This document shows positions 1 to 64,000 of a DNA stretch of 64,000 bases, in pieces (the first letter of the stretch is position 1; each line of letters starts with the position of its first letter). Under the pieces are notes generated by a model. It saw only the letters and a list, made by a program, of their open reading frames with translations, ran no database searches and was not told the DNA's origin. The position numbers and the translations under genes were made by a program. The stretch spans positions 118,358,001 to 118,422,000 of the forward strand of contig OZ024744.1 of NCBI GenBank assembly GCA_964016885.1. Direction: 5' to 3'. This stretch comes from Eledone cirrhosa. Taxonomy: Eukaryota.

Positions 1-183
1 ATTCTGAAATTCGTACCTCGTAACAGGTTTATTTGGGGGTAGAGATTAAGAGGGACGAGGGAGGCCATTTTTATGAATCCTGGAAAATTTCGGCCAAAAT
101 TAAAATTAAGCGAGGAGAAGGTTTTAAATAAAGCATATAACAGTAATAAGCGATATACTAGGATTTTAAAATACACAAGATTT

Positions 184-184
<1 letters not shown>

Positions 185-220
<36 letters not shown>
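185..220. repeat. (TA)n(CA)n microsatellite
   Basis: Direct reading: tatatatacacacac... Confidence 0.95.
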
Positions 221-389
221 TGTTTATGTATATATTTTTAGCTGTACATAATTCTCCTAAATAATGTTTGTAACTTTGCTTGTGGTTGTCTTAAAATTCA
301 AAATCATTTAGCCTCCAACAAGGTTGCATTGCGTAGGAGGTTTGTCGGGGCTTTTAATGATAGGACCACAATTCTTTCATAAAAACTAC

Positions 390-495
390 GTGAAATGAAG
401 TGTCTTGCCCAAGAACACAACATACTGCCAGTTTCAGGTACTGAATATACAACCTCCTTTTTTATCATGTGTACAACACTCCACAGTCAGGTCAC
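390..495 (-). mobile_element. Degenerate tRNA-derived SINE fragment (head/core region)
   Basis: The reverse complement contains tgtgttcttgggcaagacacttcatttcac, resembling the 'ttgggcaag(a/t)cactt' core common in tRNA-derived SINEs; the rest is degraded. Assignment is from recall. Confidence 0.5.
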
Positions 496-504
496 TTTTC
501 TGTC

Positions 505-1035
505 TGCTACTTGAACCTGCTTTGTGGTCGAGTGGTTGGGGACTAAACTGGCTTTCCCACCAGAACCTGGTCTAGTGAAAAGAGTACGTGGAACCACAGC
601 AGCAATTTTTAAGCTGTTAAAAGGGTAGATGAACTCCTCAGAGTCAACAGCTATCCACCCCAACTAAGGGTTAAATAACCTCACCGTCCCACAATTGGCC
701 AAGTGTGGTGAGTACAGCTACACCCCTGACATGACCAAAACCAAACAGAAAGAGGTGGAGGTCAACCAGGGAGGGGTTCCTCCAACAGGAGTGACAAGAT
801 CTTAGATTAGATGGAGGTCAACCAGGGAGGGGTTCCTCCAACAGGAGGGACAAGGTCCTGGATTAGATGGAGGTCAACCAGGGAAGGGTTCCTCCAACAG
901 GAGTGACAAGGTCCTGGATTAGATGGAAGTCAACCAGGGAGGGGTTCCTCCAACAGGAGGAACAAGGTCTTAGATTAGATGGAGGTCAACCAGGGAGGGG
1001 TTCCTCCAACAGGAGTGACAAGGCCACATACCATC
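505..1035 (+). mobile_element. Probable 5' UTR relic of a Hero/R2-group (RLE) non-LTR retrotransposon
   Basis: Motifs gctgttaaaagggtagatgaactcctcagagtcaacagc, ggtgagtacagctacaccc and aaacagaaagaggtggagg...gttcctccaacaggag resemble my recollection of Hero-type 5' leaders. An RLE coding relic lies downstream on the same strand (2715-3352). Not verified by search. Confidence 0.35.
755..1023 (+). repeat. 56-bp minisatellite, about 4.8 copies (atggaggtcaaccagggaggggttcctccaacaggagtgacaaggtcctggattag)
   Basis: Unit starts at 755, 811, 867, 923 and 979, an exact 56-bp period. Confidence 0.95.
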
Positions 1036-1770
1036 CAATAGGATCATAGATATCACAGGAACATGTTTTTACACCTGAAACAAACATTGACAAATGTTAT
1101 GAAGTCGCCACACCTGAAAGATTGAAACTACAGGTAACATCATCTAATGAGTATTGGGATTACAACTGGTTGCTTGGCAATGTGGGAATGACATATATAT
1201 TTCACACACTGAGAAGACACTTTGTTTCTGTAAATTAAGGTATATCATAATCTATAAAGCTCAGTGTGTGGTCATGCTCCTTTCTTATAGAAATCTACGA
1301 TATAGAATTTCTTCAATTGAAATTTACAATTCACTATTCGAAATAGTTTCAATTGTGTCTTGGCACATCTCATTTTTTCAATTCCACCCACAATTACGCA
1401 AAAAATAGATAAAACTCAATATTTTACGATTTTTCTCTGTCATTTAAACTGCTAAACTCTTTCCACTACCATTCAAAATACAACTTCATACTTTCTGCTA
1501 CTTTCTCTTTCCAAGCTTGATGGTGATACTGTCTGTTTTACTCTCTCATATCATCTGCTTACCTATATCTATAACCCACACATTTTGCTACTTTCTCTTT
1601 TATACTTCAAATTATTACATTTCATACGAAACGACAATTATTCAAAAGCAACAGATACATTTATTCAACAAGCGATAAATCTTTTTTAAAACCTCTTTTC
1701 CAAACACATACAAACACACTCACTTCAACAACAACAACAATCTGCCTTTTATAGATAATGATAAACAATA

Positions 1771-2233
1771 ATATCCTCTATGAGGTCACTAAACCTGCTA
1801 GAAACAGCAGCTAACTCTCCCCCATACCACACCCCTCCCTACTGTCTTAAATTTAGAAAACATATCTTCTATGAGGTCACTAAACCTGCTAGAAACAGCA
1901 GCTAACTCTCCCCCATATCACACCACTCCGTACTGTCTTAAATTTAGAAAACACATATCCTCTATGAGGTTACTAAACCTGCTAGAAACAGCAGCTAACT
2001 CTCCCCATATCACACCACCCATCCCTACTGTCTTAAATTTAGAAAACATATCTTCTATGAGGTCACTAAACCTGCTAGAAACAACAGCTAACTCTCCTCC
2101 ATATCACACCACTCCCTACTGTCTTAAATTTAGAAAACACATATCCTCTATGAGGTCACTAAACCTGCTAGAAACAACAGCTAACTCTCCCTCATATCAC
2201 AACCCTCCCAACTGTCTTAAATTTAGAAAACAC
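1771..2233 (+). repeat. ~93-bp minisatellite, 5 copies (atatcctctatgaggtcactaaacctgctagaaacagcagctaactctcccc...tactgtcttaaatttagaaaac)
   Basis: The atgaggt anchor falls at 1780, 1871, 1964, 2057 and 2150 (periods 91, 93, 93, 93). Confidence 0.95.
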
Positions 2234-2239
2234 ACAGAC

Positions 2240-2521
2240 AACCATGCAGAACAATGCCATCGCAGCTCTGTTGTTCGGCTGGCATCGTCTACGCGCGTGT
2301 TGTGCAAGTACTGTGAAACAATAAATTTCAACACTTTTTTGCACAGAGATAATATCCATAGGCGAAACTACAATTGTCACTGCTGGCGCAGCTCCTGCTT
2401 CTAGGTCTGCAATTCATTCACCCAGTGCCTGGCAGACAAAAAAGTGCTGCCATAAAATGGGTGGTGCAACCTAACTTTGGTAACTTAATGACCCCGAGCA
2501 ACGCCAGGCTTTAATGCTAGT
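2240..2521 (-). mobile_element. Possible non-autonomous Helentron/HINE-like element terminus
   Basis: The reverse complement of 2493-2521 reads ACTAGCattaaagCCTGGCGTTGCTCGGG, matching the ACTAGC...CCCGGC.TTGC.CGGG terminal hairpin pattern of HINE/DINE-1-like elements. The other boundary is uncertain. Confidence 0.4.
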
Positions 2522-2714
2522 TTCTTTATAAGGCTGATATTAATGTAAACTGTTCCACATAACCAACTCTTTGCTGGTGTGTGTATGTCAGTGCATGCGT
2601 GACTGTATGAGTATGTCAGTGTATACATGTCTGTGTGTGTATGTGTATGTCAGTGTATACGTGGCTGTATGTCTATGTGTGTGTTATGCTGCAAATTTCA
2701 AACCTAGAGCATAC

Positions 2715-3352
2715 ACTAATAGATAAGTTGAAATTTATTTTACATGACTGACTAACATACTGAGGTCATATATTGTACTTGTGACTAACATACTGAGGTC
2801 ATATATTGTACTTGTGACTAACATACTGAGGTCATATATTGTACTTGTGACTAACATACTGAGGTCAGATATTGTACTAGTGACTAACATACTGAGGTCA
2901 GATATTGTACTAGTGACTAACATACTGAGGTCATATATTGTACTTGTGACTAACATACTGAGGTCATATATTGTACTTGTGACTAACATACTGAGGTCAT
3001 ATATTGTACTTGTGACTAACATACTGAGGTCAGATATTGTACTTGTGACTAACATACTAAGGTCAGATATTGTACTTGTGACTAACATACTGAGGTCATA
3101 TATTGTACTTGTGACTAACATACTGAGGTCAGATATTGTACTTGTGACTAACATACTGAGGTCAGATATTGTACTTGTGTGTTACAGATAATACTGATTG
3201 AACTCACAGTCCCATGGGAAGAAGAGTGCAGCAACACCTTTGAACAAAAGAGTGCCAAGAACTTATGTAGGAATATAGGGAGAAAGGTTGACTGGCATGG
3301 TGGACTGCCGGTGATATCTGGCTCACTCACTGGAATGACAGGAAGAGAGAAG
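2715..3352 (+). pseudogene. Decayed restriction-like endonuclease (RLE) domain of a Hero/NeSL/R2-group non-LTR retrotransposon
   Basis: Across frameshifts it reads DKLKF..[VTNILRSDIVL]x13..QIILIELTVPWEEECSNTFEQKSAK...EYREKG*LAW...GMTGREK. This matches the RLE signature LRPDIVL...(L/I)ELTVPWE...ERKxxKY. ELTVPWEE is at 3200-3223. Confidence 0.8.
2749..3179 (+). repeat. 33-bp minisatellite, 13 copies (tgactaacatactgaggtca[g/t]atattgtacttg)
   Basis: Direct reading; it gives 11-aa repeat ORFs on both strands (2781-3191 +, 2735-3154 -). Confidence 0.97.
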
Positions 3353-3488
3353 AATGCAGATTGCTAGATACATATACATATACACATACATAAACATATA
3401 CATACATATGCACATATTTAAATATACACGTATATACACATACACATATTTAAATACACATACACACACATTTCTCTTGCAAATCTAC

Positions 3489-4174
3489 AAAATTTGTCAT
3501 TGTGGTGCTATCAAGTACCTGCGGAAAAAGGGTTTAACAAGGTCATTTCATCTGCAGGGAAGGTGATGACTTAGTTTTGGGGATGCAAAAGGCATTGCAT
3601 TTATATTCATGCTGACATGATTTCTACAAAAGATGCTCCAGCTTTAGCAACAATGTAAAAGGAGGTAGTTGTATAGAGGGAGTGTTGAAGATGACCAAAG
3701 GTCTGGATGTCCTGCAACTGTCACCATTGAGGAAAACATTGACCGTGATTCTTCAAATAGCCAATGTTATTAGCAACCCATGCTAGCGTGGAAAAATGGA
3801 CATTAAATGATGATGATGATGATGATATCCAATGGAGAGAGTTGAGACTATTCTGCACAATGAACTTGGCAGGATGAAGGTTTCTGCTCAGTGGGTGCCA
3901 TGTCTTCTGACACCTGAACAAAAGTGAACAAGGCTGATCACATCACAAGAAAATCTGACATTGTTTGAGGCAGATCCAGCTGGTTTCCTTGAACGTTTCC
4001 TAACCCAGGATGAGTGTTGGATTCATCACTTTGAGCCAGAGACAAAGAGACAATCCATTATGCTCAAAAGAAGACCAAGGTCATTTCATCTGCAGGGAAG
4101 GTGATGACTCAGTTTTGGGGATGCAAAAGGCATTGCATTTATTGCCTATCTTAAAAAGGGTCACACCATCAATT
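3489..4174 (+). pseudogene. Dead mariner (Tc1/mariner) transposase, N-terminal HTH region to first part of the catalytic domain
   Basis: It reads KICHCGAIKYLRKKGL..IHADM..DAPALATM..EDDQRSGCPATVTIEENIDR, then ILHNELGRMKVSAQWVPCLLTPEQK*TRL...FLERFLTQDECWIHHFEPETKRQS..KKTKVISSAGKVM..DAKGIAFIAYLKKGHTIN. The WVPxxL motif is at 3892 and the TGDExW-equivalent at 4003. Stops and frameshifts are present. Confidence 0.9.
3775..3826 (+). mobile_element. Short SINE/LINE 3' tail with (GAT)n inserted into the mariner relic
   Basis: aacccatgctagcgtggaaaaatggacattaaatgatgatgat; the same tail occurs at 7386-7430 and partly at 6548-6582. Confidence 0.7.
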
Positions 4175-4717
4175 TATTCTATGGTTGAAGGAGGACCATT
4201 TTATGACAAGGAAGACTGGTGCCAAATCTAGTATTTTAATATCTTTCTTAACTCAAATGTTCACCTCTCATCTATTGTATTATCTTTGACCATAAATCAA
4301 ACTGCTAGCCCTAAATGAATTCTATGTCCAGCTTCTTTTCACGTCAACAGACAGTTCCGTTTCCTAAAATAGTCCTCTTTGAACTATAGAATAAATTCCT
4401 CTCAACCAATGACATTTCTTACTCAGGCAGTACCAGGAATACTTGAAGCCCATTGGCTACTGATCACTTCACTCCCCCACTCCTTCCCATTCTATACAAA
4501 TATACCTAAAGAAAATGTGTAAATTTCATTAATCTCTGATCAATTGTTGAATACAAACATAGTGCAAGTGAGTAAATAGAAAAAATATTCCTATATAACT
4601 CTCAAAGGTCGTTATGTAATTGCTAATGAAATGTGTTAGATTATTTAATCAAACAAATCTTTCTTCAAATTTCTCCTCACTTTTTGCCTGTTTTTCTAAT
4701 TCAATATATTATTCTAA

Positions 4718-5621
4718 ACTAGCTGAATGACCCAGCATTGCCCGGGTTACTGCTGTTCTTATCCATATTAGTAAACAATAAATATGAAAATATATATTTT
4801 TTTCTCATAATTATTTCAAAATATCTACATTCTATAAAAAAATATCAAAATTGTAATGATATAGAATTTAAAAATGAAAATCTATCCATCTTGAAGCACC
4901 TCAGTGTAAACAATATTCATTGTGTAATTTTTTGTTGGTGTCCAAATGAATAAATTGTTTCTACTTCCAACTCATGAGCAACCAACATAGAGTTGACCGT
5001 GGGAGAAACATGTAGTAGAGAGATCGAGTCCAACTACTTTGAGGGATTGACCCTGAGATTTGTTAATTGAAATAAAACTTAGTTTGACTGGAAATGGAAC
5101 ATCTGTAGGTATGAGGGGAATTTTTAGAATAAAGACATTTTTTTTTTAATATTGTAAACAAATAAGTATCAACATCCAAAAGAAATATATATTAATTATT
5201 ATTTTTGTATTCAGTGTAAATTAACCAAATATAAGCAAATGTATTAACAGCTAATTTAACGGTATGAGAATATAAATATAAACAAACCGGCACACATACA
5301 CTAACACAAACATACACTTATAAACAACACACAGACATACATTCATACAAACACAGTTTCACCCCACCAGCATTTGTTATGTCAGTTGTCACAGAAATGT
5401 ATGTATACTCAAATACACTCAGATACATATACTTGTCAGTCATCACATGTAGATGTGTGTGTGTTTAATTCTTTGTGTGTGCATGTATGTTATTAAGGCT
5501 TAACGTACATAACGCACACGTAAACACACACACACAAACACAAACACACTCATGTACAAAATGTGATGTCGTCATCGTGATGTTATAAAATGTCAGTTTA
5601 ATATAGTTGACTATAGTAGAT
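4718..5621 (+). mobile_element. Probable non-autonomous Helentron/HINE-like element
   Basis: Starts ACTAGCtgaatgACCCAGCATTGCCCGGG (terminal hairpin pattern), contains CA-rich simple repeats, and ends with a short palindrome atagt-tg-actat followed by AGTAGAT. Family assignment is from recall. Confidence 0.45.
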
Positions 5622-5832
5622 TATTTTAGATAAAATGTTATATAGTTTTAATCCAAATGAAAATAAAAATTACATGCTGTTAATCGTGGGGTCTAATACT
5701 ATTACCTTGTAAAATTTGATTTGTTAAGTCATTTAAGAATACATAAGGAAAAGACAGACAGAGAAAGAATTTTATATAGAGAGAGATTACTCCATGAATT
5801 ATTGGAACCTTGTAGCATACTCAAGGAATTAA

Positions 5833-6320
5833 CATACATATATATAGATGTATATATATACATATATATAGAAGTATATATATACATATATATAGAAGTA
5901 TATATATACATATATATAGAAGTATATATATACATATATATAGATGTATATATATACATATATATAGATGTATATATATACATATATATAGATGTATATA
6001 TATACATATATATAGATGTATATATATACATATATATAGATGTATATATATATATAGATGTATATATATATATAGATGTATATATATATATAGATGTATA
6101 TATATACATATATATAGATGTATATATATACATATATATAGATGTATATATATACATATATATAGATGTATATATATACATATATATAGATGTATATATA
6201 TACATATATATAGATGTATATATATACATATATATAGATGTATATATATACATATATATATATATGTATATATATACATATATATATAGATGTATATATA
6301 TACATGTATATACATACACA
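5833..6320. repeat. AT-rich 24-bp minisatellite (gatgtatatatatacatatatata) with a few 18-bp variants
   Basis: Direct reading; the YIYIDV-type ORFs in several frames are by-products. Confidence 0.95.
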
Positions 6321-6354
6321 TCTATGCCCCACCCCATCCTCCTGCATGTAGGTG

Positions 6355-6582
6355 TCATGACAAAAAGCACCCAGTCCACACTGTAAAGTGGTCGTGTAAG
6401 CATCACAACAAAAAGCACCCAGTACTCACTGTAAATGAGGTTGATGTTAGGAAGGACATCCAGCTGTAGAAACCAAGCCACAATCAGTTCTGTATGAGTA
6501 AGACATGGTCACCTGACCTAGCATTACCGACAACAGGACAACTCGTCTGGAAAATGGACATAAAACGGTGATGATGACGATT
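6355..6582 (+). mobile_element. SINE-like interspersed repeat with (GAT)n tail
   Basis: aaaagcacccagt..cactgtaaa (present twice, at 6363 and 6411), ttaggaaggacatccagctgtagaaacc, and tail ggaaaatggacataaaacggtgatgatgac. Homologous to 7077-7432. Confidence 0.7.
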
Positions 6583-6596
6583 ATATATATATATAT

Positions 6597-6775
6597 ATCA
6601 TCATAGATTAACGTCTATCTTCCACACTAGCATGGTTTAAACAGGTTTCTCCCATTTAGAGGCAACTTGGGTTGGGTGACCATGTCTTGCTCATATAGGG
6701 GTGTTTCTAGCTGGTTTTATATGGCTGGATGCCATTCCTAACGCCAACCACATTGACAGTGTGTGCTTACATGAC
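6597..6775 (-). mobile_element. Same SINE-like family, inverted copy
   Basis: The reverse complement reads gtggttggcgttaggaatggcatccagcc...catgctagtgtggaagatagacgttaatctatgatgat. Confidence 0.7.
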
Positions 6776-7076
6776 CACATTACAGTGGGGAGGGGGGCAT
6801 ACTGTACATATGCTTCAGCTTGGGCTTGTGGGAAGTCTCTCTCTCTCTCTCTCCCTCTCTCTCCAGCTGCGTTAGGAAATCGTCATTTCCTTTCCCATCT
6901 CCACCACATGCGGTATACATGCCTGACCCTGTATGCTAACCATTCCCTCGTGAATATAGCATAGAGCAGACATGGGATGGACAGAGGCTCCGTAAGTGGT
7001 AGTGTAGGCAACCTGTCTAGGAGAGCTACCACTCCGAATAAATTGGTGTGGGGTGGAGAAGTCCAGTAAGACAACC

Positions 7077-7432
7077 TCTCTAGTGCTGGTGGCACAATAA
7101 AAGCACCCAGTCCATGCTGTAAAGTGGTGCTGGTGTTAGGAAGGGCATCCAATAAGTATATTAATGCCAAAACAATTATGAGCACAACATACAAATGCAG
7201 CAAAAACTGTGTAAACAACAATAACACTAACAATGTGATGGCTGCACACGGTGGTGGGGTGGCTGGTGCGGCCATGTGTGAGAACTGTCATCAAGCAATC
7301 GCACAGCATGATGATGATGATACACATATATATACACAAGTATATACATCTGATCTGGTTTGTCTCACAATGGGACAACTCGTCTAACCCATGCTAGTGC
7401 AGAAAAATGGATATTAAACTGTGATGATGATA
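7077..7432 (+). mobile_element. Same SINE-like family, interrupted copy
   Basis: tgctggtggcacaataaaagcacccagt...ctgtaaagtgg...ttaggaagggcatcc at 7083-7150; tail ggacaactcgtctaacccatgctagtgcagaaaaatggatattaaactgtgatgatgat at 7373-7431. Confidence 0.65.
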
Positions 7433-7869
7433 TATGTGTGTATATGATGTATGTGTGTATATATATATATATTTTTTTTTTTTCATGAATTAGTGTGTGA
7501 GAGCTATTTCTAGTGTTACCACTTGTCACATCCCATCAATCGTAATTTAATTGGCCTGAGCAATGGCTGGCCTCACATTCTTTGGGAACAAATATTTTTC
7601 TGGAATTACAAGATGTCTACTGATGAATGCTAGCTTTTGGCTTCACCATTTACCAATGTTGATCAACAGTAAATGTTCTGCATGAAATGGTACCATAAAG
7701 GTCTTGTAAAAACTTGGAGGCTATGTAAGTATAATACTTATTCTGTCTCTGTTTTTTTAGTCTGATTATATTGTCCTCTGCTAAATATTGGATATGTGGT
7801 TTCCTATGTTATTGGCAGTGTGAAACCACTGAGGTCTTGGATTTTTAACTCTAATTTTCTCATTGAGCA

Positions 7870-10740
7870 GCAAAGGTAAAATAAGGAACCATCAAAGAGG
7901 AAGGAAGTAACAAGTGAACAAATGTTGAAACAAAGAAGATTAGAATTAAGAGAAACAGAGACCTTGGAAAAAAGAGAGCCCAAATACTCTGTAAATTTTT
8001 CAAGAAAAGTGATCTGCTGACATGGAAAAGCAGAGGCAGGTTGCAGATTTGCTCATACCAGACCTCATGTGAGTTGCACACAACCAGTACATCCCAAATA
8101 CTCAAGCTAAAACTACCATGGACAGACAACACAGCAGATAGGGTCACTGCCCAGGAAATATGATGTTACACGTACTGCCCCGATGAAAAGAAGATATGTA
8201 GAAGCAGTACAGACAGTAGCTGCAGAGCAACAATCGTTTTTAGACATGGCAGAAAAGATAGTACAACAATTGATTTGGCTACATCAGATACAAAGTGATT
8301 CACACCAACATTCATGACCACTACAAAGAAACGCAGAGTGACCACCACCACTGACACTGAAATATGTTAGCAGCAGCCACTGCTAACAGCTCAAATATCA
8401 CACCAGTGCTACTGCTAAATGTGAGTGGCTAGGTAAAAGTTAGCAGCATGAGTACAATCTCCACAAGCATTCAAGCAATATGCATGTCACTAACTGAGAA
8501 GTAAGATGCAGAGGCAGAAATACACATAATGAAGTATGCTGTATTTCATCCTGACAGAAGAGAAAGAACTCTTTGTATGTCCATGAATATGTCACACCAT
8601 TAGTACTGTCACATTCCAACTCAGGCTGTGATACACTAATAGTACACATAAAGCAACTCAAAATGGTAATATGTCACATATCGATCACCAGACGCCTCTA
8701 GTTGTGAGGAAAAGTTTGAAGATGACCTCAGAAAGATTGAAGAAGTACTAACCAAACTGGATCAGAGTCTCAACATACTGCTGCTGGGAGATTTTAACTC
8801 CAAAAGGTCAAATGAGCTGAAGACCAGTGCCTCTCAGGAATGACAATACTTAAACCTTACAAAACGACTTTTCATGGAACAAAGGGCACTTCATCCAAGA
8901 GATGAGAAGACCTGAATCTCTGCTTCATAAATAACACGGGGCTCACCCACAATGTAAATATGAAACCAATGATTTTCTCGGAACATAGCATAGTAGAACT
9001 AGGAAGGTATAGTCTGAGGAAGACTGTAGATATACTACCGACAGGAAACACTTGGTCTATCAAACAAAACCTTCCACAGAACTAACTAGAAAAGGATTCA
9101 GGAAGAGCTCCCGAAGCAAAACTGGACAAACAGTTTCTCTATGGAAGATGTCCACATTAAACTTGAACAATTCATGGAAATAATATAAACTATATGCTCC
9201 AAGTTTACCCCAGAAAGAAAGGCCAACAGATACAAGAATAATATTCCCAAAGATAGAAAAATGCTTACGTGATAGAGAACAAAGATCTCAAACTGTCTAC
9301 ATATACAAGGAACAAGAAGGAATCCCATTTGAAGCAGGCACTGTTTGAAATTGCCAGTGAAATGAAACTTTCCCATGAAAAAGTTAGGACAGAAAGGAAA
9401 GCCAGAACTAAAGAAAACATAGAAATGAACCTAAGGTCTTCTTTAAATTTGCAAAAGGGACTGCCTCAGTACATTACAGGATGGGGCTAGTTTCCCATAA
9501 AAATGGCTCACTAACTGCAGACCCCTAAGGGATAAGTGAAGTACTGAATGGGCAATATAAAAGTGTTTCCACACCCCTAATGAGATACATACAAATAAGT
9601 AAACCAATTGAGTTCTTTAACACCACAGCACAACACAGAGAAACGGGAAATATCAACCACATAGATATAAAGGTGAAAGGTGCAATATCAGCCATAGACG
9701 AAATGAGACCAAATTCAGCAGCTGGCAGTGATGGTTTCCCAGCAAACTTCTTAAAATCATACAAATGAACATTAGCAAAACTACTGCAGATCATCTTCCA
9801 AAGTTCCTTTTCATGGGGTACAGTACTCAGAAAACTAAAAGATGGCATATGTCCTAAACATAAAAAAGGAAGTGGAACAGATGCTAAAAACTACCAACCT
9901 GTCTCCTTAACATATCAGCAAAGAAGAAATCTGATCACATACCTAAAGGAAATATAACCAACTAACTGACACCCAGCTTGACTTTTGTCTGGGTAGAGCT
10001 GCCTTACATAGTATTATGACTGGGTACTGAAACAATTGCTAAACTGTTCAAACATGGATGTAATATATTTCGACTTTGCAAAAGCCTTTGACAAGAATTG
10101 GTCATGGAATATGCTACAAACTTCGGAGTTTCAGCATAGCTGGAAAACTAGGTGAAAGGATTCATGATTTCTTAAAAGACAGAAGCCTGTTGCAGCCAGC
10201 AGGGTCCTCACAAAAGAAAGATCAATAACAATTAGTGTGCATCAGGGAACAGTCTTCTGTTTGTGGTGGGTCTCTGACATACCCTCCATAATATAGACAG
10301 TCTCCCTCACTTGATGATGAGCAGAAAGTAGCACAATCAAGAATCTGGTTGGTGCAACCCTCTTACAGGATTTTCATGCCATATACAAATGGACAATGCC
10401 AGAAAATCTCTATCAACCTGTAAACAAGGCCAATGCAACAAAACTACACCATACCAGGAGGTATAGAAATCAATAGAGGACCTGGGTTTTGACATGAGCA
10501 ATGATACATCACCAAACTGTGCAGATGATTGGCATGTTTCATTTTGAAGACTTTCAAGACAAGAAAGCAAGAGACCATGTTAGTTAACTGGACTATTGTC
10601 CTCAGCAGTGTTAAACTAACTGCAGAAATTTGTGTAAGCTACTCCAAGGAGATTGCCTCAATGAAGGAGATGAGATACTGAGAGAGGCTGACAGAAGCTC
10701 TACTGTCTGGAATGTGAGAGATATATACAGTGATATAGAT
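7870..10740 (+). pseudogene. Decayed CR1-group (CR1/L2-like) LINE: ORF1 Cys/His remnant, APE endonuclease and reverse transcriptase
   Basis: Motifs occur in the correct order across many frameshifts: LCKFFKK..HGKAEAGCRFAHT (~7988-8058), SNSGCDTLIVHIKQL..YRSPD (~8615-8695), NILLLGDFN (8772-8798), FSEHSIV (~8975), MRPNSAAGSDGFPANFLK (9703), KKGSGTDAKNYQPVSLT (~9861-9912), DVIYFDFAKAFDK (10058-10096), VHQGTV (~10236), DLGFDMSND (~10478), KTFKTRK (~10547), KEIASMKEMRY*ERLTE (10646-10696). Confidence 0.88.
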
Positions 10741-13700
10741 AAGGAGATGAGGTACTGAGAGAGGCTGACAGAAGCTCTACTGTCTGGAATGGGAGAGATA
10801 TATACAGTGATATAGATAAGGAGATGAGGTACTGAGAGAGGCTGACAGAAGCTCTACTGTCTGGAATGGGAGAGATATATACAGTGATATAGATAAGGAG
10901 ATGAGGTACTGAGAGAGGCTGACAGCAGCTCTACTGTCTGGAATGGGAGAGATATATACAGTGATATAGATAAGGAGATGAGGTACTGAGAGAGGCTGAC
11001 AGAAGCTCTACTGTCTGGAATGGGAGAGATATATACAGTGATATAGATAAGGAGATGAGGTACTGAGAAAGGTTGACAGAAGCTCTACTGTCTGGAATGG
11101 GAGAGATATATACAGTGATATAGATAAGGAGATGGGGTACTGAGAGAGGCTGACAGAAGCTCTACTGTCTGGAATGGGAGAGATATATACAGTGATATAG
11201 ATAAGGAGATGAGGTACTGAGAGAGGCTGACAGAAGTTCTACTGTCTGGAATGGGAGAGATATATACAGTGATATAGATAAGGAGATGAGGTACTGAGAG
11301 AGGCTGACAGAAGCCCTACTGTCTGGAATGGGAGAGATATATACAGTGATATAGATAAGTAGATGAGGTACTGAGAGAGGCTGACAGAAGCCCTACTGTC
11401 TGGAATGGGAGAGATATATACAGTGATATAGATAAGGAGATGAGGTACTGAGAGAGGCTGACAGAAGTGCTACTGACTGGAATGGGAGAGATATATACAG
11501 TGATATAGATAAGGAGATGAGGTACTGAGAGAGATTGACAGAAGCTCTACTGTCTGGAATGGGAGAGATATATACAGTGATATAGATAAGGAGATGAGGT
11601 ACTGAGCGAGGTTGACAGAAGTGCTACTGTCTGGAATGGGAGTGATATATACAGTGATATAGGTAAGGAGATGAGGTACTGAGAGAGGCTGACAGAAGCT
11701 CTACTGTCTGGAATGGGAGAGATATATACAGTGAAATAGATAAGGAGATGAGGTACTGAGAGAGGCTGACAGAAGTTCTACTATCTGGAATGGGAGAGAT
11801 ATATACAGTGATATAGATAAGGAGATGAGGTACTGAGAGAGGCTGACAGTAGCTCTACTGTCTGGAATGGGAGAGATATATACAGTGATATAGATAAGGA
11901 GATGAGGTACTGAGAGAGGCTGACAGAAGTTCTACTGTCTGGAATGGGAGAGATATATACAGTGATATAGATAAGATGAGGTACTGAGAGAAGCTGACAG
12001 AAGCTCTACAGTCTGGAATGGGAGAGATATATACAGTGATATAGATAAGGAGATGAAGTACTGAGAGAGGCTGACAGAAGCTCTACTGTCTGGAATGGGA
12101 GAGATATATACAGTGATATAGATAAGGAGATGAGGTACTGAGAAAGGTTGACAGAAGCTCTACTGTCTGGAATGGGAGAGATATATACAGTGATATAGAT
12201 AAGGAGATGGGGTACTGAGAGAGGCTGACAGAAGCTCTACTGTCTGGAATGGGAGAGATATATACAGTGATATAGATAAGGAGATGAGGTACTGAGAGAG
12301 GCTGACAGAAGTTCTACTGTCTGGAATGGGAGAGATATATACAGTGATATAGATAAGGAGATGAGGTACTGAGAGAGGCTGACAGAAGCCCTACTGTCTG
12401 GAATGGGAGAGATATATACAGTGATATAGATAAGTAGATGAGGTACTGAGAGAGGCTGACAGAAGCCCTACTGTCTGGAATGGGAGAGATATATACAGTG
12501 ATATAGATAAGGAGATGAGGTACTGAGAGAGGCTGACAGAAGTGCTACTGACTGGAATGGGAGAGATATATACAGTGATATAGATAAGGAGATGAGGTAC
12601 TGAGAGAGATTGACAGAAGCTCTACTGTCTGGAATGGGAGAGATATATACAGTGATATAGATAAGGAGATGAGGTACTGAGCGAGGTTGACAGAAGTGCT
12701 ACTGTCTGGAATGGGAGTGATATATACAGTGATATAGGTAAGGAGATGAGGTACTGAGAGAGGCTGACAGAAGCTCTACTGTCTGGAATGGGAGAGATAT
12801 ATACAGTGAAATAGATAAGGAGATGAGGTACTGAGAGAGGCTGACAGAAGTTCTACTATCTGGAATGGGAGAGATATATACAGTGATATAGATAAGGAGA
12901 TGAGGTACTGAGAGAGGCTGACAGTAGCTCTACTGTCTGGAATGGGAGAGATATATACAGTGATATAGATAAGGAGATGAGGTACTGAGAGAGGCTGACA
13001 GAAGTTCTACTGTCTGGAATGGGAGAGATATATACAGTGATATAGATAAGATGAGGTACTGAGAGAAGCTGACAGAAGCTCTACAGTCTGGAATGGGAGA
13101 GATATATACAGTGATATAGATAAGGAGATGAAGTACTGAGAGAGGCTGACAGAAGCTCTACTGTCTGGAATGGGAGAGATATATACAGTGATATAGATAA
13201 GGAGATGAGGTACTGAGAAAGGTTGACAGAAGCTCTACTGTCTGGAATGGGAGAGATATATACAGTGATATAGATAAGGAGATGAGGTACTGAGAGAGGC
13301 TGACAGAAGCTCTACTGTCTGGAATGGGAGAGATATATACAGTGATATAGATAAGGAGGTGAGGTACTGAGAGAGGCTGACAGAAGTGCTACTCTCTGGA
13401 ATGGGAGAGATATATACAGTGATATAGATAAGGAGATGAGGTACTGAGAGAGGTTGACAGAAGCTCTACTGTCTGGAATGGGAGAGATATATACAGTGAT
13501 ATAGATAAGGAGATGAGGTACTGAGAGAGGCTGACAGAAGTTCTACTGTCTGGAATGGGAGAGATATATACAGTGATATAGATAAGGAGATGAGGTACTG
13601 AGAGAGGCTGACAGAAGTTCTACTGTCTGGAATGGGAGAGATATATACAGTGATATAGATAAGATGAGGTACTGAGAGAAGCTGACAGAAGCTCTACTGT

Positions 13701-16700
13701 CTGGAATGGGAGAGATATATACAGTGATATAGATAAGGAGATGAAGTACTGAGAGAGGCTGACAGAAGCTCTACTGTCTGGAATGGGAGAGATATATACA
13801 GTGATATAGATAAGGAGATGAGGTACTGAGAGAGGCTGACAGAAGTTCTACTGTCTGGAATGGGAGAGATATATACAGTGATATAGATAAGGAGATGAGG
13901 TACTGAGAGAGGTTGACAGAAGCTCTACTGTCTGGAATGGGAGAGATATATACAGTGATATAGATAAGGAGATGAGGTACTGAGAGAGGTTGACAGAAGC
14001 TCTACTGTCTGGAATGGGAGAGATATATACAGTGATATAGATAAGGAGATGAGGTACTGAGAGAGGCTGACAGTAGCTCTACTGTCTGGAATGGGAGAGA
14101 TATATACAGTGATATAGATAAGGAGATGAGGTACTGAGAGAGGCTGACAGAAGCTCTACTGTCTGGAATGGGAGAGATATATACAGTGATATAGATAAGG
14201 AGATGAGGTACTGAGAGAGGCTGACAGAAGTTCTACTGTCTGGAATGGGAGAGATATATACAGTGATATAGATAAGGAGATGAGGTACTGAGAGAGGTTG
14301 ACAGAAGCTCTACTGTCTGGAATGGGAGAGATATATACAGTGATATAGATAAGGAGATAAGGTACTGAGAGAGGCTGACAGCAGCTCTACTGTCTGGAAT
14401 GGGAGAGATATATACAGTGATATAGATAAGGAGATGAGGTACTGAGAGAGGCTGACAGAAGTTCTACTGTCTGGAATGGGAGAGATATATACAGTGATAT
14501 AGATAAGGAGTTGAGGTACTGAGAGAGGCTGACAGAAGCTCTACTGTCTGGAATGGGAGAGATATATACAGTGATATGGGTAAGGAGATGAGGTACTGAG
14601 AGAGGCTGACAGAAGCTCTACTGTCTGGAATGGGAGAGATATATACAGTGATATAGATAAGGAGATGGGGTACTGAGAGAGGCTGACAGAAGCTCTACTG
14701 TCTGGAATGGGAGAGATATATACAGTGATATAGATAAGGAGATGAGGTACTGAGAGAGGCTGACAGAAGTTCTACTGTCTGGAATGGGAGAGATATATAC
14801 AGTGATATAGATAAGGAGATGAGGTACTGAGAGAGGCTGACAGAAGCTCTACTGTCTGGAATGGGAGAGATATATACAGTGATATAGATAAGGAGATGAG
14901 GTACTGAGAGAGGCTGACAGAAGCTCTACTGTCTGGAATGGGAGAGATATATACAGTGATATAGATAAGGAGATGAGGTACTGAGAGAGGTTGACAGAAG
15001 CTCTACTGTCTGGAATGGGAGAGATATATACAGTGATATAGATAAGGAGATGAGGTACTGAGAGAGGCTGACAGAAGCTCTACTGTCTGGAATGGGAGAG
15101 ATATATACAGTGATATAGATAAGATGAGGTACTGAGAGAGGCTGACAGAAACTCTACTGTCTGGAATGGGAGAGATATATACAGTGATATAGATAAGGAG
15201 ATGAGGTACTGAGAGAGGCTGACAGAAGTTCTACTGTCTGGAATGTGAGAGATATATACAGTGATATAGATAAGGAGATGAGGTACTGAGAGAGGCTGAC
15301 AGAAGCTCTACTGTCTGGAATGGGAGAGATATATACAGTGATATAGATAAGGAGATGAGGTACTGAGAGAGGCTGACAGAAGTTCTACTGTCTGGAATCG
15401 GAGAGATATATACAGTGATATAGATAAGGAGATGAGGTACTGAGAGAGGCTGACAGAAGCTCTTCTGTCTGGAATGGGAGAGCTATATACAGTGATATAG
15501 ATAAGGAGATGAGGTACTGAGAGAGGCTGACAGAAGCTCTACTGTCTGGAATGGGAGAGATATATACAGTGATATAGATAAGGAGATGAGGTACTGAGAG
15601 AGGCTGACAGAAACTCTACTGTCTGGAATAGGAGAGATATATACAGTGATATAGATAAGGAGATGAGGTACTGAGAGAGGCTGACAGAAGCTCTACTGTC
15701 TGGAATGGGAGAGATATATACAGTGATATAGATAAGGAGATGAGGTACTGAGAGAGGCTGACAGAAGTTCTACTGTCTGGAATGGGAGAGATATATACAG
15801 TGATATAGATAAGGAGATGAGGTACTGGGAGAGGCTGACAGAAGCTCTACTGTCTGGAATGGGAGAGATATATACAGTGATATAGATAAGGAGATGAGGT
15901 ACTGAGAGAGGCTGACAGAAGTTCTACTGTCTGGAATGGGAGAGATATATACAGTGATATAGATAAGGAGATGAGGTACTGAGAGAGGCTGACAGAAGCC
16001 CTACTGTCTGGAATGGGAGAGATATATACAGTGATATAGATAAGGAGATGAGGTACTGAGAGAGGCTGACAGAAGCCCTACTGTCTGGAATGGGAGAGAT
16101 ATATACAGTGATATCGATAAGGAGATGAGGTACTGAGAGAGGCTGACAGAAGTTCTACTGTCTGGAATGGGAGAGATATATACAGTGATATAGATAAGGA
16201 GATGAGGTACTGGGAGAGGCTGACAGAAGTTCTACTGTCTGGAATGGGAGAGATATATACAGTGATATAGATAAGGAGATGAGGTACTGAGAGAGGCTGA
16301 CAGAAGCTCTACTGTCTGGAATGGGAGAGATATATACAGTGATATAGATAAGGAGATGAGGTACTGAGAGAGGCTGACAGAAGCTCTACTGTCTGGAATG
16401 GGAGAGATATATACAGTGATATAGATAAGGAGATGAGGTACTGAGAGAGGCTGACAGAAGCTCTACTGTCTGGAATGGGAGAGATATATACAGTGATATA
16501 GATAAGGAGATGAGGTACTGAGAGAGGCTGACAGAAGCTCTACTGTCTGGAATGGGAGAGATATATACAGTGATATAGATAAGGAGATGAGGTACTGAGA
16601 GAGGCTGACAGAAGCTCTACTGTCTGGAATGGGAGAGATATATACAGTGATATAGATAAGGAGATGAGGTACTGAGAGAGGCTGACAGCAGCTCTACTGT

Positions 16701-19700
16701 CTGGAATGGGAGAGATATATACAGTGATATAGATAAGGAGATGAGGTACTGAGAGAGGCTGACAGAAGCTCTACTGTCTGGAATGGAGAGATATATACAG
16801 TGATATAGATAAGGAGATGAGGTACTGAGAAAGATTGACAGAAGCTCTACTGTCTGGAATGGGAGAGATATATACAGTGATATAGATAAGGAGATGGGGT
16901 ACTGAGAGAGGCTGACAGAAGCTCTACTGTCTGGAATGGGAGAGATATATACAGTGATATAGATAAGGAGATGAGGTACTGAGAGAGGCTGACAGAAGTT
17001 CTACTGTCTGGAATGGGAGAGATATATACAGTAATATAGATAAGGAGATGAGGTACTGAGAGAGGCTGACAGAAGCCCTACTGTCTGGAATGGGAGAGAT
17101 ATATACAGTGATATAGATAAGTAGATGAGGTACTGAGAGAGGCTGACAGAAGCCCTACTGTCTGGAATGGGAGAGATATATACAGTGATATAGATAAGGA
17201 GATGAGGTACTGAGAGAGGCTGACAGAAGTGCTACTGACTGGAATGGGAGAGATATATACAGTGATATAGATAAGGAGATGAGGTACTGAGAGAGATTGA
17301 CAGAAGCTCTACTGTCTGGAATGGGAGAGATATATACAGTGATATAGATAAGGAGATGAGGTACTGAGCGAGGTTGACAGAAGTGCTACTGTCTGGAATG
17401 GGAGTGATATATACAGTGATATAGGTAAGGAGATGAGGTACTGAGAGAGGCTGACAGAAGCTCTACTGTCTGGAATGGGAGAGATATATACAGTGAAATA
17501 GATAAGGAGATGAGGTACTGAGAGAGGCTGACAGAAGTTCTACTATCTGGAATGGGAGAGATATATACAGTGATATAGATAAGGAGATGAGGTACTGAGA
17601 GAGGCTGACAGTAGCTCTACTGTCTGGAATGGGAGAGATATATACAGTGATATAGATAAGGAGATGAGGTACTGAGAGAGGCTGACAGAAGTTCTACTGT
17701 CTGGAATGGGAGAGATATATACAGTGATATAGATAAGATGAGGTACTGAGAGAAGCTGACAGAAGCTCTACTGTCTGGAATGGGAGAGATATATACAGTG
17801 ATATAGATAAGGAGATGAAGTACTGAGAGAGGCTGACAGAAGCTCTACTGTCTGGAATGGGAGAGATATATACAGTGATATAGATAAGGAGATGAGGTAC
17901 TGAGAAAGGTTGACAGAAGCTCTACTGTCTGGAATGGGAGAGATATATACAGTGATATAGATAAGGAGATGAGGTACTGAGAGAGGCTGACAGAAGCTCT
18001 ACTGTCTGGAATGGGAGAGATATATACAGTGATATAGATAAGGAGGTGAGGTACTGAGAGAGGCTGACAGAAGTGCTACTCTCTGGAATGGGAGAGATAT
18101 ATACAGTGATATAGATAAGGAGATGAGGTACTGAGAGAGGTTGACAGAAGCTCTACTGTCTGGAATGGGAGAGATATATACAGTGATATAGATAAGGAGA
18201 TGAGGTACTGAGAGAGGCTGACAGAAGTTCTACTGTCTGGAATGGGAGAGATATATACAGTGATATAGATAAGGAGATGAGGTACTGAGAGAGGCTGACA
18301 GAAGTTCTACTGTCTGGAATGGGAGAGATATATACAGTGATATAGATAAGGAGATGGGGTACTGAGAGAGGCTGACAGTAGCTCTACTGTCTGGAATGGG
18401 AGAGATATATACAGTGATATAGATAAGATGAGGTACTGAGAGAAGCTGACAGAAGCTCTACTGTCTGGAATGGGAGAGATATATACAGTGATATAGATAA
18501 GGAGATGAAGTACTGAGAGAGGCTGACAGAAGCTCTACTGTCTGGAATGGGAGAGATATATACAGTGATATAGATAAGGAGATGAGGTACTGAGAGAGGC
18601 TGACAGAAGTTCTACTGTCTGGAATGGGAGAGATATATACAGTGATATAGATAAGGAGATGAGGTACTGAGAGAGGTTGACAGAAGCTCTACTGTCTGGA
18701 ATGGGAGAGATATATACAGTGATATAGATAAGGAGATGAGGTACTGAGAGAGGTTGACAGAAGCTCTACTGTCTGGAATGGGAGAGATATATACAGTGAT
18801 ATAGATAAGGAGATGAGGTACTGAGAGAGGCTGACAGTAGCTCTACTGTCTGGAATGGGAGAGATATATACAGTGATATAGATAAGGAGATGAGGTACTG
18901 AGAGAGGCTGACAGAAGCTCTACTGTCTGGAATGGGAGAGATATATACAGTGATATAGATAAGGAGATGAGGTACTGAGAGAGGCTGACAGAAGTTCTAC
19001 TGTCTGGAATGGGAGAGATATATACAGTGATATAGATAAGGAGATGAGGTACTGAGAGAGGTTGACAGAAGCTCTACTGTCTGGAATGGGAGAGATATAT
19101 ACAGTGATATAGATAAGGAGATAAGGTACTGAGAGAGGCTGACAGCAGCTCTACTGTCTGGAATGGGAGAGATATATACAGTGATATAGATAAGGAGATG
19201 AGGTACTGAGAGAGGCTGACAGAAGTTCTACTGTCTGGAATGGGAGAGATATATACAGTGATATAGATAAGGAGTTGAGGTACTGAGAGAGGCTGACAGA
19301 AGCTCTACTGTCTGGAATGGGAGAGATATATACAGTGATATGGGTAAGGAGATGAGGTACTGAGAGAGGTTGACAGAAGCTCTACTGTCTGGAATGGGAG
19401 AGATATATACAGTGATATAGATAAGGAAATGAGGTACTGAGAGAGGTTGACAGAAGCTCTACTGTCTGGAATGGGAGAGATATATACAGTGATATAGATA
19501 AGGAGATGAGGTACTGAGAGAGGCTGACAGTAGCTCTACTGTCTGGAATGGGAGAGATATATACAGTGATATAGATAAGGAGATGGGGTACTGAGAGAGG
19601 CTGACAGTAGCTCTACTGTCTGGAATGGGAGAGATATATACAGTGATATAGATAAGGAGATGAGGTACTGAGAGAGGTTGACAGAAGCTCTACTGTCTGG

Positions 19701-22700
19701 AATGGGAGAGATATATACAGTGATATAGATAAGGAGATGAGGTACTGAGAGAGGCTGACAGAAGTTCTACTGTCTGGAATGGGAGAGATATATACAGTGA
19801 TATAGATAAAGAGATGAGGTACTGAGAGAGGCTGACAGTAGCTCTACTGTCTGGAATGGGAGAGATATATACAGTGATATAGATAAGGAGATGAGCTACT
19901 GAGAGAGGCTGACAGAAGTTCTACTGTCTGGAATGGGAGAGATATATACAGTGATATAGATAAGGAGATGAGGTACTGAGAGAGGCTGACAGTAGCTCTA
20001 CTGTCTGGAATGGGAGAGATATATACAGTGATATAGATAAGGAGATGAGGTACTGAGAGAGGCTGACAGAAGTTCTACTGTCTGGAATGGGAGAGATATA
20101 TACAGTGATATAGATAAGATGAGGTACTGAGAGAAGCTGACAGAAGCTCTACTGTCTGGAATGGGAGAGATATATACAGTGATATAGATAAGGAGATGAA
20201 GTACTGAGAGAGGCTGACAGAAGCTCTACTGTCTGGAATGGGAGAGATATATACAGTGATATAGATAAGGAGATGGGGTACTGAGCGAGGTTGACAGAAG
20301 CTCTACTGTCTGGAATGGGAGAGATATATACAGTGATATAGATAAGGAGATGAGGTACTGAGAGAGGCTGACAGAAGCTCTACTGTCTGGAATGGGAGAG
20401 ATATATACAGTGATATAGATAAGGAGATGAGGTACTGAGAGAGGCTGACAGAAGCTCTACTGTCTGGAATGGGAGAGATATATACAGTGATATAGATAAG
20501 GAGATGAGGTACTGAGAGAGGTTGACAGAAGTTCTACTGTCTGGAATGGGAGAGATATATACAGTGATATAGATAAGGAGATGAGGTACTGAGAGAGGCT
20601 GACAGAAGCTCTACTGTCTGGAATGGGAGAGATATATACAGTGATATAGATAAGGAGATGAGGTACTGAGAGAGGTTGACAGAAGCTCTATTGTCTGGAA
20701 TGGGAGAGATATATACAGTGATATAGATAAGGAGATGAGGTACTGAGAGAGGCTGACAGAAGTTCTACTCTCTGGAATGTGAGAGATATATACAGTGATA
20801 TAGATAAGGAGATGAGGTACTGAGAGAGGCTGACAGAAGTTCTACTGTCTGGAATGGGAGAGATATATACAGTGATATAGATAAGGAGATGAGGTACTGA
20901 GAGAGGCTGACAGAAGCTCTACTGTCTGGAATGGGAGAGATATATACAGTGATATAGATAAGGAGATGGGGTACTGAGAGAGGCTGACAGAAGCTCTACT
21001 GTCTGGAATGTGAGAGATATATACAGTGATATAGATAAGGAGATGAGGTACTGAGAGAGGCTGACAGCAGCTCTACTGTCTGGAATGGGAGAGATATATA
21101 CAGTGATATAGATAAGGAGATGAGGTACTGAGAGAGGCTGACAGAAGTTCTACTGTCTGGAATGGGAGAGATATATACAGTGATATAGATAAGGAGATGA
21201 GGTACTGAGAGAGGCTGACAGAAGCTCTACTGTCTGGAATGGGAGAGATATATACAGTGATATAGATAAGGAGATGAGGTACTGAGCGAGGTTGACAGAA
21301 GCTCTACTGTCTGGAATGGGAGAGATATATACAGTGATATAGATAAGGAGATGAGGTACTGAGAGAGGCTGACAGCAGCTCTACTGTCTGGAATGGGAGA
21401 GATATATACAGTGATATAGATAAGGAGATGAGGTACTGAGAGAGGCTGACAGAAGCTCTACTGTCTGGAATGGGAGAGATATATACAGTGATATAGATAA
21501 GGAGATGAGGTACTGAGAGAGGCTGACAGAAGCCCTACTGTCTGGAATGGGAGAGATATATACAGTGATATAGATAAGGAGATGAGGTACTGAGAGAGGC
21601 TGACAGAAGTTCTACTGTCTGGAATGGGAGAGATATATACAGTGATATAGATAAGGAGATGAGGTACTGGGAGAGGCTGACAGAAGTTCTACTGTCTGGA
21701 ATGGGAGAGATATATACAGTGATATAGATAAGGAGATGAGGTACTGAGAGAGGCTGACAGAAGCTCTACTGTCTGGAATGGGAGAGATATATACAGTGAT
21801 ATAGATAAGGAGATGAGGTACTGAGAGAGGCTGACAGAAGCTCTACTGTCTGGAATGGGAGAGATATATACAGTGATATAGATAAGGAGATGAGGTACTG
21901 AGAGAGGCTGACAGAAGCTCTACTGTCTGGAATGGGAGAGATATATACAGTGATATAGATAAGGAGATGAGGTACTGAGAGAGGCTGACAGAAGCTCTAC
22001 TGTCTGGAATGGGAGAGATATATACAGTGATATAGATAAGGAGATGGGGTACTGAGAGAGGCTGACAGTAGCTCTACTGTCTGGAATGGGAGAGATATAT
22101 ACAGTGATATAGATAAGGAGATGAGGTACTGAGAGAGGCTGACAGAAGTGCAACTGTCTGGAATGGGAGAGATATATACAGTGATATAGATAAGGAGATG
22201 AGGTACTGAGAGAGGCTGACAGAAGCTCTTCTGTCTGGAATGGGAGAGATATATACAGTGATATAGATAAGGAGATGGGGTACTGAGAGAGGCTGACAGA
22301 AGCTCTACTGTCTGGAATGGGAGAGATATATACAGAGATATAGATAAGGAGATGGGGTACTGAGAGAGGCTGACAGTAGCTCTACTGTCTGGAATGGGAG
22401 AGATATATACAGTGATATAGATAAGGAGATGAGGTACTGAGAGAGGCTGACAGAAGCTCTACTGTCTGGAATGGGAGAGATATATACAGTGATATAGATA
22501 AGGAGATGAGGTACTGAGAGAGGCTGACAGAAGCTCTACTGTCTGGAATGGGAGAGATATATACAGTGATATAGATAAGGAGATGGGGTACTGAGAGAGG
22601 CTGACAGAAGCTCTACTGTCTGGAATGGGAGAGATATATACAGTGATATAGATAAGGAGATGAGGTACTGAGAGAGGCTGACAGAAGTTCTACTGTCTGG

Positions 22701-25700
22701 AATGGGAGAGATATATACAGTGATATAGATAAGATGAGGTACTGAGAGAAGCTGACAGAAGCTCTACTGTCTGGAATGGGAGAGATATATACAGTGATAT
22801 AGATAAGGAGATGAGGTACTGAGAGAGGCTGACAGAAGCTCTTCTGTCTGGAATGGGAGAGATATATACAGTGATATAGATAAGATGAGGTACTGAGAGA
22901 AGCTGACAGAAGCTCTACTGTCTGGAATGGGAGAGATATATACAGTGATATAGATAAGGAGATGAGGTACTGAGAGAGGCTGACAGAAGCTCTACTGTCT
23001 GGAATGGGAGAGATATATACAGTGATATAGATAAGGAGATGGGGTACTGAGAGAGGCTGACAGAAGCTCTACTGTCTGGAATGTGAGAGATATATACAGT
23101 GATATAGATAAGGAGATGAGGTACTGAGAGAGGCTGACAGAAGTTCTACTGTCTGGAATCGGAGAGATATATACAGTGATATAGATAAGGAGATGAGGTA
23201 CTGAGAGAGGCTGACAGAAGCTCTTCTGTCTGGAATGGGAGAGCTATATACAGTGATATAGATAAGGAGATGAGGTACTGAGAGAGGCTGACAGAAGCTC
23301 TACTGTCTGGAATGGGAGAGATATATACAGTGATATAGATAAGGAGATGAGGTACTGAGAGAGGCTGACAGAAGCTCTACTGTCTGGAATAGGAGAGATA
23401 TATACAGTGATATAGATAAGGAGATGAGGTACTGAGAGAGGCTGACAGAAGCTCAACTGTCTGGAATGGGAGAGCTATATACAGTGATATAGATAAGGAG
23501 ATGAGGTACTGAGAGAGGCTGACAGAAGCTCTACTGTCTGGAATGGGAGATATATATACAGTGATATAGATAAGGAGATGAGGTACTGAGAGAGGTTGAC
23601 AGAAGTTCTACTCTCTGGAATGGGAGAGATATATACAGTGATATAGATAAGGAGATGAGGTACTGAGAGAGGCTGACAGAAGCTCTACTGTCTGGAATGG
23701 GAGAGATATATACAGTGATATAGATAAGGAGATGAGGTACTGAGAGAGGTTGACAGAAGTTCTACTGTCTGGAATGGGAGAGATATATACAGTGATATAG
23801 ATAAGGAGATGAGGTACTGAGAGAGGCTGACAGAAGCCCTACTGTCTGGAATGGGAGAGATATATACAGTGATATAGATAAGGAGATGAGGTACTGATAG
23901 AGGCTGACAGAAGCTCTACTGTCTGGAATAGGAGAGATATATACAGTGATATAGATAAGGAGATGGGGTACTGAAAGAGGCTGACAGAAGTAAAACTGTC
24001 TGGAATGGGAGATATATACAGTGATATAGATAAGGAGATGGGGTACTGAGAGAGGCTGACAGAAGTAAAACTGTCTGGAATGGGAGATATATACAGTGAT
24101 ATAGATAAGGAGATGGGGTACTGAGAGAGGCTGACAGAAGCTCTACTGTCTGGAATGGGAGAGATATATACAGTGATATAGATAAGGAGATGAGGTACTG
24201 AGAGAGGTTGACAGAAGCTCTACTGTCTGGAATGGGAGAGATATATACAGTGATATAGATAAGGAGATGAGGTACTGAGAGAGGCTGACAGCAGCTCTAC
24301 TGTCTGGAATGGGAGAGATATATACAGTGATATAGATAAGGAGATGAGGTACTGAGAGAGGCTGACAGAAGCTCTACTGTCTGGAATGGGAGAGATATAT
24401 ACAGTGATATAGATAAAAAGATGAGGTACTGAGAGAGGCTGACAGAAGCTCTTCTGTCTGGAATGGGAGAGCTATATACAGTGATATAGATAAGGAGATG
24501 AGGTACTGAGAGAGGCTGACAGAAGCTCTACTGTCTGGAATGGGAGAAATATATACAGTGATATAGATAAGGAGATGAGGTACTGAGAGAGGCTGACAGA
24601 AGCTCAACTGTCTGGAATGGGAGAGCTATATACAGTGATATAGATAAGGAGATGAGGTACTGAGAGAGGCTGACAGAAGCTCTACTGTCTGGAATGGGAG
24701 AGATATATACAGTGATATAGATAAGGAGATGAGGTACTGAGAGAGGTTGACAGAAGTTCTACTGTCTGGAATGGGAGAGATATATACAGTGATATAGATA
24801 AGGAGATGAGGTACTGAGAGAGGCTGACAGAAGTTCTACTGTCTGGAATGGGAGAGATATATACAGTGATATAGATAAGGAGATGAGGTACTGAGAGAGG
24901 CTGACAGAAGTTCTACTGTCTGGAATGGGAGAGATATATACAGTGATATAGATAAGGAGATGAGGTACTGAGAGCGGTTGACAGTAGTTCTACTGTCTGG
25001 AATGGGAGAGATATATACAGTGATATAGATAAGGAGATGAGGTACTGAGAGAGGCTGACAGAAGTTCTACTGTCTGGAATGGGAGAGATATATACAGTGA
25101 TATAGATAAGGAGATGAGGTACTGAGAGAGGCTGACAGAAGCTCTACTGTCTGGAATGGGAGAGATATATACAGTGATATAGATAAGGAGATGGGGTACT
25201 GAGAGAGGCTGACAGAAGCTCTACTGTCTGGAATGTGAGAGATATATACAGTGATATAGATAAGGAGATGAGGTACTGAGAGAGGCTGACAGAAGCTCTA
25301 CTGTCTGGTATGGGAGAGATATATACAGTGATATAGATAAGGAGATGAGGTACTGAGAGAGGCTGACAGAAGCCCTACTGTCTGGAATGGGAGAGATATA
25401 TACAGTGATATAGATAAGGAGATGAGGTACTGAGAGAGGCTGACAGAAGTTCTACTGTCTGGAATGGGAGAGATATATACAGTGATATAGATAAGGAGAT
25501 GAGGTACTGAGAGAGGCTGACAGAAGCTCTACTGTCTGGAATGGGAGAGATATATACAGTGATATAGATAAGGAGATGAGGTACTGAGAGAGGCTGACAG
25601 AAGCTCTACTGTCTGGAATGGGAGAGATATATACAGTGATATAGATAAGGAGATGAGGTACTGAGAGAGGCTGACAGAAGCTCTACTGTCTGGAATGGGA

Positions 25701-28700
25701 GAGATATATACAGTGATATAGATAAGGAGATGAGGTACTGAGAGAGGCTGACAGAAGCTCTACTGTCTGGAATGGGAGAGATATATACAGTGATATAGAT
25801 AAGGAGATGGAGTACTGAGAGAGGCTGACAGTAGCTCTACTGTCTGGAATGGGAGAGATATATACAGTGATATAGATAAGGAGATGAGGTACTGAGAGAG
25901 GCTGACAGAAGTGCAACTGTCTGGAATGGGAGAGATATATACAGTGATATAGATAAGGAGATGAGGTACTGAGAGAGGCTGACAGAAGCTCTTCTGTATG
26001 GAATGGGAGAGATATATACAGTGATATAGATAGGGAGATGGGGTACTGAGAGAGGCTGACAGAAGCTCTACTGTCTGGAATGGGAGAGATATATACAGAG
26101 ATATAGATAAGGAGATGGGGTACTGAGAGAGGCTGACAGTAGCTCTACTGTCTGGAATGGGAGAGATATATACAGTGATATAGATAAGGAGATGAGGTAC
26201 TGAGAGAGGCTGACAGAAGCTCTACTGTCTGGAATGGGAGAGATATATACAGTGATATAGATAAGGAGATGAGGTACTGAGAGAGGCTGACAGAAGCTCT
26301 ACTGTCTGGAATGGGAGAGATATATACAGTGATATAGATAAGGAGATGGGGTACTGAGAGAGGCTGACAGAAGCTCTACTGTCTGGAATGGGAGAGATAT
26401 ATACAGTGATATAGATAAGGAGATGGGGTACTGAGAGAGGCTGACAGTAGCTCTACTGTCTGGAATGGGAGAGATATATACAGTGATATAGATAAGGAAA
26501 TGTGGTACTGAGAGAGGTTGACAGAAGCTCTACTGTCTGGAATGGGAGAGATATATACAGTGATATAGATAAGGAGATGAGGTACTGAGAGAGGTTGACA
26601 GAAGCTCTACTGTCTGGAATGGGAGAGATATATACAGTGATATAGATAAGGAGATGAGGTACTGAGAGAGGCTGACAGAAGTTCTACTGTCTGGAATGGG
26701 AGAGATATATACAGTGATATAGATAAGGAGATGAGGTACTGAGAGAGGCTGACAGTAGCTCTACTGTCTGGAATGGGAGAGATATATACAGTGATATAGA
26801 TAAGGAGATGAGGTACTGAGAGAGGCTGACAGTAGCTCTACTGTCTGGAATGGGAGAGATATATACAGTGATATAGATAAGGAGATGAGGTACTGAGAGA
26901 GGCTGACAGAAGTTCTACTGTCTGGAATGGGAGAGATATATACAGTGATATAGATAAGATGAGGTACTGAGAGAAGCTGACAGAAGCTCTACTGTCTGGA
27001 ATGGGAGAGATATATACAGTGATATAGATAAGGAGATGGGGTACTGAGAGAGGCTGACAGTAGCTCTACTGTCTGGAATGGGAGAGATATATACAGTGAT
27101 ATAGATAAGGAGATGAGGTACTGAGAGAGGCTGACAGAAGCTCTTCTGTCTGGAATGGGAGAGATATATACAGTGATATAGATAAGGAGATGGGGTACTG
27201 AGAGAGGCTGACAGAAGCTCTACTGTCTGGAATGGGAGAGATATATACAGTGATATAGATAAGGAGATGGGGTACCGAGAGAGGCTGACAGTAGCTCTAC
27301 TGTCTGGAATGGGAGAGATATATACAGTGATATAGATAAGGAGATGAGGTACTGAGAGAGGCTGACAGAAGCTCTACTGTCTGGAATGGGAGAGATATAT
27401 ACAGTGATATAGATAAGGAGATGGGGTACTGAGTGAGGCTGACAGAAGCTCTACTGTCTGGAATGGGAGAGATATATACAGTGATATAGATAAGGAGATG
27501 AGGTACTGAGAGAGGCTGACAGAAGTTCTACTGTCTGGAATGGGAGAGATATATACAGTGATATAGATAAGATGAGGTACTGAGAGAAGCTGACAGAAGC
27601 TCTACTGTCTGGAATGGGAGAGATATATACAGTGATATAGATAAGGAGATGAGGTACTGAGAGAGGTTGACAGAAGCTCTATTGTCTGGAATGGGAGAGA
27701 TATATACAGTGATATAGATAAGGAGATGAGGTACTGAGAGAGGCTGACAGAAGTTCTACTGTCTGGAATGTGAGAGATATATACAGTGATATAGATAAGG
27801 AGATGAGGTACTGAGAGAGGCTGACAGAAGTTCTACTGTCTGGAATGGGAGAGATATATACAGTGATATAGATAAGGAGATGAGGTACTGAGAGAGGTTG
27901 ACAGTAGTTCTACTGTCTGGAATGGGAGAGATATATACAGTGATATAGATAAGGAGATGAGGTACTGAGAGAGGCTGACAGAAGTTCTACTGTCTGGAAT
28001 GGGAGAGATATATACAGTGATATAGATAAGGAGATGAGGTACTGAGAGAGGCTGACAGAAGCTCTACTGTCTGGAATGGGAGAGATATATACAGTGATAT
28101 AGATAAGGAGATGGGGTACTGAGAGAGGCTGACAGAAGCTCTACTGTCTGGAATGTGAGAGATATATACAGTGATATAGATAAGGAGATGAGGTACTGAG
28201 AGAGGCTGACAGAAGTTCTACTGTCTGGAATCGGAGAGATATATACAGTGATATAGATAAGGAGATGAGGTACTGAGAGAGGCTGACAGAAGCTCTTCTG
28301 TCTGGAATGGGAGAGCTATATACAGTGATATAGATAAGGAGATGAGGTACTGAGAGAGGCTGACAGAAGCTCTACTGTCTGGAATGGGAGAGATATATAC
28401 AGTGATATAGATAAGGAGATGAGGTACTGAGAGAGGCTGACAGAAGCTCTACTGTCTGGAATAGGAGAGATATATACAGTGATATAGATAAGGAGATGAG
28501 GTACTGAGAGAGGCTGACAGAAGCTCAACTGTCTGGAATGGGAGAGCTATATACAGTGATATAGATAAGGAGATGAGGTACTGAGAGAGGCTGACAGAAG
28601 CTCTACTGTCTGGAATGGGAGATATATATACAGTGATATAGATAAGGAGATGAGGTACTGAGAGAGGTTGACAGAAGTTCTACTCTCTGGAATGGGAGAG

Positions 28701-31700
28701 ATATATACAGTGATATAGATAAGGAGATGAGGTACTGAGAGAGGCTGACAGAAGCTCTACTGTCTGGAATGGGAGAGATATATACAGTGATATAGATAAG
28801 GAGATGAGGTACTGAGAGAGGTTGACAGAAGTTCTACTGTCTGGAATGGGAGAGATATATACAGTGATATAGATAAGGAGATGAGGTACTGAGAGAGGCT
28901 GACAGAAGCCCTACTGTCTGGAATGGGAGAGATATATACAGTGATATAGATAAGGAGATGAGGTACTGAGAGAGGCTGACAGAAGCTCTACTGTCTGGAA
29001 TAGGAGAGATATATACAGTGATATAGATAAGGAGATGGGGTACTGAGAGAGGCTGACAGAAGTAAAACTGTCTGGAATGGGAGATATATACAGTGATATA
29101 GATAAGGAGATGGGGTACTGAGAGAGGCTGACAGAAGTAAAACTGTCTGGAATGGGAAATATATACAGTGATATAGATAAGGAGATGGGGTACTGAGAGA
29201 GGCTGACAGAAGCTCTACTGTCTGGAATGGGAGAGATATATACAGTGATATAGGTAAAGAGATGGGGTACTGGGAGAGGCTGACAGAAGTTCTACTGTCT
29301 GGAATGGGAGAGATATATACAGTGATATAGATAAGGAGATGAGGTACTGAGAGAGGTTGACAGAAGCTCTACTGTCTGGAATGGGAGAGATATATACAGT
29401 GATATAGATAAGGAGATGAGGTACTGAGAGAGGCTGACAGCAGCTCTACTGTCTGGAATGGGAGAGATATATACAGTGATATAGATAAGGAGATGAGGTA
29501 CTGAGAGAGGCTGACAGAAGCTCTACTGTCTGGAATGGGAGAGATATATACAGTGATATAGATAAGGAGATGAGGTACTGAGAGAGGCTGACAGAAGCTC
29601 TTCTGTCTGGAATGGGAGAGCTATATACAGTGATATAGATAAGGAGATGAGGTACTGAGAGAGGCTGACAGAAGCTCTACTGTCTGGAATGGGAGAAATA
29701 TATACAGTGATATAGATAAGGAGATGAGGTACTGAGAGAGGCTGACAGAAGCTCAACTGTCTGGAATGGGAGAGCTATATACAGTGATATAGATAAGGAG
29801 ATGAGGTACTGAGAGAGGCTGACAGAAGCTCTACTGTCTGGAATGGGAGAGATATATACAGTGATATAGATAAGGAGATGAGGTACTGAGAGAGGTTGAC
29901 AGAAGTTCTACTGTCTGGAATGGGAGAGATATATACAGTGATATAGATAAGGAGATGAGGTACTGAGAGAGGCTGACAGAAGTTCTACTGTCTGGAATGG
30001 GAGAGATATATACAGTGATATAGATAAGGAGATGAGGTACTGAGAGAGGCTGACAGAAGTTCTACTGTCTGGAATGGGAGAGATATATACAGTGATATAG
30101 ATAAGGAGATGGGGTACTGAGAGAGGCTGACAGAAGCTCTACTGTCTGGAATGTGAGAGATATATACAGTGATATAGATAAGGAGATGAGGTACTGAGAG
30201 AGGCTGACAGAAGTTCTACTGTCTGGAATCGGAGAGATATATACAGTGATATAGATAAGGAGATGAGGTACTGAGAGAGGCTGACAGAAGCTCTTCTGTC
30301 TGGAATGGGAGAGATATATACAGTGATATAGATAAGGAGATGAGGTACTGAGAGAGGCTGACAGAAGCTCTACTGTCTGGAATGGGAGAGATATATACAG
30401 TGATATAGATAAGGAGATGAGGTACTGAGAGAGGCTGACAGAAGCTCTACTGTCTGGAATAGGAGAGATATATACAGTGATATAGATAAGGAGATGAGGT
30501 ACTGAGAGAGGCTGACAGAAGTTCTACTGTCTGGAATGGGAGAGATATATACAGTGATATAGATAAGGAGATGAGGTACTGAGAGAGGTTGACAGTAGTT
30601 CTACTGTCTGGAATGGGAGAGATATATACAGTGATATAGATAAGGAGATGAGGTACTGAGAGAGGCTGACAGAAGTTCTACTGTCTGGAATGGGAGAGAT
30701 ATATACAGTGATATAGATAAGGAGATGAGGTACTGAGAGAGGCTGACAGAAGCTCTTCTGTCTGGAATGGGAGAGCTATATACAGTGATATAGATAAGGA
30801 GATGAGGTACTGAGAGAGGCTGACAGAAGCTCTACTGTCTGGAATGGGAGAGATATATACAGTGATATAGATAAGGAGATGAGGTACTGAGAGAGGCTGA
30901 CAGAAGCTCTGCTGTCTGGAATAGGAGAGATATATACAGTGATATAGATAAGGAGATGAGGTACTGAGAGAGGCTGACAGAAGTTCTACTGTCTGGAATG
31001 GGAGAGATATATACAGTGATATAGATAAGGAGATGAGGTACTGAGAGAGGTTGACAGTAGTTCTACTGTCTGGAATGGGAGAGATATATACAGTGATATA
31101 GATAAGGAGATGAGGTACTGAGAGAGGCTGACAGAAGTTCTACTGTCTGGAATGGGAGAGATATATACAGTGATATAGATAAGGAGATGAGGTACTGAGA
31201 GAGGCTGACAGAAGCTCTACTGTCTGGAATGGGAGAGATATATACAGTGATATAGATAAGGAGATGGGGTACTGAGAGAGGCTGACAGAAGCTCTACTGT
31301 CTGGAATGTGAGAGATATATACAGTGATATAGATAAGGAGATGAGGTACTGAGAGAGGCTGACAGAAGTTCTACTGTCTGGAATCGGAGAGATATATACA
31401 GTGATATAGATAAGGAGATGAGGTACTGAGAGAGGCTGACAGAAGCTCTTCTGTCTGGAATGGGAGAGCTATATACAGTGATATAGATAAGGAGATGAGG
31501 TACTGAGAGAGGCTGACAGAAGCTCTACTGTCTGGAATGGGAGAGATATATACAGTGATATAGATAAGGAGATGAGGTACTGAGAGAGGCTGACAGAAGC
31601 TCTACTGTCTGGAATAGGAGAGATATATACAGTGATATAGATAAGGAGATGAGGTACTGAGAGAGGCTGACAGAAGCTCAACTGTCTGGAATGGGAGAGC

Positions 31701-34700
31701 TATATACAGTGATATAGATAAGGAGATGAGGTACTGAGAGAGGCTGACAGAAGCTCTACTGTCTGGAATGGGAGATATATATACAGTGATATAGATAAGG
31801 AGATGAGGTACTGAGAGAGGTTGACAGAAATTCTACTCTCTGGAATGGGAGAGATATATACAGTGATATAGATAAGGAGATGAGGTACTGAGAGAGGCTG
31901 ACAGAAGCTCTACTGTCTGGAATGGGAGAGATATATACAGTGATATAGATAAGGAGATGAGGTACTGAGAGAGGTTGACAGAAGTTCTACTGTCTGGAAT
32001 GGGAGAGATATATACAGTGATATAGATAAGGAGATGAGGTACTGAGAGAGGCTGACAGAAGCCCTACTGTCTGGAATGGGAGAGATATATACAGTGATAT
32101 AGATAAGGAGATGAGGTACTGAGAGAGGCTGACAGAAGCTCTACTGTCTGGAATAGGAGAGATATATACAGTGATATAGATAAGGAGATGGGGTACTGAG
32201 AGAGGCTGACAGAAGTAAAACTGTCTGGAATGGGAGATATATACAGTGATATAGATAAGGAGATGGGGTACTGAGAGAGGCTGACAGAAGTAAAACTGTC
32301 TGGAATGGGAAATATATACAGTGATATAGATAAGGAGATGGGGTACTGAGAGAGGCTGACAGAAGCTCTACTGTCTGGAATGGGAGAGATATATACAGTG
32401 ATATAGGTAAAGAGATGGGGTACTGGGAGAGGCTGACAGAAGTTCTACTGTCTGGAATGGGAGAGATATATACAGTGATATAGATAAGGAGATGAGGTAC
32501 TGAGAGAGGTTGACAGAAGCTCTACTGTCTGGAATGGGAGAGATATATACAGTGATATAGATAAGGAGATGAGGTACTGAGAGAGGCTGACAGCAGCTCT
32601 ACTGTCTGGAATGGGAGAGATATATACAGTGATATAGATAAGGAGATGAGGTACTGAGAGAGGCTGACAGAAGCTCTACTGTCTGGAATGGGAGAGATAT
32701 ATACAGTGATATAGATAAGGAGATGAGGTACTGAGAGAGGCTGACAGAAGCTCTTCTGTCTGGAATGGGAGAGCTATATACAGTGATATAGATAAGGAGA
32801 TGAGGTACTGAGAGAGGCTGACAGAAGCTCTACTGTCTGGAATGGGAGAAATATATACAGTGATATAGATAAGGAGATGAGGTACTGAGAGAGGCTGACA
32901 GAAGCTCAACTGTCTGGAATGGGAGAGCTATATACAGTGATATAGATAAGGAGATGAGGTACTGAGAGAGGCTGACAGAAGCTCTACTGTCTGGAATGGG
33001 AGAGATATATACAGTGATATAGATAAGGAGATGAGGTACTGAGAGAGGTTGACAGAAGTTCTACTGTCTGGAATGGGAGAGATATATACAGTGATATAGA
33101 TAAGGAGATGAGGTACTGAGAGAGGCTGACAGAAGTTCTACTGTCTGGAATGGGAGAGATATATACAGTGATATAGATAAGGAGATGAGGTACTGAGAGA
33201 GGCTGACAGAAGTTCTACTGTCTGGAATGGGAGAGATATATACAGTGATATAGATAAGAAGATGAGGTACTGAGAGAGGTTGACAGTAGTTCTACTGTCT
33301 GGAATGGGAGAGATATATACAGTGATATAGATAAGGAGATGAGGTACTGAGAGAGGCTGACAGAAGTTCTACTGTCTGGAATGGGAGAGATATATACAGT
33401 GATATAGATAAGGAGATGAGGTACTGAGAGAGGCTGACAGAAGCTCTACTGTCTGGAATGGGAGAGATATATACAGTGATATAGATAAGGAGATGGGGTA
33501 CTGAGAGAGGCTGACAGAAGCTCTACTGTCTGGAATGTGAGAGATATATACAGTGATATAGATAAGGAGATGAGGTACTGAGAGAGGCTGACAGAAGTTC
33601 TACTGTCTGGAATCGGAGAGATATATACAGTGATATAGATAAGGAGATGAGGTACTGAGAGAGGCTGACAGAAGCTCTTCTGTCTGGAATGGGAGAGCTA
33701 TATACAGTGATATAGATAAGGAGATGAGGTACTGAGAGAGGCTGACAGAAGCTCTACTGTCTGGAATGGGAGAGATATATACAGTGATATAGATAAGGAG
33801 ATGAGGTACTGAGAGAGGCTGACAGAAGCTCTACTGTCTGGAATAGGAGAGATATATACAGTGATATAGATAAGGAGATGAGGTACTGAGAGAGGCTGAC
33901 AGAAGCTCAACTGTCTGGAATGGGAGAGCTATATACAGTGATATAGATAAGGAGATGAGGTACTGAGAGAGGCTGACAGAAGCTCTACTGTCTGGAATGG
34001 GAGAGATATATACAGTGATATAGATAAGGAGATGAGGTACTGAGAGAGGTTGACAGAAGTTCTACTGTCTGGAATGGGAGAGATATATACAGTGATATAG
34101 ATAAGGAGATGAGGTACTGAGAGAGGCTGACAGAAGCTCTACTGTCTGGAATGGGAGAGATATATACAGTGATATAGATAAGGAGATGAGGTACTGAGAG
34201 AGGTTGACAGAAGTTCTACTGTCTGGAATGGGAGAGATATATACAGTGATATAGATAAGGAGATGAGGTACTGAGAGAGGCTGACAGAAGCCCTACTGTC
34301 TGGAATGGGAGAGATATATACAGTGATATAGATAAGGAGATGAGGTACTGAGAGAGGCTGACAGAAGCTCTACTGTCTGGAATGGGAGAGATATATACAG
34401 TGATATAGATAAGGAGATGGGGTACTGAGAGAGGCTGACAGAAGTAAAACTGTCTGGAATGGGAGATATATACAGTGATATAGATAAGGAGATGGGGTAC
34501 TGAGAGAGGCTGAGAGAAGTAAAACTGTCTGGAATGGGAGATATATACAGTGATATAGATAAGGAGATGGGGTACTGAGAGAGGCTGACAGAAGCTCTAC
34601 TGTCTGGAATGGGAGAGATATATACAGTGATATAGGTAAAGAGATGGGGTACTGGGAGAGGCTGACAGAACTTCTACTGTCTGGAATGGGAGAGATATAT

Positions 34701-37700
34701 ACAGTGATATAGATAAGGAGATGAGGTGCTGAGAGAGGTTGACAGAAGCTCTACTGTCTGGAATGGGAGAGATATATACAGTGATATAGATAAGGAGATG
34801 AGGTACTGAGAGAGGCTGACAGCAGCTCTACTGTCTGGAATGGGAGAGATATATACAGTGATATAGATAAGGAGATGAGGTACTGAGAGATGCTGACAGA
34901 AGCTCTACTGTCTGGAATGGGAGAGATATATACAGTGATATAGATAAGGAGATGAGGTACTGAGAGAGGCTGACAGAAGCTCTACTGTCTGGAATGGGAG
35001 AGCTATATACAGTGATATAGATAAGGAGATGGGGTATTGAGAGAGGCTGACAGAAGCTCTACTGTCTGGAATGGGAGAGATATATACAGTGATATAGATA
35101 AGATGAGGTACTGAGAGAGGCTGACAGAAGTTCTACTGTCTGGAATGGGAGAGATATATACAGTGATATAGATAAGGAGATGAGGTACTGAGAGAGGCTG
35201 ACAGAAGCTCTACTGTCTGGAATGGGAGAGATATATACAGTGATATAGATAAGGAGATGAGGTACTGAGAGAGGCTGACAGAAGCTCTACTGTCTGGAAT
35301 GGGAGAGATATATACAGTGATATAGATAAGGAGATGAGGTACTGAGAGAGGCTGACAGAAGTTCTACTGTCTGGAATCGGAGAGATATATACAGTGATAT
35401 AGATAAGGAGATGAGGTACTGAGAGAGGCTGACAGAAGCTCTTCTGTCTGGAATGGGAGAGCTATATACAGTGATATAGATAAGGAGATGAGGTACTGAG
35501 AGAGGCTGACAGAAGCTCTACTGTCTGGAATGGGAGAAATATATACAGTGATATAGATAAGGAGATGAGGTACTGAGAGAGGCTGACAGAAGCTCAACTG
35601 TCTGGAATGGGAAAGCTATATACAGTGATATAGATAAGGAGATGAGGTACTGAGAGAGGCTGACAGAAGCTCTACTGTCTGGAATGGGAGAGATATATAC
35701 AGTGATATAGATAAGGAGATGAGGTACTGAGAGAGGTTGACAGAAGTTCTACTGTCTGGAATGGGAGAGATATATACAGTGATATAGATAAGGAGATGAG
35801 GTACTGAGAGAGGCTGACAGAAGCTCTACTGTCTGGAATGGGAGAAATATATACAGTGATATAGATAAGGAGATGAGGTACTGAGAGAGGCTGACAGAAG
35901 CTCAACTGTCTGGAATGGGAGAGCTATATACAGTGATATAGATAAGGAGATGAGGTACTGAGAGAGGCTGACAGAAGCTCAACTGTCTGGAATGGGAGAG
36001 ATATATACAGTGATATAGATAAGGAGATGAGGTACTGAGAGAGGTTGACAGAAGTTCTACTGTCTGGAATGGGAGAGATATATACAGTGATATAGATAAG
36101 GAGATGAGGTACTGAGAGAGGCTGACAGAAGCTCTACTGTCTGGAATGGGAGAGATATATACAGTGATATAGATAAGGGGATGGGGTACTGAGAGAGGTT
36201 GACAGAAGTTCTACTGTCTGGAATGGGAGAGATATATACAGTGATATAGATAAGGAGATGAGGTACTGAGAGAGGCTGACAGAAGCCCTACTGTCTGGAA
36301 TGGGAGAGATATATACAGTGATATAGATAAGGAGATGAGGTACTGAGAGAGGCTGACAGAAGCCCTACTGTCTGGAATGGGAGAGATATATACAGTGATA
36401 TAGATAAGGAGATGAGGTACTGAGAGAGGCTGACAGAAGCCCTACTGTCTGGAATGGGAGAGATATATACAGTGATATAGATAAGGAGATGAGGTACTGA
36501 GAGAGGCTGACAGAAGCTCTACTGTCTGGAATGGGAGAGATATATACAGTGATATAGATAAGGAGATGAGGTACTGAGAGAGGCTGACAGAAGCTCTACT
36601 GTCTGGAATGGGAGAGATATATACAGTGATATAGATAAGGAGATGAGGTACTGAGAGAGGCTGACAGAAGCTCTCCTGTCTGGAATGGGAGAGATATATA
36701 CAGTGATATAGATAAGGAGATGAGGTACTGAGAGAAGCTGACAGAAGCTCTACTGTCTGGAATGGGAGAGATATATACAGTGATATAGATAAGGAGATGA
36801 GGTACTGAGAGAGGCTGACAGAAGCTCTACTGTCTGGAATGGGAGAGATATATACAGTGATATAGATAAGGAGATGAGGTACTGAGAGAGGCTGACAGAA
36901 GCCCTACTGTCTGGAATGGGAGAGATATATACAGTGATATAGATAAGGAGATGGGGTACTGAGAGAGGTTGACAGTAGCTCTACTGTCTGGAATGGGAGA
37001 GATATATACAGTGATATAGATAAGGAGATGAGGTACTGAGAGAGGTTGACAGAAGTTCTACTGTCTGGAATGGGAGAGATATATACAGTGATATAGATAA
37101 GGAGATGGGGTAGTGAGAGAGGCTGACAGAAGCCCTACTGTCTGGAATGGGAGAGATATATACAGTGATATAGATAAGGAGATGAGGTACTGAGAGAGGT
37201 TGACAGAAGCTCTACTGTCTGGAATGGGAGAGATATATACAGTGATATAGATAAGGAGATGAGGTACTGAGAGAGGCTGACAGAAGCTCTACTGTCTGGA
37301 ATGGGAGAGATATATACAGTGATATAGATAAGGAGATGAGGTACTGAGAGAGGCTGACAGAAGCTCTACTGTCTGGAATGGGAGAGATATATACAGTGAT
37401 ATAGATAAGGAGATGAGGTACTGAGAGAGGTTGACAGAAGCTCTTCTGTCTGGAATGGGAGAGATATATACAGTGATATAGATAAGGAGATGGGGTACTG
37501 AGAGAGGCTGACAGAAGCTCTACTGTCTGGAATGGGAGAGATATATAGTGATATAGATAAGGAGATGAGGTACTGAGAGAGGCTGACAGAAGCTCTACTG
37601 TCTGGAATGGGATAGATATATACAGTGATATAGATAAGGAGATGAGGTACTGAGAGAGGCTGACAGAAGTTCTACTGTCTGGAATGGGAGAGATATATAC

Positions 37701-40700
37701 AGTGATATAGATAAGGAGATGAGGTACTGAGAGAGGCTGACAGAAGTTCTACTGTCTGGAATGGGAGAGATATATACAGTGATATAGATAAGGAGATGAG
37801 GTACTGAGAGAGGCTGACAGAAGCTCTTCTGTCTGGAATGGGAGAGCTATATACAGTGATATAGATAAGGAGATGAGGTACTGAGAGAGGCTGACAGAAG
37901 CTCTACTGTCTGGAATGGGAGAGATATATACAGTGATATAGATAAGGAGATGAGGTACTGAGAGAGGCTGACAGAAGCTCTACTGTCTGGAATGGGAGAG
38001 ATATATACAGTGATATAGATAAGGAGATGAGGTACTGAGAGAGGCTGACAGAAGCCCTACTGTCTGGAATGGGAGAGATATATACAGTGATATAGATAAG
38101 GAGATGAGGTACTGAGCGAGGTTGACAGAAGCCCTACTGTCTGGAATGGGAGAGATATATACAGTGATATAGATAAGATGAGGTACTGAGAGAGGCTGAC
38201 AGAAGTGCTACTGTCTGGAATGGGAGAGATATATACAGTGATATAGATAAGGAGATGAGGTACTGAGAGAGGCTGACAGAAGCTCTACTGTCTGGAATGG
38301 GAGAGATATATACAGTGATAGAGATAAGGAGATGAGGTACTGAGAGAGGCTGACAGAAGTTCTACTGTCTGGAATGGGAGAGATATATACAGTGATATAG
38401 ATAAGTAGATGAGGTACTGAGAGAGGCTGACAGAAGTGCTACTGTCTGGAATGGGAGAGATATATACAGTGATATAGATAAGGAGATGAGGTACTGAGAG
38501 AGGTTGACAGAAGCTCTACTGTCTGGAATGGGAGAGATATATACAGTGATATAGATAAGGAGATGAGGTACTTAGAGAAGCTGACAGAAGCTCTACTGTC
38601 TGGAATTGGAGAGAAATATAAAGTGATGTAGATAAGGAGATGAGGTACTGAGAGAGGCTGACAGAAGCTCTACTGTCTGGAATGGGAGAGAGATATACAG
38701 TGATATAGATAAGATGAGGTACTGAGAGAAGTTGACAGAAGCTCTACTGTCTGGAATGGGAGAGATATATACAGTGATATAGATAAGGAGATGAGGTACT
38801 GAGAGAGGCTGACAGAAGCTCTACTGTCTGGAATGGGAGAGATATATACAGTGATATAGATAAGGAGATGAGGTACTGAGAGAGGCTGACAGAAGCTCTA
38901 CTGTCTGGAATGGGAGAGAGATATACAGTGATATAGATAAGATGAGGTACTGAGAGAAGTTGACAGAAGTTCTACTGTCTGGAATGGAAGAGATATATAC
39001 AGTGATATAGATAAAGAGATGAGCTACTGAGAGAAGCTGACAGAAGCTCTACTGTCTGGAATGGGAGAGATATATACAGTGATATAGATAAGGAGATGAG
39101 GTACTGAGAGAGGCTGACAGAAGCTCTACTGTCTGGAATGGGAGAGATATATACAGTGATATAGATAAGGAGATGGGGTACTGAGAGAGGCTGACAGAAG
39201 CTCTACTGTCTGGAATGGGAGAGATATATACAGTGATATAGATAAGGAGATGGGGTACCGAGAGAGGCTGACAGTAGCTCTACTGTCTGGAATGGGAGAG
39301 ATATATACAGTGATATAGATAAGGAGATGAGGTACTGAGAGAGGCTGACAGAAGCTCTACTGTCTGGAATGGGAGAGATATATACAGTGATATAGATAAG
39401 GAGATGGGGTACTGAGTGAGGCTGACAGAAGCTCTACTGTCTGGAATGGGAGAGATATATACAGTGATATAGATAAGGAGATGAGGTACTGAGAGAGGCT
39501 GACAGAAGTTCTACTGTCTGGAATGGGAGAGATATATACAGTGATATAGATAAGATGAGGTACTGAGAGAAGCTGACAGAAGCTCTACTGTCTGGAATGG
39601 GAGAGATATATACAGTGATATAGATAAGGAGATGAGGTACTGAGAGAGGTTGACAGAAGCTCTATTGTCTGGAATGGGAGAGATATATACAGTGATATAG
39701 ATAAGGAGATGAGGTACTGAGAGAGGCTGACAGAAGTTCTACTGTCTGGAATGTGAGAGATATATACAGTGATATAGATAAGGAGATGAGGTACTGAGAG
39801 AGGCTGACAGAAGTTCTACTGTCTGGAATGGGAGAGATATATACAGTGATATAGATAAGGAGATGAGGTACTGAGAGAGGTTGACAGTAGTTCTACTGTC
39901 TGGAATGGGAGAGATATATACAGTGATATAGATAAGGAGATGAGGTACTGAGAGAGGCTGACAGAAGTTCTACTGTCTGGAATGGGAGAGATATATACAG
40001 TGATATAGATAAGGAGATGAGGTACTGAGAGAGGCTGACAGAAGCTCTACTGTCTGGAATGGGAGAGATATATACAGTGATATAGATAAGGAGATGGGGT
40101 ACTGAGAGAGGCTGACAGAAGCTCTACTGTCTGGAATGTGAGAGATATATACAGTGATATAGATAAGGAGATGAGGTACTGAGAGAGGCTGACAGAAGTT
40201 CTACTGTCTGGAATCGGAGAGATATATACAGTGATATAGATAAGGAGATGAGGTACTGAGAGAGGCTGACAGAAGCTCTTCTGTCTGGAATGGGAGAGCT
40301 ATATACAGTGATATAGATAAGGAGATGAGGTACTGAGAGAGGCTGACAGAAGCTCTACTGTCTGGAATGGGAGAGATATATACAGTGATATAGATAAGGA
40401 GATGAGGTACTGAGAGAGGCTGACAGAAGCTCTACTGTCTGGAATAGGAGAGATATATACAGTGATATAGATAAGGAGATGAGGTACTGAGAGAGGCTGA
40501 CAGAAGCTCAACTGTCTGGAATGGGAGAGCTATATACAGTGATATAGATAAGGAGATGAGGTACTGAGAGAGGCTGACAGAAGCTCTACTGTCTGGAATG
40601 GGAGATATATATACAGTGATATAGATAAGGAGATGAGGTACTGAGAGAGGTTGACAGAAGTTCTACTCTCTGGAATGGGAGAGATATATACAGTGATATA

Positions 40701-43700
40701 GATAAGGAGATGAGGTACTGAGAGAGGCTGACAGAAGCTCTACTGTCTGGAATGGGAGAGATATATACAGTGATATAGATAAGGAGATGAGGTACTGAGA
40801 GAGGTTGACAGAAGTTCTACTGTCTGGAATGGGAGAGATATATACAGTGATATAGATAAGGAGATGAGGTACTGAGAGAGGCTGACAGAAGCCCTACTGT
40901 CTGGAATGGGAGAGATATATACAGTGATATAGATAAGGAGATGAGGTACTGAGAGAGGCTGACAGAAGCTCTACTGTCTGGAATAGGAGAGATATATACA
41001 GTGATATAGATAAGGAGATGGGGTACTGAGAGAGGCTGACAGAAGTAAAACTGTCTGGAATGGGAGATATATACAGTGATATAGATAAGGAGATGGGGTA
41101 CTGAGAGAGGCTGACAGAAGTAAAACTGTCTGGAATGGGAAATATATACAGTGATATAGATAAGGAGATGGGGTACTGAGAGAGGCTGACAGAAGCTCTA
41201 CTGTCTGGAATGGGAGAGATATATACAGTGATATAGGTAAAGAGATGGGGTACTGGGAGAGGCTGACAGAAGTTCTACTGTCTGGAATGGGAGAGATATA
41301 TACAGTGATATAGATAAGGAGATGAGGTACTGAGAGAGGTTGACAGAAGCTCTACTGTCTGGAATGGGAGAGATATATACAGTGATATAGATAAGGAGAT
41401 GAGGTACTGAGAGAGGCTGACAGCAGCTCTACTGTCTGGAATGGGAGAGATATATACAGTGATATAGATAAGGAGATGAGGTACTGAGAGAGGCTGACAG
41501 AAGCTCTACTGTCTGGAATGGGAGAGATATATACAGTGATATAGATAAGGAGATGAGGTACTGAGAGAGGCTGACAGAAGCTCTTCTGTCTGGAATGGGA
41601 GAGCTATATACAGTGATATAGATAAGGAGATGAGGTACTGAGAGAGGCTGACAGAAGCTCTACTGTCTGGAATGGGAGAAATATATACAGTGATATAGAT
41701 AAGGAGATGAGGTACTGAGAGAGGCTGACAGAAGCTCAACTGTCTGGAATGGGAGAGCTATATACAGTGATATAGATAAGGAGATGAGGTACTGAGAGAG
41801 GCTGACAGAAGCTCTACTGTCTGGAATGGGAGAGATATATACAGTGATATAGATAAGGAGATGAGGTACTGAGAGAGGTTGACAGAAGTTCTACTGTCTG
41901 GAATGGGAGAGATATATACAGTGATATAGATAAGGAGATGAGGTACTGAGAGAGGCTGACAGAAGTTCTACTGTCTGGAATGGGAGAGATATATACAGTG
42001 ATATAGATAAGGAGATGAGGTACTGAGAGAGGCTGACAGAAGTTCTACTGTCTGGAATGGGAGAGATATATACAGTGATATAGATAAGGAGATGGGGTAC
42101 TGAGAGAGGCTGACAGAAGCTCTACTGTCTGGAATGTGAGAGATATATACAGTGATATAGATAAGGAGATGAGGTACTGAGAGAGGCTGACAGAAGTTCT
42201 ACTGTCTGGAATCGGAGAGATATATACAGTGATATAGATAAGGAGATGAGGTACTGAGAGAGGCTGACAGAAGCTCTTCTGTCTGGAATGGGAGAGATAT
42301 ATACAGTGATATAGATAAGGAGATGAGGTACTGAGAGAGGCTGACAGAAGCTCTACTGTCTGGAATGGGAGAGATATATACAGTGATATAGATAAGGAGA
42401 TGAGGTACTGAGAGAGGCTGACAGAAGCTCTACTGTCTGGAATAGGAGAGATATATACAGTGATATAGATAAGGAGATGAGGTACTGAGAGAGGCTGACA
42501 GAAGTTCTACTGTCTGGAATGGGAGAGATATATACAGTGATATAGATAAGGAGATGAGGTACTGAGAGAGGTTGACAGTAGTTCTACTGTCTGGAATGGG
42601 AGAGATATATACAGTGATATAGATAAGGAGATGAGGTACTGAGAGAGGCTGACAGAAGTTCTACTGTCTGGAATGGGAGAGATATATACAGTGATATAGA
42701 TAAGGAGATGAGGTACTGAGAGAGGCTGACAGAAGCTCTTCTGTCTGGAATGGGAGAGCTATATACAGTGATATAGATAAGGAGATGAGGTACTGAGAGA
42801 GGCTGACAGAAGCTCTACTGTCTGGAATGGGAGAGATATATACAGTGATATAGATAAGGAGATGAGGTACTGAGAGAGGCTGACAGAAGCTCTGCTGTCT
42901 GGAATAGGAGAGATATATACAGTGATATAGATAAGGAGATGAGGTACTGAGAGAGGCTGACAGAAGTTCTACTGTCTGGAATGGGAGAGATATATACAGT
43001 GATATAGATAAGGAGATGAGGTACTGAGAGAGGTTGACAGTAGTTCTACTGTCTGGAATGGGAGAGATATATACAGTGATATAGATAAGGAGATGAGGTA
43101 CTGAGAGAGGCTGACAGAAGTTCTACTGTCTGGAATGGGAGAGATATATACAGTGATATAGATAAGGAGATGAGGTACTGAGAGAGGCTGACAGAAGCTC
43201 TACTGTCTGGAATGGGAGAGATATATACAGTGATATAGATAAGGAGATGGGGTACTGAGAGAGGCTGACAGAAGCTCTACTGTCTGGAATGTGAGAGATA
43301 TATACAGTGATATAGATAAGGAGATGAGGTACTGAGAGAGGCTGACAGAAGTTCTACTGTCTGGAATCGGAGAGATATATACAGTGATATAGATAAGGAG
43401 ATGAGGTACTGAGAGAGGCTGACAGAAGCTCTTCTGTCTGGAATGGGAGAGCTATATACAGTGATATAGATAAGGAGATGAGGTACTGAGAGAGGCTGAC
43501 AGAAGCTCTACTGTCTGGAATGGGAGAGATATATACAGTGATATAGATAAGGAGATGAGGTACTGAGAGAGGCTGACAGAAGCTCTACTGTCTGGAATAG
43601 GAGAGATATATACAGTGATATAGATAAGGAGATGAGGTACTGAGAGAGGCTGACAGAAGCTCAACTGTCTGGAATGGGAGAGCTATATACAGTGATATAG

Positions 43701-46700
43701 ATAAGGAGATGAGGTACTGAGAGAGGCTGACAGAAGCTCTACTGTCTGGAATGGGAGATATATATACAGTGATATAGATAAGGAGATGAGGTACTGAGAG
43801 AGGTTGACAGAAATTCTACTCTCTGGAATGGGAGAGATATATACAGTGATATAGATAAGGAGATGAGGTACTGAGAGAGGCTGACAGAAGCTCTACTGTC
43901 TGGAATGGGAGAGATATATACAGTGATATAGATAAGGAGATGAGGTACTGAGAGAGGTTGACAGAAGTTCTACTGTCTGGAATGGGAGAGATATATACAG
44001 TGATATAGATAAGGAGATGAGGTACTGAGAGAGGCTGACAGAAGCCCTACTGTCTGGAATGGGAGAGATATATACAGTGATATAGATAAGGAGATGAGGT
44101 ACTGAGAGAGGCTGACAGAAGCTCTACTGTCTGGAATAGGAGAGATATATACAGTGATATAGATAAGGAGATGGGGTACTGAGAGAGGCTGACAGAAGTA
44201 AAACTGTCTGGAATGGGAGATATATACAGTGATATAGATAAGGAGATGGGGTACTGAGAGAGGCTGACAGAAGTAAAACTGTCTGGAATGGGAAATATAT
44301 ACAGTGATATAGATAAGGAGATGGGGTACTGAGAGAGGCTGACAGAAGCTCTACTGTCTGGAATGGGAGAGATATATACAGTGATATAGGTAAAGAGATG
44401 GGGTACTGGGAGAGGCTGACAGAAGTTCTACTGTCTGGAATGGGAGAGATATATACAGTGATATAGATAAGGAGATGAGGTACTGAGAGAGGTTGACAGA
44501 AGCTCTACTGTCTGGAATGGGAGAGATATATACAGTGATATAGATAAGGAGATGAGGTACTGAGAGAGGCTGACAGCAGCTCTACTGTCTGGAATGGGAG
44601 AGATATATACAGTGATATAGATAAGGAGATGAGGTACTGAGAGAGGCTGACAGAAGCTCTACTGTCTGGAATGGGAGAGATATATACAGTGATATAGATA
44701 AGGAGATGAGGTACTGAGAGAGGCTGACAGAAGCTCTTCTGTCTGGAATGGGAGAGCTATATACAGTGATATAGATAAGGAGATGAGGTACTGAGAGAGG
44801 CTGACAGAAGCTCTACTGTCTGGAATGGGAGAAATATATACAGTGATATAGATAAGGAGATGAGGTACTGAGAGAGGCTGACAGAAGCTCAACTGTCTGG
44901 AATGGGAGAGCTATATACAGTGATATAGATAAGGAGATGAGGTACTGAGAGAGGCTGACAGAAGCTCTACTGTCTGGAATGGGAGAGATATATACAGTGA
45001 TATAGATAAGGAGATGAGGTACTGAGAGAGGTTGACAGAAGTTCTACTGTCTGGAATGGGAGAGATATATACAGTGATATAGATAAGGAGATGAGGTACT
45101 GAGAGAGGCTGACAGAAGTTCTACTGTCTGGAATGGGAGAGATATATACAGTGATATAGATAAGGAGATGAGGTACTGAGAGAGGCTGACAGAAGTTCTA
45201 CTGTCTGGAATGGGAGAGATATATACAGTGATATAGATAAGAAGATGAGGTACTGAGAGAGGTTGACAGTAGTTCTACTGTCTGGAATGGGAGAGATATA
45301 TACAGTGATATAGATAAGGAGATGAGGTACTGAGAGAGGCTGACAGAAGTTCTACTGTCTGGAATGGGAGAGATATATACAGTGATATAGATAAGGAGAT
45401 GAGGTACTGAGAGAGGCTGACAGAAGCTCTACTGTCTGGAATGGGAGAGATATATACAGTGATATAGATAAGGAGATGGGGTACTGAGAGAGGCTGACAG
45501 AAGCTCTACTGTCTGGAATGTGAGAGATATATACAGTGATATAGATAAGGAGATGAGGTACTGAGAGAGGCTGACAGAAGTTCTACTGTCTGGAATCGGA
45601 GAGATATATACAGTGATATAGATAAGGAGATGAGGTACTGAGAGAGGCTGACAGAAGCTCTTCTGTCTGGAATGGGAGAGCTATATACAGTGATATAGAT
45701 AAGGAGATGAGGTACTGAGAGAGGCTGACAGAAGCTCTACTGTCTGGAATGGGAGAGATATATACAGTGATATAGATAAGGAGATGAGGTACTGAGAGAG
45801 GCTGACAGAAGCTCTACTGTCTGGAATAGGAGAGATATATACAGTGATATAGATAAGGAGATGAGGTACTGAGAGAGGCTGACAGAAGCTCAACTGTCTG
45901 GAATGGGAGAGCTATATACAGTGATATAGATAAGGAGATGAGGTACTGAGAGAGGCTGACAGAAGCTCTACTGTCTGGAATGGGAGAGATATATACAGTG
46001 ATATAGATAAGGAGATGAGGTACTGAGAGAGGTTGACAGAAGTTCTACTGTCTGGAATGGGAGAGATATATACAGTGATATAGATAAGGAGATGAGGTAC
46101 TGAGAGAGGCTGACAGAAGCTCTACTGTCTGGAATGGGAGAGATATATACAGTGATATAGATAAGGAGATGAGGTACTGAGAGAGGTTGACAGAAGTTCT
46201 ACTGTCTGGAATGGGAGAGATATATACAGTGATATAGATAAGGAGATGAGGTACTGAGAGAGGCTGACAGAAGCCCTACTGTCTGGAATGGGAGAGATAT
46301 ATACAGTGATATAGATAAGGAGATGAGGTACTGAGAGAGGCTGACAGAAGCTCTACTGTCTGGAATGGGAGAGATATATACAGTGATATAGATAAGGAGA
46401 TGGGGTACTGAGAGAGGCTGACAGAAGTAAAACTGTCTGGAATGGGAGATATATACAGTGATATAGATAAGGAGATGGGGTACTGAGAGAGGCTGAGAGA
46501 AGTAAAACTGTCTGGAATGGGAGATATATACAGTGATATAGATAAGGAGATGGGGTACTGAGAGAGGCTGACAGAAGCTCTACTGTCTGGAATGGGAGAG
46601 ATATATACAGTGATATAGGTAAAGAGATGGGGTACTGGGAGAGGCTGACAGAACTTCTACTGTCTGGAATGGGAGAGATATATACAGTGATATAGATAAG

Positions 46701-49700
46701 GAGATGAGGTGCTGAGAGAGGTTGACAGAAGCTCTACTGTCTGGAATGGGAGAGATATATACAGTGATATAGATAAGGAGATGAGGTACTGAGAGAGGCT
46801 GACAGCAGCTCTACTGTCTGGAATGGGAGAGATATATACAGTGATATAGATAAGGAGATGAGGTACTGAGAGATGCTGACAGAAGCTCTACTGTCTGGAA
46901 TGGGAGAGATATATACAGTGATATAGATAAGGAGATGAGGTACTGAGAGAGGCTGACAGAAGCTCTACTGTCTGGAATGGGAGAGCTATATACAGTGATA
47001 TAGATAAGGAGATGGGGTATTGAGAGAGGCTGACAGAAGCTCTACTGTCTGGAATGGGAGAGATATATACAGTGATATAGATAAGATGAGGTACTGAGAG
47101 AGGCTGACAGAAGTTCTACTGTCTGGAATGGGAGAGATATATACAGTGATATAGATAAGGAGATGAGGTACTGAGAGAGGCTGACAGAAGCTCTACTGTC
47201 TGGAATGGGAGAGATATATACAGTGATATAGATAAGGAGATGAGGTACTGAGAGAGGCTGACAGAAGCTCTACTGTCTGGAATGGGAGAGATATATACAG
47301 TGATATAGATAAGGAGATGAGGTACTGAGAGAGGCTGACAGAAGTTCTACTGTCTGGAATCGGAGAGATATATACAGTGATATAGATAAGGAGATGAGGT
47401 ACTGAGAGAGGCTGACAGAAGCTCTTCTGTCTGGAATGGGAGAGCTATATACAGTGATATAGATAAGGAGATGAGGTACTGAGAGAGGCTGACAGAAGCT
47501 CTACTGTCTGGAATGGGAGAAATATATACAGTGATATAGATAAGGAGATGAGGTACTGAGAGAGGCTGACAGAAGCTCAACTGTCTGGAATGGGAAAGCT
47601 ATATACAGTGATATAGATAAGGAGATGAGGTACTGAGAGAGGCTGACAGAAGCTCTACTGTCTGGAATGGGAGAGATATATACAGTGATATAGATAAGGA
47701 GATGAGGTACTGAGAGAGGTTGACAGAAGTTCTACTGTCTGGAATGGGAGAGATATATACAGTGATATAGATAAGGAGATGAGGTACTGAGAGAGGCTGA
47801 CAGAAGCTCTACTGTCTGGAATGGGAGAAATATATACAGTGATATAGATAAGGAGATGAGGTACTGAGAGAGGCTGACAGAAGCTCAACTGTCTGGAATG
47901 GGAGAGCTATATACAGTGATATAGATAAGGAGATGAGGTACTGAGAGAGGCTGACAGAAGCTCAACTGTCTGGAATGGGAGAGATATATACAGTGATATA
48001 GATAAGGAGATGAGGTACTGAGAGAGGTTGACAGAAGTTCTACTGTCTGGAATGGGAGAGATATATACAGTGATATAGATAAGGAGATGAGGTACTGAGA
48101 GAGGCTGACAGAAGCTCTACTGTCTGGAATGGGAGAGATATATACAGTGATATAGATAAGGGGATGGGGTACTGAGAGAGGTTGACAGAAGTTCTACTGT
48201 CTGGAATGGGAGAGATATATACAGTGATATAGATAAGGAGATGAGGTACTGAGAGAGGCTGACAGAAGCCCTACTGTCTGGAATGGGAGAGATATATACA
48301 GTGATATAGATAAGGAGATGAGGTACTGAGAGAGGCTGACAGAAGCCCTACTGTCTGGAATGGGAGAGATATATACAGTGATATAGATAAGGAGATGAGG
48401 TACTGAGAGAGGCTGACAGAAGCCCTACTGTCTGGAATGGGAGAGATATATACAGTGATATAGATAAGGAGATGAGGTACTGAGAGAGGCTGACAGAAGC
48501 TCTACTGTCTGGAATGGGAGAGATATATACAGTGATATAGATAAGGAGATGAGGTACTGAGAGAGGCTGACAGAAGCTCTACTGTCTGGAATGGGAGAGA
48601 TATATACAGTGATATAGATAAGGAGATGAGGTACTGAGAGAGGCTGACAGAAGCTCTCCTGTCTGGAATGGGAGAGATATATACAGTGATATAGATAAGG
48701 AGATGAGGTACTGAGAGAAGCTGACAGAAGCTCTACTGTCTGGAATGGGAGAGATATATACAGTGATATAGATAAGGAGATGAGGTACTGAGAGAGGCTG
48801 ACAGAAGCTCTACTGTCTGGAATGGGAGAGATATATACAGTGATATAGATAAGGAGATGAGGTACTGAGAGAGGCTGACAGAAGCCCTACTGTCTGGAAT
48901 GGGAGAGATATATACAGTGATATAGATAAGGAGATGGGGTACTGAGAGAGGTTGACAGTAGCTCTACTGTCTGGAATGGGAGAGATATATACAGTGATAT
49001 AGATAAGGAGATGAGGTACTGAGAGAGGTTGACAGAAGTTCTACTGTCTGGAATGGGAGAGATATATACAGTGATATAGATAAGGAGATGGGGTAGTGAG
49101 AGAGGCTGACAGAAGCCCTACTGTCTGGAATGGGAGAGATATATACAGTGATATAGATAAGGAGATGAGGTACTGAGAGAGGTTGACAGAAGCTCTACTG
49201 TCTGGAATGGGAGAGATATATACAGTGATATAGATAAGGAGATGAGGTACTGAGAGAGGCTGACAGAAGCTCTACTGTCTGGAATGGGAGAGATATATAC
49301 AGTGATATAGATAAGGAGATGAGGTACTGAGAGAGGCTGACAGAAGCTCTACTGTCTGGAATGGGAGAGATATATACAGTGATATAGATAAGGAGATGAG
49401 GTACTGAGAGAGGTTGACAGAAGCTCTTCTGTCTGGAATGGGAGAGATATATACAGTGATATAGATAAGGAGATGGGGTACTGAGAGAGGCTGACAGAAG
49501 CTCTACTGTCTGGAATGGGAGAGATATATAGTGATATAGATAAGGAGATGAGGTACTGAGAGAGGCTGACAGAAGCTCTACTGTCTGGAATGGGATAGAT
49601 ATATACAGTGATATAGATAAGGAGATGAGGTACTGAGAGAGGCTGACAGAAGTTCTACTGTCTGGAATGGGAGAGATATATACAGTGATATAGATAAGGA

Positions 49701-52700
49701 GATGAGGTACTGAGAGAGGCTGACAGAAGTTCTACTGTCTGGAATGGGAGAGATATATACAGTGATATAGATAAGGAGATGAGGTACTGAGAGAGGCTGA
49801 CAGAAGCTCTTCTGTCTGGAATGGGAGAGCTATATACAGTGATATAGATAAGGAGATGAGGTACTGAGAGAGGCTGACAGAAGCTCTACTGTCTGGAATG
49901 GGAGAGATATATACAGTGATATAGATAAGGAGATGAGGTACTGAGAGAGGCTGACAGAAGCTCTACTGTCTGGAATGGGAGAGATATATACAGTGATATA
50001 GATAAGGAGATGAGGTACTGAGAGAGGCTGACAGAAGCCCTACTGTCTGGAATGGGAGAGATATATACAGTGATATAGATAAGGAGATGAGGTACTGAGC
50101 GAGGTTGACAGAAGCCCTACTGTCTGGAATGGGAGAGATATATACAGTGATATAGATAAGATGAGGTACTGAGAGAGGCTGACAGAAGTGCTACTGTCTG
50201 GAATGGGAGAGATATATACAGTGATATAGATAAGGAGATGAGGTACTGAGAGAGGCTGACAGAAGCTCTACTGTCTGGAATGGGAGAGATATATACAGTG
50301 ATAGAGATAAGGAGATGAGGTACTGAGAGAGGCTGACAGAAGTTCTACTGTCTGGAATGGGAGAGATATATACAGTGATATAGATAAGTAGATGAGGTAC
50401 TGAGAGAGGCTGACAGAAGTGCTACTGTCTGGAATGGGAGAGATATATACAGTGATATAGATAAGGAGATGAGGTACTGAGAGAGGTTGACAGAAGCTCT
50501 ACTGTCTGGAATGGGAGAGATATATACAGTGATATAGATAAGGAGATGAGGTACTTAGAGAAGCTGACAGAAGCTCTACTGTCTGGAATTGGAGAGAAAT
50601 ATAAAGTGATGTAGATAAGGAGATGAGGTACTGAGAGAGGCTGACAGAAGCTCTACTGTCTGGAATGGGAGAGAGATATACAGTGATATAGATAAGATGA
50701 GGTACTGAGAGAAGTTGACAGAAGCTCTACTGTCTGGAATGGGAGAGATATATACAGTGATATAGATAAGGAGATGAGGTACTGAGAGAGGCTGACAGAA
50801 GCTCTACTGTCTGGAATGGGAGAGATATATACAGTGATATAGATAAGGAGATGAGGTACTGAGAGAGGCTGACAGAAGCTCTACTGTCTGGAATGGGAGA
50901 GAGATATACAGTGATATAGATAAGATGAGGTACTGAGAGAAGTTGACAGAAGTTCTACTGTCTGGAATGGAAGAGATATATACAGTGATATAGATAAAGA
51001 GATGAGCTACTGAGAGAAGCTGACAGAAGCTCTACTGTCTGGAATGGGAGAGATATATACAGTGATATAGATAAGGAGATGAGGTACTGAGAGAGGCTGA
51101 CAGAAGCTCTACTGTCTGGAATGGGAGAGCTATATACAGTGATATAGATAAAGAGATGAGGTACTGAGAGAGGTTGACAGCAGCTCTACTGTCTGGAATG
51201 GGAGAGCTATATACAGTGATATAGATAAGGAGATGAGGTACTGAGAGAGGCTGACAGAAGTGCAACTGTCTGGAATGGGAGAGATATATACAGTGATATA
51301 GATAAGGAGATGAGGTACTGAGAGAGGCTGACAGAAGTGCAACTGTCTGGAATGGGAGAGATATATACAGTGATATAGATAAGGAGATGAGGTACTGAGA
51401 GAGGCTGACATAAGTGCAACTGTCTGGAATGGGAGAGATATATACAGTGATATAAATAAGGAGATGAGGTACTGAGAGAGGCTGACAGAAGCTCTACTGT
51501 CTGGAATGGGAGAGATATATACAGTGATATAGATAAGGAGATGAGGTACTGAGAGAGGCTGACAGAAGCTCTACTGTCTGGAATGGGAGAGCTATATACA
51601 GTGATATAGATAAGGAGATGAGGTACTGAGAGAAGCTGACAGAAGCTCTACTGTCTGGAATGGGAGAGATATATACAGTGATATAGATAAGGAGATGAGG
51701 TACTGAGAGAGGCTGACAGAAGCTCTACTGTCTGGAATGGGAGAGATATTTACAGTGATATAGATAAGGAGATGAGGTACTGAGAGAGGCTGACAGAAGC
51801 TCTACTGTCTGGAATGTGAGAGATATATACAGTGATATAGATAAGGAGATGAGGTACTGAGAGAGGCTGACAGAAGCTCTACTGTCTGGAATGTGAGAGA
51901 TATATACAGTGATATAGATAAGGAGATGAGGTACTGAGAGAGGCTGACAGAAGCTCTACTGTCTGGAATGGGAGAGATATATACAGTGATATAGATAAAG
52001 AGATGAGGTACTGAGAGAGGCTGACAGAAGCTCTACTGTCTGGAATGTGAGAGATATATACAGTGATATAGATAAGGAGATGAGGTACTGAGAGAGGCTG
52101 ACAGAAGCTCTACTGTCTGGAATGGGAGAGATATATACAGTGATATAGATAAAGAGATGAGGTACTGAGAGAGGCTGACAGAAGCTCTACTGTCTGGAAT
52201 GGGAGAGATATATGCAGTGATATAGATAAGGAGATGAGGTACTGAGAGAGGCTGACAGAAGCTCTACTGTCTGGAATGGGAGAGATATATACAGTGATAT
52301 AGATAAGGAGATGAGGTACTGAGAGAGGCTGACAGAAGCTCTACTGTCTGGAATGGGAGAGATATATACAGTGATATAGATAAGGAGATGAAGTACTGAG
52401 AGAGGTTGACAGAAGCTGTACTGTCTGGAATGGGAGAGATATATACAGTGATATAGATAAGGAGATGAGGTACTGAGAGAGGCTGACAGAAGCTCTACTG
52501 TCTGGAATGGGAGAGATATATACAGTGATATAGATAAAGAGATGAGGTACTGAGAGAGGCTGACAGAAGCTCTACTGTCTGGAATGGGAGAGATATATAC
52601 AGTGATATAGATAAGGAGATGAGGTACTGAGAGAGGCTGACAGAAGCTCTACTGTCTGGAATGGGAGAGATATATAGTGATATAGATAAGGAGATGAGGT

Positions 52701-55700
52701 ACTGAGAGAGGCTGACAGAAGCTCTACTGTCTGGAATGGGATAGATATATACAGTGATATAGATAAGGAGATGAGGTACTGAGAGAGGCTGACAGAAGTT
52801 CTACTGTCTGGAATGGGAGAGATATATACAGTGATATAGATAAGGAGATGAGGTACTGAGAGAGGCTGACAGAAGTTCTACTGTCTGGAATGGGAGAGAT
52901 ATATACAGTGATATAGATAAGGAGATGAGGTACTGAGAGAGGCTGACAGAAGCTCTTCTGTCTGGAATGGGAGAGCTATATACAGTGATATAGATAAGGA
53001 GATGAGGTACTGAGAGAGGCTGACAGAAGCTCTACTGTCTGGAATGGGAGAGATATATACAGTGATATAGATAAGGAGATGAGGTACTGAGAGAGGCTGA
53101 CAGAAGCTCTACTGTCTGGAATGGGAGAGATATATACAGTGATATAGATAAGGAGATAGGGTAGTGAGATAGGCTGACAGAAGCCCTACTGTCTGGAATG
53201 GGAGAGATATATACAGTGATATAGATAAGGAGATGAGGTACTGAGCGAGGTTGACAGAAGCCCTACTGTCTGGAATGGGAGAGATATATACAGTGATATA
53301 GATAAGATGAGGTACTGAGAGAGGCTGACAGAAGCTCTACCGTCTGGAATGGGAGAGATATATACAGTGATATAGATAAGGAGATGAGGGACTGAGAGAG
53401 GCTGACAGAAGCTCTACTGTCTGGAATGGGAGAGATATATACAGTGATATAGATAAGTAGATGAGGTACTGAGAGAGGCTGACAGAAGTGCTACTGTCTG
53501 GAATGGGAGAGATATATACAGTGATATAGATAAGGAGATGAGGTACTGAGAGAGGCTGACAGAAGCCCTACTGTCTGGAATGGGAGAGATATATACAGTG
53601 ATAGAGATAAGGAGATGAGGTACTGAGAGAGGCTGACAGAAGTTCTACTGTCTGGAATGGGAGAGATATATACAGTGATATAGATAAGTAGATGAGGTAC
53701 TGAGAGAGGCTGACAGAAGTGCTACTGTCTGGAATGGGAGAGATATATACAGTGATATAGATAAGGAGATGAGGTACTGAGAGAGGTTGACAGAAGCTCT
53801 ACTGTCTGGAATGGGAGAGATATATACAGTGATATAGATAAGGAGATGAGGTACTTAGAGAAGCTGACAGAAGCTCTACTGTCTGGAATTGGAGAGAAAT
53901 ATAAAGTGATGTAGATAAGGAGATGAGGTACTGAGAGAGGCTGACAGAAGCTCTACTGTCTGGAATGGGAGAGAGATATACAGTGATATAGATAAGATGA
54001 GGTACTGAGAGAAGTTGACAGAAGCTCTACTGTCTGGAATGGGAGAGATATATACAGTGATATAGATAAGGAGATGAGGTACTGAGAGAGGCTGACAGAA
54101 GCTCTACTGTCTGGAATGGGAGAGATATATACAGTGATATAGATAAGGAGATGAGGTACTGAGAGAGGCTGACAGAAGCTCTACTGTCTGGAATGGGAGA
54201 GAGATATACAGTGATATAGATAAGATGAGGTACTGAGAGAAGTTGACAGAAGTTCTACTGTCTGGAATGGAAGAGATATATACAGTGATATAGATAAAGA
54301 GATGAGCTACTGAGAGAGGCTGACAGAAGCTCTACTGTCTGGAATGGGAGAGATATATACAGTGATATAGATAAGGAGATGAGGTACTGAGAGAGGCTGA
54401 CAGAAGCTCTACTGTCTGGAATGGGAGAGCTATATACAGTGATATAGATAAAGAGATGAGGTACTGAGAGAGGTTGACAGCAGCTCTACTGTCTGGAATG
54501 GGAGAGCTATATACAGTGATATAGATAAGGAGATGAGGTACTGAGAGAGGCTGACAGAAGTGCAACTGTCTGGAATGGGAGAGATATATACAGTGATATA
54601 GATAAGGAGATGAGGTACTGAGAGAGGCTGACAGAAGTGCAACTGTCTGGAATGGGAGAGATATATACAGTGATATAGATAAGGAGATGAGGTACTGAGA
54701 GAGGCTGACATAAGTGCAACTGTCTGGAATGGGAGAGATATATACAGTGATATAAATAAGGAGATGAGGTACTGAGAGAGGCTGACAGAAGCTCTACTGT
54801 CTGGAATGGGAGAGATATATACAGTGATATAGATAAGGAGATGAGGTACTGAGAGAGGCTGACAGAAGCTCTACTGTCTGGAATGGGAGAGCTATATACA
54901 GTGATATAGATAAGGAGATGAGCTACTGAGAGAAGCTGACAGAAGCTCTACTGTCTGGAATGGGAGAGATATATACAGTGATATAGATAAGGAGATGAGG
55001 TACTGAGAGAGGCTGACAGAAGCTCTACTGTCTGGATTGGGAGAGATATTTACAGTGATATAGATAAGGAGATGAGGTACTGAGAGAGGCTGACAGAAGC
55101 TCTACTGTCTGGAATGTGAGAGATATATACAGTGATATAGATAAGGAGATGAGGTACTGAGAGAGGCTGACAGAAGCTCTACTGTCTGGAATGTGAGAGA
55201 TATATACAGTGATATAGATAAGGAGATGAGGTACTGAGAGAGGCTGACAGAAGCTCTACTGTCTGGAATGGGAGAGATATATACAGTGATATAGATAAAG
55301 AGATGAGGTACTGAGAGAGGCTGACAGAAGCTCTACTGTCTGGAATGTGAGAGATATATACAGTGATATAGATAAGGAGATGAGGTACTGAGAGAGGCTG
55401 ACAGAAGCTCTACTGTCTGGAATGGGAGAGATATATACAGTGATATAGATAAAGAGATGAGGTACTGAGAGAGGCTGACAGAAGCTCTACTGTCTGGAAT
55501 GGGAGAGATATATACAGTGATATAGATAAGGAGATGAGGTACTGAGAGAGGCTGACAGAAGCTCTACTGTCTGGAATGGGAGAGATATATACAGTGATAT
55601 AGATAAGGAGATGAGGTACTGAGAGAGGCTGACAGAAGCTCTACTGTCTGGAATGGGAGAGATATATACAGTGATATAGATAAGGAGATGAAGTACTGAG

Positions 55701-58700
55701 AGAGGTTGACAGAAGCTGTACTGTCTGGAATGGGAGAGATATATACAGTGATATAGATAAGGAGATGAGGTACTGAGAGAGGCTGACAGAAGCTCTACTG
55801 TCTGGAATGGGAGAGATATATACAGTGATATAGATAAAGAGATGAGGTACTGAGAGAGGCTGACAGAAGCTCTACTGTCTGGAATGGGAGAGATATATAC
55901 AGTGATATAGATAAGGAGATGAGGTACTGAGAGAGGCTGACAGAAGCTCTACTGTCTGGAATGGGAGAGATATATACAGTGATATAAATAAGGAGATGAG
56001 GTACTGAGAGAGGCTGACAGAAGTTCTACTGTCAGGAATGGGAGAGATATATACAGTGATATAGATAAGGAGATGAGGTACTGAGAGAGGCTGACAGAAG
56101 CTCTTCTGTCTGGAATGGGAGAGCTATATACAGTGATATAGATAAGGAGATGAGGTACTGAGAGAGGCTGACAGAAGCCCTACTGTCTGGAATGGGAGAG
56201 ATATATACAGTGATATAGATAAGGAGATGAGGTACTGAGAGAGGCTGACAGAAGCTCTACTGTCTGGAATGGGAGAGATATATACAGTGATATAGATAAG
56301 GAGATGAGGTTCTGAGAGAGGCTGACAGAAGCTCTACTGTCTGGAATGGGAGAGATATATACAGTGATATAGATAAGGAGATGAGGTACTGAGAGAGGCT
56401 GACAGAAGCTCTACTGTCTGGAATGGGAGAGATATATACAGTGATATAGATAAGGAGATGAGGTACTGATAGAGGCTGACAGAAGCTCTACTGTCTGGAA
56501 TGGGAGAGATATATACAGTGATAAAGATAAGGAGATGAGGTACTGAGAGAGGCTGACAGAAGCTCTACTGTCTGGAATGGGAGAGATATATACAGTGATA
56601 TAGATAAGGAGATGAGGTACTGAGAGAGGCTGACAGAAGCTCTACTGTCTGGAATGGGAGAGATATATACAGTGATATAGATAAGGAGATGGGGTACTGA
56701 GAGAGGCTGACAGAAGCCCTACTGTCTGGAATGGGAGAGATATACACAGTGATATAGATAAGGAGATGAGGTACTGAGCGAGGTTGACAGAAGCCCTACT
56801 GTCTGGAATGGGAGAGATATATACAGTGATATAGATAAGATGAGGTACTGAGAGAGGCTGACAGAAGCTCTACCGTCTGGAATGGGAGAGATATATACAG
56901 TGATATAGATAAGGAGATGAGGTACTGAGAGAGTCTGACAGAAGTTCTACTGTCTGGAATGGGAGAGATATATACAGTGATATAGATAAGGAGATGAGGT
57001 ACTGAGAGAGGCTGACAGAAGTTCTACTGTCTGGAATGGGAGAGATATATACAGTGATATAGATAAGGAGATGAGGTACTGAGAGAGGCTGACAGAAGCT
57101 CTACTGTCTGGAATGGGAGAGATATATACAGTGATATAGATAAGGAGATGAGGTACTGAGAGAGGCTGACAGAAGTGCTACTGTCTGGAATGGGAGAGAT
57201 ATATACAGTGATATAGATAAGGAGATGAGGTACTGAGAGAAGCTGACAGAAGCTCTACTGTCTGGAATTGGAGAGATATATACAGTGATATAGATAAGGA
57301 GATGAGGTACTGAGAGAGGCTGACAGAAGCTCTACTGTCTGGAATGGGAGAGAGATATACAGTGATATAGATAAGGAGATGAGGTACTGAGAGAAGTTGA
57401 CAAAAGCTCTACTGTCTGGAATGGGAGAGATATATACAGTGATATAGATAAAGAGATGAGCTACTGAGAGAGGCTGACAGAAGTTCTACTGTCTGGAATG
57501 GGAGAGATATATACAGTGATATAGATAAGGAGATGGTGTACTGAGAGAGGTTGACAGAAGCTCTACTGTCTGGAATGGGAGAGATATATACAGTGATATA
57601 GATAAGGAGATGAGGGACTGAGAGAGGCTGACAGAAGCTCTACTGTCTGGAATGGGAGAGATATATACAGTGATATAGATAAGGAGATGGGGTATTGAGA
57701 GAGGCTGACAGAAGCTCTACTGTCTGGAATGGGAGAGATATATACAGTGATATAGATAAGATGAGGTACTGAGAGAAGCTGACAGAAGCTCTACTGTCTG
57801 GAATGGGAGAGATATATACAGTGATATAGATAAGGAGATGAGGTACTGAGAGAGGCTGACAGAAGTTCTACTGTCTGGAATGGGAGAGATATATACAGTG
57901 ATATAGATAAGGAGATGAGGTACTGAGAGAGGCTGACAAGTTCTACTGTCTGGAATGGGAGAGATATATACAGTGATATAGATAAGGAGATGAGGTACTG
58001 AGAGAGGCTGACAGAAGCTCTACTGTCTGGAATGGGAGAGATATATACAGTGATATAGATAAGGAGATGAGGTACTGAGAGAGGCTGACAGAAGCTCTAC
58101 TGTCTGGAATGGGAGAGATATATACAGTGATATAGATAAAGAGATGAGGTACTGAGAGAGGCTGACAGAAGCTCTACTGTCTGGAATGGGAGAGATATAT
58201 ACAGTGATACAGATAAGGAGATGAGGTACTGAGAGAGGCTGACAGAAGCTCTACTGTCTGGAATGGGAGAGATATATACAGTGATATAGATAAGGAGATG
58301 AGGTACTGAGAGAGGCTGACAGAAGCTCTACTGTCTGGAATGGGAGAGATATATACAGTGATATAGATAAGGAGATGAGGTACTGAGAGAGGTTGACAGA
58401 AGTTCTACTGTCTGGAATGGGAGAGATATATACAGTGATATAGATAAGGAGATGAGGTACTGAGAGAGGCTGAAAGAAGCTCTACTGTCTGGAATGGGAG
58501 AAATATATACAGTGATATAGATAAGGAGATGAGGTACTGAGAGAGGCTGACAGAAGCTCTTCTGTCTGGAATGGGAGAGATATATACAGTGATATAGATA
58601 AGGAGATGAGGTACTGAGCGAGGTTGACAGAAGCCCTACTGTCTGGAATGGGAGAGATATATACAGTGATAGATAAGGAGATGAGGTACTGAGAGAGGCT

Positions 58701-60126
58701 GACAGAAGTTCTACTGTCTGGAATGGGAGAGATATATACAGTGATAGAGATAAGGAGATGAGGTACTGAGAGAGGCTGACAGAAGTTCTACTGTCTGGAA
58801 TGGGAGAGATATATACAGTGATATAGATAAGGAGATGAGGGACTGAGAGAGGCTGACAGAAGCTCTACTGTCTGGAATGGGAGAGATATATACAGTGATA
58901 TAGATAAGTAGATGAGGTACTGAGAGAGGCTGACAGAAGTGCTACTGACTGGAATGGGAGAGATATATACAGTGATATAGATAAGGAGATGAGGTACTGA
59001 GAGAAGCTGACAGAAGCTCTACTGTCTGGAATTGGAGAGATATATACAGTGATATAGATAAGGAGATGAGGTACTGAGAGAGGCTGACAGAAGCTCTACT
59101 GTCTGGAATGGGAGAGATATATACAGTGATATAGATAAGGAGATGAGGTACTGAGAGAGGCTGACAGAAGCTCTACTGTCTGGAATGGGAGAGAGATATA
59201 CAGTGATAGAGATAAGGAGATGAGGTACTGAGAGAAGCTGACAGAAGCTCTACTGTCTGGAATGGGAGAGATATATACAGTGATATAGATAAGGAGATGG
59301 GGTACTGAGAGAGGCTGACAGAAGCTCTACTGTCTGGAATGGGAGAGATATATACAGTGATATAGATAAGGAGATGAGGTACTGAGAGAGGCTGACAGAA
59401 GCTCTACTGTCTGGAATGGGAGAGATATATACAGTGATATAGATAAGTAGATGAGGTACTGAGAAAGGCTGACAGAAGCTCTTCTGTCTGGAATGGGAGA
59501 GATATATACAGTGATATAGATAAGGAGATGGGGTACTGAGAGAGGCTGACAGAAGCTCTACTGTCTGGAATGGGAGAGATATATACAGTGATATAGATAA
59601 GGAGATGGGGTACTGAGAGAGGCTGACAGAAGCTCTACTGTCTGGAATGGGAGAGATATATACAGTGATATAGATAAGATGAGGTACTGAGAGAAGCTGA
59701 CAGAAGCTCTACTGTCTGGAATGGGAGAGATATATACAGTGATATAGATAAGGAGATGAGGTACTGAGAGAGGTTGACAGAAGCCCTACTGTCTGGAATG
59801 GGAGAGATATATACAGTGATATAGATAAGGAGATGAGGTACTGAGAGAGGCTGACAGAAGCACTACTGTCTGGAATGGGAGAGATATATACAGTGATATA
59901 GATAAGGAGATGAGGTACTGAGAGAGGCTGACAGAAGCTCTACTGTCTGGAATGGGAGAGATATATACAGTGATATAGATAAGGAGATGAGGTACTGAGA
60001 GAGGTTGACAGAAGCTCTACTGTCTGGAATGGGAGAGATATATACAGTGATATAGATAAGGAGATGAGGTACTGAGAGAGGCTGACAGAAGTTCAACTCC
60101 TTAATGGGAGAGATTTATACAGTGAT
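10664..60126 (+). repeat. Satellite/macro-VNTR array of a 77-bp monomer, about 640 head-to-tail copies; consensus aaggagatgaggtactgagagaggctgacagaagctctactgtctggaatgggagagatatatacagtgatatagat
   Basis: Period is 77 (10664 to 10741 and onward). No inversions or foreign insertions were seen by eye. Most copies differ from consensus by 0-3 changes, with occasional 2-3 bp deletions. Consensus composition A27 G25 C8 T17, no CpG. Confidence 0.99.
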
Positions 60127-60345
60127 TGATATACATGAGGAAGATACTAGGACTAACACCAAACTTTGCCATTGAGAGCTGGACCAATCTTCAAACAGGA
60201 CACCACAGTATAGTGCCAAAAGTCCCCAGCTCTTTAATAAGCTAGGGGATCTACATGATGTGCATGTAGATATTTCCAAGAAACATCTCAACATTCTAGA
60301 ACGCATGGCATGAGACGAAGTATAAACAGCGACAGTCTCTCTTAC
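60098..60345 (+). pseudogene. Continuation (3' end of ORF2) of the same CR1-group LINE
   Basis: It reads IYMRKILGLTPNFAIESWTNLQTGHHSIVPK..PQLFNKLGDLHDVHVDISKKHLNI. This is the type of sequence that follows 'YWERL..L.LYSLERRRERY.IIY.WKI' in such ORF2 C-termini (..GP.LFN.LP..FK..LD). Confidence 0.7.
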
Positions 60346-60483
60346 ATAAAGTGCCAACTGTAGAAAAATGGCAGTGCTCCAGCAAGCCCTTAGTCAGTTG
60401 GCTGGAACACGCAAACGAGATACATCAATCCTTCCCTCTCTCCCTCCATGCGTCTGACTCTCGAGAGAGATACACTCAAATAT

Positions 60484-60655
60484 ATAGAGAGAGACAATCA
60501 GACAGATAGATACAATACAAATGTAGAGAGAGAGATATATAGATATATAGATACGATACACCAATGCACAGATAGATAGATACACCAATACACAGACAGA
60601 TAGATAGATATATAGATACAATACACCAATACACAGATAGACATATAGACAGATA
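60484..60655. repeat. Compound (GATA)n/caccaatacaca microsatellite, left part
   Basis: gatagatacaccaatacacagacagatag units, the same as at 63587-64000. Confidence 0.9.
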
Positions 60656-62447
60656 TGTTTCTTTATTAGCCACAGGGGCTCAAAAGAAGGGGACAAATAC
60701 AAAGGGCGAAGTTTACATACAATAAAAACGTGTAAAATGCTGTCAGAAATGCAATTTAAAAAACAATCGATTTTCCCCAATAGGGGGAGACAGTTCATAT
60801 GGGTAACACATACCCCCAAAAAAATGTGCAACCCTCATCTCCAGGAGTACGAAGAGTTTGTACTCCTTTCCTCTCTTCCTCTTTTTCCTCAACCTGCAGG
60901 CTGATATAGAGAGAAGGCCCATTCACTCGGGCCATTCTCGCCACCTTCACCCACCTTTCATAAAACTTGCTGGGGTACAGCACCTCTCTCTCCATCCTGA
61001 TTCTTCTTCCAAAATTGTATTTGAAAAAAAGAACCAGTTGGCCGGAGAGAAAGGTGTCTGACCTCAGCCCTTTCAACCTTGTCCACCATACAACCTCTTT
61101 CGCCATAGCTATCACACAAAGGAAAACCGCCTCTCCTTCGTTTTTGAAGGAGAGTGGCAGTTTGATCATGACCATGGACTCGGTGGTCAACCGGATTGGT
61201 CCCACCCGCGACAATAGTCGTTCTACATAACCCCACAGGTCGGTAACGCCCGGGCAGCGTACGAATGCGGGTGCGACAGTTTCTTCGTCTCGCACAGATC
61301 TTTTTCGAAGGGTCCCTGCCCAGGCACCCGTGTCTGTAGAGCTTGTCTCGAACTGGTAGAGCTCCTCGGTAGCACTGCCAGGCCAGGGACTTTTGGAAGT
61401 TTTCCATCGGTCCCGAGCAGAAGGTCCTACCGAACAGACTGGCCAGTTGCTCTTCCTCTACGCCTAGTTTCTCCGAGCGCATCGTCGCACTTGTTGCGGA
61501 CCAACCCCCTATAGAATGACAAAGTGGAGTCTCCACTGATCGCCAGGTCCGCCTGCCAGAGGGCTGTGAGCGCCTGAGCATATTCGATGTGCCAGTCGCC
61601 CATTTTCCTCGGTCTTTGCTTGACCCAGGACTGCAGCTCGGTCAGCGAGACGAGTCGTGGGAATGCTCGCCTCACGAATGGGGCCCACACCGGTTGTCCA
61701 GTGAGGAACACGTGGAGCTGCCACAGCCTGAGCGCGTGTTTGTGCATCGTCAGCCACGGCATCCCCAGCCCTCCGTTTGAAGGGTGTTGGCAGCAGATGG
61801 ATCTTCTCACCAAAAGAGCCAGCTTCTTCCAAAGGAATTGGAAGAGCGTGCGCTCCATTTTGGTGAGCGTTTTGGCTGGACAAGGCACGACGGTCAAGCG
61901 GTAGTAGATGACGGACGCTATAAAAGTATTCGCCACCTCCGCTCAACCTTTCAAGGATAGTTTGCACTCGGCCCACTTCTGGGTGAGCGCAAACACCTTG
62001 GCCGTCACCTCCTTCCAGTTCTTTTCCACCTGGAGGTCCGGACCAAACCAGACCCCAAGCAGCTTTACCGGTCCTTCCGTCCAGCATGAGACCATGCCAT
62101 CGGAAGGCATCGGTTTACCTCTCCACGCTCTGAGTTGCAAACCGACGGATTTGTCCCGGTTGAGCTTCGCTCCTGTGAACCTTTCCTATTCCTTCAGTAA
62201 AGTGCCGACCTCCCCGATTTGCGAGGTGCTCGACACCATTACTGTCACGTCGTTGGCATAGGGCGACGCCACTTTTCGCAGTCCTGGTTCCAAAGGGATG
62301 CTCTGAAATAGCTCCAAACTCCGCAGTAGTGGCTCGAGAGTCAGTACGTACAGAAGGGAGGAGAGAGGGCATCCCTGTTGGATGGATCGCGTGATATGGA
62401 ACGGCTCCAAGAGATAGCCGTTCACCTTGACCCGATGTTGCTGCTGA
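60654..62447 (-). mobile_element. Tx1-like (L1-group) non-LTR retrotransposon copy A, 5'-truncated within RT, frameshifted
   Basis: Minus-strand peptides: RVKVNGYLLEPF..IQQGCPLSSLLYVLTLEPLL..PYANDVTV (YADD mutated, 62249-62260), PVKLLGVWFG, NTFIASVIYYRL, LVRRSICCQHPSNGGLGMP, zf-RVT-like LAWQCYRGALPVRDKLYRHG..EETVAPAFVRCP, ending ERWVKVARMARVNGPSL. The 3' UTR ends AATAAAGAAACATATCT. Confidence 0.9.
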
Positions 62448-62452
62448 TCGAT

Positions 62453-62716
62453 AGATATATTTCTATTTATTGCCACGAGGGCGCAAAAGAAGGGGGCAAA
62501 TACAAGGGGAGGGGGGAGGGAGTTTACACAAAAAGGTGAGTAAAGAAAACAAATAAATATAAAACAAATAAATATAAAATTAACAATAGAGTCCTCAATA
62601 GGGAGAAGGCGTTTTGGGGGGTCGCACACACACACCCGAAAAAAGGCTGATGTAGAGAGAAGGCCCATTCACACGGGCCATTCTCGCCACTTTCACCCAC
62701 CTTTCATAAAAACGAC
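62453..62716 (-). mobile_element. Tx1-like copy B, 3' end only (diverged subfamily)
   Basis: tttctatttattgccacgagggcgcaaaagaaggggcaaatacaa and gagaaggcccattcacacgggccattctcgccactttcacccacctttcataaaa are homologous to copy A's 3' UTR and ORF end. Confidence 0.85.
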
Positions 62717-62732
62717 TGATAGACAGATAGAT

Positions 62733-63192
62733 AGATATGTTTCTTTATTAGTCACAGGGGCACAAAAGAAGGGGACAAATACAAAGGGGGAAGTTTACAT
62801 ACAATAAAAATGTGTAAAATGCTATCCCAAATGTAATTTAAAAATTAATCGATTTTCCCCAATAGGGGGAGACATTTCATATGGATAACACATACCCCCG
62901 AAAAAAATGTGCAACCCTCATCTCCAGGAGTACGAAGAGTTTGTACTCCTTTCCTCTCTTCCTCCTCAACCTACAGGCTGATATAGAGAGAAGGCCTATT
63001 CACTCGGGCCATTCTCGCCACATTCACCCACCTTTCATAAAACTTGCTGGGGTACACCTCTCTCTCCATCCTGATTCTTCTTCCAAAGTGGTATTTGAAA
63101 AAAAAGAATCAGTTGTTGGCCGGAGAGAAAGGTGTCTGACCTCAGCCCTTTCAACCTTGTCCACCATACAACCTCTTTCGTTCGCCATAGCT
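62733..63192 (-). mobile_element. Tx1-like copy C, 3' ~460 bp, close relative of copy A
   Basis: Aligns closely by eye with 60651-61110 (e.g. caaccctcatctccaggagtacgaagagtttgtactcctttcctctcttcc). Confidence 0.92.
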
Positions 63193-63196
63193 AGCT

Positions 63197-63206
63197 AAAT
63201 AGATAA

Positions 63207-63248
<42 letters not shown>
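63197..63248. repeat. (GATA)n microsatellite between copies C and D
   Basis: Direct reading. Confidence 0.95.
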
Positions 63249-63249
<1 letters not shown>

Positions 63250-63587
63250 TATTTCTTTATTGGCCACAAGGGCGCACAAGAAAAGGGGACAATACAAAGA
63301 CATGCCGGGGATTTTACATACAGTCGTGTAAAAAAATTATAAAACAAACAATTATAACAATCGAAATCCCCAATAGGGAGGAGACGCCACAAATGGGTTG
63401 TTTAATACCCCGTCGATAGAACAACCCTCAACTTCAGGAGCGTGTTGTGCAAGTGCTCCCTTCTTCCTTTTGCTCTCTTCTTTAACCTACAGGCTTATAA
63501 ACAGAGAAGGCCCAATCACTTGGGCCATTTTCGCTTCATTCACCCCACCTTTCAGTAAATTTACTGGGGGTGCAGTGCCTCTCTCGG
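63245..63587 (-). mobile_element. Tx1-like copy D, 3' end only (most diverged)
   Basis: tttctttattggccacaagggcgcacaagaaaaggggacaatac, ccccaataggg and gagaaggcccaatcacttgggccattttcgc are homologous to copies A-C. Peptide GVNEAKMAQVIGPSLFISL versus WVKVARMARVNGPSLYISL in copy A. Confidence 0.85.
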
Positions 63588-64000
63588 ATAGATAGATAGA
63601 TACACCGATACACAGACAGACAGATAGATAGATACACCAATACACAGACAGATAGATAGATACAATACACCAATAGATAGATAGATAGATACACCAATAC
63701 ACAGACAGATAGATAGATACAATACACCAATAGATAGATAGATAGATACAATACACCAATAGATAGATAGATAGATACAATACACCAATACACAGACAGA
63801 TAGATAGATACACCAATACACAGACAGATAGATAGATACAATACACCAATAGATAGATAGATACACCAATACACAGACAGATAGATAGATACAATACACC
63901 AATAGATAGATAGATACACCAATACACAGACAGATAGATAGGTAGATAGATACACCAATACACAGACAGATAGATAGATAGATACAATACACCAATACAC
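63587..64000. repeat. Compound (GATA)n/caatacaccaatacacagaca microsatellite, right part, running off the window
   Basis: Direct reading. Confidence 0.95.

Follow-up and report, generated by a model that had tools for sequence, protein, structure and literature searches.

A 77-bp tandem array within a decayed LINE copy of Eledone cirrhosa, probably amplified in place

How a long tandem array gets its start from one copy is mostly deduced from the homology of its monomers and nothing else. A stretch of 64,000 nucleotides of Eledone cirrhosa DNA (the window; contig OZ024744.1 of assembly GCA_964016885.1) raises the question of whether such a start can be read directly, as it contains hundreds of copies of a short piece of a LINE with what appears to be the rest of the same LINE on either side. 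The array lies at 118.4 Mb on the 136.5-Mb contig. We consider it probable (about 0.85) that a 77-bp segment from the end of ORF2 of one decayed LINE copy was amplified several hundredfold in place, likely through ordinary DNA-level slippage and unequal exchange, and that the product has no function. The features on which this reading depends, in window coordinates, are:

7955..10663, + strand: 5' part of the host LINE copy, an upstream remnant with endonuclease and RT remnants and many stops and deletions (blastn, tblastn)
10661..10671, + strand: imperfect 11-bp direct repeat (core AGGA), left copy, where the array starts; 9/11 identical to 60135-60145
10664..60126, + strand: 77-bp unit in tandem, 643.9 copies in the assembly (TRF; unit anchors; alignment to family copies)
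27146..39146, + strand: internal 12,001-bp duplicate with no differences, first copy, units 216-370 (exact repeat run)
39129..51129, + strand: second copy of that duplicate, units 372-526 (exact repeat run; word-depth check)
60061..60136, + strand: divergent last copy, with both array deletions present (alignment to family copies)
60127..60419, + strand: 3' part of the host LINE copy, the ORF2 end with two further deletions, then 3' UTR to a decayed tail (homology to natural copies)

The array and its host element

TRF reported a period of 77 with 643.9 copies and 96% matches at 10664-60126. The 644 unit anchors are spaced at exactly 77 bp in 517 of 643 cases (range 73-79). There are 149 distinct units among 643, with a mean pairwise divergence of 3.4% and a distance to the commonest unit of 1.9%. 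The source of the unit is the C-terminal region of ORF2, where the family sequence reads ..MKEMSYWERLKELKLYSLERRRERYAVIY.., and the monomer and junction translations of the original prediction (..KEIASMKEMRY*ERLTE..) were found in the window as claimed. Its 77-bp segment is correct as a period, but alignment shows the unit to represent about 86 family bases shortened by two deletions. The array shares with classical satellites a long homogeneous run of near-identical monomers (37-49 kb), but not their spread to several loci, as the assembly search found the unit at one locus only. Its interspersed variant units and block duplications are those of a hypervariable minisatellite of the variant-repeat type.

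The 5' part of the host matches natural copies (L045, L047, L048 and L049) at 64-69% identity in blastn, and its tblastn segments carry 1-11 stops each. Between 9400 and 10400, 147 of 946 columns are substituted and there are 12 deletion runs; the host copy is 15.5% substituted relative to its 18 closest aligned relatives. Natural family copies have the endonuclease (PF14529/PF03372) and RT (PF00078) domains of a LINE with an AP endonuclease, and tblastn finds the remnants in the window in the same order, endonuclease then RT. Of 19 natural 3' ends printed, most finish in one to three copies of the 8-bp GTAAAAGA and none in poly(A). A short tandem 3' tail without poly(A) marks the CR1 clade, although the tail is not exclusive to it. 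The earlier CR1-group label came from a C-terminal ORF2 motif of that group, and the anatomy of the host family is consistent with this putative placement.

When the right flank was used as a query against the genome assembly it matched 29 copies elsewhere, and in 26 of these (all except L008, L024 and L025) the left junction or first unit also matched directly upstream on the same strand. In copy L007, for example, window positions 10636-10740 correspond to 1397-1510 and 60127-60226 to 1501-1603. When tblastn was run on an unchanged natural ORF (L049:4097-5554), the left flank matched amino acids 95-355 and the right flank 370-407 and 421-458; in alignment the array unit, 69-77% identical to family copies, fills the gap between them. 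The parent element does therefore lie on both sides of the array, as predicted: the two flanks come from one family, share a strand and map next to each other. The unit aligns between those positions; flanks from different families or from non-adjacent positions, or a unit that failed to align between them, were not seen among the natural copies. The extent first given for the host, 7870-60345, needs adjustment: homology begins at 7955/7958, not 7870, and continues past 60345 to about 60419, copies L041 and L047 matching 60364/60370-60419 near the host 3' end.

The claim that the element had already decayed before amplification also held, because the first, internal and last array copies share two deletions that are never both present in any of 33 family copies.

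Contigs from sequencing run X1 bear out the left junction (9696-10705, 0 differences) as well as the 77-bp tandem joint (depth 1270), although runs X1-X3 are of one sample, perhaps the source of the assembly, so that this support is not independent. No contig from X1-X3 covers the right junction (60102-60133), a gap that proves nothing. In reduced-representation (RAD) libraries, runs X4-X6 gave 0 reads on 10698-10741, and X5 gave 0 on 59990-60460, which for libraries of this type says nothing about other individuals.

The genome-wide mapping that the original prediction proposed confined the monomer to one array. A unit-specific 16-mer had 463 of its 467 exact matches in the assembly inside the array, and the four strays are at the level of a control (5 hits). 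A dimer search of the assembly gave no second array, the matches elsewhere being just six single ones at 74-77%. A 14-base family motif occurs exactly 2,264 times (reversed-pattern control, 701) but never twice at 70-96 bp spacing (control, 7), exact patterns of this kind overlooking decayed copies, and all 33 aligned family copies have exactly one unit-equivalent. Other arrays of the unit, and independent duplications of the same family segment, were thus looked for in exact-pattern and dimer searches of the assembly and none were found. TRF on 66 fetched loci (282 kb) gave only short duplications and a few arrays of at most 35 units. Other multi-kb arrays, with units of 30-73 bp, are present on the same contig, and an element-borne repeat with a 56-bp unit is present in this genome. 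With a unit homologous to a dispersed element, adjacent same-strand flanks and a repeat that is not native to the family, the sequence has what would be expected of an in-place TE-derived tandem repeat.

From seed repeat to block duplication

The LINE, encoding endonuclease and RT, would first have inserted and decayed, the segment losing the two short stretches evident in the alignment. One tandem duplication would then have occurred between short imperfect direct repeats 77 bp apart, with 4 bp of microhomology; the junction is present in the window, and the mechanism is what we infer from it. The 11-bp direct repeat is the likely seed of this duplication. In a post hoc test the background rate was 0.7% for 9/11 identity and 2.4% for microhomology of at least 4. 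The one-copy starting state is a reconstruction from paralogues. At unit positions 39 and 72 the commonest unit has a derived letter and the last copy that of the family; the last copy also bears private changes and differs from the commonest unit by about 6 substitutions and 3 indels. From those roughly 6 substitutions, the first duplication may date to very roughly one third of the element's age.

Unequal exchange or conversion, acting repeatedly, would then have spread one unit type, shuffled the variants and left the right end copy stranded. The pattern itself is clear: there are 41 exact runs of at least 5 units compared with 0 in 30 shuffles, many of them echoed by the 12-kb duplicate, and with that duplicate excluded 255 of 487 units are in repeated triplets, against a mean of 11 (maximum 30) in 100 shuffles. 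All four combinations are found in 50 of 205 pairs of common variants, a result that recurrent mutation can also produce.

Finally, blocks of 14, 41 and 156 units, each tandemly duplicated in the assembly, would have been added, the last of them possibly an assembly error. Exact tandem blocks other than the 12-kb one match at 15/15 and 29/30 units. We looked for a fixed higher-order repeat and found only modest peaks at lags of 14, 29, 41 and 43, for which single block duplications account. The large blocks could have come from unequal crossing-over, sister-chromatid exchange, break-induced replication or rolling-circle reinsertion, which look alike in sequence. The likely order of events is therefore decay (15.5%), duplication, homogenisation (1.9%) and block duplications, probably with no retrotransposition after the original insertion.

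True length and competing origins

As assembled, 156 of 644 units exactly repeat the preceding block, and the second 12-kb copy is either a very recent block duplication or a misassembly. We give even odds to birth in place having occurred as described but with the duplicate an assembly error and a real array of about 37.5 kb (about 488 units). This alters the length in the main explanation rather than replacing it. The two copies show 0 differences in 12,001 bp, when the density of private variants (33 in 37,499 bp) predicts about 21 at a typical age, and the longest exact run after this one is 18 units. Word depth for the commonest unit, summed over X1-X3, is 2829, or 7.9 per copy for the full array and 10.3 without the duplicate, with flank depths of 12.8 (left) and 8.6 (right), mean 10.7, for comparison. 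However, each run reaches just 2-7x, a depth that is not a copy number, the left-flank depths of X2 and X3 came from subtraction, and a shorter second allele would yield the same signal. Recent block duplication is moreover a real process in this array, because the other exact tandem blocks exist. Overall, word depth suggests roughly 390-590 units. Both the 49-kb length and the 640-fold amplification originally claimed are thus right for the assembly (10664-60126, 643.9 copies), but both include the exact 156-unit duplicate and may be too large. As a practical warning, a false duplication may account for about a quarter of the array in the assembly.

It is very improbable that the unit was amplified elsewhere, in another array or on an extrachromosomal circle from the same locus, and recombined back into a homologous LINE copy. 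Rolling-circle reinsertion can produce long exact blocks, and by sequence alone it is compatible with the expansion phase. However, no donor array was found in the genome assembly, the deletions private to the array are present in both end copies, in register with the host, and the interspersed variants and nested blocks are unlike a single concatemer.

We give still less credence to selection maintaining the array, perhaps in a centromere-like or heterochromatin-organising role, or to growth driven by a hairpin in the unit. The size of the array (37-49 kb) and a 5-bp inverted repeat in the unit, its central pair derived on both sides, would fit. Against this, shuffled sequences fold as well as the unit does (z -0.12 and -0.24), there is no dominant fixed higher-order period, stops number 5-6 per three units in the three sense frames, and unrelated units form arrays of a similar kind on the same contig. 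Rfam gave 0 matches in 6000-11200. We had also considered a hairpin or template-switch origin of the unit, as compared with distant family copies it appeared to have gained the 5-bp inverted repeat by three adjacent changes. This was dropped, as the closest subfamily copies already have most of those letters and folding is no better than in shuffles; the loop has 14 of 92 distinct variant alleles where about 9.6 are expected, which leaves a hairpin origin unsupported. The array shows no sign of function.

The least probable origin, retrotransposition itself, whether by RT template slippage or by expansion of a family-borne repeat as in Ogre-derived satellites, fits a unit that derives from the sense strand close to the LINE's 3' end, and element-borne repeats occur in this genome (the 56-bp unit) and, according to PMC7004042, in plants, but it is largely refuted by array-wide deletions that co-occur in 0 of 33 family copies, by units 1.9% from the commonest in a host 15.5% decayed, and by the lack of any other exact-motif copy with a tandem.

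Relation to known satellites

The array is a tidy but ordinary case of a known route to satellite DNA, likely through local recombination, and the locus serves as an instructive example without being a system of a new kind. As the two junctions with the host, a candidate seed repeat, nested blocks and a stranded end copy lie within 53 kb, the succession of events can be followed and checked against the alleles of other individuals. A bolder reading, which we think doubtful, is that the 12-kb duplicate is real and arose within the last few generations, and that a genome-wide runaway process turns arbitrary 30-80-bp stretches of dead retroposons, by doubling multi-kb blocks, into arrays of tens of kb at single loci. 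If so, this would be a satellite caught in mid-growth, in which the parent, the seed repeat, the stranded end copy and the nested blocks can all still be read, and a comparison across individuals of this array and the others on the contig would measure directly how fast satellites are born and grow.

In the literature surveyed (titles and abstract openings, with few subscription journals) neither this array nor a comparably large LINE-ORF2 birth site with both junctions was described; such loci may be listed in the supplements of PMC10702118 and PMC3389668. The suggestion that the scale is unusual was nevertheless overstated. In the account of squamate SINE-derived satellites sSat1-3 in PMC10702118, internal pieces (67 nt in snake sSat3) are repeated up to 320 and about 950-1000 units, parental SINE sequence remains at one array end and sometimes both, and longer arrays are more uniform than the parent family; other multi-kb arrays also share the Eledone contig. 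The likeness lies in the tandem internal retroposon piece with parental sequence at the array end or ends. By that account, however, the squamate parents are SINEs and the main types occupy many loci, whereas here the parent is a LINE coding region at one locus.

The human arrays outlined in PMC3389668 (7,276 TE-derived, expanding through local duplication, some with 5-20-bp flanking direct repeats in the Haber-Louis model) share both the TE origin and the local duplication, but most of the 6,817 left unexplained in that outline have two units, and the Eledone array has hundreds. Monomers homologous to LINE ORF2 or 3' sequence also characterise the satellites listed in PMC9659126: the chicken HinfI repeat (CR1 3' UTR and partial ORF2), PROsat and Pvc20 (L1 ORF2) and the common cetacean satellite (L1 3' end). 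What that list describes is monomer homology, rather than a birth site with both host junctions.

The Ogre-derived satellites of Lathyrus sativus, as summarised in PMC7004042, likewise lengthened inside a retrotransposon, but from a short repeat native to the 3' UTR of an LTR element in many copies, whereas the Eledone amplification followed decay and involved a single copy. OwlRep, as presented in PMC5765563, is similar in that a single copy was tandemly amplified to a very large array whose history could be traced. It came from HSAT6, was followed through orthologues in related species and is tied to a cellular role; the Eledone history is read from paralogues.

Flanks and unit of a single LINE copy

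Within the window, which occupies positions 118358001-118422000 of a 136.5 Mb contig (C28) in a 3.0 Gb genome, TRF reports a single array of the 77-bp repeat at 10664-60126, with 643.9 copies and 96% matches. Unit anchors are 77 bp apart in 517 of 643 spacings, the full range being 73-79 bp. There are 149 distinct units among the 643, and 119 units are identical to the commonest; the 487 non-redundant units diverge by 1.9% from the commonest unit and by 3.4% from each other.

Searching the assembly with the right flank yielded 674 candidates; 40 were scored, and 29 loci elsewhere were taken for comparison. At 26 of these 29 loci the left junction or first unit immediately precedes the right-flank match in the same orientation; at L008, L024 and L025 it is missing. 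The longer natural copies, family members without the array, cover window 7955-10696 and, continuing in order, 60127-60419. Domains of an endonuclease (PF14529/PF03372) and of a reverse transcriptase (PF00078) are encoded in them; of the six pieces scanned, two from the upstream part matched nothing in Pfam. The family's upstream frame (L047:6052-6924, L048:2004-2771) is without a Pfam match and in L047 continues in frame into the endonuclease. On one unchanged family ORF (L049:4097-5554) the left flank matches amino acids 95-355 and the right flank amino acids 370-407 and 421-458, with the array unit filling the gap between them. The right flank extends to a 3' UTR matching that of family copies; among 19 family 3' ends, the majority carry an 8-bp tandem tail.

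As the flanks and unit are collinear with the natural copies and the L049 ORF, and the right flank reaches the 3' UTR, the array interrupts one LINE copy, about 3.1 kb long. We take the host's anatomy to fit the CR1 group, a match of anatomy rather than a phylogenetic placement. In molluscs CR1 is one of the LINE types commonly seen (PMC10294476), which was not the basis for classing the element. The original prediction, of a LINE segment amplified in place with its parent on both sides, is supported. The array it described is confirmed and its translations of the LINE remnants and monomer are found in the sequence, though the length of the unit, the reach of the host copy and the number of units had to be corrected.

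Decay, a proposed first duplication and growth

Measured against the commonest letter among its 18 closest aligned relatives, the host is substituted in 147 of 946 columns (15.5%; window 9400-10400), and it carries 12 deletion runs in that region, over which the relatives' own divergence from their commonest letter is 7.6-17%. Aligned to family copies, the 77-bp unit represents about 86 family bases less two short deletions. Both are common to the first, internal and last array copies, and no family copy has both (0 of 33 holding the full segment, out of 58 loci examined). These comparisons bear out the earlier description of the LINE as already decayed and indicate that decay came first, before amplification.

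The first tandem duplication would have occurred between imperfect 11-bp direct repeats at the array's start and end, identical at 9 of 11 positions and sharing the exact core AGGA at the unit junction. In post hoc tests on 106,313 trial breakpoints in the host's left flank, microhomology of at least 4 occurred at 2.4% and a 9/11 window at 0.7%. These repeats fit the flanking-direct-repeat model summarised for human repeats in PMC3389668, which gives 7,276 human minisatellites and satellites derived from transposable elements and expanding locally. A hairpin-driven origin was dropped, as folding of the unit did not surpass that of shuffled sequences.

Compared with the commonest unit, the last copy (60061-60136) has about six substitutions and three indels, and at unit positions 39 and 72 it retains the family letter. 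Halving this divergence between two lineages and comparing it with the 15.5% would place the first duplication, very roughly and with a wide margin, at about one third of the element's age. Eight units, falling into few lineages, have the family letter at position 39, all with 32T like the last copy; they could be relics, or exchange with the end copy could have produced them.

Variants are interspersed through the array, and all four combinations occur for 50 of the 205 common-variant pairs, as would be expected from exchange within units; recurrent mutation can contribute. Exact runs of at least five units number 41, against 0 in 30 shuffles. With the large duplicate taken out, repeated triplets contain 255 of the 487 units, and 100 shuffles gave 11 on average. 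The tandem blocks, 14 and 41 units long, match exactly or almost so (15/15 and 29/30 units). At an apparent 41-unit diagonal (507/548) only 6 of 29 units matched, and no fixed higher-order period dominating the array was found. Folding, sense frames (each with 5-6 stops in three units) and Rfam (no matches in the 5' region) gave no sign of function.

Copy number, uniqueness and precedents

Positions 27146-39146 are identical to 39129-51129, with no difference over 12,001 bp; the private-variant density (33 in 37,499 bp) predicts about 21 differences between copies of ordinary age. Contigs from three sequencing runs of one sample (X1-X3), possibly the assembly's own source, were compared. An X1 contig confirms the left junction (9696-10705, 0 differences), and no contig in X1-X3 covers the right junction (60102-60133). 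A 107-bp contig of the unit has depths of 1270, 783 and 776 in the three runs. Summed depth divided by the mean assembly 31-mer count is 7.9 per copy at 644 units and 10.3 without the duplicate, compared with flank depths of 12.8 and 8.6; coverage is low, two flank values were obtained by subtraction, and depth is not a copy number. The depth corresponds to roughly 390-590 units and leans towards a shorter array or a shorter second allele, and the odds that the 12-kb duplicate is real are even. In both cases hundreds of copies are present. The predicted 640-fold amplification counts in the duplicate and exceeds the number of units that the depth suggests.

Exact matches to a unit-specific 16-mer number 467 in the assembly, 463 of them in the array and 4 elsewhere (control, 5), and a dimer search returned the array plus six single matches at 74-77%. 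A 14-base family motif has 2,264 exact occurrences (control, 701), never two of them at 70-96 bp spacing in the assembly (control, 7). Since these searches gave no second array or family tandem, the repeat appears, within the limits of exact matching, neither native to the LINE family nor spread to other loci.

Arrays grown from retroposon pieces with the parent still attached are already established. Squamate sSat arrays reach up to 320 and nearly 950 units, and minor sSat variants retain both SINE termini (PMC10702118). Satellites related to CR1 and L1-ORF2 are listed in PMC9659126, and the history of OwlRep has been traced back to a single copy (PMC5765563). Ogre-derived satellites also expand inside elements, but from native repeats (PMC7004042). 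The birth site had been called unusual at this scale. It is an unusually clean, two-sided case, from coding sequence and at a single locus, but the array is neither mechanistically new nor unique in the genome.

Other repeats in the window and genome

560-1023, 56-bp x 4.8 tandem within a highly abundant dispersed repeat (3,125 candidates)
1700-2234, 93-bp x 5 tandem within a young dispersed element (603 candidates; copies 97-98% identical)
2749-3179, minisatellite, 33-bp x 13.1, 97% matches
~3500-4200, judged by eye, what look like the decayed remains of a mariner-type transposase, internally duplicated
~60650-63500, minus strand, several nested 3' fragments of another LINE with GATA-type microsatellites between them

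The 56-bp unit forms arrays of variable length in several other copies, and others match without extra units. The 93-bp tandem is element-borne, unlike the 77-bp array, and the start of the repeat is also seen in the 97-98% identical copies.

On the same contig, 2.8 Mb from the window, several multi-kb arrays lie clustered at C28:115506001-115576000 (L105-L111), with units of 59, 54 and 73 bp. At C28:9104001-9194000 (L099-L104) 30-bp arrays surround a stop-free frame of 1,149 aa, and the beginning of this frame appears again 61,284 bp farther along; by eye, one stretch of the window's ~60650-63500 region resembles the long ORF of L100, L103 and L104. Minisatellites also lie beside host-family LINE copies at L050:190-2667 (74 bp x 7.9 and 56 bp x 34.9) and L021:106-659 (43 bp x 12.9). 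Two LINE-containing twin segments on contig C4 (L069 and L070, at 370110967 and 370119224), 8,257 bp apart and scored identically in the search, are equal at 3,933 of 4,040 positions without gaps and are likely a tandem segmental duplication.

Follow-up and report, generated by a model that had tools for sequence, protein, structure and literature searches.

Four 5'-truncated copies of L1-group (Tx1-type) non-LTR retrotransposons, here called A to D, lie head to tail on the minus strand at positions 60657-63586 of a 64-kb window (the whole stretch of DNA analysed), and all eight junctions between these elements and the surrounding array adjoin TATC units. The explanation that we favour, with a little better than even confidence, is target-primed insertion with a preference for (TATC)n, repeated where the elements' own duplication regenerates the site. 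The locus fits a preference for GATA repeats but cannot prove one, because close relatives stack in the same way without such a repeat; stacked copies at a single locus are one observation, not four.

Structure of the stack and its GATA array

Copy A extends on the minus strand over 1.79 kb, from 60657 to a 5' edge that is uncertain within 62443-62449. It comprises the C-terminal half of ORF2 (amino acids 401-912 of the protein P0002) and a 3' UTR of about 240 nt. The ORF2 remnant includes the reverse transcriptase (RT) motifs (RVT_1 match, E 2.4e-8), the thumb, and a C-terminal zinc region whose C-terminus is broken; two in-frame stops, at least two frameshifts, and the loss of the ORF2 stop mark its decay. 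Copy A has neither endonuclease nor ORF1, and both are absent for the A-D subfamilies from the entire 64-kb window. The remaining minus-strand copies are shorter. Copy B (62459-62717, 259 bp) consists of an ORF2 end and a 3' UTR but is missing about 70 nt spanning the ORF2 stop codon; its 68 nt of ORF2 match A at 65 positions, all three differences being synonymous, and its 3' UTR is 66% identical to those of A and C. Copy C (62739-63193, 455 bp) is truncated about 230 nt inside ORF2, belongs to the subfamily of A (94% identity in ungapped columns), and has its first bases repeated (4 nt) at the 5' junction. Copy D (63251-63586, 336 bp) represents a third subfamily and is 81% identical to A in the ORF2 end and 67% in the 3' UTR.

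Alignment to copy A confirmed the four copies and the sizes given in the initial annotation of this DNA (C, 92.0% over 488 columns; D, 71.6% over 409 columns, E 2.5e-44; B, 95.6% over the 68-nt ORF2 end, E 2.5e-25). The 3' UTRs of B and D are 65-67% identical to that of every other copy, and the stack thus holds three subfamilies (A/C, B, and D). Each copy combines an intact 3' end with its own 5' truncation point (4/4, as previously described), as in target-primed retrotransposition. A simple tandem duplication of the whole stack is ruled out by the UTR identities and the four truncation points, and the view that A and C are close, B and D diverged, and the insertions independent is borne out to the extent that at least three separate events are supported. 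The copies are not nested, share one orientation and one 3' phase, and are separated by 9-57 nt; no further copies of the A-D elements were found in the window outside the stack.

All four copies terminate in AATAAA-(N0-2)-GAAA(C/T)ATATC, with two additional bases between AATAAA and GAAA in copy B. The motif AATAAA-N0-2-GAAAYATATCT occurs four times in 64 kb, always on the minus strand, and never in 100 shuffles, and the 3' poly(A) of mammalian-type L1 is present in none of the four window copies; the poly(A)-less end reported earlier is therefore accurate. In copy A a small hairpin (60662-60682, minus strand; 3-4 bp stem, 5-nt loop) precedes AATAAA. The same combination is found at the ends of B, D, and the sister lineage described below, and at that of C with one base pair disrupted. 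For the hairpin in the window, folding energies give weak support (z -0.3 to -1.9), and the stem contains one double change, a single event between two lineages.

The left compound GATA array (60484-60656), downstream of the 3' end of copy A, is older and degenerate, with 68% of its bases in perfect units; the flank of copy A contains only one TATC before the first TGTC variant. The right compound GATA/CACCAATA/CACAGACA array (63587-64000), upstream of the 5' end of copy D, runs past the window end, and its near-perfect units (97%) suggest recent homogenisation. That the same compound repeat flanks both sides, as first noted by eye, is verified by an exact 43-nt string common to the two flanks and by an 18-nt compound unit that occurs three times to the left of the stack, eight times to the right, and nowhere else in the window. 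Runs of at least three GATA units are absent from the first 60.4 kb, and the present-day array has about 16 stretches with at least three consecutive TATC.

The B-A spacer (62450-62458) is 9 nt long with two TATC units on the element strand, and a further 6-7 nt are assigned to neither copy. The C-B spacer (62718-62738, 21 nt) is composed of TATC units with one TGTC, and the D-C spacer (63194-63250, 57 nt) of about 10 pure TATC units followed by TATT/TAGC variants. The claim that only GATA repeats separate the copies thus holds for the TATC type of the spacers but not for their purity, nor for the extra bases at B-A. Neither CACCAATA nor the compound unit occurs in the spacers between copies. 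The C-B spacer matches the 3' flank of copy A at 19 of 21 positions, a pure repeat already matching at 18 and leaving one diagnostic base, and on this alignment it is a weak candidate for a target-site duplication.

The stack adjoins a 49-kb satellite, and a decayed LINE upstream is unrecognised by Pfam. An RNA-gene target beside the stack is ruled out, as Rfam returned only four miRNA-like matches over 60100-64000, all sub-threshold.

Relatives and the sister lineage

The nearest named proteins are octopod. The closest full-length relatives, Argonauta GAB1606090.1 and P0369, contain APE, RT, and zf-RVT domains, and the nearest long relatives, P0373 and P0369, have an N-terminal APE, RT, and a C-terminal zinc region, the ORF2 layout of the L1 group. 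In the RT tree, whose outgroup labels are inferred from domains and hosts, copy A falls inside an ingroup (support 100) with plant and fish L1-type rows, apart from CR1/jockey-type rows. Within it, copy A joins Argonauta rows in a clade (99) that is sister (100) to an array-forming clade and lies apart from fish and frog rows taken as vertebrate-type L1. The lineage profile scores 379 bits for LINE-1 ORF2p versus 130 bits for R2. Together, tree and profile support the L1-group assignment and fit the proposed Tx1 type, with membership of the Tx1 clade in the strict sense putative. Membership among microsatellite-tailed RTE, CR1, or L2 elements is ruled out by the L1-group RT and by an array on both sides. 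None of the named Tx1 families (Tx1L, Keno, Kibi, Koshi, Dewa) was among the protein-search or cluster matches, and a scan of genome contigs yielded only more distant relatives, with 27-45% identity to P0002.

The sister contigs, which are mis-binned and all come from one assembly, give a biased sample. They contain no GATA/TATC run in 448 kb and no A8+ tail after AATAAA at any of 70 ends, counted with overlaps. A single CCHC knuckle is present in sister ORF1 at all four loci checked, and also in the distant locus L049 (Pfam zf-CCHC, E 9.8e-5 for L026, the others below cut-off); an RRM/CCHC-knuckle architecture is described for Tx1-clade ORF1 (PMC5203782). Spacers derived from RNA genes are absent from seven of eight loci by Rfam, the eighth being L049, and from 14 loci by ARAGORN.

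Origin of the stack

Under the favoured explanation, the stack would have been built by related L1-group (Tx1-type) families of a host that is probably an octopod, in three or four separate rounds of target-primed reverse transcription. The ORF2 protein would bind a 3' RNA end that is structured and lacks poly(A), comprising AATAAA and the small hairpin, for which a role in binding is presumed. The APE endonuclease would favour TATC repeats and nick the GATA strand at a fixed phase, a predicted specificity. Reverse transcription would begin at the exact 3' end of the element and abort at variable 5' points, and a second nick would duplicate a stretch of repeat, probably short, thereby regenerating the site. 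Later copies, in whatever order is supposed, would then land head to tail against earlier ones. The compound array on both sides, the shared 43-nt string, and the absence of the compound unit from the other 60.4 kb support this explanation. Most likely the array predates the insertions and served as their landing site, instead of having arisen as a long tail carried by the element, since copy A has one TATC before variant units and the sister lineage lacks a TATC tail. Four copies would share one spot with a chance of 0.0002-0.004 given 16 sites and 0.02-0.11 given four, and four copies at one of about 16 runs point to re-use of a site more than to free choice among repeats. Counting against the favoured explanation are its single locus, the sufficiency of site re-use for stacking, orientation, and phase without any TATC preference, and a clear duplication (16 nt, around a first copy) at only one of four sister array starts. 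The earlier claim that several subfamilies share a (TATC)n target is therefore not established, as a re-used site gives shared orientation and phase automatically.

A minority possibility that we take seriously is that the first copy entered the GATA array accidentally or through a slight preference and that later copies were drawn to the resident element end, either by its junction or by annealing of read-through RNA, so that the GATA link would be one event. In the sister lineage, another copy follows 55 of 56 3' ends, with short spacers and mixed subfamilies; because this stacking occurs without a microsatellite, same-site re-insertion appears to be a habit of the lineage, and as it alone gives one orientation and one phase, the four window junctions do not count as separate pieces of evidence that a microsatellite is the target. 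Sister spacers also differ between arrays but are common within one, neighbours of different subfamilies adjoin at one site (ORF1 region 67-76% identical, two contigs), and three of the 56 next copies are 5'-truncated, two of them identically. The lack of the compound unit between window copies points the same way. However, unequal exchange seems to have amplified many of the sister arrays (96.6% identity between neighbours), the sampling of the sister contigs limits what they can carry, and the endonuclease loop region is 16 residues in the octopod branch versus 18-19 in most sister rows (16 in one). Moreover, as GATA runs of at least three units are missing from the first 60.4 kb, a first landing here by chance is costly to assume. 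The two accounts may be joined in a reading that we regard as rather doubtful: a hitherto undescribed invertebrate L1/Tx1-group branch, whose RNAs lack poly(A) and end in a hairpin, would home to its own earlier sites and form head-to-tail stacks of mixed subfamilies whatever the flank, and a (TATC)n preference would have been gained in addition by an octopod sub-branch.

The initial annotation had also suggested an element-borne tail. A long encoded TATC tail is ruled out for A and B, which have one and two TATC before non-tail sequence, and what survives is a short end: RNA ending in ATATC or a short (TATC)n would anneal to nicked GATA strands, or gain repeats by slippage, and the spacers would be part or all tail. 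This is unlikely, although the A preceding the first TATC lies outside the pure repeat yet is present at all four ends, the run in the D-C spacer is long and almost pure, TATCT directly follows AATAAA in one sister family (2/56 ends), and site-guiding repeat tails are described for RTE elements (PMC6007223). A tail leaves the compound array 5' of D and the cross-stack identity unexplained, the single TATC of copy A and the tail-less sister lineage oppose it, and a short annealing end would complement target preference, not replace it. Still less probable is that copy C arose at the DNA level, by duplication or conversion of the 3' end and flank of A, leaving three insertions. The identity of A and C, the similar divergence of their flanks, and coding differences resembling neutral decay (nine non-synonymous, four synonymous) would fit, but two insertions of one master should differ neutrally too; furthermore, C is not next to the 3' end of A (B and 1.3 kb of A intervene), and the short repeat at the separate 5' junction of C is probably the mark of an aborted reverse transcription. 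Passive accumulation, proposed for Waldo-A/B near CA repeats (PMC3812793), would have random insertions survive in a repeat-rich, low-recombination region such as one beside a 49-kb satellite. It is very improbable here and largely refuted by junction precision: one orientation, one 3' phase, 9-57 nt spacers, copies that are not nested, and none outside the stack in 64 kb.

Comparison with known target-specific elements

Microsatellite-targeting Tx1 families include Kibi, (TC)n, Koshi, (TTC)n, and crocodilian families, (TTCC)n/(TTTC)n (PMC4494074; PMC3812793). Like the stack elements, these are APE-type L1-group retrotransposons in a short microsatellite with a TC-containing unit, and the repeat lies on both sides of the insertion. 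In contrast, the unit here is TATC rather than TC, TTC, TTCC, or TTTC, with an internal A and in a compound array, the host is probably an octopod rather than a vertebrate, and specificity rests on one locus, whereas microsatellite specificity has been defined by the repeat flanking over 20% of the copies in a genome (PMC4494074). The stack elements function like these families without being classed among them. Tandem insertions on either side of a duplication are known for SINEU-3/Tx1-Mar (PMC4494074), and double-insertion tandems at regenerated sites for R1, jockey, and DMRT1B in Drosophila (10.1101/158386); like the stack, these combine intact 3' ends with 5' truncations that differ between copies and with short spacers derived from the target, but the stack differs in having three diverged subfamilies at one microsatellite site rather than in a transposon or rDNA.

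Microsatellite-tailed RTE elements (PMC6007223; octopus RTE, PMC9115989) likewise have a repeat at the 3' junction and no poly(A), but they belong to a different RT group and their repeat is a tail, not an array flanking both sides. SART1, Waldo/Mino (R1 clade), Dong, and Togen resemble the stack in fixed-phase insertion into short repeats but represent other clades and units (TTAGG, ACAY, AC, TAA, TG), and SART1 requires a poly(A) tail (PMC7265360). For microsatellite-targeting Tx1 families, a GATA/TATC target or a cephalopod example was not found in the open literature searched; Repbase or the family-by-family lists of PMC4494074 may hold one. Octopus vulgaris has 80 L1-Tx1 families (56.3 Mb, 13 recently active; PMC13282606), which share the superfamily label and probably the host group of the stack; the searched parts of that source hold no target information for them.

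If the target holds genome-wide, microsatellite-specific Tx1-type elements would extend from vertebrates to cephalopods, GATA would join their targets, and GATA repeats would be safe landing sites that these elements interrupt and reshape. A poly(A)-independent, repeat-directed APE retrotransposon, if real, would be one more natural model for endonuclease loops setting target choice. Should the joint reading be true, the sister endonucleases of the two branches, of which only one would be directed to repeats, would offer a natural comparison for tracing the change in specificity.

Four truncated copies within a GATA array

The final 3.5 kb of the window is occupied by a stack of four 5'-truncated retrotransposon copies, all on the minus strand: A (60657 to about 62443-62449), B (62459-62717), C (62739-63193) and D (63251-63586). 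Self-BLAST and alignment bear out the four homologous segments of the initial annotation, and self-BLAST across the window found no fifth copy. The stack is a real, clean feature, composed of dead L1/Tx1-type copies of three subfamilies in one pre-existing GATA array. All four copies (4/4) close with AATAAA-N0-2-GAAAYATATCT, a motif with four matches in the window, all on the minus strand, and none in 100 shuffles. None of the four 3' ends carries poly(A). The common 3' end stands for every copy, except that B has two bases more than the others. The proposed separation by GATA repeats alone needs a similar qualification, since the spacers (9, 21 and 57 nt) consist of TATC units, the GATA unit read on the element strand, plus a few variants.

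Pairwise identities, computed over ungapped columns, define the three subfamilies. A and C match at 196/209 positions of the ORF end and 221/234 of the UTR, A and B at 65/68 and 111/167, A and D at 78/96 and 151/226, and B and D at 106/163 of the UTR. The three coding differences between A and B are all synonymous, which suggests, from these few differences, that B derived from a separately active lineage. Three subfamilies and four different 5' end points make at least three insertion events secure, as the earlier proposal of independent insertions had it. Copy B also has a gap of about 70 nt spanning the ORF2 stop; at 62643-62644 a 96%-conserved ORF2 end abuts a UTR of 66% identity and the stop codon is missing, owing either to a deletion or to reverse transcription that switched from the RNA of one subfamily to that of another.

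Outside the stack (60484-60656 on the left, 63587-64000 on the right) the array is a compound of TATC, TGTC, TGTG and TATTGGTG units. One compound repeat does lie on both sides: an exact 43-nt string is common to the two flanks, and an 18-nt compound unit occurs three times on the left, eight times on the right and nowhere else in the window. The usual unit order continues from one flank to the other across the stack, and nowhere in the first 60.4 kb of the window does GATA repeat three or more times in a row. The right array probably expanded after the insertions, because it is 97% perfect versus 68% on the left. The array starts about 130 bp past part of a decayed LINE remnant (60127-60350), and might have begun as the tail of that remnant.

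Coding sequence, sister arrays and 3' hairpins

What copy A retains of its non-LTR ORF2 is the second half (RVT_1, E 2.4e-8), which matches residues 401-912 of its best-matching protein, P0002, at 60-73% in three frames. The copy has two in-frame stops, lacks both the endonuclease and ORF1, and is dead. The nearest named relatives are Argonauta hians proteins (57-59% across the RT segment) and an Octopus bimaculoides protein (52%), which makes an octopod the probable host. Each of the two closest long relatives combines APE endonuclease, RT and zf-RVT domains, and the lineage profile scores 379 bits against LINE-1 ORF2p versus 130 against R2. In an RT tree of 50 rows, all kept (IQ-TREE quick search, SH-aLRT), A falls in a five-row clade with both Argonauta proteins (support 99), sister (100) to a second clade, both within animal L1-group rows (98). 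A 96-row FastTree phylogeny (214 segments filtered at 70% identity) has the same two clades. Rows called "vertebrate-type L1" and "CR1/jockey-type" are presumed to be such. In an Octopus annotation, L1-Tx1 is the only L1-group class among recently active LINEs (PMC13282606). The original Tx1-like label is supported by this annotation and by the architecture, but not proven by phylogeny, in trees of rows other than named Tx1 families.

One genome_contigs scan for relatives returned 53 loci, 51 of them from a single bacterial MAG record, CAXXMW01, and evidently eukaryotic contamination. These loci hold arrays, with a period of about 6.4-6.9 kb, of full-length ORF1+ORF2 sister-clade elements 42-45% identical to P0002. 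In this GTDB "Arenicella" MAG (L001-L047, L050-L053), at least 16 contigs are largely eukaryotic head-to-tail retrotransposon arrays; they contaminate a reference genome and may be a TE-derived satellite of the eukaryote they come from. A further same-strand copy follows 55 of the 56 distinct sister 3' ends on 16 contigs, and the remaining end lies at a locus edge. Poly(A) is absent from all 70 ends (overlaps counted), GATA/TATC runs from 448 kb of sister-lineage sequence, and, in the loci scanned, tRNA or Rfam genes from between the copies. Within an array the copies have a common short sequence after AATAAA, which differs from one array to another. At one of four array starts it clearly duplicates 16 nt of the upstream flank; the other three are ambiguous. 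Neighbouring copies belong to different subfamilies on two contigs (ORF1 region 67% and 76% identical) and are 96.6% identical on another, as expected from unequal exchange. The sample is biased toward one assembly and loci retrieved by ORF2 matches, with array 3' boundaries outside it. In one sister family (L001:3523, L002:3716) TATCT directly follows AATAAA, as at the window junctions, with no repeat beyond; this may be chance.

A small hairpin before AATAAA ends both lineages (47 of 52 cells paired). Two pairs are invariant, and one is swapped on both sides between lineages, which is one evolutionary event; the window copies themselves fold with weak z-scores. Sister elements have a second hairpin between the small one and AATAAA (L012:7408-7446 and equivalents), which the window copies lack. 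Its sequence varies while single folds preserve the pairing (three of the four loci folded gave z -2.4 to -3.2), and RNAalifold did not recover it.

A proposed target preference and competing explanations

A preference for TATC combined with re-use of the site is the favored explanation of the stack, and somewhat more likely than not. ORF2 would bind the structured RNA end and cut the GATA strand at a fixed phase, and copying would begin at the exact 3' end and stop at variable points, giving the products observed. A staggered second nick could then duplicate a few repeat units, regenerating a site that later subfamilies might take again. Regeneration and re-use are described for Drosophila elements (10.1101/158386) and for SINEU-3 (PMC4494074). 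Free choice among repeats would scatter copies: the chance that all share one site is 0.0002-0.004 with 16 sites, about the number of runs of at least three TATC in today's array, and 0.02-0.11 with 4. The lower count may be nearer the truth, because the right array probably grew after the insertions.

The stack is one observation, and its relatives supply a second explanation of stacking. Sister copies stack head to tail with no microsatellite present, which makes such stacking a trait of the lineage that can do without one. Self-homing after a chance first landing is a clearly less probable account. The sister ends also point the other way: poly(A) and repeat tails are missing from them and are therefore not ancestral traits, which favors the array as target. 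The same observation weighs against the element-borne repeat end that the initial annotation had offered as an alternative, which is improbable overall. A single TATC and then a TGTC variant follow copy A, and two TATC follow B, so a long repeat tail is unnecessary; it would also fail to account for the 5' flank. Annealing of a short terminal ATATC to the target is possible, because the adenine before the first TATC is absent from pure repeat. That C is a duplicate of the end of A is more doubtful still, as C does not adjoin that end. The C-B spacer matches the 3' flank of A at 19 of 21 positions and could be a duplication around the B+A block; pure repeat alone reaches 18 of 21, so the case for it is weak. 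Passive accumulation is very improbable.

On the preferred reading, TATC preference with site re-use, the locus works like Kibi, in (TC)n, and Koshi, in (TTC)n, established microsatellite-targeting Tx1-clade elements, and like eight crocodilian Tx1 families that sit in (TTCC)n or (TTTC)n (PMC4494074, PMC3812793). It is not filed with them, since its unit differs and the likeness is drawn from one locus rather than from RT kinship; PMC4494074 defines a microsatellite family by the repeat flanking more than 20% of its genomic copies. Site-specific APE elements belong only to the Tx1 and R1 clades, according to PMC6007223. The open-access literature searched yielded no GATA/TATC target (Repbase or Fig. 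3 and the supplements of PMC4494074 may already list one), no cephalopod target analysis and no paper joining Tx1, retrotransposon and GATA repeat. As a candidate the locus is a good one: the element is of a known kind, and its microsatellite target would be new. Of the (TATC)n target first proposed as shared, the pre-existing array remains as candidate, from a single observation and beside sister arrays that stack without a microsatellite.

Other loci and the rest of the window

In an annotated fish protein, P0396 (Siphateles boraxobius, 1686 aa), ZCCHC3/CCHC domains of the ORF1 type come after ORF2, suggesting a gene model that runs across two tandem Tx1-type elements. A more distant L1-group element (L049:1369-8500, CBDHHR010000099.1; ORF1 1692-3254, ORF2 3263-6751; 27% to P0002) lies directly downstream of an intact U1 snRNA gene. 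At the 3' end of the element, AATAAA and a short run of A are followed by U1 again, less its first quarter, plus the same downstream flank; 159 nt are exactly duplicated. This one locus may represent a retrotransposon that inserts into U1 and makes a very long duplication; for U1, PMC4640811 (2015) lists no element but the DNA transposon Dada-U1.

The window is largely one 77-bp satellite (10664-60126, about 644 copies, 96% matches) with strong G skew. Exact 400-mers repeat at 11,983 and 3,153 bp, through either higher-order duplications or assembly duplication. The satellite seems to interrupt the decayed LINE remnant on the plus strand (about 8700-10660 and 60127-60350; BLASTX E 5.7e-6 to an RT protein at 9424-9909). 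Pfam gave no match on the upstream part, and the part beyond the satellite is presumably CR1-like, resembling a CR1-type C-terminus. Minisatellites lie at 756-1023 (period 56 bp), 1771-2234 (93 bp), 2749-3179 (33 bp) and 5834-6312 (24 bp), and a partly duplicated stretch at about 3540-4170 resembles, by eye, a mariner transposase fragment.
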